DNA from: Leucoraja ocellata
Lineage: Eukaryota
Direction: 5' to 3'
Assembly: GCA_036785375.1 (NCBI GenBank)
Contig: JAWMAR010000234.1
Location: 2,480,001 to 2,544,000, forward strand
Length of the DNA stretch: 64,000 bases
The notes below the pieces were generated by a model that saw only the letters and a list, made by a program, of their open reading frames with translations, did no database searches and had not been told where the DNA came from. The position numbers and the translations under genes are program-made. This document shows positions 1 to 64,000 of the stretch, in pieces (positions within the stretch are counted from its first letter, which is position 1; each line of letters begins with the position of its first letter).

Positions 1-259
1 ATGAATTGCTTCTTCCCAACAACCATCAAGCTCTTGAACCTTATAAACACTAAATAAACCACAAACTGCAAACTGTCTTGGTTGCACCAATGACTTTGGG
101 CTTTATGCAATAAATATTGGGTGTTTTAATTGAATTAATTTTTTGGTTTATTTTGTTCTCTATGAGTACTGTGTTTACCAGCCTGTTGGTCTGCTGCAAG
201 TAAGAATTTCATTGTTTTGTTTTCTGTACATATGATAATTAAATCCTCTGGATTCTTGA
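1..259 (+). mobile_element. 3' end of Rex1/L2-like LINE (degenerate)
   Basis: 'TTCTTCCCAACAACCATCAAGCTCTTGAAC' resembles the end of ORF2 (SFFP.AIRLLN), followed by a tail resembling GTACATATGACAATAAA..CTTGA. Related copies at 47450, 55418 and 58258. Confidence 0.6.
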
Positions 260-349
260 GAAGGTCAAAAAAATCTGAAGAATTTTGCATTAATTAAAGA
301 TATGTTAACGGACATCATGTAATCCCTATCACACTGACCACAACATTCA

Positions 350-387
350 TACCTCACCCGCTGAGTTTCTCCAGCATTTTTGTCTAC
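350..387. mobile_element. 38-bp Penelope-derived repeat fragment with 12-bp flanking duplication
   Basis: CCTCACCCGCTGAGTTTCTCCAGCATTTTTGTCTAC matches the repeat family seen more than 10 times in the window. It is flanked by CCACAACATTCA at 338-349 and 388-399. Confidence 0.75.
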
Positions 388-763
388 CCACAACATTCAC
401 AGATGTGCATTTTCTGGGAGCATGGGTCTATCTTTTTGCCTAACCCTGGCAAAAAAGGGGTTGGTAGCTGATGGATGAATCAAAATGCAATTGAATCCTC
501 TATTTAAGAACTTCATCAGCAAATCCTAATTCATATGAACTAAATCTTATGTAAATCAATAATAAAATAACCTGCTTAGAGAAATAAAAATAAAATACCC
601 GTGCATTTGCAACGTTTTGAGTTCGTCAAGTACTTTACAGATAATCATGAGAGATGTCAATTGATAACTTTACTACAGAGGTTAAAATAGGAATATCTTA
701 ACCACCTGTCTGGAAAGAACCAGAGGAATGATCTCATAAAAAGGATCAAAGAAAATCACTGAC

Positions 764-948
764 CTAGACATTAGAAGAGATGTTAGCAGAAGATTGCACA
801 TCAAATTTGCATCAAGTAGAATAAGAAAAAACTGCATCTATTTTCTCTTCAATCTCCTAGAAATCCTCTTTGTCCTTCTTTATTAGGATCTGGTAAGACT
901 CCAGTTGGTTGGAATTGGTCTGGTGGTCTTTCAGAGACTGGGTCAGAT
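764..948 (-). ncRNA. Predicted exon H (185 nt) of minus-strand non-coding transcript
   Basis: Acceptor tttttttttcttggttgcacatcgatag|ATCTG and donor TCTAG|gtcagt. Internal stops in the frames read. Confidence 0.5.
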
Positions 949-1304
949 CTATCGATGTGCAACCAAGAAAAAAAAATACAAAATACAAATTGTAGTTCAG
1001 GCTATCATTTTGCAAATCTTCCCAAGATCTAGAGTGGAAAGCAAATGGCTATAAGCTGATTTAATTGTTTCTGGATATAGATACTCCTCCTGTTGCTAAT
1101 ACTGGTGACAGGAGCAAAGTTAAAAGATGAAGGTTTTTTTTCTCTGTTTTTGTCCACCTTGTTCTGAAGAATCTGACTCTTTTGGAGGGTACAGTTCAAT
1201 AGCTGTCAATCATCACCTAACCATTAAAATGTGCATGTGCTCAAGATGAGTACTGACATTCTTAATGTAGAACATAGATAATACAGCAGAGGAACGGCGA
1301 GGAC

Positions 1305-1514
1305 GTGAGTGCTTGGAACACATTACTAGGGCCGGTGGTGGAGGCAGATGAGATATTGGTGTTTAAGAGGCTTTTGGTTAGGCCCATGGAAGTACAGGGA
1401 ATAGTGGGATGTGTATCATGTAAAGGAAGATAAGATCAGTTTAATTGGCATCATGTTTAGCACAAACAATGTGGGCTGAAGGGTCCGTTCCTGTGCTGTA
1501 TTGTCTACGTTCTA
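1305..1514 (+). mobile_element. CR1 LINE 3' end (degenerate)
   Basis: WN.LP..VVEA-type coding remnant plus the CR1 3' UTR GGGCTGAAGGGTCCGTTCCTGTGCTGTA..TTCTA. Confidence 0.75.
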
Positions 1515-1849
1515 CTCAAATTGGGTAATGTAGTCTTCTATATGCATCTGCGAAGTCATGGGTGATTTGGGTTTCTTTGCTAGCAAAATAAAACATAACT
1601 GCATTTTTTCAGCAGAAATCATGAATATGTGCTAAAGGCCTAAAATAGTTCACAGGTGTGGAGGTGTCAGGGGTAGGAATGATGCCAATGATTCAAAGCT
1701 GACATCTCAGTTAATTGATGTGTTGGTGATTGCAAATATGATTAATATTCACAAGCTCAAAAGGCAATACCACATCCTGGAATATTAGGATTGCCAAATG
1801 TTATCATTTTAAAAATACATACATGATTATGTAAACAACAGAAAGGCTC

Positions 1850-1948
1850 GATTGTAATCATGTAGTGACTTTCCGCTGAGTGGTTAGCACACAACAAAAG
1901 CGTTTCACTGTACCTCAGTACACGTGACAATAAACTAAGCTGAACTGA
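1850..1948 (+). mobile_element. Rex1/L2-type LINE or SINE 3' tail
   Basis: TTTCACTGTACCTCAGTACACGTGACAATAAACTAAGCTGAACTGA. The same tail occurs at ~12600, ~55680 and ~58680. Confidence 0.6.
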
Positions 1949-2341
1949 CACATAATTTGATGGTTACAATTTTAATGAGAATTCTTTGAGACATTCATGC
2001 TCTTCTTGACGTTTGCTCTTACAATACAAGGTCTCAAACCCATTTGATCACTGTCTTGTTTCAGCCCCTCCACTTGATCTGGCAAATACCAATGAAGTCA
2101 AAGTTATGAATTACTTAGATTTTCTAGATCTCTTGTCCATAAACAGATACCAGGATAGCAACAGTTCCTTCAATCAATGATGAGGACAGAGGAAAAAATG
2201 CTGTGAAAGATATGCACAAATGCATACATTATCACATAAATGCTGTATCGTTCAGTAACAAACTATTAGCTTTCTGCAGATATTTTCAGGACCTAATAAT
2301 TCTGGTCAGGGTCATATAACCTAAAAGATTCTAAATATAAT

Positions 2342-3380
2342 GTCATAAAGTCATATGGCACTATAACAGGCTCGTCGGGCCAACTCTTCCATGCTGCCTA
2401 AGATGCCTATCTAAGCTAGTCCCATTTACCCCCACATGGCCCATATCCCTCTAAACAATTCCTATTCATGTACCTATCCAAGTGGCTTCTAAAGTTTGCT
2501 AATACACATACCTTAACTACTTTCTCTGAAGCTCATTCCCTATATTCACCATCCTCTTTGTGAGAAAGTTGTCCCTCAGGTTCATATTGAATCTTTACCT
2601 TCTCACCTTAAACCTATGCCCTATTCTAGGAAAATATTCTTTGCATTCACCCTATCTTTGCCCGTTATGATATTATACACCTTTACAAAATCACCCCTCA
2701 GCCTTCTGCACTCCAACGAATAAAATCCTAGCCTGGCCATCCTCTCCATATAGCTCAGGCCCTTGAGTCCTGGCAACATCTTTGTAAACTTTCCCTGCAC
2801 CCTTTCCAGCATAATGGCATCTTTCCTTCAGAGGGCTGACCAAAAACTGAACACAGTACTCCAAGTGTGGCTACACCAACATCCTGTACAACTGTAACAT
2901 AGTGTCCAAACTTCGGTTCCTGACCTGAAACATCACCTGTCCATGTACTCAAGAGATGCTGCCTGACTCGTTAAGTTACTCCAGCACTTTGCGTCTTTTT
3001 TTCCCCCAACTTCTTCACTCATTTCCCTGACTGATGAAGGCCAACATGCCAAAAGCCTTCTTCACCACCTATGTACCTATGATGCCACTTTCAGGGAATT
3101 AAGTACTTATAGGCCTAGATCCCTCTGCTCTACAACACTTCCCAGGGCCCTACTGTTCACTGTAAAGGTCCTGCCCTGGTTTGATGTGCCAAAATACAAC
3201 CGCTCACACTTGTCTGAATTACAATAGCCATTCTACTACCAATTTGCACAGCTGATCAAGAATCTGATGTAACTCTTGATAACCATCTTCACGGTCTTTC
3301 ATCTATTTTAGTGTCATCTGCAAAGTTACCAATCATGCTTTGTACATTTTCATTCAAAGCGTTGACATGTATTATGTTTT
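2342..3380 (-). mobile_element. CR1 LINE 3' portion interrupted by a Penelope-derived repeat (~2915-3000)
   Basis: ORF 2621-2812 LERVQGKFTKMLPGLKGLSYMERMARLGFYSLECRRLRGD is the CR1 RT C-terminus. The 3' tail is at ~2342. Confidence 0.85.
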
Positions 3381-3477
3381 ATCAAGTTTTATTTAAAAAA
3401 ACCTTCTCATGAAGTTATAATGCGACAATCTTAAGATGGAGAAATCACTAGTGTGATAGCAGTTCATAAACGAGAGC

Positions 3478-3672
3478 AGACACATGTTGGAGTAACTCAG
3501 CGTGACAGGCACCATCCCTGGAGAGAAGGAAGGGGTGACGTTTCGGGTCGAGACCCTTCCAGGGTCACCCATTCCTTCTCTCCAGAAATACTGCCTGTCC
3601 CGCTGAGGTTCTCCAGCATTTTGCGTCGATCTTTAATGTAAACCAGCATCTTTGTGCAGTTCTTTTGTTCAC
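3478..3672. mobile_element. Penelope-derived palindromic short repeat
   Basis: TGGAGTAACTCAGCG..GTGACGTTTCGGGTCGAGACCCTT followed by its inverted copy GTCACCCATTCCTTCTCTCCAGA..CTCCAGCATTTTG. Confidence 0.8.
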
Positions 3673-4510
3673 AAACAAGAGATCTAATAGAAGATAAATT
3701 CAATAATAACAGTTCTAATCTCACTTTACATTCAAAGCTGAAAGAAAACATACATTTATTCTTGGTCGCCTCACAATGACAAAGATAACATTTATTTGAT
3801 AACAGTTTTCAATTTATAAATTGTATTATAGATTTTGTTATCAAATGCAAAACTGACCTGCTCTGACATTGGCTTGTTAAGTACAGTGGATTGTATTTAC
3901 TATCTTATAAGATCTCTTGCATCAAGCCATTAAACACAAAACTATGGTGGAAACTAACAAATGACAAAATACATAAGAGTTCACGCTTGTTGTCACAATA
4001 ATATTGCTAAGCTCATTGGGCAAAACATCTCGGACCACAATTTGTGCACACTTGGTTACTTTTGCTACCTTAACAAGTTGACAAACCAAATCATTGGTCA
4101 TTTCTCTCCATTAATAATTTACTCAAAATGCAGTAATCCTAGTGTTGGTAGGGCAGAAAATGATTGTGTTCACACGATCGCTGCATTTTTCATTAGTCTG
4201 GTGCTTGGAAGCACAGCATTTAAATCAAAGAGAAGATAAACATTGTTATAATCTTCATGCACAACCAGGGGCAATGAACTGCCTTAAGATTTTGTGAAAT
4301 ACCCAACATTGTCAACTGACATGTGTTTCCTTTGTGTTAATACTCATTTTATCTAGATTGAATCCAAATTTTATTTTCTTTGTGTAAATTTAATCATTTT
4401 AGTTTCTGTTCAAACACAGTGAGAGATCCATGATTTAAAAAAAATGTTAGTACAGACCTCTAAAGAGCTTATTCAAGTGCATTATGTCTAAATGACAAGT
4501 TTGACATTAC

Positions 4511-4602
4511 CTCTCGGTGACATTGTCCTTCAGCAGGTGTCTTGACTTTCAATGATCTTTTAAGCTTTAAGACCTTGTTGCCGAATATTTATTTTCTTTG
4601 AT
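4511..4602 (-). ncRNA. Predicted exon G (92 nt) of minus-strand non-coding transcript
   Basis: Acceptor ttttttgtttcttttaaag|ATCAAAG and donor GAGAG|gtaatg. Confidence 0.5.
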
Positions 4603-4869
4603 CTTTAAAAGAAACAAAAAAGTATGATTTAAAATCTCACCAGTATGTAAGGACCTACAGTGAGCATCGCAAAACAAGTGTGTTAATTTGATAAAAGACA
4701 CGTGATTGAATTTCCCACGTTTCTTTGCGTCCACATACGAACGTAGCATTCAGGCTTAATCCAGCTATAATGCTATAATGTTTGATCATTGGCTTCTCTG
4801 ACCTGCAACCTGCTCCTTTCGTTTGTTGGTCACCATCTTATCGGTTTTGGTGAATTCCATCTTCCAATG

Positions 4870-5072
4870 AAGATGGACACAAAATACTGGAGTAACTCAG
4901 CGGGTCGGGCGGCATCTCTGGAGAAAAGGAATAGGTGATGTTTTTGGTTGAGACACTTTTTCAGACAGTTAGACCAGTCAGAAGAAAGGTCTCGACGCAA
5001 AGCATCACCTATTACTTTTTTCCAGAGATGCTGCCTGACCCGCTGAGTTACTTCAGCATTTTGTGTCCATCC
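4870..5072. mobile_element. Penelope-derived palindromic short repeat
   Basis: Inverted arms GATGGACACAAAATACTGGAGTAACTCAGCGGGTC ... GACCCGCTGAGTTACTTCAGCATTTTGTGTCCATC. Confidence 0.8.
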
Positions 5073-5424
5073 TTCCATTATTTCTAATAACCTTGAGGCT
5101 TAAATATATTCAGAATAAAGCCCCCTCAAATCTTTCAGTAGGGGGGAATTTTGTGGAATTGGTGTGGAGCTTTCGCATTTTTCAGCTTGAAATTGTGCAA
5201 TCTGGTGCACACTGTAGTGAGTCTTTTAACTTACACTTGAATGCAATATTTATGCTTTAAATTGGATTAGCTATGAATAAGGTTAGGCAAAATTACATTC
5301 CTAATTACATTCCACAGTACAGCCAGGCTCTGATCAACAGGTGCAACGCATGAATGATCCAAGTATATTCATGTATGGAAATCAGATTATAATCAAACAC
5401 TTGGCCCATGTTGACCAACCTGGG

Positions 5425-5700
5425 TCTCACTGCACACCTGGTACTACTCCTGACCCTGACTCCGGGTTGCATACCTTCTCTCATTCCTGACCCTGAGTCC
5501 AGCCTTACACCTGGCCCCCTATTCTACCCTGATCATAGCTGCTTACCTGCTTAGGTTCCCATTGTCCCAGCTTTGACTGCACACCTAGTACTATTCCAGA
5601 CCTTGACTCTGGGTGCACTCTTGGCCTTGCTCCTAGCCCCTCTGCACTAACAATATATCTGGCCCAGACATAAAGCCCCATATCTGACCCCCTGGACATA
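5425..5700. repeat. Degenerate C-rich duplicated/minisatellite-like segment
   Basis: CTGCACACCTGGTACTACTCCTGACCCTGACTCCGGGT (~5430) is repeated as CTGCACACCTAGTACTATTCCAGACCTTGACTCTGGGT (~5577). CCTGACCCTGA units recur. Confidence 0.5.
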
Positions 5701-6489
5701 ACCTATTACGTTCAAGTCCACAGGTGTTTCTCTACTGCGGTAATCTTTTATGGGGCACTTCACAGATCAAATTTTGTATAACAAAATTTGCTACATCCAT
5801 TGGCTTCCTTGTTATCTAACATGCTGGTTACTTTGTCAAAGAAGTCATCAATTGGTTGAACACAATTTCTCATCCATAAAATTAAACTCACTCAGCTGTA
5901 TAAGTATTCTGTTACCATTTCATTCATTTTCAGGACAAACTGTCCTGAAACATTTTCACCCCAATATTTTCAGTATTTTGCTGTCTTCCTCTCAGCTGGG
6001 ACTTTTCCAAAATGCAAAGTCCAATAACTATATATTTAAGCAATATTGTTTTATTAAATGTGATCTTGAGAGTACATAATATTTTCTGTGGTATTCATAA
6101 CACAACAATGATAAAAAATATCTTTATTTTGATTGCACCTACCAGCATGCATACATTATTATATTACAGTTAATATGTACTGAGGGCAATTTTATGTTCC
6201 AATACACCCCATTCCCAATTACTTTTACATTGAAATGATTGAAATCCAAGTGAAGTTTAAATGGCATCAGAAAAATAAAACCTCCGGAATGGATTATATT
6301 CATTATGTGGTTGGTTGGAGTCGGTATCAGCACAATTATTATATTAAACTTTGAATCTTCAGATGTCCTGGTTCAAGCTAAAACTGAAGACAAATAATAA
6401 CCTCCTCACACATTTCCCTGCAAGTATCTGTGTCACTCCTTTAAAATATGTCTCTTCTTTGACCAAGCTCTTAAACATCGCATCTGAAT

Positions 6490-7254
6490 CATAGAAACAT
6501 AGAAATTAGGTGCAGGAGTAGGCCATTCGGCCCTTCGAGCCTGCACCGCCATTCAATATGATCATGGCTGATCATTCAACTCAGTATCCCGTACCTGCCT
6601 TCTCTCCATACCCTCTGATCCCCTTAGCCACAAGGGCCACATCTAACTCCCCCTTAAATATAGCCAATGAACTGGCCTCAACTACCCTCTGTGGCAGAGA
6701 GTTCCAGAGATTCACCACTCTCTGTGTGAAAAAAGTTTTTCTCATCTCGGTTTTAAAGGATTTCCCCCTTATCCTTAAGCTGTGACCCCTTGTCCTGGAC
6801 TTCCCCAACATCGGGAACAATCTTCCTGCATCTAGCCTGTCCAACCCCTTAAGAATTTTGAAAGTTTCTATAAGATCCCCTCTCAATCTCCTAAATTCTA
6901 GAGAGTATAAACCAAGTCTATCCAGTCTTTCTTTATAAGACAGTCCTGACAGTCCAGGAATCAGTCTGGTGAACCTTCTCTGCACTCCCTCTATGGCAAT
7001 AATGTCCTTCCTCAGATTTGGAGACCAAAACTGTACGCAATACTCCAGGTGTGGTCACACCAAGACCCTGTACAACTGCAGTAGAACCTCCCTGCTCCTA
7101 TACTCAAATCCTTTTGCTATGAAAGCTAACATACCATTCGCTTTCTTCACTGCCTGCTGCACCTGCATGTCTACTTTCAATGACTGGTGTACCATGACAC
7201 CCAGGTCTTGCTGCATCTCCCCTTTTCCTAATCGGCCACCATTTAGATAATAGT
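6490..7254 (-). mobile_element. Young 5'-truncated CR1 LINE (RT C-terminus + 3' UTR)
   Basis: Open frame YYLNGGRLGKGEMQQDLGV...QRRFTRLIPGLSGLSYKERLDRLGLYSLEFRRLRGDLIE..WNSLPQRVVEA with a (TTTCTATG)n tail at 6490-6505. Near-identical to 34629-35146. Confidence 0.95.
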
Positions 7255-7522
7255 TTCCATCTGATTACACCCCTCCAGGATGCACCGAGCCACAGCCTGA
7301 TCCATGCCGATCACCTGGGCGAATTCGGCACAGAGACTCTCACGGCAGCGGTGCAATGCTTCCGACGCCTCCGACGGCCCGGGACTCTTGCACTGAGGTT
7401 GCTCCATGGCAGGAGCTGCAGCGTGCGACTCGCCATCCCGGAAAACACTCGCCAGCCTGGCAAACACTCGGCAGCCCCGGCTCCCCATCCGCATCTGCCC
7501 CCGCCGCTGCTTCTGCTTCCAT
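7255..7522 (-). pseudogene. TDP2: TDP2 exon-1-like fragment (N-terminal UBA-like region), frameshifted
   Basis: RESLCAEFAQVIGMDQAVARCILEGCNQME aligns with the recalled human TDP2 sequence RRLLCVEFASVASCDAAVAQCFLAENDWEME. The upstream MEAEAAAGADADGEP is in another frame. The segment is GC/CpG-rich in an AT-rich context. Confidence 0.7.
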
Positions 7523-7559
7523 CCCTCCCTCAGCCCCGGCTCTCCAACACCCGTGGCCA

Positions 7560-7704
7560 ATGCAGTTGATATGAGTTTTGAAATTTTCGTTGATCACAGA
7601 ATTTCTCAAGACAGAGCATGAGAAATTTGTGATCAGCATGAGAGTGTGAGAATTTAGCCAAATGCATGATTCTCACGCTCAATGCGTGAGAGATGGCAGC
7701 CCTG
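7560..7704 (-). mobile_element. hAT-like DNA transposon terminus
   Basis: The minus strand begins CAGGGCTGCCA (Tip100-type TIR CAGGGTTGCCA-like), followed by subterminal TCTCACGC/TCTCATGC repeats. Confidence 0.55.
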
Positions 7705-10700
7705 CCATTCATCACTTAATCATCATATTAAGCTCAATCCATATTTTCTGAACTGCCTTTTGCAATTTCATTCTCTTTAATTTTGTATCATTTTCAAAAA
7801 TAATGTCATGTAGTCAGCTTTGCATCTGGGTTAATTATGCACATTAACTATGATGGTTACAAGATTGGATCCTGTGATACATAATTATTCCGATGAGTAA
7901 TCGCCTCTTCCTTCATTTTAGGTAGTTTCTTACCTGTTCCCAGGGTTTATCTACTTTTCCCATGCTTTGAATAAGACTGAAAGCCTTTCATGTTAAGTGT
8001 TATAAAATGTCTATTTAAGTCAAGGTGCACCGGATCTTGGGAGTTCCCTTAGTTCAAGTAGACTGTCACTTCCTTAAAGTTTTTGAGCAGGTTGATCTGG
8101 CAGAAACTTCCCTGCTGGTTCTACATTGATCTCTGCTTATTAGGGTACCAGTGTCCCGATCATTCTCCAGTTTATTCCTGTCAGTTGATTCTGTACCTTC
8201 ACATGAAAAAGACAGATGGGACTGGTCTTTCCTACTTAATTATCCGTTATGAAAATGAGCATCATGTTCACCAGTTTACAATTTATTAACAGCTCCTTTC
8301 CAGTGGTCACTGTGTTCTCCCTAATGCTTTGTGGATCTTATTACTATGATAAATATCCTTCACCAGGAATTTATTTATTTTAAGCACCTATCTAGTAGTT
8401 CTCACATAAAATTAAGTAATTTGGCAAAATCGTCACCCACATTAAGAAACATGAAAAATAATAATGGTTTAGTTCAGCCCAGATTACATTCATAGGAAGA
8501 ATAATTAGGTACAGTTAATAACAGATACCCGATCCACTACATTGGGTTGTAAATGCTTGCCAAAGTTGAACATTTTGCTCACTGATTTTATTTTGGATAT
8601 TCTTAAGGAGGGTATATGGTTCACAATCTTCATCGCTGAACTCTTGGAAAATATTCTGCATTTTGCTATTATGAGCTCATTCACAATTTTTAACATTTGT
8701 GCTTTTCACTTGCTTAGTTAAACCACAACTGCCTGAAACAATGTTTTACAATTAGGTTTCACCATTTGCTGCTGGTGTTAACTTTCCCTTTTCACGTGTG
8801 TGTAACAACTTCACCCAGTAAAACCAACCTGCCATAATCACAGAATGCAATAAACTAATGGTGTGATATAGCTGTGGTCTTGCAGCAGACAATAATGCAC
8901 TAATCCTGGATGCCACCACTGTTTCTGAAAGCTGGTCCTTTTTGAGTACCAATTCAGCACAAATTTGTACAAAGATCCATAGTTGCTCTCTCCCTGTAAT
9001 TCTGTACACATATCAAACACAATCATCACAGGAGTAATATCCACACAAAACGTCAGGCCAATTGAAAGAAAACAATTAGAAAATTGTTTTGAAATGAGTT
9101 GAACACTATTGTTGAATATGTGAATCAATTTTCTTGTATTAATCCCAGGTTATGGATATCTTGTTGGAAATTAAAGCATCAAGGATATGGGAAAAAGCTG
9201 TTCAAAGCAGATCACTCCTGTGCTTCCTATGTACAACGTGGCATTCTCAGACTCAGTGGGCCGAAGGGCCTGTTTCCAGGCTGTATCTCTGAACGAAACT
9301 AAACTAAAAGTGGTACGGTTCCTTTACTGTTGTAATGTTACAATGCTTATTATGATCAATCGATACTTGCAAAGCAAGAGCCAAGATGCTACCCAGTGGT
9401 AAAAGCTAATTGCAGCAATTTATAAAGAAGAATCTTAAAATAAAATATTTCTTGATATTCAGTACACATTCTCTGGAAAATTGATATGATTATTCTATCC
9501 ATCTTAATAAAACAAATTGGATAAGTTTCTGACATTGAGAATACAATGAGCTATAATAAATAAAGAAGGCTATCTGCTGTGGTGGCAATTCTGAACTATA
9601 TCTTGCACAAATCAATATGCCCTCAACAGCTTTGAACTAGCTCTTTCCCATCATGTGAATGTAGGATATTCAGACAAACTGCTCTGACCCAACCAGGTAA
9701 TATAAAAAATTGCTCACAACTGCTTCTATTTTTCAATTCCATTTCTGAAAATGTACAAAAAGTGTACTTTTGATTTTGAGAGGAATTATGAAATGTTTAA
9801 AAGCACATGCTACCAAAAAGAGCACTTTAGTTGACAACTATTTCTTTAAGAACTATTTAACGGGATTTAACTAATTATTCAACAAGGTGTATCATGTCTC
9901 TAAATACCCTGTGTGTGTGGTATTGCCTATGCAAAAGGTGCAGTTGTGAAAGTGGCAAGTTGCACCAATCGCAGAGGGTTAACAAATGATATCAATACAT
10001 TCCTCTCGACCTTCCCTTTCAATATCGCTGCTTTCTTTGAATCTGTTGGTTAATGAAATTGTACGTTTTTCACCTTTCTTTCACAAAGTATTGTTATGGT
10101 GATTTTAAGTATCCAAAGCAATAGTGAAAGCTCACTCTTAAACCATATATTTTTAACAAAAGCTATAAAGTACTTGTATTTTTAGACATAAACAGGAGAA
10201 AATTCAAGATGTGGGGAGAAAAAAATATGGATCTCATAGATGCGATTGACAGTGAATACACATGTTGATTAACACTGAACCACAAAACACCAAACAAAAG
10301 CAAGAAGTATTAAACACAAATAAACAACATTTAGGTTAAAATCACAATACATATCTAAAGCTTGAAGACAGTAATTGGCTGAGCACACAGAGTTTGTTTG
10401 TTCAGTTGTCACAAAACTAAAGAATCCTGATCATATCATAGATCACTAGATATCGTTATAAAGGTTCCTACTTGACATTGTCCACACATTCTCTGTCATT
10501 CATGTTTCAGATATAAATCAAGCATTCTTATTTAGTAGAACAATGGTCACAATTAAAGCCACATGGCCTAACGTCATACAACCTTACTTCAAAGCAAATA
10601 AAATAACCTTTCTTTTACAACCAACGTAACTGAAGCATTAACATTAGAATTAATAATATAGTCAGGTTACAAATCCTAAAAAAGATTAAATGGTCACGTG

Positions 10701-11254
10701 GCCCTTTTGATTGGGAGCATAAAGATGTCACAGAAAATGTACTAATAAAAATTAATAAATGGCATTTTTTAAATTCTATTAGCATAGAGTTTATTTTTAA
10801 TATTGGAGTAACAATATAACCTTAATTATAAACATCTTTTGATCAACATAAGCACACTACTTTAAAAATGTACATATTCACTAATATAACTATATAAAGA
10901 TAATAAAAGTCACATGACAATATTCAATATGGGAGAAGGAAGAGGAGACCAGGTAATATTATACCACCAAAGTATTTGGTACTTAACAAACACCAAAGTA
11001 TTAAAAAATCTTTATGATCTTGCAGAATGCTTTTTGTTTAAATGTCAATTTAATTGATTTATTAATTTATATTCCAATTGATTTATTGGAACACATTTGT
11101 TTAAGAAAGAAAAATCCTATTTGTATAGATAATTTCCTAAATGTTAGATGATAGCAAAATTATTTTATGCCTAAATGTTGATGAGATTGTGGAAAATACT
11201 CGCTGTGCCATAAGTGGAAAATAAATTGGATTAAAAACATTAAGAACTTTTAAT

Positions 11255-11392
11255 ATTTAAGAAGGAACTGCAGATGCTGGAAAATCGAAGGTAGACAAAA
11301 ATGCTGGAGAAACTCAGCGGGTGAGGAGGCATCTATGGAGCTCCATCGAAGCTGCCTCACCCGCTGAGTTTCTCCAGCATTTTTGTCTACCC
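11255..11392. mobile_element. Penelope-derived palindromic short repeat
   Basis: GGTAGACAAAAATGCTGGAGAAACTCAGCGGGTGAGG and its inverted copy, flanked by AAGAAC(A)TTTTAATA duplication. Confidence 0.85.
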
Positions 11393-12309
11393 AAGAACAT
11401 TTAATAAATAAGCTATCAGTAATAAAATCATTCCATTTTCATTCTAAAAGAGGGCTTAATTTATACAGATTTGCTTCTCATTGGTTGATACTAAAATTGC
11501 AATAGTTTCCAATACAAAGATTAAAACAGCAACATTACTTGAAGAACCTAGTGTGAAATGTTATTAGTAAATTATTGAGGCTCAACAATGCACCAAAGAT
11601 ACTAAATAGATGGAAGTTAAAAGTAAACAACAACAAAAAAAAATCACGTGGTACTTCACAAATGGGTACAAGACTTTCGGTACCAGGAAAGAAGAATGAA
11701 AACTATGTCAAAGCAATGGGTTAAAGGGAATACAAACAGAGACACACAGAGGGGTGGTTTTAACTGAAATTTTACATTTCACACTCCATCCAACTTTACA
11801 TTTGATGATTTCAATGGAAAGTAAATTGGGTGGGATGCACAGGAACAACTCATTTAATCCTGTCAGTTTTAACGTAACCAGATAGCTTAGATTAAGTTAT
11901 ATTCTTAGCTTCTATTATTTCCAATATGCATTGAAAGTAAAGAAAAGGTTAAAGAGTTATTAGAATATGAATCCCAAAACCGAGAAATCAGCGAAGAAAT
12001 GCCAACCTTAGGAAAATGTTGGATCTTCTGGAAGAATGAGAGGTAATCTCAGTGAAACATATAAAATTCTCATGGGTTGGACTGGGTAGATGCAGAAATG
12101 AGACTACTCCGGGCTGGGTTGTTTAGAACATGCGAGTGGATGGAAGGGGCACAGTCTCAAATAGGGCTCAGCCATTCAACCAGGGCTGTAAGGAAATGCC
12201 ATCATTGTCATACATTCATTGGAGTAACTTAACGGGACAGGCAGCATCTCTGAAAAGAAGGATTGGGTGACGTTTAGGGTTGAGACCTTTCTTCCGACTC
12301 ATTTACTGG

Positions 12310-12477
12310 CAGCGGCGGACTGACCAGGGTGTCAGCTTGCCTGATGGCAAGTGGGCCCCTGATGAAGTGATAGCAAATGATGGCAAGTGGGCTCCCTGTT
12401 AAATGATAGCATTGTAGTTGTGGGTGGGCCCCCTTTGTCTCCTGGCAACCAATATTTTTAGACCCAGTCCACGACTG
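12310..12477. mobile_element. hAT-family MITE
   Basis: TIRs CAGCGGCGGACTG / CAGTCCACGACTG with a perfect 8-bp TSD TTTACTGG (12302-12309, 12478-12485). Confidence 0.9.
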
Positions 12478-13089
12478 TTTACTGGGTATATTCAAGTTTA
12501 ACCAATGGTTTTTGGATATTAAGTAATTCAAAGGTTTTGGCATTTTGGGCAGGAAGGTGGGACTGAGCTAAAAAGTCAACTAATGTATGATTTTCCTGGA
12601 TAGCAAACAAAAGGTTTTTCACTGTATCATGCTACACGTGACAATAATAACCTGATACATTTCCAACCATGATCTTTTTCATTGGCAGAGCAGGTTTGAG
12701 GGGCAAAGTAGACATCTCCAGTTTCCAATTTTAATGTTCAAAATGGCAACTTTCACTAACATTCCTTACAGAACTAAGCATATAGTAGTTTTGGCTTCCC
12801 TAAAGTGAAGATAATGGATACTAAACTCAATAGCTCCTGAAATTGGGCACAAAAATTTCAATATGTGATTAGCTTCACACCCATTCGAGGTAATGAGAGA
12901 GTGCATTAACTTTGTATTGCCTGTTAATTATTGAGATTGCAGTGCCAGAACAGCGTAAACCATGCTATTTATTAACTAGATGCTGCGGCAGGAGGCCAAT
13001 AATGCAAACAGCTAAAAAATTTTTTTTTTTTTAAAAGCCTCACTGTTTAAACTAGCTTGAACCTGTTACAGGGAGGTGCAGGTGCTGGC

Positions 13090-13320
13090 AGGCATTTTAT
13101 AACAAACAGGCAACAGGCCACAGAATAGTCTCTATAGCTCTCAAGCCCCGCACTGGAATCCTAGGTGGTGCAGGTGGAAGGAAACAGCATGTCCAAAATC
13201 CGTGGGGTGCCAAGAATCCTCCATAAGCATATTGTGATGCTAAGGGGAGCAAAGAGTTCAAGAGATGAGTGTTTGTCAGCCAGTGCAGGAACAGAAGAAG
13301 ATTTGAATGAAAAAGACATA
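13090..13320 (+). pseudogene. Fossil Myb/SANT-like ORF of a PIF/Harbinger element
   Basis: Remnants ALES*VVQVE and a frameshifted QCR..F.D resemble the ALEALV.EV...QCRKKFND trihelix signature. The ORF is convergent with the nuclease remnant at 14250-15030. Confidence 0.45.
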
Positions 13321-13472
13321 ATGTGTTTTGATTTCATGTTCACAGTCACTGGTTTAGGTATTGACCCACAGTATTTTAGGGGAGAGGACAGAGTCACGAT
13401 CAATACAGGGTGACACACTGGGTATGACTGGTTTGCGGCAAGTAAAAGGAAAAGGATAATGTATAGTCTAAG

Positions 13473-13484
13473 CCACTAGAGGGC
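13473..13484 (+). promoter_or_regulatory. CTCF core motif
   Basis: CCACTAGAGGGC matches the CTCF core consensus CCAC[CT]AG[AG][GT]GGC. Confidence 0.55.
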
Positions 13485-14249
13485 AAGGTCACACCTTGCT
13501 ATGATGGACCGATGGAAGAACACTGTACAATGGTACATTCATTGGAAAGCCTGTGTTCAGTGTAAAAGAAAATAGAAAAATCCAGCACAAACAAGATTCA
13601 AAGCTTTGCTTGGAGCTGGGACTACATCCTTCCCAACTCTGTTTGCACAATGCAGCAAAACCCATCCAGCATCTGAGTTTAATTCTAGTTAAATTCTACC
13701 CCGGACATACGGCTGGCATTGAACTTGAGCTTGCACTTCAGCTTGCGATGTTTCGCAGTGGTAACGCATTCTGCCTCTTCGAAGGAAAACAGCATTCAGC
13801 TCCCCACTACTATATCTCCAAACAATGGTCTTATTGTTGTATGTCAGCCAGTTACTGGGGTCAAGGAAAGAGCATTCACGTCACGGCCCTGTTTCCACCA
13901 ATCTTTCCACCACCACGCATAAGAAGCGCAAGACGCCATTGTATGCAGATGCCGAGAAGTGTGTTCAGCTCTGGCTGAACAATTTCTAATCTTGTGATGT
14001 GGACTCGATAAGAAGAAGCTAGTTACTCCAAGTTGTTGCCCCCCATGCAGTATCCAGCAAAGTCTCTTTGACACAGTGTCCCTAAAAACCTACTGAACCC
14101 ATCTGCAGTCACCTCTCCTAAAAACCATTGAGCATTCCCCAGCATTACTGTGGCCACTGAGAAACAAAGGTTGACAAAGGCACACGCACCTAAGGAATGC
14201 ATAGACACTCAGGTGAATTATTCCTGGGAGGCCAGGCAGCAAAGAACAT

Positions 14250-15030
14250 TCTAGGTTGCCTCTTTCCTACCACTTCCTCCTCTTGATCCTGTTTACTGTT
14301 AATTTGCAGCAAGAAAATAAGCCCTCATGATGGTAAGCGTGCCAGCACACAGCAGAACACGCACAAATTTCCACAACCACTCTGCTCAGTACAGACCCCG
14401 GAAATGGTGCTTCAGCACCGCAATGATCCCCTTTCGTGTTTCACACGTCCATGAATGAATGTGTCTTGCACACTCGTGTGGTCAACAGTTAGCCCTTGCT
14501 ATTGGAGCTGTGATCACGATTCATTACCAGCTGGATGCCGAGAGTAGTTTTCAATTTGGGACAGTGTTGATATACGCCGCAAAAATGACAATGATGCCCT
14601 GCACCACGGGGATGCTTGCAGTCCTTAGAAAATTGAATGCTCTCACTGATGTCCCTGGCAAGGGGGAATGAACTATAATTGGCTCAGTTTCAACTGAGCA
14701 CATTATTAACTTCCCTCATGCAATAATAGCAAGGGAGTGCAGGATTTTGGAAGTGTGGGATTTTGCAAATACCTTCAGGTCCAGCACAAATGGAAGTAGA
14801 TATATAAAAGTTTAATTGGCACAATCATCCTGACATCCTGAGGTATCTGAGCAGCAGGAAGTATCATAATTCAGAGATGGTGTCCCCATGTTATATACAC
14901 ATTGCTCCCTGATGAATTTCTGATCAGAGGAGTGCACCCTAAACATCTGGGCAGGCAGCAGCCTTCTCCTTCTACAAACTTCCAGCAGTTTGCTCTGCTC
15001 TGCAATTTTGTCTTCCAATTCATCCATATC
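14250..15030 (-). pseudogene. Fossil Harbinger transposase (HARBI1-like DDE nuclease)
   Basis: Frameshifted remnants occur in the expected order: RRRRLLPAQMFRVH..REQC; PLARD..RAFNFLRTASIPVVQGII (cf. RARGFARIAGFP.VQGAIDCTH); IIAVLKHHFRGL (cf. TIGVLKQRFRCL); a CC.LHN.AIMR-like motif; and an acidic tail. Confidence 0.7.
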
Positions 15031-15189
15031 TGGGAGTAACTAGTTTACACAAATGAAGTCAACAAAAAGTCATTCAGCACCTTCCACTCCACCCCCAATT
15101 TACTTCTGCAGCCTCAAACAACTATTAAAAGCATCAACCACGTTTATAAAAGAAGCAACACTCAGTTAATCAACCAGAAACTAATATGC

Positions 15190-15315
15190 AGGAGTGAATA
15201 AGGAACTGCACATTCTGGTTTAAACCGAAGATAGACACAAAAAGCTGGAGTAACTCAGCGGGACAGGCAGCATCTCTGGATAGAAGTAATAGGTGACGTT
15301 TCGGGTCGAGAACTG
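15190..15315. mobile_element. Penelope-derived short repeat (single arm)
   Basis: GGAACTGCACATTCTGGTTTAAACCGAAGATAGACACAAAAAGCTGGAGTAACTCAGCGGG..GTGACGTTTCGGGTCGAG. Confidence 0.8.
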
Positions 15316-16054
15316 TCTTAGTGATCCCTTTAAATAACATAATTGGAGTTCCTTCTCCCTGCTGATTATGTATTTGAGAGTGCATGTGTAATAAATGCAT
15401 GGCTAGTGGACAAGCAGTGCGCATCTCACTAATATTTATAAAGTATTCAGTACAACTCAGGCCATGAATGCACATTTACTTCTGTATCACAGTCAACTAT
15501 TTTGACACCCAAAGCCACTTGTGGTGGCAAAAGATAAGTTTTCACATCCCATTTATACCTAGTCACCTGCCAGTGCCCCGTGCCATTTACAACATGTAAC
15601 CATAATTCTGAACATTCATTGTCAGACAGGAGTGGCCTATTCACCTTGCTGAAGTCAATAAAAAAGAACAATTCAACAAGGTCCAAGAAGGCTATCCCAC
15701 TACCATAGCTCTTTTGCCCAGAGATAAAAAGCAAATTTAATCTCAGCGCCATCTCCTTTATTAAATGCAGAATCTCCTTAAGGACAGTGAAGGAGTAAAT
15801 AAGGATTGTACTAGGGTATGCTTGCAAACTTGATTATAGCAAAAATTATGCTTGAATGTGAATGAATTGACGGATTACATGTAACATTTAGTTGGTAAGA
15901 TTCAAATTTCCCAGCGTGATCTCAACAACATTACATTTGTTAACTAGATTCTCATGATAACAGTCCTATTATAAGTTTACTTTGTGTAGCTTCTAGACCC
16001 ATTCCAATACTTGAATGCATTATCGCAGCTAACAATTCAATAGTTGTGATATTA

Positions 16055-16310
16055 GAGTTATAGAGTCATACAGCATGGAAACAGGCCCTTCGGCCCAACT
16101 TGTCCATGCCAACTAAGGTGCCCCATCTGCACTAGTCCCACATGCCAGCGTAGGCTCACACATCTCAAAACCTTTCCTATTCATGTACCAGTCCAAAAAT
16201 CTTTTAAAAATGTTGTTATTGTACCTCCTCTCTACCTCCTCTGGCTATCATTTCATATACCCACCACCCTCTGTGTGATAAAGTTGCCCCTCAGCTTGCT
16301 ATTAAATTGT
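16055..16310 (-). mobile_element. CR1 LINE 3' end
   Basis: AGAGTCATACAGCATGGAAACAGGCCCTTCGGCCCAAC is the reverse complement of the CR1 3' UTR. Confidence 0.8.
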
Positions 16311-16573
16311 AATGTCAAATACAATTCCCATTACATTGTTAAAAGTTTCATATTTTAGACAAAGTGAGGCCTGCTGACTGCTAGGATGCGCTTTGGAAGA
16401 TCTATACAATGATCCAAGTTACAGCAGGGAATACTGTTGCTGTTCTAGACCACATTTGATGGTCAACAAACGGCAGTGAAAACTTACAATATTTACTGGT
16501 TATGAAACATTACTGTGTATATTTAATTGTATATATGAATGCACATAAAATACAATGTGCATGATGTCATTAA

Positions 16574-16796
16574 AGGACCTGTACCACTTATGCGATTTCT
16601 TTCGGCAACTGCCGGCACCCGTCATAGTTGCAGCAGGTCGCTGAAAATATTAAAAATGTTGAAAATCCAGCGGCGCCCTGAAAAAGGTACAACACTTTGG
16701 GCGACTATTCACGACCAAATAGGCGTCACGTGTAGACATGTCGCGGGGTGACGCCTGTAAGGTCGCCGAAAATATTGCATAAGTGGGACAGGCCCT
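16574..16796. mobile_element. PIF/Harbinger MITE
   Basis: TIRs AGGACCTGTACCACTT / AAGTGGGACAGGCCCT with TAA/TTA flanks and a CpG-rich palindromic interior. Confidence 0.85.
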
Positions 16797-17377
16797 TTAT
16801 GTCAGCATTTTGAGAATGTGATGAGGTAATATGTAAATACAAATCACTTTCCTTCTATGATACCTAAAAGGGATAAGTGAGGTACATATGTTTCAGTCTA
16901 GCTTCCGAAACAGACAAATCCAGAATAATCTAATTCGTTGGTTACAATGATCAGTATAACGAGGATCCTTTGTACTATATGCATATATGAGAATACTTAA
17001 TTCACACAAAAAAAATGTTTCCAGCTCATTACAAAATTTTCCAAGTATTCTAGAAATAACATTATTTCATACTTGTTTCATATACCCTGATTCCGGATTC
17101 AAATGTTTTTTTTTATAATTTATGGGCATGCAAGGCATACATTTCTGAATTAATAAAACCGAATAATCCGCAGACATCACATTATTTCCATCATTTAGAT
17201 ACATAAATGAACACATAGAACTTGATTTCTGTGCAGAAGTATATCAGCATTTATACAGTAAGCATTGGTGAAGCAATCACAAGCGTTTGTTACATTTCAG
17301 TCCCTGTTTCAAGGATTTGACCCGCTAACTAACTAGAAATTACATTTTTACAAAACAGATTAGCCATTCACCCTTAC

Positions 17378-17650
17378 CTTCAACCTCAAAAAGGCAAATT
17401 ATATATTTGTGTTGCATTCAATCCCAAAATTTAAGCAATAATGCAACCTTTAACTGGCTTCTACATAACATGCTGTCTGACAGATTGTACTGTTTGTATT
17501 CTCTTTTCCCTACCCAATCTCTGAGCGTGTGCATGACATAATCCCTCCTGGTCAGTAAGATGAGATAGTCCGGCCTGTTTATATCACTGCGGGCTGTCAA
17601 ATTGCCAATTATTGATTCTTTGCCAAGGGCATCGTGACAGATATTAAAAA
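17378..17650 (-). ncRNA. Predicted exon F (273 nt) of minus-strand non-coding transcript
   Basis: Acceptor tttttttctttcaatttttag|TTTT and strong donor TTGAAG|gtaagg. All three frames contain stops. Confidence 0.6.
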
Positions 17651-18671
17651 CTAAAAATTGAAAGAAAAAAAATACAAGACACTAATTAGTCTAATTATTT
17701 TTACTTTGTTCAATTCACAATCTTGAAAAGATTATTGAATCAGTTGTTATAATTTAATTTCCATTTATATTTACGATGCCCTGATTGCAACATCAAGTCT
17801 GACAAGGGCGGATTTACCCCTGGTCTTCACAGAAATGTTGCGTTCTTCAGTTTATAAAACACATATAGGCAATGATTCAGTAAGTTCGCCAGCAATCCCT
17901 GTCAAAAATGACAGTGCAAAAACTAAACTTCACTAATGCACTCATTCCACCAAACAGATTTTCCTGCTGAAAAACAGCTAATTTCTTTGAAAATAAATCC
18001 ATAACACAGTGCACCATCAATATTGGTTACCACCATCTAAAGAGGATGAGGTCTGCATAATAACCCACCAATTATTCACAGGTACGAAAAAGAAAATGTC
18101 AGCTGCTTAATTATATTTTTTCACTTGGAAGCTGATAATTCCAGTCAAACCTCAGCTCCAGTTATTATGTTACAGTTTCTATAGGAATTTTACATTTCTT
18201 CCACATTAATAGAATGGTCCTATTCCACAATATAATGAAGGACAAAGTCCAGCTCTCTTGCCATATCGGATCACTTTGCACAGTATCAAAATATATTTTC
18301 TCTTCTCCCATTCCAAAATGGAAGATCTGTCGGTATTGGAATGGCTTAACAATAATAGCAGTGTTATTCCTCTGCCACCTACTACAAATGAAGTATTAGG
18401 CAAAGCCTGAACAACAAGTATTGTTAGAAAAATAACTCATCTCACATTAGCCCTGTAATAACTGTTTCCAGAGATACAAATAACTGAGGTTTCTTTTCTT
18501 TTTCAAGCTTGTATTAATCACTACCAAAGCCTATCGCTACACAACCTAACTATTGGAATTTCACTGTACAGGTTTGTCTGTTAGACATCTCGTTCTTCTA
18601 GTCTATTAGGTCATTTTCTTCATTTCTAAAATATACTTTAAACAACTGGTGCCTGTGGGCTTTTCTCTTAC

Positions 18672-18772
18672 CAAATGTCAGAGAAAGACCATTTCAAAGA
18701 GTAGCATATTGCATCATGCAGAATTCAAAATAAGTTTTGAGAACAAGCAGAGCGCAGCTAAATAAAAGTAGC
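18672..18772 (-). ncRNA. Predicted exon E (101 nt)
   Basis: Acceptor ctctttccatgtttgttttacag|GCTAC and donor CATTTG|gtaaga. Confidence 0.6.
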
Positions 18773-19440
18773 CTGTAAAACAAACATGGAAAGAGGCTGC
18801 TAAAGAAATTGGCATTTATTTTCAAATTAGTTACTGTCCATAACTTGCAATTACCAAAATGGTTACTTAATAAAAATGATAAAGGAAAATAAACCATATT
18901 TAGAAAATAAAATACTTGAACTTGGACGAATCAGCATTTCCTGATTCAAGATAACATGGTGTTTTATGGGGTTTGGACTATTATTTGCGTGATAATAGTC
19001 CATTTTAAGTGGATTCATTTAATTTGCTGACGATCAGGAGGTTTACATTAGCATTAATGAAAGTGTGCTCTTAGTAAGCTAGATGTCAGTGTACAAAGTA
19101 TTTTTTGATGAAAACATGCAAGCGCTTAATGAATATCAGTAAATAAACAAGTGTTAAATACAGGTACAGGAGGCAGAGATAGATTGACACGCACGCATAA
19201 AGGCATATACAAAACAGAAGTAACAGGAAAGTTCAAGCCTAGCTGACGTATATGCAATTCAATCGACCTTTAAAAACTGTACACAACTACTCGCACTTTA
19301 TACAGTCAACTAAAATAAAATATATTTAAAAAACTAACACCTAGTGATATCTTTCTTTCAGCAAGGCAAATTTTAGATTAGTAGATACCATTACAATAAA
19401 TAGTTGCCACATTCACTGCTGGTGCCCACAAAACACTCAC

Positions 19441-19615
19441 ATCTGATTATGACAATATCCGTTTAGAAAGTCGAAGATAATCGTAGTTAAATATAAGCAG
19501 TAACTCTCAGGTTTTGTTCGCACATTCTTCAAAATGACCTAATAATGTTCAAACGCCATGCTTAAATAGTCACGGAATAGAAAATAGTTTTATTTTGACT
19601 GGGATCATTCTGATC
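19441..19615 (-). ncRNA. Possible additional exon (175 nt)
   Basis: Donor AGAT|gtgagtg; weaker acceptor tttattttttttaatcaag|GATC. Confidence 0.3.
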
Positions 19616-20460
19616 CTTGATTAAAAAAAATAAATCATAAATCATAAAACAATTTGGAGCTATATAAAGCCAATTGGTAATGTCTTTGAGCAGAATGTTA
19701 TGCCATTATAAGAAGCAACCCAATGCATGGAAACAATGGAGGATTGCGGTCAAGCTAACACGAGAGGACAAAATGCGCCGCGAGACACAACTAATCTGAC
19801 CAACTCAATGCACATATTAGTCGGAAGGTTTAGATGATGATTCTGCTTTATAAGAAGTAATCATCATTACCAATTATAAGGATTTTAGTTAGATGTTATG
19901 TAATCTGCTAACTTGCAGACACTGGATTGGACTGACCATGTGTCTCAGATGACCTGAGTCATCGCTTGCTCAATCAAATTTTTAAAAAAATTAATAGAAC
20001 AAGTTTGGAAACACATATACGTAACCGAAGAAATTCCATAGAAATCAAATGTTCTTTTTTCTCTTTTTAGATATTGTTATTCAGATTCTACAGAAAAAAA
20101 ATATTAAATGTAAACTGCACCTAGAAACGGAATATCCAAAAGCCGATTTGTCATTGGTAGATTTGAGTAGCACAGGGTTAATTAAAAATTAAGAAAAAGA
20201 TGCAAACGGGTCCAAGTATATACAAGGTTGTTTCACTACTCCAGCACATTCAAGTAATTGTGCCCACAAATAATCATTCCTAAAAATCATTGTTTCTCAA
20301 ATAAATCCGACAGTAAAAATACAGTAAGAAAGTGACAGGATAAAAACACAATAAATTGTTGATTTTTACAATTACAAAAAAAAGCAGAAGCCAGAATTAC
20401 TTGATACAGTGTGCGCGCCAAAATCAGACGACACAACAACAGGCATTTCTAAAAGCTCAC

Positions 20461-20509
20461 TCAATACAGTCCATCCAAACAAAGCATACAACTATACCAA
20501 CTTTAGTAC
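20461..20509 (-). ncRNA. Predicted exon D (49 nt; alternative acceptor extends it to 20530)
   Basis: Acceptor tttttgtttcgttccgtttag|GTAC and donor TATTGA|gtgagc. Confidence 0.4.
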
Positions 20510-20710
20510 CTAAACGGAACGAAACAAAAACTGCAAGAAAAACTCAAATGAAGAGGATAGGCAGTAATCTACTAAGGGTTATATGCATACGCCAATGTCA
20601 AATTTGCGGAAAGCACTTTGGTGCATAAGGTTCATGAAAAATACTTTTGGGGAACAGCAGAGCCATTTTCATACTCTCCCTTTAACCCCTAACATTAAAT
20701 ATTCACTCAC

Positions 20711-20927
20711 CCTCACAGGAAGACGTTTGATCCATTGTGTGTATTGAAAATAATCATTAAAGCAAACCCAAAAAAACAAACAAATCAGCTCTTATTTTCT
20801 CTGCTGTTTCACGCTGCCCCATATTCCTGCGCCAGTAAAGGGTGGTAACCAACAGAGACACTGCATTATAACCCAGGAAGAAAGACTGGCATTGGTCCTA
20901 GAACATGTGCACTCTAAAATAAAAGAC
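20711..20927 (-). ncRNA. Predicted exon C (217 nt; alternative acceptor at 20913)
   Basis: Acceptors gtttgtttcctag|GTC or tcttttattttag|AGT; strong donor GTGAGG|gtgagtg. Confidence 0.55.
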
Positions 20928-21249
20928 CTAGGAAACAAACCTTCGCTCATCAGCGAATTGCAACTTCACTGTACTAAACAACCACTTTAAAGCCAAAATG
21001 GGAAAAATACGGAAAATTTTGACATAAAGCAGAGAAACAAACAAAATTAAGCACGAAAGATGGAAACTACAGCAGGCGCTGCCATCTTTCGAAAGTGAGG
21101 CAGCAGCGATTTTCATACACATTGTTTGCAAATATAAACTTAGTTGGCTATGGCATTCATATTAGTGTAAGAAACTGAAAATACAGCCCATCATTACAGT
21201 ATTGCATAAAAAGAACAGTGGATGAGGGTGAGAGAGAGAGTGCAAGAGA

Positions 21250-21387
21250 NNNNNNNNNNNNNNNNNNNNNNNNNNNNNNNNNNNNNNNNNNNNNNNNNNN
21301 NNNNNNNNNNNNNNNNNNNNNNNNNNNNNNNNNNNNNNNNNNNNNNNNNNNNNNNNNNNNNNNNNNNNNNNNNNNNNNNNNNNNNNN
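21250..21387. other. Assembly gap (138 N) within GA-rich microsatellite
   Basis: Run of N flanked by (GA)n on both sides. Confidence 0.99.
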
Positions 21388-21436
21388 GACCGTGAGAGAG
21401 AGAAAGAAAAAGAGAGCGAGAGAGGGAGATGCTTAC

Positions 21437-21502
21437 CCCCAAAAAGTATAAGATATCGTCAGGGACAGAAATGGGAAAGCATTCACCTTGTATCCTGCCA
21501 TC
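21437..21502 (-). ncRNA. Predicted exon B (66 nt)
   Basis: Branch-like ctgac, acceptor ttttcttgtctgcattacag|GATGGCAGG and donor TTTGGGG|gtaagc. Confidence 0.7.
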
Positions 21503-22674
21503 CTGTAATGCAGACAAGAAAACAGTCAGCTCCATTTTTACAAGTACTTACAGGCCTGAGTAATGGAAGGCGGTCCCTACCTAGCAACCACTTCCAGTTT
21601 TCATCTGCAGGCTTTCCCTGCCATCCGTGCCCCCAACTCCCGCCCCCCCCCCCCCCCCCCAACCACCTTCAGTTGCCAGGCTAGTGACAATGGGAGGCTG
21701 AAGGGTAGCTGGAAACCAGTGTGTTAAACTCGTCTGGTAGTTAACAAGTCTTTGAATGAAGAATGTTAGCAAACAGACAAACAGCATGTCTGATGCATGC
21801 TAATAACATTGCTGGTCCAGCCTCACAACCAAGCCTATGAATTATTCAACAGACAGAAGCGACCACCACCGCCCCCACCACCATCCACCCCATCAACATG
21901 CTCCCCCCCCCCCACCCCACAATTCAAATACCAGCAGTGAGGACAAAAGTATCTTCATACATTTTTCAAAAAACAGCTCTGTCTATTTTCCCTTCTTACT
22001 TCCAAATTGAAAGTGAAACTAACATGGCTTAACTCAAATTATTTATTACTTTCATTCCAGAGTATCATCAATAATCCTTTTCGCACTGATCTGAATATTT
22101 TCTTTCACAGCCTATTTTATGTCTTTTGTCTGAAGTTGGCACCTGTCCCAACCAGCGCTCTGCTGCACACCCTGTTCCCTTCCAATCAGTATTTGGAAAA
22201 AAAAATGAGGACCCAGAAGTGCAGCTATTTCAACACAGCCATCGGCAGATCCACATCTAACGCTGTCCTTTCATGCACAGATGCGCAGTATAATCAGAAG
22301 ACCAAGCTGTTTTCCTCTGAGTGGCAGTATACTCTCGTATTTTGTAGCAAGCATCACCATAACCCATGCAGGATTAAGTAGGCACACAGTAAAATTCAAT
22401 ACTCAAATCAGGAAAGATTTATTCATTTCAATAACACATTACAGCTGCACTAACCCTCACGTTACTTCACAGAAAGCCAAAAAGAAAGGAAAATATCATT
22501 CAACCAAAACAATGTGAACCTCATCTTCTGCCAACCAGTCACAATAAAGAAACAATAAACAAAAATCCAGTTTGTCGTGAGGAGAAATCTTCTGGTCTGG
22601 CAAAGGCTGTCTGAGGGGGAGGCCCTTGCTACAGGAACAGAAGCAGTATAAGCATAGCTCAGTCGCCCTCTCAC

Positions 22675-22950
22675 CAGAGTGACTGCAACTGTCTATCAAA
22701 GAGGAAAGAGCTGTACCGAGAGGCCTGAGCTGATGATGAAATAGAGGCATGTTCTCTCCCCCACCACCCCCAACGGCACCCCCCGCCACTCTCCCCCTCC
22801 TTCTGCCCCCTGTGTGAGAGCTAGCTACTTTCATCACACACACAGCCATGAATCGTGCACCAACGATCTTCTGCCTGAGCTGGACCGCACTGCGCCAGCG
22901 CACACACTCGCCTCCTTGCAGCCTCCACCCCTCCTTCCCTCAAACGATTG
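22675..22950 (-). ncRNA. Predicted first exon A / promoter-proximal GC-rich segment (5' limit approximate)
   Basis: Local GC/CpG-rich island (GGAGGCGAGTGTGTGCGCTGGCGCAGTGCGG) ending in the donor CACTCTG|gtgaga. No clear upstream acceptor. Confidence 0.5.
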
Positions 22951-23927
22951 CACACTCTTTTGAGCCAGGTAATGAATTAAGACACGAGACGGATTTCTTC
23001 AATCTTTAAAAAACACATCATTCTCAATGCAGCCTTACTAATTAACCTTTTACTTTCTTTCTATAGCTGTACCCACAGCAATCGCAAGAGATAATGCGCT
23101 ATTTTAAAAAACAATTTGGAAAAAGAAAGTCCTCGAAGATTATATATCAAAGCACATTACTACAAAGCATCATTATTTAGCCTTGAGAATCAATATAGAA
23201 AAGTAAATCCACACTTAATTGAATAATTTTGTTCTCATGTCCCTGCTCTTAACCAGCTGCTCAACCAAGTTAAAACTGTTCGACCCTTACAACTATCTTG
23301 GCATGGAGTCAAAGGCTGATAAGCATTTGGGCGAGACAGCAACTGCTGTGCTGGAAGAAAAACAGCTGCCATGATTGCTGTTAGGTTGAAAATGTGCAGA
23401 AAGCAAATCTGGCTCTAAATACTGCACATAAAATGCTGCTGGACTCCACTAATCAGTACATTTTGGAACCTATTTTTCAGACGATTTCAGCAAAGTTTCC
23501 ATTTTTTGCTGTGCTTTTAAACTTTGCCTGTGCAGCGTGCTTCCCTCCCTCCCCGCCCGTCCCCTCCCCCCCAACAGTAACCTCAAGCAAACTTAAGGAA
23601 TCGTGCCAAAAGTCACGTTGCAGCTTTAAATGCATTTGTTGGGAGTGTCCTAGGATTCGAGCTTCGCTTCGCCAGCTAACTCAAATTATAATTTTAGCTG
23701 GCTATCGTGAATTGAAAGTGGTATTTTTCTAAGTAATATTTTTATGATCAACATATGGTAGATTACTGTAACTCTATTGTAAAACAACTTCCTGCCCCTT
23801 TTGGCACAAGTTCGAGAAGCTGCTCGAATAAGTTCAGAGTACATATTCCTACCCCCTTCCACCAGCATCACCCCGCCCACTCTACGCCTGCTGCTGCTGC
23901 TGAAAGACCGAGGCAAACTTTTTAACA

Positions 23928-23930
<3 letters not shown>

Positions 23931-23964
<34 letters not shown>

Positions 23965-24022
23965 TCTCGCACATCCTCTCTTTCTCTCCCTCTCTTTCCC
24001 TCCCTCTCTTTCTCTCCCTCTC
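23931..24022. repeat. (CT)n/(GA)n polypyrimidine microsatellite
   Basis: About 90 bp of almost pure C/T on the plus strand. Confidence 0.95.
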
Positions 24023-24237
24023 GCTGTGTGCTTTGGTAGATTTAGAAGAAGAAGAACAGTTTACATGGACAGCTCTATTGTTGAGCATGTAGCAACCGAA
24101 GGAAGTCAAAAGTTCAACTCGACAACTTGTGAATCTAAAAAAAGGTGGGGTTTATTTTTGAACGCTAGCTCTGATAGCGCAGTTACGTTTGCTGGCTTTC
24201 ACTCCTGCATTCCCGCCCTGGAGACCGTTCCACTCAC

Positions 24238-24545
24238 TCATGGCCTACAGAAAGAAGAGGCACCTCAGACACTTGCTTCTTTTAAAAAACTAACCTGCCT
24301 CTTTTTCTGACCACAGGGTATTCCATTCAAGGTGGGTCATCAAAGTCCCACTGGTAAAATGGATATCGCTTGTGTTCTCACTAGACTATATGCCACAACA
24401 AAGCAAAACACACAGAAAAGGCCTCCACAAGCTCTCTTAGCAACAACATTTCTTGATACGTCTGCTTTGGCATAGATCAGCCTTTCTATTTGGCCAAGTA
24501 TCCTTTGCGTCACATCTCGCCATTTCTTTTGACCAATAGAAAACT
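24238..24545 (-). promoter_or_regulatory. Candidate upstream promoter and alternative first exon
   Basis: CCAAT box at 24533-24537, CRE/CEBP-like TGACGCAA on the minus strand at 24505-24512, an NFI-like TTGGCCAA, and a downstream donor CCATGA|gtgagtg at 24238. Confidence 0.4.
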
Positions 24546-27500
24546 TCGTGATGTAAATTTTTTTTTTTAATTGCCCCTCCCTCTCTAATTGATTGTGATA
24601 TGTAAAATAATTCAATGAACTTTAACCAAAGAGAAACTTTAAAAAAAAGAATAACAGACATTGGTTTCAGTAATGGAACTTTCTGGGTTAAAAACAAAAC
24701 AACCTTAGCGCTCAGCCACTCCGGGTGCTGCACCTGAGGAGGGACACATTTGTTCAAATTCTGCATTGAAAGGAACACATTCTTCTCCTCCTCTAGCCTG
24801 TTAGCTTACTGTAATGAAATCACGCATCAAAATAGTCTGAAAGCTTTCGAACACTCATTGCCAGAAGTGCAAAGATTGGAATTATTCACGTCATATCAAA
24901 GTGCTTGGAAATTTAAATTTCAAATGGGTTATTCTTCCACCGATTAAAGTGTGCTTCTCAGCTCTTATTTTATACTTTTTGATATTGACATCTTCTAGAA
25001 AATATTATTATATTGAAAAAATATTTTAAAATAGGTTCAGCTAATTTGTTTTTATTTAAAAATTACATAATTAATTTCAGATGATATAATCCTTATCACG
25101 AGTTGAAATTTAAAATGTTCTTTAAGATGCCATTTTGGAAAGATTCAAGGTTTGAATACCTTGTATATCAATTTGGAATAAACCAAATAAACTGGGGGGT
25201 TTTTCCAACTGCTTTTAAATTCCTTTCATGCAATTACTGTGGAATATCCTTTGAAATTTTGGGAATTAGCCGATTTCTATATTTGTAAATTTAGAAAACT
25301 AATTTTAAGTATAACCAATTATCCATTCTGACACATGTATTTCTATGTCTACTAATACATGAATTGTATTTATTTTAAAATAAGATTTGCATAAATTCAT
25401 ATTCAAAGATTTACCATAACTGCCTAGAGAATGTTTTAACAGTTTAGAAAGTGGCAATCATGAAATATGAAAGAAACGTGTCAATTTGTGTGCTGTGGAA
25501 TATATCTAAAAGTTGCATATTTATTATTCTGTGACACCAAAATTCTACCCCATATGCCACAATAATTTTACATCGTTATTCCTAAGGATAGGATATTATT
25601 GTCAAGAAGACAAATGTCGGCCTGGATTTTCACATTTATCAAAATTAGACAAAAAAATGTAAATAACAGACGGTGGTGTATTCAAAATAAAAAAAAGTAG
25701 ATGTTCTAGAATTAATAGGTGTATAGGCATCTCCTTTAAAATTTCTCCCTTGTCCCTTTTTATTTTTAGGCATATTGTAAATGAATCAATGTTGCTATAT
25801 TTCCAACTCCCTTTATTTCGCCATTAAGAGCTGATCCTGAACAGGTTGCTTTTCTCAGAGATGGTAGGTTCAATGTATAATTTTGTTTAAAATCTGATCT
25901 GAAGATCCTGGTACGAATGATATTTGGATTTTTACTGTACATACACGATTTATTTTGTGAACAGAAAACTTGCTTTTTTCCCCCTCCAGTTCTTCTAGAG
26001 AAAATAAATTATTATTTTTTACAATTTATTGCAAGTGATTTGTTTTAAGAAACAATGCTTTTTTCTTATTCTTTAACGTGAAATTTACAGCATTGGGCAC
26101 TGTGATACTACCCAATGCGGTTGGGCACTGTCAAACTATCCAATGTCAGAAATGAAAGACACATCTGAATGATAACAGTACTTAAGATTAAAAAATCTCA
26201 TAAACTCGGCCAAAATATGTTCTTCAAAAACTGAAATGCTGCATTTCAAAAAGCAATCACATGGAAAATCACCCAATGATTTAAAAATTCTTTTTTCCCC
26301 CATTCATAATTTAAGACGACATCTTTAAACTATCTATTAGAGTAAACGCAGTTTTTATTTTCACTTTAGTGAGATCTTTAACAGTGATTCTTTAATAAAA
26401 GCTTCCATGGACAATGTTGGATTGTACAATTTTATACAAATTTTACTCTTTAAGCATTGAAATGACGAAAGTATCTGATCATGACCAGCAGCATAGCACC
26501 AATTAGCAAGTAAGAACAATTTGTGAACATTTTATATCTTTCTTCTTTAACAATTTTCTGCGCTACAATTATATTAAAAGCTCATACTTATTGGTGCTCC
26601 TGAAAAAATGTGACTTTGCTTAGGCCATACAAACCCTCAGAGTACTATTTTTTTTTTAAGTTAAGTAATTTAAACTTTTAAATGTGCAATGCAGCACCAA
26701 GTGTTTGATCAGCAATAGAAACTCTCTGCTCTTTATGGAATGTTTAAGTTCAATGCACAATTTTCAAAACCACACACTATCTTACGCAAGTATAAATAAC
26801 TAAAGTTTGATAAGAGAATTTCCCTACTCTGAGGGTTAACCAATCTCATGGTTTTTTTTCCTCCATGTGATGACCTGCAGGAGGTTCATACCTTTCACCA
26901 TTCCGTGGGCCAGAGCTACACAGAACATTCTACATTCTTTTTTTTTAATGCAAAATTTGACTTCAATAAAATCTTAACAGTGTCACTGGACACACACTAA
27001 AGAATCACCCATAAATGCATGCTACTCCAGTTAAAAAATGCAACTGCACAGTGAATCCAGGATATTTCCAACAATGAATTTCCAACATTTTTTTAATTAT
27101 TAGTTTGTTCTAATAAAAAAAAACTAATGTTCAGACTATTTAGGTAGTTGTAAATCCATTAATTGATTTAATTTTTCACAGCTTTATTTTTTCAAAAATA
27201 GTATGATTAAGTCCTGTGGTGCTTTCTCACAATGAATGCATGGGTACTGATGCTACTATAGAATGGTGTACCACCATAATGTGGCCAACTGAAGTTAGGT
27301 GCAGCAACATTTTCTTGACATTTCACACTGGCAAATATGGCACAATTTTCCAAATGTGATAAAGGAATTGGCAATGTGCTTGCACGCAAAAATTCACATT
27401 TGGAATGCACCATTCACCTTTTTTAAATTAAGGTTTCAATGGAAAGCACAGTGCCACAAGTACAATAGCTTAAACTTCAACAAAATGAGGTGTCGTTGGA

Positions 27501-29494
27501 GTCTTATTCCCCAGCTCATTCGTAGTAATGCTTACATTTATAATATAGAAACGTGAATTATTGTTCTTTTTGCGTAAATGAATACAATTTTTTTTTGGGG
27601 GGGGGGGGAGCACGGTAACCATGGAGTCATAAGCAGACGATTTAGATCAGGGTTTAAGCCCTGCTACCCTTCCAATCATCAGTTATTTGAAATCAATGAT
27701 CATAACTCTGACACAGAGAACTGTTGGATATACTTGCCACATTGTATGTTTATTCCTTTATCTAACATATAAACAGATCAGATTTGTTTTCAATTACCCT
27801 TTAATTAATAATCTAAAAAGGAACTTCTATTGTTGTACAATATACTGTTGCCTATTCATTTTAAAACATGAGGGCCCTGCTATACTGCTGTAAGCTTTTT
27901 TAAAAATATATATAGACACACAAAATGCTCAAGGCTGTTGTAAATAGCCAGATCACAGAGAGTATGCCAACAATAGACATCTAATCAGGATGGAAAGGAT
28001 GGAAAAACAAAATTATTATTTTTTCCTGATTTAAAAAATATAACATATCAAATATTATGACTGGCATCAAATATTCAGCAATGTAAATTAAATCTAATTA
28101 TCCAACTCTCCACTCGTATTAATTAACATCATTCATTTCTTCAAACTTTAGGTACAGCACGTTTTTCTATCTATTATTTTTGGACCGGATGATGTGGCAT
28201 TGCAAAAGCTTCCTTCATTTCTTGGTTACTTTTCGGCAGGTTAAAAGAGGATTATTAATATAAAAGTAGGTACAATCTCAAACCAATGTAGGAACATACA
28301 TTTTTATTGTACATAACCTCGCTTTTCTCCTGTTTTATATCTAATCTTTAACCCTTTGCATGGAGGATTACCTCAATTTTCAAAGCAAATTTTCTTTCTC
28401 AAAAACATACAAAAAAGATTCTTACACATTTGCATCACATGGTATATTTTCAATCAACTCCGTTACCGGAAATACACACTATCTTCATAGCAAACCTTTT
28501 ACTTTAAAAGTGATAGCGTATTTCATAAAACAGGAGAATCAATGAACTGTCATAAACAAGGGAATCAATAATCTTTTCCCAACAAATTTATGAATGGATA
28601 CGTAAAAAGGAAAATAAGACGGAACAAAACATTCTTTGAAATAAAAATGGTGCCCATCAAAAAACAAAGCAAATGTGATTCTGCAGAATCGTTTTCCCCC
28701 CAAAATGTAACTATCAATATACAAAATAAAATCTGTAATTAAAAATAAATCCATCTCTGGATATTTGTTGAGTGTGCTATCCCACTGAGAAACTAAAGAT
28801 TAACCCTAATTCCTGAGCATTGTGAAATAACGGATGTGCAGTGAGATATCAAACAAAATAGGATGCATTAATGATGTCTTGTTACAATCCCTAGCAAATA
28901 ATTTGCTTTATTTCCATGAAATGCTTTGAATTTTACTAAATATTTTGCCAATTGCAATATCACATAAACAGCGATCTAGTGACAAATCTGCTGATATGTA
29001 TTTGATGATGTCAGCTGTGGAAAATATTGTGGTGTTTTTATACTCTGACATTGGGAGACGATTTCATTCGGTAAGATGTAACTATTGCAAAATATGAGAA
29101 ATCTAGAATTTTTATTTTTCTATGTCTTATTTATATTTTGAAGAATATTTTAAATATTTCCAATTTTCTAAGCAATTCATAGAAAATAAGTACTCTTCCA
29201 GGGATGAGAGGGAAGGAGAGCTTTTTTTTATTTGTTTGCAAACGTATAAAATGGTGAATTTAATTATTTTGATGCACACTGGCACATCATTACGAAGTGG
29301 CACTGTGACAAATATTACACACGCTGGCTGCATTTCTCCAAATAATTAAGGTTTACAAGGTATCTTTGTTTTCTTAATATACATCAGCGTACACTCCATA
29401 AAAACATTCTATAGGAAAAACTATTACATGCATTTTATCTGAATCCAACTCTAATGCATTATCTTCCAAAGTAAGTAAAGATATTGCACATGCT

Positions 29495-29995
29495 CGAAAT
29501 CTCACAAAAGAAAGGATATGCTGGAAACATTAAGTCAGACAGCTTCTGTGGACATGGAAACGCTCATCTGTGACACTAGCTCAGTTTTTCTCTTGTTATT
29601 TGCATTGACTGATAAGATGGGCATGTCCTAGTGCTCTGCATTTTGCAACTTTTATGTTCGTTTGTTAGTGTTTTCATTCTCTGACGGCCCTCATTTCATA
29701 GATTTTATGTTCCTTTTGTTTCGATTTTCTCTCTCTCTCTCATTGCCCATGTTGCGCCCCCCACATTGACCAGATTACCTTGGTTACATCTTATCCCAGT
29801 GGAAACCCTAACCTGACTTTATCAGAGATATTCCTTTACCCTGTCCATCGCTCTCTGCAATTTAAAACCAACTTGTTTTCTGTCTTTCACAGCTCTGACG
29901 ATGGGTCTTTAACCTTCAACATTAACTCAGTTTCTCTTTCCACAGGTGCTGCCAAATCTGTTCACTGCTTCCAGCAGTTACTGTACTCATTTTAT
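29495..29995. mobile_element. Old Penelope pLTR-like repeat
   Basis: GCTGGAAACATTAAGTCAGACAGCTTCTGTGG at the left; degenerate CTGACGA-stem-AACATTAACTC..TCTCTTTCCACAGGTGCTGCC at the right. Confidence 0.6.
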
Positions 29996-32900
29996 TAAAC
30001 AAATTCCCATTAGGACCATACTTTAGAACATATATAATGCTAAAATATAATCCAAACAAACTGAATAAAAACTCAACACTGCTACTACTGCCCAAACAGT
30101 ACAAGTTCTGCAAGCCTTGACATTCTGTTTCCAAAACCTAAGCAAAAAAAGTTGTATGTTATGCACCAATGGCGGAATGGCTATCTTCTGTATCTATTGC
30201 TAATATTCAGTCGACTAAAGATTCCCACTAGAGTCTATTTCCAAGCAATAGAAGTCTCAAGGACTTAACATCAACTAATAACTTCTTGGATTTGACCTTT
30301 ATATAATTTCAGACTTAACACATATCAAACGGATTAACAGAGCATAAAGCAATGCAGAGTTTAAAGTAACATTGAAACATCACCTATAAGTTAAAAAATA
30401 ACATTTAGAAGGAATGATTAATGTTTCAAAAGATACACTACATAGAAATGACTCTATTGTCCAAAATAATTAAAAACAAACAATAGTTAAAAGGTTCTAA
30501 TGATGATTTCTACTTTGCAGACAACAGTATTAAAATACCTGGTGTACTTTGTAATGTTTCGATGTTTTCATTTTTTTGTAAATAGGGAAGGAATGTCAAT
30601 GGGGTGCATCATTTAAAAAATAAATCTTTTAGCAGGATAGCATGACTCTAAGTAAAATCTTCAGGTGTAATCTTTATCTGAAAACAAGCTATGATTCTTA
30701 AGTAAGACAATAACTTAAAGCACAGGTAAATAAGCTCGTGAGGTGGTTTGGTATTCAAAACTTCAGAAGTTAAGAGTTTCGTGCTCTTGTGTATTGTACC
30801 CTGGATTGATAATTTGTTCAAAATAAAAGAGCACCTGCTTAGAAAAAAAACTAGCCAGCAATTTCCAAGCTTTTTAATACAGCTTTCTTCAATAGACTCT
30901 CCCATATCCTGAAGTGCTTTCCACTTTCAAAAAGGCCATACCTGTGTATTCTTTAAGATGATCAAGGATGTGGTTGCGCGCATGCATGTGCGAGTGTCCG
31001 ATATTTTAAAATGTGGACAAAGCGCTTTTTGTTTCGATACTGATTGCAATTTAAATCTCTGAAAGGATTAATTGTCACTCTATTCCTTTTTGCATAGCGG
31101 TGCTGTCACTAGGATTTCAGTACAGCATTATTGTAGGCATGTGAACGTTTAATAAAATGTCCTCTTGAACTGTGAGAAACAATCAGATGTATTGAATCTG
31201 TTCTTTCAGCTTTAGTATGGAATTAGACAGAAAATTTGAACACAACATTGAACACAGTGTTGTTGTTAGAAGAAATGGAGTAATGTCGTCACTATTTAAT
31301 GATATACACAGTCATTTTAAGTATAACACGATTCTGCTTAAGGATAATTTCCTTAATATGTGCGTGCATGTATCACAACTGTCGCTCAACTGTCGATACA
31401 GTAAAGTTGCATAAAGGATTTTAAAAGTAATGCTTTTTAGCATTCGTATATTTAGACAGTAACAAATATTACACAAAAAATATATAATGACATGCTGAAT
31501 ATTAATCTCAAAGTTAAAATCCTGTCACCCTAAACCTGAAGAGTAAAATGTTACTGTCACAGCTTACACTTATTCACAGTCGTGTGGTTACCTTCATTCC
31601 TTTAAGTTTATCATTACTACAAATGCAACAGCTTTAATACTGATTGGTAATTTACAGTAATTCACAATGCTCCTGGATAGATATCTGACATTTTTAGTGT
31701 AATTAGTATAACAAAAAAATTACATTATTTGTAGTTTATACATTATATCAATATAATTGCTCCAACTGTATTTTAAATTAGCTATTTTCTGCAAAAAACT
31801 ATGAACTCTAAGGTGTAAATTCTACAAAATCTAAGTTCTGTACGAAATTTTATCGTGTAAGGAACTGTAAAACTGTATCCTTTGCTAATTACAAATCGCA
31901 AGTAGTACACATTTCATAAGTTACATGTAACTTATGAAATGCCTAAATGCAGACAACTACACATTATCAATATATATATAATATATAATTAAATTATAAC
32001 ATTAAGCAGACTTATCTATTTAGCAATGATTGCAATTCAAAACAAATACATACATTTAAAATTATTCCATCCATTTGTTATGTATTATAGAATCCTGAAT
32101 GCAATATATACAGTAGCTAAAAGACTTCACAGAGATATAAAATGATGTGTGAAAGTGGTAATGGGTTCAATGTGCTTCCTAATAGAACTCAACTGCCTGG
32201 ACATTCTCTAGCAGCACGTGTCAACATTGCTGCTCCATTTTGTGATAGTGTTGTGAGGGCACTTCCCATTATACTGGGAACAAAGGCCATGGCCCAGAGG
32301 TCATAGTGTTATACTAGGAGTGCAGCTTTTCCATTGTCAGGGGCAGCACTGTTTGCTTTGTCTAGGTAAAGATTTGCTGATACATTAACCAAGGAGGATT
32401 AAGTATTATCCGTCTCAGGTTGCTACTCCCCATGCATCACATTACTGATGACTGCAGACCGTCACAAGTCATCTACACATCATTAAATGCTTGCTCCGGG
32501 TACCCTGGAAAGATAGCCATTCCTCTTCAAATAAAGTTAAAAGTTAGCAACTCATTTGCCTTATTAAATTAAAACCCCCAAAAAGTGTATTTTAATCAGA
32601 TACATTTGCCAATTTTTCTCCTTAAATCAATGTTATTCTCACCAATTTCTTTTAACATGATCAGGTCAACTTTGTTCATGCTCCCATTTTTTTTTCACTG
32701 CTGTATTTATAGTTCACCGAATTTCAATGCAAAGGTGATAACCACATATACAGGTTGGTTCCATCTGTTGCTTACTCGTTTATGAGTCAAATTTGCTTGA
32801 GCACCTGCAATAACCTAACGAAAATTTGGCCACTTCCGAGTATCCCTGGGAAGTGCCTGTGAGGAAGGCAAGACACAGTGAGGGCAATTTGGCAGTCAGG

Positions 32901-33269
32901 TCAGCCAGTTTATGGCAGATAATAAACACTATCTGAGAAATAGCAAGAATCTTTGCTGTTCAATTTTTACAAATATCGTCATGCAGAAAGTGGCTCCCAC
33001 GTTCATCAGCATCGCCAAATTACTGCATTTCAAACCACTTCACTCTAGTTAATTGATTTTGAGATGTTACTGAGAGAATTGATAAAGTGCTATATAAATG
33101 CAAGTCTTGTTTTTCTTCCCAAGAACATTATTCCCACATGCATTAGTGAAACAGTGACTTATTATGGACACTGAAAAATGTTATTGAATAAATCCATACT
33201 GATGATTGGTCTTAGATCTAGGTTTATACCTACTTACAAAACTTTTCGTTAGAAACTCATTGCATCTCA

Positions 33270-34480
33270 CTTTTTTCCTGCACTTCTGCTTAATATCCCT
33301 GCTACTTGCTCCCCATCACATTCACCTTCACCCCTCCCTCCTCGCACTTCACTATTCCTCTTCATGACTCTCTGGTCTACTCTTGTGTCTCCAAACCATT
33401 CTCGCACACTTTTCCATGCAGCTGCAGGAGATGCAACACCTTCTCTTCTCCCCATCCACGGGCACAAACAGTCCCTCCAGTTGAAGCAAAGGTTTGTTTT
33501 CATTTCTTCCAATCTAGTGCACTGCATTCAATGTTCACAAAGTGGTTTCCTTTCTAGTGGAAAAACTAAATGCATTTGGGGTGAATGTCTATATATGAGT
33601 GACCCTGAACTTCCTGTTGCCTGCCTTGTTTAATTCTCCTTCCCAATCCCCCTCTGACTTTTTTGTCAATGGCCACCTGCACTGTTTCATGTCAGGTCGG
33701 GGGGGAGTTCCCCCCGCCACGGGTACCATGTAATCCCGTGCTACCTGCTGCATGGTTGGATAATCGGCGCCTAAACCGTCTCCCCCACCTGGTTTTCCAG
33801 GTGAAAGGGGGCTCTGGGCCCCCAGCAGGACCAAAAACAAGACCTGTCAAAGGGCGGATGAGCTTCTAGCGAGCCAACGGCCATCCAAACTGCAGTAGAA
33901 GTTACGATCACTGTCGTACATAGCTTGTAAGGAATGATGATAAAGCACACACACACCAAAATCCTATATTTCCAGTGGTGGAAGTCCGCTGGAGGACAGA
34001 GATGTGTGGGGCGTTCGTCACCGTTTCCGTTGGAAACCAGCACCACTGCATCGCTAATGTTTTCAACGATGCTGACCTGCTCTGCTATATCAGGGTCAAC
34101 ATGAGCTTGTGGAAGAGAACACCATCTTCTGTCTGGGCAAACCGCAGCCTCCCTGCGTTGGTTTTGTTTATATGAGAAATGGCCAGATATGACACAGGTC
34201 ATTGGCTCTGTTCTTTCACTCTTCATTACCAAGACCTGACTTGTTTCACATTCTCAACCTTTCTGCATTTCACAGCTTTTACATTCCTTTAATACACACA
34301 AAAAGTTGAAGTAACTCAGCAGGTCAGGCAGCATCTCTGGAGAACATGAATAGGTGATGTTTCAGGTCAGGACCCCTCTTCAGACTTTCCTTTCTTTTCT
34401 TACATTTTTATCCATTCCTTTATTTGCGTTTCTGCCTCTCTAACTGTTTGTATATCGGGGCTTTTACATTTTTCAGTGCA
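33270..34480 (+). mobile_element. Degenerate Penelope retroelement (GIY-YIG endonuclease + pLTR), interrupted by a SINE
   Basis: TFPCSCRRCNT, KQSLQLKQRFVFISSNLVHCIQCSQSGFLSSGKTK and DPELPVA..FNS correspond to the Penelope PC.RRRC.TC..QRFTCTSSNLIYCIRC..CG.LYIGETK..DLPVA.HFNS motifs. An EE..IF.LG..QP remnant resumes at ~34090. Confidence 0.8.
33691..33957 (+). mobile_element. Young GC-rich SINE-like insertion, probably RTE-related
   Basis: It sharply interrupts the Penelope ORF, contains an RTE-5'UTR-like GGGCGGATGAGC..CAACGGCCAT, and ends TGATGATAAAG(CA)n. Confidence 0.55.
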
Positions 34481-34483
34481 TAT

Positions 34484-35813
34484 TCAAGTTCAAGTTCACA
34501 TTTATTGCCACATGCACCAGTTAAGGTACAGTGGAATTTGATTTACCATGCAAGCACACAATCAAAAAGAGCACAATACACCATAGACTAGAACATCAAC
34601 ATTCACCACAGTGGAATCAACATTCTTCACATTATTGCCATAGAGGGAGTGCAGAGAAGGTTCACCAGACTGATTCCTGGGATGTCAGGACTGTCTTATG
34701 AAGAAAGACTGGATAGACTTGGTTTATACTCTCTAGAATTTAGGAGATTGAGAGGGGATCTTATAGAAACTTACAAAATTCTTAAGGGGTTGGACAGGCT
34801 AGATGCAGGAAGATTGTTCCCGATGTTGGGGAAGTCCAGGACAAAGGGTCACAGCTTAAGGATAAGGGGGAAATCCTTTAAAACCGAGATGAAAAAAACT
34901 TTTGTCACACAGAGTGGTGAATCTCTGGAACTCTCTGCCACAGAGGGTAGTTGAGGCCACTTCATTGGCTATATTTAAGAGGGAGTTAGATGTGGCCCTT
35001 GTGGCTAAGGGGATCAGGGGGTATGGAGAGAAGGCAGGTACGGGATACTGAGTTGGATGATCAGCCATGATCATATTGAATGGCGGTGCAGGCTCGAAGG
35101 GCCGAATGGCCTACTCCTGCACTTAATTTCTATGTTTCTATGTTTCACTGTGGTGGAAGGCAATAACTTTCAGTCAGTCCTCGTCCTTTGTTCATCCGTG
35201 TTCGGGGCCATGAACCCTCCGCTGTTGCCGCTACGGACGACCCGATGTATAGGCCCTCTCGTCGGGATGCTCATAACTCCGACGTCGGGACGGACATTCC
35301 ACGGCTTGGAGATCCCGAATTGGCCGCTTCCTACCGGAGACCGCGGCTTCACTATGTTATAGGCCGCAGGCCTGCGGTCGGAGCTCTTCTCCGGCGATCC
35401 CCGATGAGGGATCCCAGACTCTGCGATGGAAAGTCCACGCCACACCTGCGGCTAGAAGCTCTGCAGACCGCGGCTTCAGGATGTTATAGTCCACAGGCCA
35501 ACGATCGGAGCACTTCTTCTGCCGATCCCCGGCAAGGGACCGCCCAGCTCCGCTATGGAAAGTCTGCGCTGTGCCCGCTGCTGAAGCTCCGAGCCTGACT
35601 CTGGGAGGGACCCCACCAATCCAAGCTGCGAGGTGCGAGGGAGGGCGAAAAGACTAGGAGAAAAGTCGCATTCCACCGAGGTAAGTGACTGAAAAACAGT
35701 CCCCCCCCTCTCCCCACTAAAACACACTAAACACACTTTTAGACATACTAAAAACAAAAAAAAGTCGAAAGGACGAACAACTGCTGGCGAGGCTGCCGGC
35801 TCGTGGCGCCACC
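34484..35813 (-). mobile_element. Non-autonomous Rex1/L2-tailed GC-rich retroelement, split by CR1
   Basis: The minus strand starts GGTGGCGCCACGAGCCGGCAGCCTCGCC and ends AATAAATGTGAACTTGAACTTGAA. The body is CpG-rich. Confidence 0.6.
34629..35146 (+). mobile_element. Young CR1 LINE 3' end
   Basis: QRRFTRLIPGMSGLSYEERLDRLGLYSLEFRRLRGDLIETYKILKG with a (TTTCTATG)n tail. Confidence 0.95.
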
Positions 35814-35814
35814 C

Positions 35815-36010
35815 CTATCGACACCTCACCAACTTGTTGGCAACTTAAAACTAACTCGGTTTTCTCATTTTCCCAGTTGTGACAAAGGATCTTTGACCTG
35901 AAAAAATAACCCTGTTTCTGTTTCTGGAGTTGCCAGCTAATCTGTTGAGCACTTTCAGCATTTTCTCTTTTTATTTCAGATTTCCATCATCTGCAATTTT
36001 TTGATTTACA
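35815..36010 (+). mobile_element. Penelope pLTR-like remainder
   Basis: Degenerate hammerhead-type region CAGTTGTGACAAAGGATCTTTGACCTGAAA followed by CAGCATTTTCT..CAGATTTCCATCATCTGCA. Confidence 0.6.
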
Positions 36011-36767
36011 AAAAAAGGTTGGTGGGTGTGCTTTTGAGATAAAAATAGAGCATATATTTCCTTAAAAAGTGTTGCTTCAAACTGGAGCAAAATAAATTCT
36101 GTCTGATAAAGATTAACTTCCAAATCTGAATGAGCAAGCATTAAAAATAAGATTTTAAAAGAGATTTTGCTTAAAATCTGAATGGCTCAGCAAACAAAAG
36201 GTCATTTGCCCCTTCAGGCTGTAAGTAATTTTATCCAAGTTCAATCTTATTTCAATTCAACTCACTTCCAATGAGAATCAATATTCCTATTTTGCAAATG
36301 GCTTATTCCTCAGCCTGTTAAATATAGATTTTGCTACAAAAACTGTTGCAAAGAACTACCATCTTTTAAAAATATAACCATTTATTTTGTACTAATCACA
36401 ATACTTTGCAATATTCATTCAAAAGCCTCATGACGTTCCCTGTTCGAGCTAAATGTTCTCTAACCTTCTACCTATATTGCCAGGAATTTCACCTGACTTT
36501 ATCTTTACTATGTTTATTCACTGGAGTTGCTTAATTATCCAAGCCAACCTCTTACTCTTATAAATCCTGTTCAGGTGTTGTATCAAATATTTGACTCCTG
36601 TCATCTCCAACTATTTGTCTGAAGTTTCAATAATGAATTGTTTCCTCTCCGATTACTCTAGTCAATGGCTGAATTCAAATGTTCCCAGAGTTATAATCCA
36701 CCTCAGTATTGGTGCAGGCTCTGGCATCTGAATGGTCTATTCCTGTTCCAAATACTTGTCACAGTTC

Positions 36768-36896
36768 TGTTTAAGAAGGAACTGCAGATGCTGGAAAATC
36801 AAAGGTACACAAAAATGCTGGTGAAACTCAGCGGGTACAGCAGCATCTATGGAGCAAAGGAAATAGGCAACATTTTAGGCCGAAACCCTTCTTCAG
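36768..36896. mobile_element. Penelope-derived short repeat
   Basis: TTTAAGAAGGAACTGCAGATGCTGG..CCGAAACCCTTCTTCAG flanked by a 7-bp ACAGTTC duplication. Confidence 0.85.
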
Positions 36897-36969
36897 ACAG
36901 TTCAGTGGTTCATTGTAAATTGCTTTTTAAAAATAACTTTGGTTGTATTATTTTTCCAGGAATTCAATA

Positions 36970-37113
36970 ATTCTTGATTAGTAAGGGTGTCAAAGGTTAC
37001 GGGAAGAAGGCAGGAGATTGGGGTTGGTAGGGAAAGATAGATCAGCCATGATTGAGTGGTGGAGGTAGACTCGATGGGCCAAACGGCCTAATGCTACTCT
37101 TATGTCTTATGAA
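36970..37113 (+). mobile_element. CR1 3' end
   Basis: KGVKGYG.KAG-type remnant plus GATCAGCCATGATTGAGTGG..GATGGGCCAAACGGCCTA. Confidence 0.8.
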
Positions 37114-38736
37114 CAGGGTCTTTTCGTCATTGCTGCTGAATTGGTTTGGGTAATAATTTCCTCATGTATTTGGATTCCAATATTTTACCAGATACTTTAC
37201 CAAATAAATTAACACTACATCCATCTTTGTAGCCTAGATTGTCTTCCAGTTGAGTTAACTGCAGTTTCAAGATGACATCTAGGTAGCTGGGATGATACTT
37301 TAGTTTGATAGAAAATTCACACAAATACTAGGGCAGGTCTTCCAAAGCCATTCTGACAGTTAGACCAGTTGCTGCCAACTCTTTCCATCTGTTCTGCTTG
37401 ATAGTCAGTACTCTGCTACAAAGAAGGATATAGTGTTATACTTTATATAAATTGACAAAATTATGGACACTTCCTTGTTACAGGTTGCAATCAAAATAAC
37501 AAAATTTGCCATTGGTAATCTGCATGTAGACTGGTTTGACAAAATAGATTTAACGGTCCAGTCAGACCATTAAACAGTTAGAGAGAAATATAATTACTAA
37601 AGTTTTGTTCAATGTTGACATTCTATTTTAATTGCACTCAATAAAATTGATTACCTCCAGTTCCTTTGATTAGCCTAACAACAACCAACGCAATTGTATA
37701 GATGCAGTAATGCAAAGCACACAATTTTAGCCAACCTGAAAAAATTAAGAGGATGTTATCCAGATTGACAAATTAGCAACATACAACACTGGAATTTATT
37801 AGATGATTCTATTAAAACTGAGGGAAACGTAATCCAAGCCCAATATAAATGAATACATATATAAACATTGAAATAGTGACTTTAACCACATTAACACTCA
37901 ACCTAAATATCCGTGTCAAAGTGAATCAGTTTTAAAGATTATCCCAGTCTGCACAACCTATATCAAAATCTTGGGGGCATGATAGGAAATATGTACTGAA
38001 AAATGTTAAGGCCAAGATACAATAGATATTTAGGCAGAAACACAAACCATGGAATGTAGAAGCCGCAAAATGCAGAGCAATAGAGAATGCGAAACAAGTC
38101 AGGTCTTGCTGATGGGGAGGAAAAAAACCAGTGCCAATATTACAGGTGAATGTAACAGGTTGATATGTCTGCTTTATCTCCAGAGATTTGGCAGGTAATA
38201 TAAGTTAGGAAATGTTTCATGTCAAATAACGTCTTACTTTATTAATGCATTTAAGTTTACTATGATTTGTACTTCAAATGTTTCTCAGCCAATTCAATTT
38301 TGTATGAATTCATTGCAACATATTAATGGCAAGCCTAATATTTTCCAGTTTACCGTATGTAACAAGTTAAAATACACCATTACAGCATGAAACAAAAATG
38401 TCCTCTGAATCTCTAAAAACGTCATCACCAGTAGTTTATCATTGTTTGGCCAACACACCAGAATAGAAAAGTACCAAGTAACGGATGTTCTTTTCCTGAG
38501 TATTTCTGGCATCTCACTCAAATATCTGGAATAGGAAGCAATGCCAAGCAATCAATGCATTGGGGGCATCTTGCCTGCATTTTAAAGAGAACAAGTCCTT
38601 TGTAACTATGATCATCGCAAAAATACAACTACTTAGTAAAGGTTTTGATGCCTGTAATTGTAATTTTAATCTGGTTCAATTAAAAATAAGAGACTTGCCC
38701 TGTATAAATGTAGTTAATTTGTATTCTATGACCTAA

Positions 38737-39236
38737 ATGGGGCTGTCCCACTTAGGTGATTTTTTTGGCGACTGTCATAGTCATAGCAGGTCACTGAAAA
38801 ACCAGCGACTGGACCCCCCCTACGACAATGTCTACAACAACCAACTTCCTAGTCGACGTCAAGCTACGGCAAGTTACCGACAACCGGTGACCAATTAGGA
38901 CGTTCACCTACAACCACACCTACGACAAGGTTAGACAATTCAGTCCCCGGAACCTGTCGCCGATTGATGTAGGTAGTCGCCAATGGAATTCACCGGTCAG
39001 CACCGGCGACAACTTGCGTCATTTTGGCGATAACTTACGTCATCCTGACGACAGCACCTACGTCAGGCTACGATCGTTGGCATCAAGCCCACGGGCGCCG
39101 ACTGTCGCCGAAAAGTTTTGAACATTTCAAAATCCAGTGGCGACCAGAAAAAAGGTACGACTCTTTGGGCGACTGAGGAGACCATGCCTAGTCACCTAAA
39201 GTCGCCTAAAAAATCGCCTAAGTGGGTCAGGGGCAT
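38737..39236. mobile_element. PIF/Harbinger MITE
   Basis: TIRs ATGGGGCTGTCCCACTTAGGTGATTTTTT / AAAAAATCGCCTAAGTGGGTCAGGGGCAT with TAA flanks. Internal sequence is shared with 16574-16796. Confidence 0.85.
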
Positions 39237-42200
39237 AAGCGCCTTTAAAAATATTTAAATGTTGACAGATCCATCACTGAGTTATTTACTGTGGTTATCT
39301 TTATTATATCAGTTTGCCTTTAACACATATCATGAGATTGAAGGTTTTCATATGCTATATAGACAGTTGTCTAAGATTTCAGCTATCAATTCAAAGGATT
39401 TAAAAAAAATAATCTTTACTATATCAAAGTATTATTCATGGAATGTACTTGAGCAAAACAGGTTTGCAATTACTGGGTTGCATGCAAAATAAATGTACAC
39501 GTAAAGTAAAATAGTTCTATTGCTTTACTAAGGAACTGAAATCTCCTATGATGTTCCAAAAGCTATCCAGCTTGATGTCCCTGAAGAGTCCAACATGTTA
39601 TCAGCTGCACAACAACAATTCAAACAATGTAAAACTAGCATTACAGTGGAAAATTAAATCTGCATAAACAGAGCCTAAACGCAGATTTAACAATAAACAA
39701 AACTTCAAACCCTCTCAACAATACCCGATAATTTTCAAAGAATTTTACTGCATCAATTACTTCTTCGCAATTTAAAGGTAGTGCTCAAGAAAATTCGCAA
39801 CAACAGTAAAAAAAAAGTAGATCTACCTTAGCACACTTTCCTTAACTGCTCTTAGTGTAGAGAAATATATTGGACTTGGTACTTAAAGCAGTAGCTATTT
39901 TAACGTTATCTATTTGGTTGCTTTACCAAAGCAGTTTTGGAGGGAACACTAATATTTTCCTATGTTCACATACACAAACAGTGGAGTATGGTTACAAAGT
40001 GACCTTCTAAATACTTTTTGTTAGAACTCGTCATCCTTGGATAATTATCGTCAGGCTTTTAAATCCATAAACATAACAGCTTCTGACATTTTAAATAATA
40101 TTTTAGCCAAAAAGAAGCCAGCATTATTCATTTAAAATGCATCTCAATATTTATAAACATTCTAAATGATATTCAGAATAGATAACGTAATTCTTTTTTA
40201 AGTCTCTGATTTACAATGAGAGAAATTATATATATTTTTAAATAATAGCTTAAATGTGTTAAATTTCCACTTTAAGCAAACAAAGCTTCCCACTCTGCTA
40301 CATTGTCTTTACAATGGTGTTTTTGTTTCTAGTTTACAGACAAATTCTTTGTATCAATAATGAATTTGAATTAACTCTTCAATGGAGCCTTTCATTACGA
40401 AAACAAAACCCAGAACCTGAACTGGCAACTGTTTCCTAGTTATTTTCAATAATTAAAAGGCAGAGGGAAGGATTATCCCCAAGAATAGAAGCACGTACAG
40501 TATATCTCCTCTTTCTCTACTAAGTGCTTTATGTTGGATACTAATAAAATGTGCTCATTCCCAAGCAGGTTCAGAAATAACAAGTGTTAAACAATAGGTC
40601 TGATATTACCCAGCATGGGAGAAGCAGCAGTCTGATGCAGCAGAACTCCTAGCACTCATGGAGGAGTTTCAAATTGAATATTCACACAATAAAAATCAAC
40701 AATGAGATGGATAAATATGACGAATGTACATGTTTAATACCTGTTTGAGTATTTACACCAGAAAATGATTGTGAAAATGAATTATGAGATTTTTCAAAAT
40801 TACTACCCGTTATCAAATTTGTCCATTACTAGCAAGTGCAACACCCTTTCATTAATTGAATGTCACAACCCATGTCCAGAATCATGATATTAGTAGTATT
40901 TAAGTTAATTGATCTAATTAACTCAGGCAAAGTTACACTGTTAAACATTCAAAAATCTTTTTGATCCTGTTCAATTCCACAAATCTCCCCTCAATTGTAT
41001 GCTCTTGAGAACTGTAATCAGGAAATCTTACCACTGCTTGTCTTGGAAAATTAAAATTGGCACACGGGAAACCAAAAAGCAACAGAATAATCTGTCTTGA
41101 CGTGATCCTTTTCCCTTAGATTTCCTTGATAAGTTTAAATCTATTATTGTATTTATACATTTGACATATGTAAATACATCAGATTTTGTAGGTTTCGTGT
41201 GCTGCAGCTCAAGGCTGGATCAACTCAAAGAAACATACAGAAATAAGGTATAGCGTTTGGCTTGAATAGATTAACATCAAGGGATTTTTGCACTCCAGGA
41301 CTAGTTTCAGCAGAATAGCACGTTTCTGGCCTCCTGATTTCATCCTCCCCAGCATGCGGAGCTTTATCCTCTATCAGATGCCCATTTGAAGTGGACCACT
41401 GATGATTATTCATTGAAATGGACAAGGATACAACTGTGCATGTGCAATAGGTGGCTATTCGTAAATGTGAATATCCCTCTAAGGGCTCGCTAAACTCCAA
41501 AAACAGCATCCAGAAGTTGTGCTTTTTATTCAAACATTTAATAAATTGTAACCACCATTTGCTTTCAAAACTACGGATCACAGTGGATTAAGAAATGTTC
41601 ATAATTTATTATGTTAACTCTTATAATTTTCTCTATTTCTTTAAGACTTGGAATTCAGATGAGACGCAAGGATGGGTATTAAATTGTCTGTTGTGAGAAA
41701 AGTAGCCCCCGTGTTGATGAAGGGTCCAGTGCCGTACTGTTCTAAAATGTTTCACTGTATCAGAACACAATGCTTACTTTCTTCATTTTATTCCAAAGGG
41801 ATCACAGCAAAAGTCGATATGTTGAGAAATAAACAGGCTGTCAAAGCTTTGTGTAAAAAAAACATATAATTAAAAAGAGTCCAGGTGTATTCTTAAAGAA
41901 TTTAAAGGTTAACATTTGAAACTAGAGAATAATTTAAAAAATAAATCCTATAATCATGCAGTAGAGAAAATTCTCACCTCATATCTGCCACAATTTTTAA
42001 TTGAGTATCTGACAATTATTTTCATCCAGCCTTTGAGCTCCAAACTTCTGCTATAATTCTGTGTTTCAAGCACGTTGCGTGTCCAATATAGGTCTCACTG
42101 CCTGGCTGGACCTTTGTATTGCTCGTTTAAAAAGGAAAGAAAAGCAAATTCCTTCTGCAATGCTAAACGCTACCATGTAGGACTCACTTCTATAGAAGTT

Positions 42201-45200
42201 GCCTGGAGAGGAGAACTTTAAATTTTTTGCTAATTGAGATGGGATTTCAATGTCTACCTAAATGCACTTACGACAATGCCAGGAGTACAATGTGCTTCTC
42301 ACAGTAATGAAAGTGTCTTACAGTGGAGACTATACCAACATTAATCATCAGTACAGTGTATCTGCTGCATGCCACTGCAGCCTGTGACATTTTATTTCAT
42401 GCTAAGCGCAGCTGCCAGTACATCATTGGCATGAAAACCAAAGCACTCAGAATTCTGCAATAGTTCAAGTATTCTCAGGAGGAAATAGTGCTCTTTCTCC
42501 CTCTCCCTTTCTCTTCTCTTGTGGAGGAGACAGCTGAGAGCAGCAATTCACAGACCTTTCTTCAACTGTCATTCACCACGCCCTGTCTGGTCCCTCCTAC
42601 TATCTCTGTCTCATTAAAAATGGTGCCAAACTGGCAGCATGCCACATGCTAAACGAACAATTTTTCCTCCAGAAAAAAAAGCAAAACCAGTTTATCACCA
42701 TTCCCATCTCAATACACACGGTTACTTTACATTGCCAATTTGTTTTAAATATTACTGCCGACTGCAGCAAACAGTCATTTAAAAAAAACTTGCAAGATAT
42801 AGGCTGGCTTCTTCTCTGGCTACTTTCTAGTTTATTGAATAAGAAGCTGGCAGTTGTCCAAACCCACTGTCGGAAAGCCGACTAGTCTCGATCCGAAATA
42901 TCACCCATTCCTTCTCTCCAGAGATGCTGCCTGTCCCACTGAGTTACTCCTGTATTTTGTGTCGACCGTCGGAAAGCTAGAGTCAGTCAAGGTCATACTG
43001 TATGCTATCAGCACAACGAGACTTACAGTAACCATGCTCACAGTCTAAGGTTGTCTTAGTTCAGGGGTGGGGGAAGGGATCTTGATGTTCCAACCTTCCA
43101 AAATGAATTGTAAACAATATTGTGATATCTATAAAGTTGTGAGCTGCCAAAACAGCCATGTGAGCTCAGTCTGCAATCAAACCTTGCTTTCCTTGCTCTC
43201 CCTCTCTCATACTGTTCACGTTTAGATGTGGAGTGTCCTTTGTGTGCATAATTTCACACTTATCAACAAAGAAAGATGCCATACTGCTTTCTGCCAGCTG
43301 ATGCAGCTCCTCTGAAATGCCACAAGACTGCCGAGAGGCTCATTAATAATTGCAGATGGCTTTCCACTCCCAAACTTAAATTCTCAAGCACTGCATGATT
43401 AAGAGAGGTTCTGAAAGCTGTTCCTTTACCTTCTCTGTGCAACAGCAACTTAAAGACGTTCACTGATTAATTCAATAAATATAATTCAACAATCAATTTA
43501 ACAAACTAGTAAAATAGATAAATAGATGAAATTGCTTTATTTTTGTTAAACAGAGGTAATTGGAATAATTCTAACAAACTATGCAGATTTCTTTAAAATT
43601 CTGGAAATGTGTAGATATTTCAAACTGAAAGTTGAGTTTTTTTCTTCAAACGACTCATAAAGCCATAGATTGATTGTTCTTCAGTTGTACTTTCATCATA
43701 GATTAAATAAATCCGAGCTGCCACCGTACAAATGGCCAACATTATTTGTTTCAGTGAAATCATTTAATTTTAAAATGCAGCCACTTAGCACTGCAGAATG
43801 GCAACATTAAATTGGGCAAAATATCCTTGCGAGTATGTTGAAGAGATCTGGCCACGCTATACCCAAGGGCATCCCCTTTGGAATGAAATTATCAGGTTAC
43901 TGAGTATAGGTACTGTATAATAATCTAGTCCAAAAATGTAGTTGCTTTCTTTTCCCAAAGCAAAACAACAAAAGGTTAATGCTGTGAGAAGCAGGTTAAT
44001 GAGGTTACCTGCAAGAAAGGACATGTTGGAGTTTCCATTTCATGTCTTTCACAAAATTCTTGACAAGCCACCTAATCTTTCCTTGTTGAGAGGATTTTAT
44101 GATATTCTCACTGTCACAAGAACCACAAAATCATTCCACATTGACTCATTCCCTTGTTTGTCCTCAACCAAGTGTTCATCAAAAAAAAGTAGAACTGAGA
44201 CAAGAAAGCCACCTGAAGTGCGTTAGCAGACTATGCTACTTTGATGGCTGTAAAATGCTTCCTTTTAAGAACAGAAGTGTAAAAGCAAGCCAAACGCAAG
44301 TAAAAAACAGCACAATATAAATCTACAAAGTACTGTAGATCAGGAGGTTGAGATTTATAGAATTATCTGTAAGATTCGAAGGAGGACTCTCTTTGGCCAC
44401 TTGTTTAAAATAACCAGCACTGTTCCTTTGTATTCTGTCTTTTAAATAATTACATTTTACATTTGAATCAGAAAAAATCATGTGGAAATAGTGTTGATAA
44501 ATAATGAAATATAAAATGAAACATGACAAAATTAAACTGTGGTTATATCTTGTTATGTGTGGATCAAAAAAAAAATACAGTGAGCAGAGATTTCATTTAG
44601 GTATGATGTGCTCTGTTGTCCTTGGATACAGCACTTACTCGGATAGTAAAACCCTATTTCAAGCCAATCTCTTATAACATTGCTACTGTATGGCTCGGCT
44701 GTGTGAAAAATCATTCTGGCATGATGTTACATCCTCCATCTTAGCCACAGCTGGCACTCAGCTACATGAATAAAGAAACTGTGGTCATATATTCATTGCT
44801 GTGAGAAAACCTGAATGTTTAGGCTCCTAACAACCACATAAAAAGTTCATTGGCACTTTTTTTTCAGTCAGCCTCCTCTGACCTATAAACCTTTGTGACT
44901 GGAACAAATGCAAATAAAGCTGACTTGCTTAGACAAAACACTGAAGGGTATTCAAATCAGCTACTCCTGGCCTGCTAATACTAATTCACTGCATCACATG
45001 GCACAAAGCCTTTCAAAAGAAACAGTCGGCATTTTAGGCCCATAAAATCAAAAAGGGAGGATGAAATGAAAAACAAGGCAAAACTGTTGTTCAGTTACCT
45101 GCAGCATTTGTTGGAACAGCAACAGCACTTTCTCTGAATATAACAACTTGAAGGACTGTCTGGCCATAGAAAATCACATTTATACATAGTTATACACAAG

Positions 45201-45640
45201 CAAATAAACCAAATAATAAGGAAAACAACTTAAAAAAACCAAACTGTATGAGGACACCAGAGGTTGAAAAGAAACACATTGAATGTATGAACAAGGACGG
45301 GCAAAAACAATTAAGAAAAACACATTCTGGATAGAATCTAAGCAACATACTCGCACTCAGTTAATCTAGTACCAACCAGCTTGTGTGCTATATTCCATTT
45401 CCTCAAGTTCATTTCCAGGACTATCGATGTTTCAATTAAATAAAACATGAAATTCCTCTATTTTCATGTCACGTCTTTGCAGAAGAAACACATTGGATTC
45501 ATTCATATCAACCTGGTTTTATAGGGTAGATGGTTGCAATCAATCCGGAAAATATTTCACAACATTGCAATTGTTTATGGGTGATGCCTATCCTGCTACC
45601 GAATTATGTATTTGCTAGCCTCAAGAATATCATCTCAGTA

Positions 45641-45731
45641 GGCACACAAAAATGCTGGAGAAACTCAGCGGGTGCAGCAGCATCTATGGAGCGAAGGAAA
45701 TAGACAATGTTTCTGGCCGAAACCCTTCCCC
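45641..45731. mobile_element. Penelope-derived short repeat with 14-bp duplication
   Basis: Flanked by ATATCATCTCAGTA at 45627-45640 and 45732-45745. Confidence 0.85.
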
Positions 45732-45789
45732 ATATCATCTCAGTATCTGGCTTGCCAATTGCTTTCAGAAAATCATGCATTTAAAATAG

Positions 45790-46400
45790 ATTACTTTTAT
45801 AGTAAACATAGGTTAATCCAACTCAATCTTTCCAAGCAGGACATTCCCTCATCCCAATAGTCAATGCGGTGAATTTATTTACATGGACTGCAATGCAAAT
45901 ATACTCTTCCTTTGGTTTGGAAACTCCATCATCATTCAATGGGTGGTCTCACCAAATCATTGTAAAATCACAGTAGATTTGGTTACTATTGTACTCCAGC
46001 CTTTTGCAAAGAACCCTGACCAGCCATTTTCCTTCTCAATTGCTCACCTGTAATTAATTTGTGTTTTATAAGTCACCAGATAATGATACACTTTACACTA
46101 ACATCTGATAATTCCACTAAATAAAATGGAAAAAAAACTTTTTAAAAAAAAATTAATTAATATTCATATTTGCCTAGAATGCATCTGCAATTTTCTTGAT
46201 ACTACTTCATACTACTAATTTTCCCAACAAGTCTTGCATCAAACTTGGATACGTTACACACCATCTTTTAATGGAAATTATTAATATAGATTGTACAGCT
46301 CGATACTGACCTGTGTACTCGGCCTAAAAACCTAAAAAGGCCAGGTTATTTCTAACCACTCTCTGTCCTTTAAGCAATCCTTTATCAATGCCAATATATT
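45790..46400 (-). mobile_element. Old degenerate CR1 fragment
   Basis: Similar to 6930-7130 (GGTGAA..GCAAATATACTCTTCC..GTGGTCTCACCAA..TACTCCAGCCTTTTGCAAAGAA). Confidence 0.55.
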
Positions 46401-47059
46401 AAACTCAGCTCATTAAACCTCATGCATTAAAGCCAGCATGCCTTTTGATAGCTTGCTTATTTATGAAATCTGGAGTAAAGTTAAATTGGAAAAAAAAAGT
46501 GGGAGAAGATAAATTAGAATGCAATCATTTTAAACAGTTAGAATTCTTTACCTATTATTTCTTTGTCCTCTATTTGCATTTCATAGGATGATTTCAGAAG
46601 ACATCCACACAATTGGCTGTTAACACTTGGTTTGTTTGCTGAGATGTCTGCTGAATGCACAAGATTTATTGTATGAATTTGTTACTCTTTATCAAAAGAG
46701 TCCTAACCTCGGGAACATTGTGTAAAGCTTACACATTTTTAAGTTGCAGATAAATACTTTGAACGTTATACCTCTAAAAGTTATTTAAATGTGTTTGTAA
46801 TGGATAAATATCATTACAGAACTGCTTTTCATAAAGTATATTTTTCCCGGCAGAGTTTGTGATTCTCATTGTGCAACATGGAGAGCTCATGAGTTCTGTA
46901 GCCAGTAATGTCATATGCATTAAAACTTCAGGGACCCCAGGGGAAAAAAAACTTTTTGTACTAAGTAGAAACTATCAGAAACAAAATCATTATGGTTTCA
47001 GTGTTTGGATTATTGGTGTTAAAATTTTATTTTCGTTTACATTAACTATTTTGCCTTAT

Positions 47060-48020
47060 TTGGCATTGATATTAATTTATTATTGTCATGTGTACCAAGA
47101 AACGGTGAAAAACTCTACATGAGATAGGAACAGCAAAAATCCATGTCTATGTCTATGAACCAGACTGCAGGATATAATGTTACAGCTACAGAAAAAGTGC
47201 AGATTAAAAAAAAAGTGCAATGAGGTAGACTGGGAGATCAGGAACACATCTTAGCCTATTACAGGTCCATCGAAGAGTCTGAGAACAACAGAGAACTCTG
47301 CTGCTCTTGAATCTGGTGATCCATGCTTTCAAGCTTTTATATGTTTTTTCCTAATGGGAAAGGGGAGAAGAGGGAATGACTGAGGTGTGTGTGGTCCTAT
47401 ATTATGTTGGCTGTTTTCCCTACATAGTTTGGCATAGATAGAATCAATGGGGTGGGCACAGTCCTCATCACAATCAAAGGTATCTACATGAAGCACTGTT
47501 TCAAGAAGGAGGCAGCTTTCATCAAGGATCCCCACTATCTGGGCCACACACTCTTCTTTCTACTACTGTCAAGTAGGAGATACAGAAGTCTAAAGTCAAA
47601 CACAAACATATTCAGGAACAGCTACTTTCCTACAAGTATTAGGTTCTTGAATCAACCTGCAGAACCCTAATCTTACCTCAGCAACAGACTACAACCAACT
47701 CTTGAACTACCTTAGACTTGTTCTTTTTCATGTTTTGTAATTTTTTTTTCTTTGTACTGTCTTGCACAATACATAATTGATGTATAATTTATGTTTTTAT
47801 GTGTTGTCTGAGTCTATGTGCCTGTGATGCAATATGGTTTTCATTGTACTTGCAGGAGACAGTAAACTCGTCCTGACTTGACTTAATAAATTGTCGGTTA
47901 TATTTACATCGAGGAACTTGCAGCTCTCAGTCGTCTCCATCTCAGCACCATTGATGTAGACTGGGACATTTACTCCACCCCATTTTCTGAAGTCGATGAC
48001 TAGCTCTTACATTTTGCTGA
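47060..48020. mobile_element. Rex1/L2-like LINE fragments in both orientations
   Basis: ORF 47452-47670 IKDPHYLGHTLFFLLLSSRRYRSLKSNTNIFRNSYFPTSIRFLN (Rex1-type C-terminus, +) is embedded in a minus-strand copy whose tail is at ~47070. Confidence 0.75.
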
Positions 48021-49425
48021 TCTAATTGCTATAAATATGCATCAGAATATCCATTTTTATCCAATGTAAAAAAAAATTGTCACTCATACTAATTAAAATG
48101 CAATTTCCCCACACTTCCTAACCAATTATTCAACGAGACCTTGACATCTGATCTATTACTATTATGAACTACATATTTTTTCATAGAAATGCAAAACTAA
48201 ACAAGATATGAATCTTCAAAGAAACAATTTTTCTACAAACATTTAAATGAATCTACTTCACTTAATAAATCTTTCCTAATTTCCTCAATTCTCTACTTTC
48301 TTACTCTTCATTGTCAATACAAGAACTGATCCAATGGCCACCAACATAACCTTTGGACACAGTTTGGAACATTAACTAATAAGATAATGTATCCTAAAAA
48401 ACACTACACACATATATCTATCTTTTTCCAAAACTGTAATCATAAATATTTGATACATTAAGAAACCACTTATCACTCAATGCACAGAAATTGGAATGAA
48501 TATCACAATAATTTACATCATTGATTTAATATTTTCCTCTGATGATATTAAGAAACATTGTGGTCGAGGTTTTGCAGTCAGTGGTTAGTTGCCTGATGGA
48601 TTTAGTGTCATTGGAACCGGCTTTTATAACACTGTAAAGCTTACATATTTCTAAGTTGCAAGGTGCCCAGCTAGAAAAACAGGAAAGAATATGCCTCATC
48701 AACCAATTAGATTGAAGACTCCTTGAGACATGCATCCTAATAAATTAGAGTGAACTGAAAACACGCTGTAAACAAGGTTGCAACCCTTTGCCTCTTCAAC
48801 CGAGACAAATGATTAAATCTCCCTACTTACTCGCTGGTGGATCAACTGGTTACTTGGTGTCATTAGGTACTATTACACCCTCGAACCATATTCCCTCATT
48901 CCACTGCTTGGATTCTTAATGCTGGATCATCTATTAGTTCTCAATGCATTCATTTCCAACCTTAAAAAAGGTGGGAATCGTTGCCTTTATCTCCATAAAT
49001 CCCAGTTTTATAAATTTTCTTTCCTCAGCACTGTGCCAGATGAATTTTTCATTCAGATTGCCGACTCAAAGAATGGACATTAAAACAAGTTATTATTGCA
49101 GGAATGGTAGTTAAAAAATATGGGGGTCAATTTTTCTTGTTGTCTTTGATAAACAGAAACAGGTATTGAACTTTTGTTGAACTTTGCATGACCAGTTTTG
49201 AAAAGTGGAACAGAGTAGCAACCTTGATAAGAATCTCTTCTTGTGAGTCACAAGGACAAAACACAAGCCCTAACTTCTGATGTGGAAAGAAAATAAACAA
49301 ATAGATAGGTTAGCTCTTGAGTTTATTCAATGAAAGAAGGGTCTTTGTTAAGGCAAACTGATTAAGTAGCTAAAGGATAGACAGTACACTACAACTAAGT
49401 CACACTGACAAAGGTCTTATGTTTG

Positions 49426-49483
49426 TAGACAACAATGCTGGAGAAACTCAGCGGGTGAGGCAGCATCTATGGAGCGAAGGAAC
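49426..49483. mobile_element. 58-bp Penelope-derived fragment with 15-bp duplication
   Basis: Flanked by AAGGTCTTATGTTTG at 49411-49425 and 49484-49498. Confidence 0.85.
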
Positions 49484-50699
49484 AAGGTCTTATGTTTGCA
49501 TTCTGTATCACTTTATGAAGGAAAAGTTAAATTGAAAAAAACAATCTGATTAGAACTTTTTCTTGGCATGTTCTCTTTACTATAAATCTAACTTTAAGCT
49601 TCACTTTCTATGTCTAAGGGAAATTATTGAAAAATGCAAAAAACAAGAATATCTGGTATGTATCCCAAAGGGATGATATTGTTAAATCTTCGAATCATGC
49701 TATTGTACGAGTGCATACTGGGCATGCAGTATGAATCACTTCCAATAAAAGAAACCTAATCTATTTGAAGGTTTGGGAGCTAAATTTGATAGCTGCTGAA
49801 AGCAGCTGTGGGGATTATATTGCATTGGTTCTGAAGCAGGCAGCATACCAATTTAGTGTTGCTCATTTCAAATGATTCAAGCAATCACCCGCAGCGCTGA
49901 TTCGCTGTACACATCAGGTGAGGACCAATTTTGTGAGCAGTTAGCTCATGCCACTGCCTGTCTTTAAGAAGTAGCAGTCAGCTTTATCGCTTTAAGCAAG
50001 GTGCACTGTGGTGAAGCTGTCCTTAACCACAATGCACTGAATGACAATGTGGGAGAGTACAGGTTCTAAGTGTATTGCATTTGCACAAAAGGTTTGTGTT
50101 TGGAGGTGTACTATATTTGCAGGGGACAATTTGACCCTCCACACACGCAATCAGAGAAGAAGGGTGCACTCACTGAACTTGATAATGGGAGCAGCTATCC
50201 TCAAAGGTAAATTCCACACAATTGGAATCAAATCTTGAAAGAAGTCCAATGAACTTGCACGAGTGATCAAGTTCAGTGAATGCATCCTTAATTGCCACAT
50301 CCTACTAATTGCACCCAGGCTCACTGTACCAAACACTCAGTTGTGAGCCTCTGCCTATCCAAACAGCAATGCAATTTTCATTCTATTATTGATCTTTCTT
50401 GCAAACAATATAGTAAAAAGTGAAGACAATTTGTTTGTGCATCTTCCTGGGAGAAATTTGACTTTTTTTTTTTGTCGAACATCTCTGGTTTTGAAGTACA
50501 TTCAACTGTACTGATCTGTAGCCCATCATGAACAACTTGCTGCGGCCTTGAACTTTCATCAACATGGATCTTACCTCCCATGTTGCAGGAGTTGTCAACA
50601 TGTTGATATTTAATAGAAACAGTGACATTACCTTTGGCAAGTTATCCAATGCCACAGAGTGCTAAGACAAAGACTTTATATACTAGTATTTCCATGTAA

Positions 50700-51490
50700 C
50701 ATGTTTTGTTTTTGTTTGCACTTCCAGACCCTTTCATTTTTCTTATCATTGGAGTCAAACACCATCCTGAACCTGAGATAGTTTTGAGTCAAGTGAAAAT
50801 TTCTTAATTGATTTCTTAAGTTTAGCCAAAGTATTTGAACATTGGTATGGTTTTGCGAGTATAGTGATCAATGCTTCATTTGCGAAGCACCTGTGACCTG
50901 ACCAATAATGTGTATTTTCTTCAATTTTGTGGTGAAGCAATGTTTATTGTATGGCTGAGAGAACCTATCAGTACAAAAGTATAGATTGGTTTCATCATGC
51001 TCTCCAAAAGGCTCCATTGTCAAATTAGAGTATTATTCTGATGAGATATGGCAGATATTTGATGATGTAGGTTACATTCCCTTCTGCCTGACTTCCTTTT
51101 AGTTGTATTGCTGAAAGCCAGAGAAGAAGGAATAAGAATATGCCAAACAATATTATAACGTACAAAACCTTGTTTTACTCCACTTTGTAACTTGAAGGAA
51201 TTTGATGATGATCGATAACATTACCAAATGTTGTAATATTTTTGTGGAGGAAATTGATAATAGTCAAATAGTCAATAGTCTCAGGGGGAAAGTGATTGTG
51301 GGGGAGGGGAGAATAAGAATTCCTTCTCAACAGTTGGTCCAATACCTTTGTTATGCTGATATAAATAAAATATAATATTTTTAATTCTCTACATTTCTCC
51401 ATCAATGGTCTGATGGAGAATATTGTGTCTCTTGTAAGTTTTTGCTCAAAAACCAGGCCGGGCATGGATGTACTCACTTTGCCTGTGTTC
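50700..51490 (-). mobile_element. Old RTE-clade LINE reverse transcriptase remnant
   Basis: TRDTIFSIRPLMEKCRE..LYFIYISITKVLD resembles RTE T.DMIFSLRQLQEKCREQ..LY.AFIDLTKAFD; a GVKQG..LFGIF remnant follows. Confidence 0.7.
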
Positions 51491-52429
51491 ATGCTTTATT
51501 CAGATTCAGATTCAATTTAATTGTCATTGTCAGTCTACAGTACAGAGACAACGAAATGCATTCAATACCACTCCAGCAATTAATTTACTCGGGATGTTAT
51601 GCAGAAAGACTCTGCAGCAGTTGCAATTACAGCACTCTTTATTTTTGCAAAGTGTTATAGTCATTTTACAGCTCTTGAGTCACGGAGACTGTATTCTTGG
51701 ATAGAAGCAATCATTCATGGAGTCAATGCAGAAGCACCCCATTTCCATATTTGATCATTTGGCTGAAGTATCATCTACGCTTTGTTCTTTCCATGGGTAC
51801 TCAGACCTTCATAAAGACTACATGCTGGGTTCAGAGTCCAGGTCATCACTCAGACACTTCCTAATGGCATCTAGCTCTATGCCAGTGAGAGCAATCTATT
51901 TAGAATCTAGCTCCAGCTAATGTTCTAGTCAGCAATCCAAATGTTTATATTAGTTTGTGATAATTTCACCTCATTTCTTTGGTTTCTCATATCAATGTAA
52001 CATTACTTTAATATTTGCCAGGTTTGGGCAATGACGCACATCATATCACTCTGGCATAGAGGCATTAAACAAACCAAAATATTTTCCTTAGCTAAAATGA
52101 CAATTTCCATTAAGGCTAAATAAATTAAGAATGAAAAATTTGGTTCCCACCCAGTTAAGGCCTGTTGTAGTGCACTGGAACTGGAGACAGAACTATTTCC
52201 CTTAACATTGCACATTATGGAAATGTTTGCAAACACGTGACCAAAATCTGAAACATACATGTATTTATCCATATGATAATTATGAACAAGTTAAAAAGTT
52301 ACATGGAATGTATCTGCTTGAGTTGTATCTTTAGTTTATTGCATGTGTGATGAAACTGCTCTGCAACCTGTGCATTAGAAAGGCAGGCCCAAGGTAGATC
52401 CTATACTTCATCCCACTGAACTTACTTAC

Positions 52430-54600
52430 AACCTATACAAGAAATGGGAGCTAGATAAAGCTATATGGTCTCTCAAACCCATTATGCCATTCAATAAGAC
52501 CAAGGCTCAGATTTACTTCACAATCTGTTGGGCATTGAATAAATTCAATAATTCAGCTTGTAACGGTTCTCTGCTTAGAGCAGCGTTTCTCAACCTACTT
52601 ACCCTTGCGGAACTCTTGAAATAATTTTCATGTCTCAGTGAACCTCTACATAAAATTATTACATATCTTTATGAATCTCTTTCTTTCTCTTTCGTAAACC
52701 TAAAGTTCATAAGGCAAACATAATATATTTTTCAGATAACTGGTTTAAGCAAAAAATAACATGTTTTTCTCAAGTTTATTGACAATGCAAAAAAAACGGA
52801 AATCTAACCGCTTGTCCAAAACTGAAGCAAATAAAGAACTAACCTTGGAGGAGAGGAGAGATAAAGAGAGAGAAAACAACACATAAACTGTTCATAAACT
52901 AACAAAAACATACATAAATAAACTTTTGGTAAACTAACAAAACTAAACATAAACATACCTACATTAAAAAAATTCATATAACATCCCTAAATGATGGGTA
53001 AAAATGACTAAATAACGTGGGTGAATGAGGGACTGTACCTGCACTCCAGGAAGCACAGACAAGACTGATGGAGACCGTGCATGCGTCTGTACTTGAGCGA
53101 GTCACTTGATGATATACAAATCTGTCACGTACAGCTCCTGTCCACTGATCACTAAAGGCCGCCGTTTCACACTGGCGCCGTATAGACGTCACTAAATAGA
53201 CGTCTCTAAATATGCCGTACGTGTATAATAAATTTACGAATATGAAATTAAACACAAAAATGACTCAAAAATGCATTTACATATGATTAGCCTATTCATC
53301 ACTATTTCTCCCGGAACCCCTAGCGACCTCTCGCGGAACCCTAGCTTTCTGAGGAACCCCAGTTGAGAAACGCTGGCTCAGAGTTCCAAAGACCTGTTAT
53401 GCTCCGAGAGAAGAAATTCCTACTCATCCCCACCTGAATGAAATATGGTTTAGCTCCAGATTCTCCCATGAAGGAGAACATCATCTCAGCATCTACTTGG
53501 AAAGACCCCCAACTCTTTAGTAACTTGTCAGTTTCATTGTTGAACTAAATTAAGGTGCATGTTGCAATCTAACAATTGGTTGGGAAGAAAGCCAAACTGT
53601 AAGAAAGAGGACTGTGCCTCCTTTTCAAGAGCAGCCCTAAGGTTATAGCAAGAGCAGGCCAACTGATATCTCAAAATTATTCATGGCTGATTCAATCTTA
53701 TCCAGAACACTCCCCATGCCACTTCACTTCCTTGAAGCTCAATTGACTGGTTAATCATGGTCTTGAATATATTCATTTACTGCCTCACAGCTCTTGGGGA
53801 TAGAGAATTCTGCAGATTCTTAGCCCTTTGGAAGAATAAATTCCTCATCATGTTCGTCTTACATTGGTCTTGAAGTTCAGGTCTTGTTGCTCTAAACTCC
53901 AGTAAACAGAGGGCCAACTTGCTCAGATTTTCCATTTATCAACTCCTCTATGCCAGAAATCAACTCAGCACACTCCTTTCAAAGGAAATATATTATTCTT
54001 TAAATATGGAGACTACAACTGTACCCAGTACGTCAGGTATGCCTCACCAGTACTCTGTAGAATTGCATCAAAACTTCCCTACTTCTATAATTCATTTTCC
54101 TCGCAGTAATGTGACTTTCCAGTCCTTTGGCATCTCTCCAGGATTCAAGGAATTTTGGTACAACCTGCACATTCTATCTCTGCAGCCACTTCCTTTATGA
54201 CACAATGCCATGAGTTATACCTAGTGCAGTAACCTTGTATATTGAATGCTTTCTGGAAAACTAAAAATACTAATCCACTGGCTCTCCATTATTCCCCACA
54301 CTTGGTACATTCTCAAAAAACTCTAGTAAATTTGTCAATCCCGATTTCCCTTTCATAAAACCACGCTGACTCCACTTGACTGCATTATGATGTTCTCAAC
54401 GTCTAGCATTTTCCCCAATGACAGATGTCAGGCTGACTGCCTATAGTTTCCTGCTTCCTGTCTCCCTCACTTCTCAATTAGATGGTTACATTTACAGTTT
54501 TCCAGTCTGCTGGCACCTGTCCAAAATCAAGGGAATTTTGGAAGATCACAACCAATGCATTCACCATCTCGTCAGCCATTTTCAAAAACGCTGCCCACAT
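52430..54600 (-). mobile_element. Old CR1 remnants (split by hAT element)
   Basis: Degenerate matches to the CR1 3' end and RT (AGAGAATTC..AGATTC; ATGGAGACTACAACTGTACCCAGTAC; GATTTCCCTTTCATAAAACCACGCTGACT). Confidence 0.6.
52581..53375. mobile_element. Non-autonomous hAT (Charlie-like) DNA transposon
   Basis: TIRs CAGCGTTTCTCAAC / GTTGAGAAACGCTG, 8-bp TSD GCTTAGAG/GCTCAGAG, and subterminal GGAACCC repeats. Confidence 0.92.
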
Positions 54601-54879
54601 TAAACAGCAATCTAAACGACAAGTAGAAATACCTCCAGAAATAAAAGATCAAGCCAAATCACCACACAACAATAATTGCTACATTCCATCATCGGGACAG
54701 GAATGTTAAATGCAACCTGACAGTGACCTTTTGCAGCAAATGCTACAATATGAATACTATTTATGAGCAAAGTTGGACTGCACATTAATTTTCCACTAAT
54801 ACTTGAAGATGGTGAATGGTGGTGCTGGCTCAAAGGGCCAAATGGCCTGCTCCGGCACCTATTGTCTATTGACATTTTG

Positions 54880-55330
54880 ATTTCCTTTCCTATTCCCAAA
54901 CCAACCTATCTGTCCTTGGCTTCCTCCATTGGAGTCATAGTCCACTTGAGAAGCCTTCAACCCAATGGCTAGAACATTGAATTCTCCAACTTCAAGTAAT
55001 CCCCTTCCCCCCCCCCCCCCCCCCCCCCCCCACCACTTCTTCCTTATCTACACTGTTCTTCCCCAATCACCCACTCATCCTTCTTTCCTGCTTTCCACTC
55101 CACTCCTCCATCCGTCACCCACTTCCATCTGGTCCTCCCACCCCTCCTTACACCGGATTCCTTATTTTTGTTCCTCCCCCTGGCATTACATTACACTCCC
55201 CATCTTTCATCTTCATCAGATTCTCGTTGCCTCCACTTTTCGCCTCGAGCCTTGGTTACTATCTCACTCTTTTCCCTCCCACCCGACTCATCTGCTAATC
55301 AACCACTCATCATCATCATCATCCTCACTC
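54880..55330 (+). mobile_element. Penelope C-terminus/pLTR remnant with poly-C tract
   Basis: L.SLQPNG.NIEFSNFK* remnant (AGCCTTCAACCCAATGGCTAGAACATTGAATTCTCCAACTTCAAGTAA) followed by a C-rich tract. Confidence 0.7.
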
Positions 55331-55417
55331 TTGCTCGCTCTTGCCACACCTCTTGAATTTTGTAACATCATTGTGAAAGAATGAACACTCGGGAAATTCT
55401 TTAAAATATGTATCAGA

Positions 55418-55730
55418 CTCAGAAATAGCTTATTCCCCTTTATTATAAGGCTTTTGAACAGTTCTTCCATAAGCGAGGAAATGGTCCGATTCCCCTCCAC
55501 CTCATTGTGGAGAGTGGATTTTGTCTATGGAATGCGCCAATGGGTGCTACAATGCTGAGAACTATATTCTGCACTCTGTGTCTTCCCCTTTTCTCTATCT
55601 AATGTATTTTAATTTGACTTGATTGTACTTGTGTATGGTATATATGCATGCTGTTTGGATGCAATAGCATGCAAAACAAGGTTTTTTACTATACCTATAC
55701 ATGTGGCAATAATAAACCTATAATTAAAAT
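55418..55730 (+). mobile_element. Rex1/L2-like LINE 3' end
   Basis: RNSLFPFIIRLLN remnant plus the tail ATACATGTGGCAATAATAAACC. Confidence 0.7.
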
Positions 55731-57046
55731 GTAAATAAAGCATTTGACTCATTAAAACCTTAATGCAGTCTGAAAATAATTTATACAATGTAACTTGCAT
55801 TATACTTATCTCCCTTTCATATAGCCATACAATCTTCTTTGCAATGAATGGGCTACAGATGAATATAGAATAGGCCTACAGTAGCTTTAATCAAATGCAG
55901 TTTCCAAACAGATTTCCCAGTGTTAGTAATGGAGTAACTGACAGATTTGCTGGCTTGAATCTGTTAACAAGTTTGGAAATTCCTCATTCAGAAAGGCACA
56001 TGCCAAACTCCTGAACCCGCTGGCATTTTCATGAGTGAAAATGCAATTGCTGAGAACAAAACAAATCCATGATGGATATATACAGTTAATTGGCCAAAAA
56101 TCCAAATATCCTTGCAGTAAAACAATTATAAATGGTAATTGGTCACATTCTATTCTATTGTTTGAAAACTCCCTACCTTGCATGCTTATATTGGAAGAAT
56201 GAATTCATCTCAAAATTTAAAATATTAAAAGTATTGGATTTACAGTACGAGTTCCTATATAAATGTAATTCTTTATTCTCTCCTTCCACGGTTGTGTTTG
56301 AAGAGCATTTGCCAAGTAGCCATTTTATGGGAGCACGTCGTCATATAAGCATGACATTCCTTGGATCCTGTAGCACAACAGACCTTCCAAAAATAAATTT
56401 GCATCAAACTCTCAAGTTGATGCTTGGTACTTCCGAACGCATTGATAAAACGACGGCGGAACATTTTTGCATTTATCAACCAGCAAATGAATAAACCAAG
56501 AAATCTGAAGTTCTTAGACTACAAATACAGTTACACATTATAATAAATTCACAAAGTAGTTGAAAAATGCAAAGAGTACAGTTGTTCATTAATGTGTGCA
56601 GCAAAATGCCCGGTCTCGAACAAGCCAGCAGTATTAAATGGATATTAACTAAAAGAAGCATCTGAGAGCATCGAGGAGATCGAAAATAGGCTCTGGCAAC
56701 ACATGACAGAATCTAGCGTGGTGAGTCAAAACAAAGGAACCATTTTTCAAAAAGAAGCGATGAGTAAGATACAGAAACCTGCACTGATTCTTGCCTGCAG
56801 CTGGAAGAATCATCAGACTACGAAACAGGTCAGGAGTCTCTTCTTCCTTGTTTGAAAGAAATTAAGTGTCAAACATTCAAACCGTTTTTACATTTTAAAA
56901 ATTGCAACTTAATACTACTGAAAAATGAGAAACTGAATTTTGCTCAGTTAGCCAAATTGTAGAAGGATATGGGCAAAAAATGAATGTCTTAAACGTTGCT
57001 TAACAGAATGGAGATTAATAGCTAGAAGACATGGAGAGAAGAAAGA

Positions 57047-57290
57047 AGGTACACAAAAATGCTGGAGAAACTCAGCGGGTGCAGCAGCATCTATGGAGCA
57101 AAGGAAATAGGCGACGTTTCGGGCCGAAACCCTTCTTCAGACTGAAGAAGGGTTTATCAGTCTGAAGAAGGGTTTCGGCCCGAAACGTCGCCTATTTCCA
57201 TCGCTCCATAGATGCTGCTGCACCCGCTGAGTTTCTCCAGCATTTTTGTGTACCTTCAATCTTCCAGCATCTGCAGTTCCTTCTTGAACA
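57047..57290. mobile_element. Complete palindromic Penelope-derived element with hammerhead-type core on each strand
   Basis: About 100-bp near-perfect inverted arms; CTGAAGA-A-GGGT-TTCG-GCCC-GAAAC-GTC core at 57162-57189; 18-bp duplication ACATGGAGAGAAGAAAGA. Confidence 0.85.
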
Positions 57291-57595
57291 ACATGGAGAG
57301 AAGAAAGATGTGCCATGTCTGCAGGAAGCTAGGACACACACACACACACACACATGCATGCCACACGTACTAAGATGTCCACTTCCTGGTGAACAATGCT
57401 GCCTGGAAGATCTAGCGGTGGCAAACGAGAAGGCTGTACAAGAGCTTGGCCAAACATTTGAAACATAGATGATGGACACGAAAGAAGAACCTTTTTTTTG
57501 AAGTTTTTAAAATGTTACTAAGGCGGTTGTGGCAATCCCAAAGCACAGGAATGCAAGTGGCTGCAGAGAGAGATGGGCTCAGCCCAGTCCATCAT

Positions 57596-58255
57596 TTAAA
57601 AAAAAATTATACAAATACTTTTATTTAAAAAAAACCCATATATATATATATATACACAAATTAGCACAATCAAAGACTGCCTATGCTGACAGTTTTACAA
57701 AAAAATGATCATCAAATTAATATAACGCCAACTTTATCAACAAAACACTCAACCTCCCGCGGCGACCAGCGTTCACGGGAAGGCCTCCAGAGTCCCCATG
57801 GACACCGCGTGTTCCCTCTCCAAGGACACGCGGGCACGGACGTAGGCCCGGAAAAGGGGCAGGCAGTCAACACTGGTGCGGACGTCGACTACCCACTGCC
57901 TGGACCCGCGAATGGCCACCTTGGCTGGGCCCAGGAGCAGACGGACAGGGAAATCCCCCCCCACCCTCCCGACCTACTCCCCTCTGTACCGGGTGCCCAA
58001 ATATCTGGAGTGTGGGGCTGAAATGTAGCCAAAACTTGAGGAGCAGACCCTTCAGATAGTTAAATAGGGGCTGCAACCTCTCACACTCCTTGTACAAATG
58101 GAAGGCGGTCTCTTCCTCGCCGCAGAAGTGACAGGCAGCTGGCGAATCCGTGAACCAGCTCAAGTACCTGTTACAGGCCACAGCCATGTGCAACACTCTC
58201 CATCCCAGGTCCCCAATGTAAAGAGGCAGGACTCCCTTATAGAGAGACAAGTCTA
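57596..58255 (-). mobile_element. L1/Tx1-clade LINE 3' end (zf-RVT domain), inserted in a Rex1-like copy
   Basis: GDLGWRVLHMAVACNRYLSWFTDSPAACHFCGEEETAFHLYKECERLQPLF (CCHC zinc knuckle), with the AATAAA-containing 3' end at ~57620. Confidence 0.9.
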
Positions 58256-58257
58256 CC

Positions 58258-58745
58258 ATGGGCACAGCCATTGCCTTCCTTGAAAACAGCTACTTGACTA
58301 AGTGGCATCTGTCATCAAGGATCCCCACCATCCGCGTCATGCCATTTTCTTGGTGCTACCGTCAGGCAGCAAATACAGAAGCCTGAAGTTGCATACCATC
58401 AGGTTCAGGTACAACATCTTTCCTAAAACTATCAGGTTCTTGAAACAATCCACACAATCCTAATTCTACCTCTGCAAGAAACCACTGCAGATGACCTCTT
58501 GCATTATCATGGACTAGTTTTTCTAATCGTGTTTTCTAATCTTGTTTTTCTGATAATGCCCTGTGTTTTTGCACTTTCAAAATTGTGTACTATCTTGCAG
58601 AATTTTTATGTGTAATTTACTGTATAAGTTATGTATAGTTTAAGCTTTTATGTGTTTGTTTGAATCTATGTGATGCTGTACTTTTCACTGTACTTGTACT
58701 TCACTCTACTGGTGCATATGACAATAAACTCAACTCGACTTATCA
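58258..58745 (+). mobile_element. Rex1/L2-like LINE 3' end (continues from ~57545-57595)
   Basis: VIKDPHHPRHAIFLVLPSGSKYRSLK..RFRYNIFPKTIRFL with the tail CATATGACAATAAACTCAACTCGACT. Confidence 0.8.
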
Positions 58746-59251
58746 GTCGCTATCCTGCCAATGTCAGGTACTGGTTAATGCATCTGTTACTCAGCTGCCA
58801 ACACACTGATCAAGATTAATCTTTAACTTCACACCTTCATGTAGTTTGTGTATGAAGTGCACTCACCTCCTCTCCTGGCATGAGTGTCAGCCAAATAAGA
58901 ATAATGCACATCACACAAGTACCTTCTAGACCCTCACTAATAAAGCTCCCTCTGGCTTGCAGAACAAGGGCCATACAATTGGAAAAGGCAGCAGGGGCAG
59001 CTAACCATTAGAGCAGTTGTATCTAGACCCATGGTGAAGAAAATGCTCATTAACACCAGAGTGCCCACTACTAAATCTCATGTAAATGCCAGCAACAGCA
59101 ATTATACTGTAGAAGACAACACTATCTTCATATCTAGTCCTCCTTTTCATATCCCATTTCTCCTTTATCCCATAACAAAGCACTAGTTCTTCAGGGAAGG
59201 AAATGAGTCACGCCGGCATAATATTGGACATTTGATGTGCAAGGACATGTT

Positions 59252-59410
59252 ATATAGAAACATAGAAAATAGGTGCAGGAGTAGGCCATTCAGCCCTTCG
59301 AGCCTGCACCGCCATTCAATATGATCATGGCTGATCATCCAACTCAGTATCATGTTCCTGCCTTCTCTCCATACCCCCTGTTCCCTTTAGCCACAAGGGC
59401 CACATCTAAC
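59252..59410 (-). mobile_element. Young CR1 3' end (~160 bp)
   Basis: Near-identical to 6490-6648. Confidence 0.92.
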
Positions 59411-59490
59411 TCACAAGGGCCACATCTAACTCACAAGGGCCACATCTAACACACAAGGGCCACATCTAACACACAAGGGCCACATCTAAC
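59391..59490. repeat. Five tandem copies of a 20-bp CR1-derived unit
   Basis: (N)CACAAGGGCCACATCTAAC x5 with no spacers. Confidence 0.97.
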
Positions 59491-59580
59491 ATGTTGGGCC
59501 AAAGGATCTGCTTCCATGCTGCATGGCTGTATGACTCAATGACTCTCTTTGCGACTCCAGACTAACATTCCAGCCCATTA

Positions 59581-60500
59581 CAGTGAACCCTCGTTATAAT
59601 GGACCACGGATGGAGGTGGGGGGTGTGGTGTTCATTATTGCTGATAGTCCGTTATAATCAAGGAAGGTATTATCATTGAATGTAGTTGAAACAAAGTACG
59701 CAGATGATGGTTAATACACAAAAAGACACAAAATACTGGAGTAACTCAGCGGGTCAGGCAGCATCACTGGAGAACAGTCTGCTGAGTTACTCCAGCACTT
59801 TGTGTACTTTCACCTTAAAACTAGGCGCCAATGCCGCTGTTCTACACCAACAAGCCCTTCTTCACCCGCCAGACGGACCAGTTGACATGGAGGTTGTTGC
59901 AGCTCACGTTGTAGCCCCTGGCTAGCAGCACTTTCTTCAGGCCGCTGCCAAGGTCAGGACAAGCTCAGTCAGCCTGGGGCTCCCTCCCCTCTCATCAGCT
60001 GCCATTTCTTCCTGTAGGCCGTCGCTTTGTCTGCTCCCCACTCTACCACCGCCTCCTCCTCCTTCTCCCTCGCAGACGCCGACATCTTCCAAGGTGGAGT
60101 ATGTTGGCTACTCTGAGGGAGAAAAAAAGAGGAGGTGGAGGTGGGGGTGAGGGAAGAGTACGAGTGGACAGAACTACATAAGGAGGAGGAGCAATAGTGG
60201 TGTAAAAGGGAGCAGATAAAGCAACAGCCAACAGAAAGAAGCAGCAGCTGGTGAAAGGGCGGGGATCCCCACAGTGACCAAGCATGTCCTATCAGTGGTG
60301 GCCTGAATAAATAGCTGTCCCCTGGAGCTACAACGTGAGCCACAACAACAGTCGGGTCATCTGTACCATGCGGTTGGGGAAGAAGGGGATATTGTTGGAA
60401 GCCGGGGCTGTAAGCATCCAGGGAGCTGGGGCGAACCGGAGGAGATGTCCGCTATAATCGAAATCTGTTATAAAGGGTCCGTTAAAACTATGGTTTACTG
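59581..60500. mobile_element. Non-autonomous Tc1/mariner (pogo/Tigger-like) element, with Penelope-derived insert ~59705-59810
   Basis: TA|CAGTGAACCCTCGTTATAATGGACC ... GGTCCGTTAAAACTATGGTTTACTG|TA. Confidence 0.85.
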
Positions 60501-61717
60501 TATTTTGTTTCCTAACTATTCTCAGAAAAAGTTACTCAGTCGAAGGGCAATCAGAAATTGCTGATAAATGACGGGTTTGCGAATGATGGCCACATCTAGT
60601 GAATACATAAAAAGTGACTTTTAGCAAGGATGGAAAAAAAAAGTTATTGGGGTCGCCAGCTTGCACATATTCACTGACAAGATGCTACTAAAGACTCTGA
60701 TGGGAACAACAGAAAACTGATGAATTTGCCATGATAAAATGCTATTGAATTGCCATGGCTGCCTGAAAGTCTGCATGCAATGCCAAGTAAAACGGAGAAA
60801 TCCTCACTAAACTTTACACTGGGTTTTGAGCAGAAGCTGGAGTCCATTCTTCCTGGAATGAAGTTAATCCAGAAACTACATGGGCACAGTTGCAGACGTA
60901 AACTTCACACACCATTTGAGCACTGGAGTTTCAATTTCCATTGCAACGCACCTCTGGATACTACAGGTTAATCTTGGATCTCTGCTATCATTACAATGGA
61001 CATATATTAAAAATGTTATGCTTTTGCTTGCTTGGGAAAAGAGGTATTTGACAATCATGAACTCAAACCAAGCATGGGAATCTGCGGCAGGAAAAGTGAA
61101 AAACATCCGCTCCGAGGCCAAGATCATCAGCACTGAGGCTCTAATTGCACTGAATCAGCACTGAAGGGGAGGCCTCATTTTTTGCGTGGCCAACACCAGA
61201 CTCCAAAAACATTCAATTTCAGGCTTCATGGTGCAAGATAATATCAGGTGGATAATGATGAGCATAACTCATAAACATATGCAAGAGCCCTCTTGAGAAA
61301 ACAATGTGAGTGTTGCTCTAAGAAAATGCAAGTCTGGGAATTAACAATTGATAACAAGAAGATAGCAGATAAATTAAACAGGTACTTTGCATCAGTGTTC
61401 ACTGTATAGGACACACGTAATATACCAGCAATAGCTATAAATCAGAAATTGGAAGAGTGGATGAATTCAGGAAAAGCTATCAACAGAGCAGGTAATTAAC
61501 AAAGCAATGCCAAAAGAATATACAAAAGAGTAAGTCAATGTGGTCCTTGAACTTGTTCTGCCATTAGATCATTGCTGGACCAACTCTGGCATCAACATTA
61601 ATTTCCTGTTCGCATAACCCTCGACTCCTTTGTAGTTTACTTAACTCTCAACTACCATCTAGAATAAATTCAATGACTCTCTCTGCAACTCTGTGGTAGA
61701 GAACTTTGAAAAATCAT

Positions 61718-61812
61718 AGGTAGACAAAATGCTGGAGTAACTCAGTGGGTCAGACAGCGTCTCTGGAGAGAAGGAATGAGTGACGTTTCGGGTCGAGACC
61801 CTTCTTCAGACT
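61718..61812. mobile_element. Penelope-derived short repeat inside old CR1 remnant (~61540-62400, minus)
   Basis: Flanked by a TTTGAAAAATCAT 13-bp duplication. ORF 62090-62299 KANGTLTFIAR..MLMQPYREVGRLYLEYTDQFWS is CR1 RT. Confidence 0.8.
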
Positions 61813-62737
61813 TTTGAAAAATCATGGCCTTCTGAGAAAAGAAATCCTTCTTCATTTCGGTCTTAATTGGGCAATATCTTAAATTATTGCGAAATTATCC
61901 ATTCCCAACTTTCATACCAGGAAACATCTTCTCAAGAGTCAATCCCTCTCAGACGTTCATAAAATCACTTCACATACTGTACTTTTAAATTCCATTGAGT
62001 ATAGACCCTACCTGTTCTTTGTTCAACCCTTAAACTCCAGGAATAAAATTATTGATTTTTTTCCTGCACTGCCACCGATCTTAGTTAAATTAAAGAGACC
62101 AAAACTGATCAGTGTACTCCAAGTACAGTCTCCCTACTTCCCTGTAAGGTTGCATCAACATTTCCCTTCTTTTATGCCTTGCAATAAATGTCAATGTTCC
62201 ATTAGCCTTCCTATTTGCATTCATCTTTTCGTGTAATGTGCATAATAATTTGCTTTTCATTTTGCCTTCCGCATAGCATTCTTTAATGTTTCTGACCATA
62301 TTCCACCTACCAACTTCTTGTCCACTTAGTAAAACTACCTAGCTCAGTTTGCATGTTTTGTGTTCACCTTACAACCTACAACTTAGCAAGTTGGCAAATG
62401 TCTCCACGCTAAAAGGTGCCATGAATGTGCCCAAAGGAACATATTCTCTGTGGACAATGACATGGTGTATATTTTTATCCAAAAAAAAACAAATGGAAAC
62501 ATTATTTGCCAAAGTGTATCAAATCATACTCATCAAAAGATCCCAGATTCAAATTTGAAGGTTCACTGATCTAAACTAAAGAACTAGCTAAAATTCTGCA
62601 GCTAAACTCTGCACCTCCGCAGAGGGAAAGTCAAATTATTAATCCAATAGCTCATGCTAAAAATAACACAAATAAAAGGATAGAATAATGCAGAACCAAA
62701 CCCAAAAAGGATGTCCTTTGTTCTCTCACTGCGAGTA

Positions 62738-62931
62738 GAGAAAGTTAGATATAGCTTTAGGGGTGAGAGTTAGATATAGCTCTTTGGGCTAACGGAATCA
62801 ATGGATATGGGGAGAAAGCAGGAATGGGTTACTGATTTTGGATCAGTATTGATCATATTGAATGGCGGTGCTGGCTTGAAGGGCCGAATGACCTACTCCT
62901 GCACCTATTTCCTATGCTTCTATGTTTCTAT
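62738..62931 (+). mobile_element. CR1 3' end
   Basis: GATATGGGGAGAAAGCAGGAA..GAAGGGCCGAATGACCTACTCCTGCACCTA..TTCTATGTTTCTAT, with a short duplication AGTTAGATATAGCT at its 5' edge. Confidence 0.85.
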
Positions 62932-64000
62932 CCCAATATTTAGTAATTTCCATCGAATTCCCGTGTTTTGAGCGTCAAAAATGAGATATTGATAGTTAAA
63001 ATTGAGTAAATACTTATAAAATTGTCAAATAATTATAGTTTAAAGTTGACTGCATGAGAAAATGAAGTAGATTACAAATTAGTATAATGGCATACTTGGG
63101 GCAAGTTTTCACCCCATACTGTCAATGTATAAAAATAAGACTTCCAATTTTCTTTTTATTACTCTGCCTCATAAAAGAGGTGAATAATCTCAGAGATTGT
63201 GAACAAAGGGGAATGTGTTTGATGTTGAGAAGTTGTTCATCAAAAATTGAAATAGTTACATGTAGAGCTTTGCAAAGATTTACTTAAAATGTATGTAAAA
63301 TGTGTCTGCTTAAAATGAAAGTTTTTTTTGTGCGAGGTATATTTTAATGATGATTTATATGATGTTCTCCATTTCAAAAGAATTCGTATTTAATGATGCC
63401 TTTATCACAAAACTTGTAAATAGTCGCATCTGCAGACACCGTCACATGGAAGGTTCTTGCAATTTCTGTAACAGCTTGTTGGAGTCATTGAAGACAGTAT
63501 TTGACCAACAGAGCGTAATTTTGCAGCTGTTTCATTCCAAATGCTGGCACCAATCCAATATAGGAAGCTTTGTCCAAAGAACAAGGGATCTCCACTTTTA
63601 TTTAAAATCAGGGTAAAGTGCAAAGCTCTAATAAAAATGATTACTTGCAACCCTGACTGAATCTCAATCATGTTCCAAGTGACTGTGTGTTCACCGCATT
63701 CAAGGTGCACACAATTCAGCCCAAATATCCATTCAATGTTTGTACCGGCATTTTTCATATTCACGACTCAAAGCTGAAGAGCTGAAGATGACAGTGTAGA
63801 GTTATATTTTTATGTCATGGACTGGCCCAAGGGGAAAGCTGATCTTGCAAATATCTTAAATATCACTAATGTACCTTTTCTTCACAATGGCAGAAGGCAC
63901 TAGCAAAACATACCCACTACTACTTGTATGCATGTCAATGATTACCAAATTCACTCAAGGATATAGGAAGTTAGTTTACTTAACTATATGAGAATCCAAG

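What the first reader, a model, noticed from the sequence alone, without database searches (positions are those of the whole stretch)
764..24545. Multi-exon minus-strand non-coding transcript; candidate chondrichthyan RMST-like lncRNA / miRNA host gene
Seen: at least eight segments with good GT-AG signals, all on the minus strand (22675-~22950, 21437-21502, 20711-20927, 20461-20509, 18672-18772, 17378-17650, 4511-4602, 764-948). They share no long reading frame, lie downstream of a GC/GA-rich promoter-like region, and sit in a window with no coding gene. Established: neural lncRNA and miRNA host genes such as RMST (host of miR-135a-2, neighbour of NEDD1) have tight clusters of short conserved exons just after an internal promoter. 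Inference: the 66-nt exon starting cag|GATGGCAG..GGTGA and the cluster spacing resemble my recollection of RMST, which I cannot verify. A skate orthologue would date the exon architecture to the jawed-vertebrate ancestor. The alternative is the long 5' UTR of a coding gene left of the window.
Basis: partly seen in the sequence, partly recalled or inferred. Interest (0 to 1): 0.75.

Follow-up and report, generated by a model that had tools for sequence, protein, structure and literature searches.

The report
Constrained gene start, RMST identity unproven
A 2.5-kb stretch differs about four times less than its flanks between two related species and has the base composition of a gene start on the minus strand, so it is likely the promoter and first non-coding exons of a large, unidentified gene; the proposed eight-exon RMST-like RNA was not confirmed.

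Summary
The eight segments are at the stated coordinates, all end in GT, seven start after AG, and no Pfam-level coding frame lies in the window (0 of 477 ORFs). But such AG..GT pairs are common here (171 minus, 130 plus), and poly(A) reads from a related species gave zero depth on segments 1, 3, 4 and 6 (one sample, tissue unknown); segments 7-8 were not tested. What is new and solid: 21388-23922, holding segments 1-2, differs at 0.6% of sites between the two species against 2.2% in the flanks (p about 1e-9). It coincides with a T-over-A skew step at about 23430, a G-skew peak, 5 of 9 G-run motifs and nearby GC boxes, all on the minus strand. Best reading: promoter and first non-coding exons of a large minus-strand gene whose body lies left of the window, more likely coding than lncRNA. 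RMST about 8%.

The parts
21388..23922 (.). Constrained block (limits set by contig breaks at the N gap and the GA tract, so the true extent may be wider)
   Evidence: 15 differences in 2535 nt (0.59%) against organism B, versus 315 in 14067 (2.24%) in the seven other pieces; Fisher p 9e-10; same contig's other part 73 in 3551, p 1e-6
22675..22950 (-). Segment 1: candidate first exon, donor only; inside the constrained block
   Evidence: Donor in the top 0.8%; no acceptor at 22950; zero RNA depth in its bin
21437..21502 (-). Segment 2: best candidate internal non-coding exon (66 nt; an inner donor would give 16 nt); inside the constrained block
   Evidence: Acceptor top 1.1%, donor top 0.7%, branch-point-like site at -27; 11 letters shared with a human RMST primer
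20711..20927 (-). Segment 3: possible exon; a stronger acceptor at 20826 would give 116 nt
   Evidence: Donor top 0.4%, acceptor top 9%; zero RNA depth
20461..20509 (-). Segment 4: doubtful exon
   Evidence: Donor weak, top 10%; zero RNA depth
18672..18772 (-). Segment 5: possible exon
   Evidence: Acceptor top 1.2%, donor top 2.4%; about 0.6 read's worth of letters in its 666-nt bin
17378..17650 (-). Segment 6: possible exon with a 76-codon open frame
   Evidence: Donor top 0.1%, acceptor top 7%; frame has no real homologue; zero RNA depth
4511..4602 (-). Segment 7: unsupported candidate in repeat-rich DNA
   Evidence: Moderate sites; outside the stretch laid with reads
764..948 (-). Segment 8: unsupported candidate, probably a pseudo-exon
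   Evidence: Acceptor score negative, top 30%; protein search of its frame empty; outside the stretch laid with reads
23931..24022 (-). GA-rich purine tract at the upstream edge of the constrained block
   Evidence: Tandem Repeats Finder; perfect part 30 nt
24218..24670 (-). Upstream motif cluster: GC box 24218, RFX-like 24444, CRE half-site 24512, CCAAT boxes 24533 and 24664
   Evidence: Consensus matches (motifs recalled); function not shown
21616..24018 (-). Five G-run (quadruplex-type) motifs and four GC boxes, all on the minus strand
   Evidence: 5 of the window's 9 G-run motifs, none on plus; 5 of the window's 10 GC boxes lie in 21300-24800
21250..21387 (.). Run of 138 N between CT-repeat flanks just after the segment 2 donor

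Best explanation
The 21.4-24.6 kb region is likely a tissue-restricted RNA polymerase II promoter with one or two non-coding first exons (segments 1 and 2) of a large minus-strand gene, probably protein-coding, whose coding exons would lie left of the window. Shown: the block is constrained between two species, has minus-strand skew, G-run and GC-box bias, and the window has no coding frame of a known family. Inferred: transcription starts somewhere in 22.9-24.5 kb, segment 1 (or a neighbouring first exon) splices to segment 2 and onwards as a 5' leader rich in upstream ATGs, and some of segments 3-6 are optional leader exons; segments 7-8 are probably pseudo-exons. Because the minus strand is G-rich across the whole window, also upstream, this may be an internal alternative promoter inside a larger gene. 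'Coding' rather than 'lncRNA' rests on base rates (my own knowledge: strongly constrained promoters with non-coding first exons belong far more often to coding genes), not on a test.
For: Constraint 0.59% vs 2.24%, p about 1e-9, with the other seven pieces homogeneous (p 0.30). Minus-strand TA skew moves from -0.02 (24100-30000) to +0.12 (18001-23900), change point about 23430, the largest step of that sign in the window; GC skew peaks at +0.23 to +0.25 in 22-24 kb; PMC2927911 (passages) reports local rises of both skews at vertebrate gene 5' ends. G-run motifs 5 of 9 and GC boxes 5 of 10 sit here, all minus. No repeat shared within the window between 16706 and 31910 and near single-copy DNA depth over 17074-27700. 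0 of 477 ORFs reach a Pfam cut-off.
Against: No RNA depth over segments 1, 3, 4, 6 in 7.3 million poly(A) records of organism B, a ceiling of about 1 FPKM in that one sample. Splice signals are at background density. Skew steps of the same size and opposite sign occur near 9000 and 55500, and the change point was picked after seeing the data. The piece holding segments 3-6 shows no overall constraint (95 of 4471, 2.1%). CpG is not enriched to island level. No downstream coding exon was seen, so 'coding gene' is untested.
Confidence: 0.45

Rival explanations
1. 5' end of a conserved lncRNA or miRNA host gene other than RMST, with a hairpin or last exon left of the window.
For: Same promoter evidence; no coding frame; PMC2926783 (passages) describes lncRNA genes with constraint concentrated at promoter and first exon, as seen here.
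Against: No Rfam lncRNA or miRNA family at gathering score in 64 kb, none credible at relaxed thresholds; no clean miRNA-like hairpin outside repeats in 1-30 kb; no spliced reads.
Confidence: 0.2
2. The locus is the RMST orthologue and segment 2 is an exon whose first letters are kept from the jawed-vertebrate ancestor.
For: A published human RMST qPCR primer (PMC9004165 table 1) shares its first 11 letters with the acceptor and start of segment 2 and its last 5 with the letters 7 nt further on (2 nt in the primer). Chance that a 2.6-5 kb transcript holds the 11-mer at one of 7 acceptors is 0.4-0.8%. RMST has clustered 5' exons, several promoters and a simple-repeat intron (PMC2926783 passages and section 11). 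NEDD1, miR-135a-2 and the deepest RMST domains could all lie outside the window.
Against: Whether the letters start an exon in human is unknown. The whole primer does not match there with 3 mismatches (its only such match is at 55115); its partner primer has none. The mouse-opossum-chicken 5' primer and the chicken forward primer have 0 matches; three more chicken primers score at chance (37, 57 and 7 of 100 shuffles as high). No RMST Rfam model appears even on 231-nt and 641-nt scans at E up to 10.
Confidence: 0.08
3. A cluster of conserved enhancer elements with no stable transcript; the segments are chance AG..GT pairs.
For: Background density of exon-like pairs; no reads on the segments; constraint alone does not need transcription.
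Against: One-sided skew step, G-run and GC-box bias all point to the minus strand, which an enhancer would not require.
Confidence: 0.2
4. The block is a two-way promoter and the main first exon is on the plus strand (about 22700-22968, donor at 22968, 40-codon ATG frame from 22848).
For: A fair plus-strand donor and a pyrimidine-rich leader with a good start context lie inside the constrained block.
Against: No protein shares words with that frame; skews and G-runs favour the minus strand; zero depth in the bin.
Confidence: 0.07

Closest known systems
RMST / AK082467 (neural lncRNA, host of miR-135a-2, neighbour of NEDD1)
   Same: Constraint concentrated at promoter and first exons, clustered short non-coding segments, simple repeats in an early intron, coding-free surroundings; 11 letters shared with one human primer.
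   Different: No match to six other RMST primers or to any Rfam RMST model; synteny and miR-135 not seen in the window; no expression shown.
Multi-exon 5' leaders and alternative promoters of large neural or developmental coding genes (kind recalled, e.g. BDNF-, ESRRG- or MYT1L-type leaders; not tested)
   Same: GA-rich, GC-box promoter without a CpG island, short non-coding exons with many upstream ATGs, no coding exon for more than 20 kb.
   Different: No coding exon was reached, so no gene can be named.
LINC00461 / AK082072 (miR-9-2 host)
   Same: Conserved promoter and first exon in a coding-free region (PMC2926783 passages).
   Different: No miR-9 hairpin in the window; the one chicken primer tried has no match.

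Membership tests
RMST orthologue | NEDD1 as upstream neighbour | not testable with these tools
   No genome is held for this window; no coding exon in the window.
RMST orthologue | miR-135a-2 hairpin in an intron | tested here: inconclusive
   No miRNA family hit in 64 kb; it could lie left of the window.
RMST orthologue | Rfam RMST conserved regions (1-10 exist per PMC4378963 and PMC8704543 passages) | tested here: inconclusive
   None in the window at gathering or relaxed thresholds. The regions reported outside mammals are mostly 6-9 and may lie beyond the window.
RMST orthologue | First exon and promoter alignable from human to frog (>70% identity, PMC2926783 section 11) | tested here: not met
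   Proxy test with published 5' primers: 0 matches at 3 mismatches, chance-level local scores.
RMST orthologue | Sequence shared with human RMST RNA | tested here: inconclusive
   11 letters of one primer at the start of segment 2; whole primer and its partner do not match there.
Spliced lncRNA / miRNA host gene | Spliced, polyadenylated transcript using these junctions | tested here: inconclusive
Spliced lncRNA / miRNA host gene | No protein-coding frame in the segments | tested here: met
   Longest frame 66 codons in the full join, 135 in one skipping form; no homologues.
Spliced lncRNA / miRNA host gene | Does not splice on into a coding gene | not testable with these tools
   Sequence left of the window is not held.
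Conserved RNA polymerase II promoter / gene 5' end | Sequence constraint | tested here: met
   0.59% vs 2.24%.
Conserved RNA polymerase II promoter / gene 5' end | Strand-specific TA and GC skew rise and promoter motifs | tested here: met
   equally large opposite skew steps exist elsewhere in the window.
Conserved RNA polymerase II promoter / gene 5' end | Capped transcript starts | not testable with these tools
   No CAGE data; no pile of read starts in the block (table 6).

The most novel reading that the evidence does not exclude
This is the cartilaginous-fish RMST promoter, and segment 2 is an exon whose splice acceptor and first letters survive from the jawed-vertebrate ancestor to human, dating the lncRNA's 5' exon architecture to more than 400 million years ago.
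Probability: 0.08. Interest if true: 0.6.

Novelty: new member of a known kind. Interest (0 to 1): 0.25.

Why it matters
If it is the leader or alternative promoter of a coding gene, it is an ordinary annotation gain: a constrained promoter in a lineage with few mapped transcript starts. If it proved to be RMST or another deeply conserved lncRNA, it would extend exon-level conservation of a neural lncRNA beyond frog, the deepest point in the one paper read on its exons (PMC2926783); PMC8704543 (passage) already reports RMST regions 8 and 9 across deuterostomes by model search, which lowers the surprise. Four searches found no paper on a cartilaginous-fish RMST in the library.

Tried and rejected
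No whole genome is held, so synteny could not be read. Run search: no RNA holder listed among indexed runs; this is no evidence either way. Earlier-findings look-ups by place, sequence and words returned nothing. Rfam: hairpin 'miRNA' hits at 11302, 59720, 57122 and 3519 are palindromic SINE pairs; the TUSC7 match at 22541-22715 (21 bits, cut-off 65, E 0.8-5.8) and PVT1_7 (18 bits, cut-off 80) are treated as chance. A gapped likeness of a chicken RMST primer to 22445-22472 scores at chance (46 of 300 shuffles reach the block's best score). Metagenome scans for a vertebrate orthologue: promoter motif pattern 0 loci; segment 2 pattern 70 loci, 0 of 70 with flanking similarity (best E 0.11). Protein searches of the plus-strand frame, the segment 1 frame and the segment 8 frame: nothing. 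HMMER on the segment 6 frame: 2 hits, both sums of weak matches over tandem-repeat proteins. Atlas: best 0.92 to an unnamed cluster for segment 6 and 0.83 for segment 3, leads at most. A paper search for a 14-letter piece of segment 2 found nothing. Hairpin scan of 1-30 kb found no clean unbranched stem outside repeats. The alignments in PMC2926783 supplement 1 are pictures and could not be read; they would show RMST splice-site sequences and bear directly on segment 2.
Full report
What was checked. The window is 38% GC with one run of 138 N. Its repeats look like the shark and ray SINE and CR1-type LINE tails I recall, so a cartilaginous fish is likely; that label comes from recall, not from a call. 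No genome is held, so neighbours outside the window could not be read.

The segments. All eight lie at the stated coordinates on the minus strand; 8 of 8 end in GT, 7 of 8 follow AG, and segment 1 has no acceptor. None overlaps a repeat that occurs twice in the window. With a simple weight matrix (recalled frequencies) segment 2 is strong on both sides, segment 5 fair, segments 3, 4 and 6 weak on one side, segment 7 moderate and segment 8 has a negative acceptor score. At the score of the weakest cluster segment the window holds 171 exon-like pairs on the minus strand and 130 on the plus strand; 17378-21502 holds 10 against a mean of 9.7 per 4.1 kb, and at stricter cut-offs about a fifth of stretches are as dense. 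The splice signals alone are therefore no more than chance.

Coding content. All 477 stop-to-stop frames of 48 or more codons were scanned against Pfam; 0 reach a curated cut-off, 9 give sub-threshold hits. The eight segments joined give at most 66 codons; one skipping form (1 to 6) gives 135. Frames of segment 1, 3, 6, 8 and of a plus-strand candidate found no real homologue. Exons too short to give a 48-codon frame were not covered.

Reads. Six DNA-type runs from two studies hold the stretch, four labelled organism A and two organism B. I laid one poly(A) run of B (X7), DNA of B (X5), DNA of A (X1) and one small run of A (X8) on 7750-27700; segments 7 and 8 lie outside. From 7.3 million records (about 6% of the run, tissue not given) depth is zero in the bins holding segments 1, 3, 4 and 6, about 0.6 read's worth in the bin of segment 5 and about 1.2 in the bin of segment 2, which also holds simple repeats. 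That caps expression near 1 FPKM in this sample. The joint table showed 15 rows, all between repeats, and left 979 unshown, so the statement rests on depth, not on the joint list; the tool may also drop human-like reads. About 8 reads' worth of letters, all in one direction, fall in 18406-20403, mostly in the intron between segments 4 and 5. This could be a short minus-strand RNA ending near poly(A)-type hexamers at 19023 or 18820, or chance partial matches; 3254 of 3288 laid reads fit only in part, so it cannot be told.

Constraint. The eight listed contig pieces of organism B differ from the window at 1.8-3.0% of sites in seven pieces (315 of 14067, homogeneous, p 0.30) but at 0.59% in 21388-23922 (15 of 2535; Fisher p 9e-10; against the other part of the same contig, 73 of 3551, p 1e-6). 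The block holds segments 1 and 2. Its limits are contig breaks, so the constraint may reach further; the piece holding segments 3-6 (95 of 4471) shows none overall, though 640 nt of exon would be diluted there. Only one pair of species was compared.

Direction. With repeats masked, minus-strand TA skew is -0.02 in 24100-30000 and +0.12 in 18001-23900 (p 3e-9, change point about 23430, chosen after the fact); GC skew peaks at +0.23 to +0.25 in 22-24 kb. PMC2927911 (passages) reports local rises in both skews at vertebrate gene 5' ends. Steps as large but of opposite sign occur near 9000 and 55500, so this is moderate evidence. Five of nine G-run motifs (none on plus) and five of ten GC boxes (all minus) fall in 21.3-24.8 kb; these partly restate the G skew. 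CCAAT, CRE-half and RFX-like matches lie at 24440-24670. GC skew favours the minus strand over nearly the whole window, which would fit an internal promoter inside a larger minus-strand gene, or a replication effect.

RMST. PMC2926783 (passages, section 11, supplements 1 and 2) reports RMST promoter and first exon over 70% identical from human to frog, and only exons 1, 4 and 11 structurally conserved. Its cross-species 5' primer and chicken forward primer have no match at three mismatches; three more chicken primers score at chance. Rfam holds RMST regions 1-10 (PMC4378963 and PMC8704543, passages); none appears in the window, even on small scans of segments 1 and 2 at E up to 10, but the regions reported outside mammals may lie beyond the left edge. 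The chance of such an 11-mer is 0.4-0.8% for seven acceptors and one transcript, 11-20% over the 171 candidates available. The whole primer does not match there and its partner has no match. In PMC8936393 (passages) the same 8 letters sit in a different primer. I put RMST at about 8%.

How it most likely works. Shown: a constrained, minus-strand-biased, coding-free block. Inferred: a tissue-restricted polymerase II promoter at about 22.9-24.5 kb, silent or nearly so in the sample laid, producing a leader made of segment 1 (or a neighbouring first exon) and segment 2, perhaps with optional exons among segments 3-6, that splices to a gene body left of the window. The 28 ATGs in the full join would damp translation if all segments were included. 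A coding gene is favoured on base rates only (0.45), ahead of another lncRNA or miRNA host (0.2), an enhancer cluster without this transcript (0.2), RMST (0.08) and a plus-strand first exon (0.07).

Verdict. A real constrained gene-start region of an ordinary kind; the eight-exon transcript and the RMST name are unproven. Interest 0.25.

Noticed in passing
window 7246-7593 (-): Frame with a sub-threshold UBA-like hit (PF14555, E 0.006) directly beside a LINE fragment; it resembles the N-terminus of TDP2 as I recall it, so possibly a retrocopy fragment.
   Followed up: no
window 18406-20403: About 8 reads' worth of poly(A) RNA letters, all in one direction, in single-copy DNA between segments 4 and 5, upstream of poly(A)-type hexamers at 19023 and 18820 on the minus strand; short transcript end or chance partial matches.
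   Followed up: partly
window 22848-22968 (+): 40-codon ATG frame in good start context ending at a plus-strand donor inside the constrained block; no homologue.
   Followed up: partly
window 22676-22849 and 17421-17650 (-): Splicing segment 1 straight to segment 6 would give a 135-codon frame; neither part has a homologue.
   Followed up: partly
window 4872-5071, 11256-11401, 57038-57290, 59700-59811, 3465-3638: SINE copies in inverted pairs that fold into long hairpins and give false miRNA-family hits.
   Followed up: partly
window 6485-7250, 34629-35147, 59254-59415: Young LINE 3' fragments, 94-98% alike; the copy at 59372-59491 carries five 20-nt tandem units.
   Followed up: no
window 57870-58289 (-): Retroelement remnant with a sub-threshold zf-RVT hit (E 0.0009).
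   Followed up: no
window 16637-16790 and about 38740-39230: Related high-copy elements that look like non-autonomous DNA transposons.
   Followed up: no
window 1-64000: GC skew favours the minus strand in almost every 4-kb bin, upstream of the promoter too.
   Followed up: partly
window 22541-22715 (+): Weak TUSC7 model match (21 bits, cut-off 65), treated as chance.
   Followed up: partly
window 62343-62555 (+): Sub-threshold ATP_synth_reg hit (E 0.0004, 20 bits against 25).
   Followed up: no

Follow-up and report, generated by a model that had tools for sequence, protein, structure and literature searches.

The composite at 7704–6490 on the minus strand of the window (the whole 64,000-nucleotide stretch of DNA from the skate Leucoraja ocellata that was analysed) is probably a dead remnant from a rare family of gene-carrying transposons, and not a retrotransposed hybrid. 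A putative hAT terminus, a piece of TDP2 exon 1 and a young CR1-type LINE follow one another in it (Table 1). We tentatively favour an old half-element that was later struck by an independent CR1. The Pack-hAT core of this explanation is shared with a rival in which the CR1 insertion itself caused the deletion, and we consider this common core probable. The composite is most likely inert, since a single transposon end is left, a splice donor is lacking, the reading frame is shifted and translation would stop four codons into the LINE.

Table 1. Features of the composite and its immediate surroundings, with positions in the window
Feature	Positions	Strand	Evidence or remark
Candidate TSD, 3' copy, directly after the LINE tail	6481..6489	-	match to 7266-7258
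5'-truncated young CR1-type LINE (ORF2 C-terminal region, 3'UTR, 8-bp repeat tail)	6490..7254	-	copy, relatives, translation
3 extra nucleotides at the LINE 5' junction; give the 'E' of an apparent 'ME'	7255..7257	-	presumed assignment
Candidate TSD, 5' copy; gives the 'M' of the apparent 'ME'	7258..7266	-	9 nt with 1 mismatch, 7 exact
6 nt beyond the ..ARCILE end (filler, or flanking DNA on the far side of an old deletion)	7267..7272	-	presumed assignment
TDP2 exon-1 coding piece (ATG, linker, most of UBA-like domain), to ..ARCILE	7273..7522	-	tblastn, protein search, PDB 6q00_B, Pfam UBA_4
19-bp tandem duplication, causes the frameshift	7428..7477	-	units 16/19 identical
87 nt upstream of the ATG common to P0008 (inner subterminal repeat and 5'UTR-like GC-rich stretch)	7523..7609	-	read-through match
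Subterminal zone, 6 TCTCA-core repeats in both orientations	7571..7693	-	repeat count
Putative left TIR of a non-autonomous hAT	7694..7704	-	YARNG start; presumed TIR

The window consists of repeat-rich vertebrate DNA of low GC content (0.38), with a CpG observed/expected ratio (o/e) of 0.38 and one N gap. No other TDP2 exon, the catalytic-domain exon included, was detected within the 64 kb by tblastn. Rfam gave no matches and ARAGORN no genes in the window. The Pfam scan covered 98 of the 229 stop-to-stop frames of at least 62 aa (those starting below 32 kb, minus 11 over the element), and no host gene was identified among them. The sole match of these 98 frames, DUF6556 (E 8e-4), was below the cut-off and was rejected; Diedel, PHD_NSD and KA1 were under the Pfam cut-off and were rejected too. 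When bacterial and archaeal genomes were searched, 384 pattern matches left one locus (46% over 24 aa), which was attributed to chance.

The sequence-only reading had described a GC-rich, TDP2-like start broken by a frameshift, and our results confirmed this description. tblastn detected 250 nt of coding homology in two frames. TDP2 of Leucoraja erinacea matched 7522–7273 with 76.6% identity over 47 aa (E 6e-16), and the exon-1-only relative P0001 matched it with 85% over 61 aa plus 72% over 25 aa (E 6e-31). The UBA chain of TDP2, 6q00_B, was the top of two PDB matches (E 0.016). These tblastn and PDB matches supported the identification as TDP2. Pfam UBA_4 reached E 0.0012 on the piece, short of the cut-off, and the ESM Atlas returned generic UBA clusters only (at most 0.82). 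The only named relatives of the piece are native skate TDP2 proteins, to which its identity was 71–80% over the aligned columns (XP_055510903.1 from Leucoraja erinacea, XP_032869397.1 from Amblyraja radiata and XP_078283247.1 from Rhinoraja longicauda). The piece has a GC content of 0.655 and a CpG o/e of 0.82, compared with 0.38 for both in the window, and lies between CpG-poor flanks (o/e 0.26 in the 5' flank and 0.16 in the other); in this the 5' flank does not resemble the promoter of a CpG island. Exactly 19 surplus nucleotides put its two frames out of register, and they fall on the tandem duplication at 7428–7477. Three changes of this copy itself appear to be of CpG type. Compared with vertebrate TDP2 (the skate proteins and the UBA structure 6q00), it has the same N-terminal linker and UBA-like helices, but it is frameshifted and lacks the phosphodiesterase domain and the last 7 codons of the exon. 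The TDP2 fragment is a pseudo-exon and not a gene.

Upstream of the ATG, a TIR with subterminal repeats had been claimed. CAGGGCTGCCA, at 7704–7694 on the minus strand, has a single exact match in the 64 kb, and we take it to resemble known hAT TIR types. In a literature search for TIR 11-mers, the titles among those listed were unrelated to transposons, leaving the hAT resemblance unconfirmed. When two mismatches were allowed, 23 matches were found in the 64 kb against 23.15 expected, which is the chance level. CAGGG at 7704 fits the motif YARNG, and this motif occurs at 29.5 per kb and is weak alone. The clustering of TCTCA in the following 120 nt is a stronger sign of a terminus. Six copies (4 forward and 2 inverted) were counted in 134 nt, where 0.38 would be expected, and only 3 of 475 tiled windows contained at least 6 copies of any 5-mer. 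The 11-mer and its subterminal repeats are present as described, with the 11-mer weak when taken alone.

No partner inverted terminus was found in the 64 kb: matches with 2 mismatches over 11 nt did not exceed chance, and none appeared over 25 nt with as many as 8. The 8-mer to the left of the terminus recurs at 26307, 28590 and 55844 only, the right end is absent, and no 8-bp duplication matching a hAT TSD was found in the window. The copy at 7704–7273 is half an element at best; with one end only, it is not the mobile first exon it had been called. Its hAT identity depends on one end and a general resemblance to hAT termini, since a second TIR, an 8-bp TSD and the copy number were not seen. 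The accessible text of PMC3014272 gives YARNG as the hAT terminal motif and 8 bp as the TSD length, and none of the anole hAT TIRs in that text matches CAGGGCTGCCA. Compared with the non-autonomous hATs described there, the element here is without a visible paired TIR, 8-bp TSD or partner transposase. In the accessible text of PMC8151067, the terminal regions of the hAT element Tol2 measure 150–200 bp, subterminal repeats included. Here, likewise, about 130 nt of short bidirectional repeats follow the terminus.

Besides the window copy, four exon-1-only ORFs were recovered in three protein searches. They lie on contigs of 702–4646 nt, and the TDP2 piece is 77–89% identical to them. These other copies are known through their predicted proteins, and not as nucleotide sequence. 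A profile-based protein search yielded no further relatives among its top 8000 candidates, and neither the terminus nor the TDP2 piece had another copy in the 64 kb by self-BLAST. One relative extends upstream of the ATG. Residues 1–29 of P0008 match the in-frame read-through of 7609–7523 at 22 of 29 positions (score 85; null maximum 41), and this match indicates that at least one other copy has the inner subterminal zone.

The changes in the relatives were then compared with those in the native proteins. The window codons served as template, single-base-reachable changes were counted, and 7 columns in which the window differs from the majority were omitted. CpG-type changes made up 8 of 18 in the four relatives (20 distinct changes, 2 of them unreachable) and 3 of 23 in the natives (28 distinct, 5 unreachable; Fisher p 0.029). 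The CpG excess held in a binomial test that gave transitions up to an 8-fold weight (p at most 4e-4). Within the 31-aa UBA core, P0006 carries 6 changes, P0008 carries 3 and P0001 none. P0001 and P0006 agree at 25 of 31 positions in this core and at 21 of 28 in the intron read-through, and two natives agree at 29 of 31 in the core. A tree placed the five copies together on one side of a branch, which was weakly supported (77/88). The CpG decay together with the divergence is the pattern of methylated, unselected repeats. The shared upstream zone and the CpG decay of the predicted relatives point to a multicopy Pack-hAT family. P0001 differs in its distribution of changes, with 0 of 31 in the UBA core versus 8 of 53 in the linker. 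This pattern looks like selection, and P0001 may, judging from its protein, be the native gene of another species.

The relatives could also be native exon-1/intron-1 read-throughs. This would be so if no transposon had captured the exon at all, and a DNA-level event (break repair or a small segmental duplication) had instead duplicated part of exon 1 together with the 5'UTR and promoter of native TDP2. In that case the repeats upstream would be part of the native promoter or of a resident hAT relic, and the relatives would be read-throughs from other batoid species. Such a plain duplication would need neither a second TIR-like end nor a TSD, and it sits well with the unchanged core of P0001, with a family of four relatives drawn from three protein searches, and with the chance frequency of YARNG starts. 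The enrichment of CpG-type decay in the relatives over the natives speaks against it, as do the core changes in P0006 and P0008. No full-length TDP2 with the linker type of the copies was returned among the 11 candidates scored, and the 134 nt upstream are AT-richer than the TDP2 piece (GC 0.41, not a CpG island), with bidirectional repeats as in hAT subterminal regions. We regard a plain duplication as rather improbable. The Pack-hAT idea itself is independently supported by the exon-1-only relatives, by the upstream sequence that one of them shares and by their CpG decay; the missing partner TIR in the 64 kb is against it.

A seamless junction between the end of exon 1 and the LINE had been proposed, with 'ME' as the end of the exon. 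P0001, P0006 and P0008 track TDP2 through ..WLLE and continue with V-S or V-G, and the three named skate TDP2 proteins read WLLE-RALNS or WVLE-RALNS. A V after WLLE needs GT, which suggests that exon 1 runs into intron 1 in these three relatives. Read from three of the four exon-1-only proteins, the skate exon-1 donor would follow ..DNQWLLE. Clear TDP2 homology in the window stops at ..ARCILE (7273), 7 codons (21 nt) before this predicted donor. The 18 nt before the LINE scored -8.6 against a degenerate exon-end profile (global p 0.08, local p 0.045), whereas the preceding 18 nt, used as positive control, scored 26.5 (p 0.0003). The junction is thus not seamless. 'ME' is not the exon end either, because skate proteins end this exon with WLLE and 'ME' sits in the 18-nt spacer. 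Nothing beyond chance-level 11- and 15-mers was found in the window as a source of this spacer. No remnant of the exon end or of intron read-through was found in the first 120 nt of the 3' flank (p 0.78), and nothing exceeded the null maximum in its next 3 kb.

These results bear on one of the two routes put forward by the sequence-only reading, in which a Pack-hAT transcript was spliced from the exon-1 donor to a cryptic CR1 acceptor and the chimera was retrotransposed. The TDP2 piece and the LINE do lie on one strand. In the relatives a G stands before the LINE start, as an AG acceptor would require, since the residue before YY is D or G in 7 of 7 readable ones (P0024 was mis-anchored and not counted, and the base before the G is unreadable from protein). 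The spacer is also marginally like an exon end at the p values given above, and 5 of its last 6 nt would agree with an L-E ending, provided that E is encoded by GAA. W-L-L-E is missing, however, and two indels plus substitutions in 21 nt are needed for reconciliation, in a stretch of mismatches that adjoins the cleanly matching control. The CR1 residues K-N-R-K/E-(V/A/T) permit at most 4 pyrimidines in 15 nt, so a polypyrimidine tract upstream of the LINE start is impossible. The retrocopy would have to start exactly at the first TIR base, and the TDP2–LINE join is out of frame, with a stop after 4 codons. A junction off the exon-1 donor was the very observation that the earlier reading had set against this route, and the junction lies off it by 7 codons. 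Together with the missing polypyrimidine tract and a candidate TSD that spans the LINE alone and not the chimera, this makes splicing to a CR1 acceptor very improbable.

The 'CR1 RT and 3' tail' of the earlier description needs a correction. The 3' end is that of a young LINE, identical at 506 of 521 positions to a copy at 34629–35147, and self-BLAST detected additional short copies in the window. The piece lacks the RT core. No Pfam domain was found in the LINE piece, and in the relative P0020 the RVT_1 match ends upstream of the region aligned to it, from which the absence follows. The ORF2 region begins downstream of the RT core, contains one premature stop in translation (7057–7055) and ends at 6581. 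Its frame has 515 relatives within an E value of 0.001, and the top one is 93% identical. We presume that the label CR1 is right for 7254–6490. Compared with 5'-truncated elasmobranch CR1-group LINEs, the piece has the same ORF2 C-terminal region, 3'UTR and short tandem-repeat tail. It is also present in several window copies and has a short candidate TSD with 5' extra nucleotides; nothing about it is unusual. CR1-group elements make up 22–34% of elasmobranch genomes in the accessible text of PMC13343379, and HER1 is a named LINE of sharks and rays in that of PMC3747384.

The candidate TSD of 7–9 bp brackets the LINE alone, and this argues that the CR1 was inserted separately. The match was found post hoc and has one mismatch; its score was reached by 0.9% of random position pairs (5000 trials), and by 0.3%, 0.5% and 1.4% when offsets up to 3, 6 and 10 nt were allowed. 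The sequence-only reading had overlooked it. Around the whole composite, the best duplication was 5 nt with 1 mismatch at offsets 4–5; a TSD around the chimera is possible if very short, and a retrotransposed chimera is unlikely. According to the accessible part of PMC4245944, TSDs in the L2/CR1 clades peak at 3–5 bp and range from 1 to 9 bp, those of ZfL2-1 reach 8–9 bp, and about half of the genomic ZfL2-2 copies in zebrafish have 5' extra nucleotides. The 7–9-nt match fits a TSD at the long end of this L2/CR1 range. Templated filler is a live alternative for it. The sibling LINE at 34629–35147 is without a TSD and has an inverted copy of its own 3' flank at the 5' junction, which means that templated filler can mimic a TSD.

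The sibling's filler also fits the second route of the earlier reading, in which the CR1 hit an intact Pack-hAT and, by inserting, truncated the target so far that exon end, intron piece and right TIR were lost. Filler, partly templated from the 3' flank, would then make up the 18-nt spacer. Long target-site truncations are occasional in zebrafish L2-type LINEs (PMC4245944, accessible part), the LINE 5' end is merely 18 nt from the homology break, and the evidence for a Pack-hAT family counts equally for this route. The same-orientation 7–9-nt duplication at both junctions is nevertheless what an ordinary TSD would give, with no deletion needed. The 3' flank without exon-end or intron remnant is neutral to slightly against the route. 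An insertion-caused truncation, with its partly templated filler, therefore keeps a modest place among the explanations and is not the one we would choose. The favoured half-element followed by a separate CR1 leaves the position of the LINE 5' end, 18 nt from the homology break, as a coincidence.

With that half-element, the history would be as follows. In a batoid ancestor, a non-autonomous hAT would have captured TDP2 sequence reaching from the 5'UTR through exon 1 into the beginning of intron 1. The capture would have been at the DNA level and not via mRNA, because the relatives retain the intron donor. The captured element would have been multiplied by transposase acting in trans. One copy would have been inserted here, methylated and left to decay; the 19-bp duplication and point changes are present in it. 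A deletion would then have taken away the last 7 codons of the exon and everything beyond them, the right TIR included, all of which is missing from this copy. A CR1, 5'-truncated and with 3 extra nucleotides, would have been added by target-primed reverse transcription some 15 nt beyond the breakpoint. The candidate TSD favours this order, with the element truncated first and the CR1 later. The two pieces also differ in age: the LINE is 3% from its sibling whereas the TDP2 piece is 11–23% (aa) from its relatives, and the units of its duplication differ at 3 of 19 positions.

The earlier statement that such a captured exon is unusual in vertebrates was overstated. The accessible part of the 100-genome survey of Tan et al. 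2021 (PMC8277862) counts 370 vertebrate Pack-TIRs, 208 of them hAT, with exonic cargo in 13.4%. Multicopy Pack-TIRs are rare there (4 of 281 unique cases) and favour GC-rich captures. Elephant shark, the sole cartilaginous fish in that part of the survey, had 0 Pack-TIRs, and no skate was included. Neither 'skate' nor 'TDP2' occurs in the 12 supplementary files available from it, the main table of which gives coordinates, and a TDP2 case from another species may be among them. The nearest known system in the same source is Pack-hAT-N8_XT, a multicopy element of the western clawed frog that carries the CAPSL 5'UTR. Both have a hAT-type end beside a short (about 300 bp) GC-rich fragment from the 5' end of a host gene. 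The cargo here differs from the 5'UTR of the frog element in that it is a coding first exon, which includes the start codon and a UBA domain. The relatives here also retain the intron-1 donor, and the host is a cartilaginous fish.

Measured against the Pack-TIR definition of Tan et al. 2021, as given in its accessible part, the 250-nt cargo with an identifiable parent falls within 100–5000 bp, and of the two flanking ends only the left was found in the 64 kb. With one end, no TSD and about 20–29% protein divergence from the natives, the copy would fail the pipeline of that survey. It works like a Pack-hAT relic and is not fileable as a member on its own. In the openly accessible full-text literature we found no transposon capture of TDP2 exon 1, no Pack-hAT of a cartilaginous fish, and no study of hAT and CR1 elements in skates or Leucoraja. 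The element may already stand as a repeat consensus in Repbase or Dfam.

The copy here is almost certainly inert, and the locus is more ordinary than had been proposed. For annotators, a confirmed family would be a warning that a TDP2-like UBA fragment in a skate assembly may be a repeat. On a more speculative view, to which we attach little weight, skates would carry a multicopy Pack-hAT family with a portable TDP2 first exon (5'UTR, ATG, UBA and 5' splice donor), whose intact copies would splice a UBA tag onto host exons or give antisense or small RNAs that tune TDP2; the copy at this locus would then be a broken member. If the family were confirmed, a rare multicopy Pack-TIR would be added to those of vertebrates, from a lineage with none in the 100-genome survey, and its cargo of a coding first exon with a splice donor would be raw material for exon shuffling. 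In conclusion, the lasting value of this locus is the lead that it gives to a possible multicopy TDP2-exon-1 family in skates.

The second copy of the young CR1-type LINE was examined by comparing both of its flanks, and no target-site duplication was found between them. The sequence just 3' of its tail reappears inverted and near-identical at the 5' junction of the same copy, where 10 nt match exactly and about 15 nt match if gaps are allowed. Judged from the sequence, this inverted near-copy looks like templated filler. The CpG-rich element beyond the tail is the biggest CpG island of the whole window, and it contains a direct repeat of ~125 bp (35338-35461 versus 35465-35589, 77%).

Features of the window outside the focal locus
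Feature	Position	Strand	Remarks
Second LINE copy	34629-35142	plus	flanks compared: 34600-34628 and 35143-35162
CpG-rich element	35151-35800		begins about 10-20 nt past tail of second LINE copy
Short LINE 3' tail	59254-59491	minus	5' end is a LINE-derived 20-bp tandem repeat, 5-fold
Other non-LTR element, GC-rich fragment	57867-58289	minus	related DNA: 47511-47852 and 58304-58696
Palindromic (head-to-head) repeat family	57038-57264, 4872-5071, 11290-11391, 3484-3619		further partial copies
39-nt repeat, 3 copies	5429-5614		identity 67-87%; patch GC-richer
Repeat-poor, promoter-like stretch	21000-25000

The tandem array in the short LINE tail suggests slippage, which may have occurred during reverse transcription or afterwards. 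The GC-rich fragment gave a Pfam zf-RVT match with an E-value of 9e-4, which was under the cut-off.

Members of the palindromic family are 100-230 bp long with a self-complementarity of 77-93%, and they may be MITE-like or else paired SINE ends. The 39-nt repeat patch sits about 900 nt past the tail of the focal LINE. At the opposite end of the focal locus, the putative hAT terminal inverted repeat together with the 3 preceding flank bases (7694-7707) forms a perfect palindrome with 6-bp arms and a 2-nt centre, which is probably due to chance.

The promoter-like stretch holds an N gap (21250-21387), a long TC microsatellite (23931-24022) and CCAAT-type motifs near 24530. Possibly a host gene has its 5' end here; the Pfam scan of translated frames gave no identifying match above the cut-off.

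Among the relatives found with the translated frame of the focal LINE, P0024 is a butyrophilin-like predicted protein with Ig, PRY and SPRY domains. About 50 residues of this protein (within residues about 230-286) are 80% identical to the LINE frame, and this LINE-like piece would be either an exonised LINE or a gene-model artefact.
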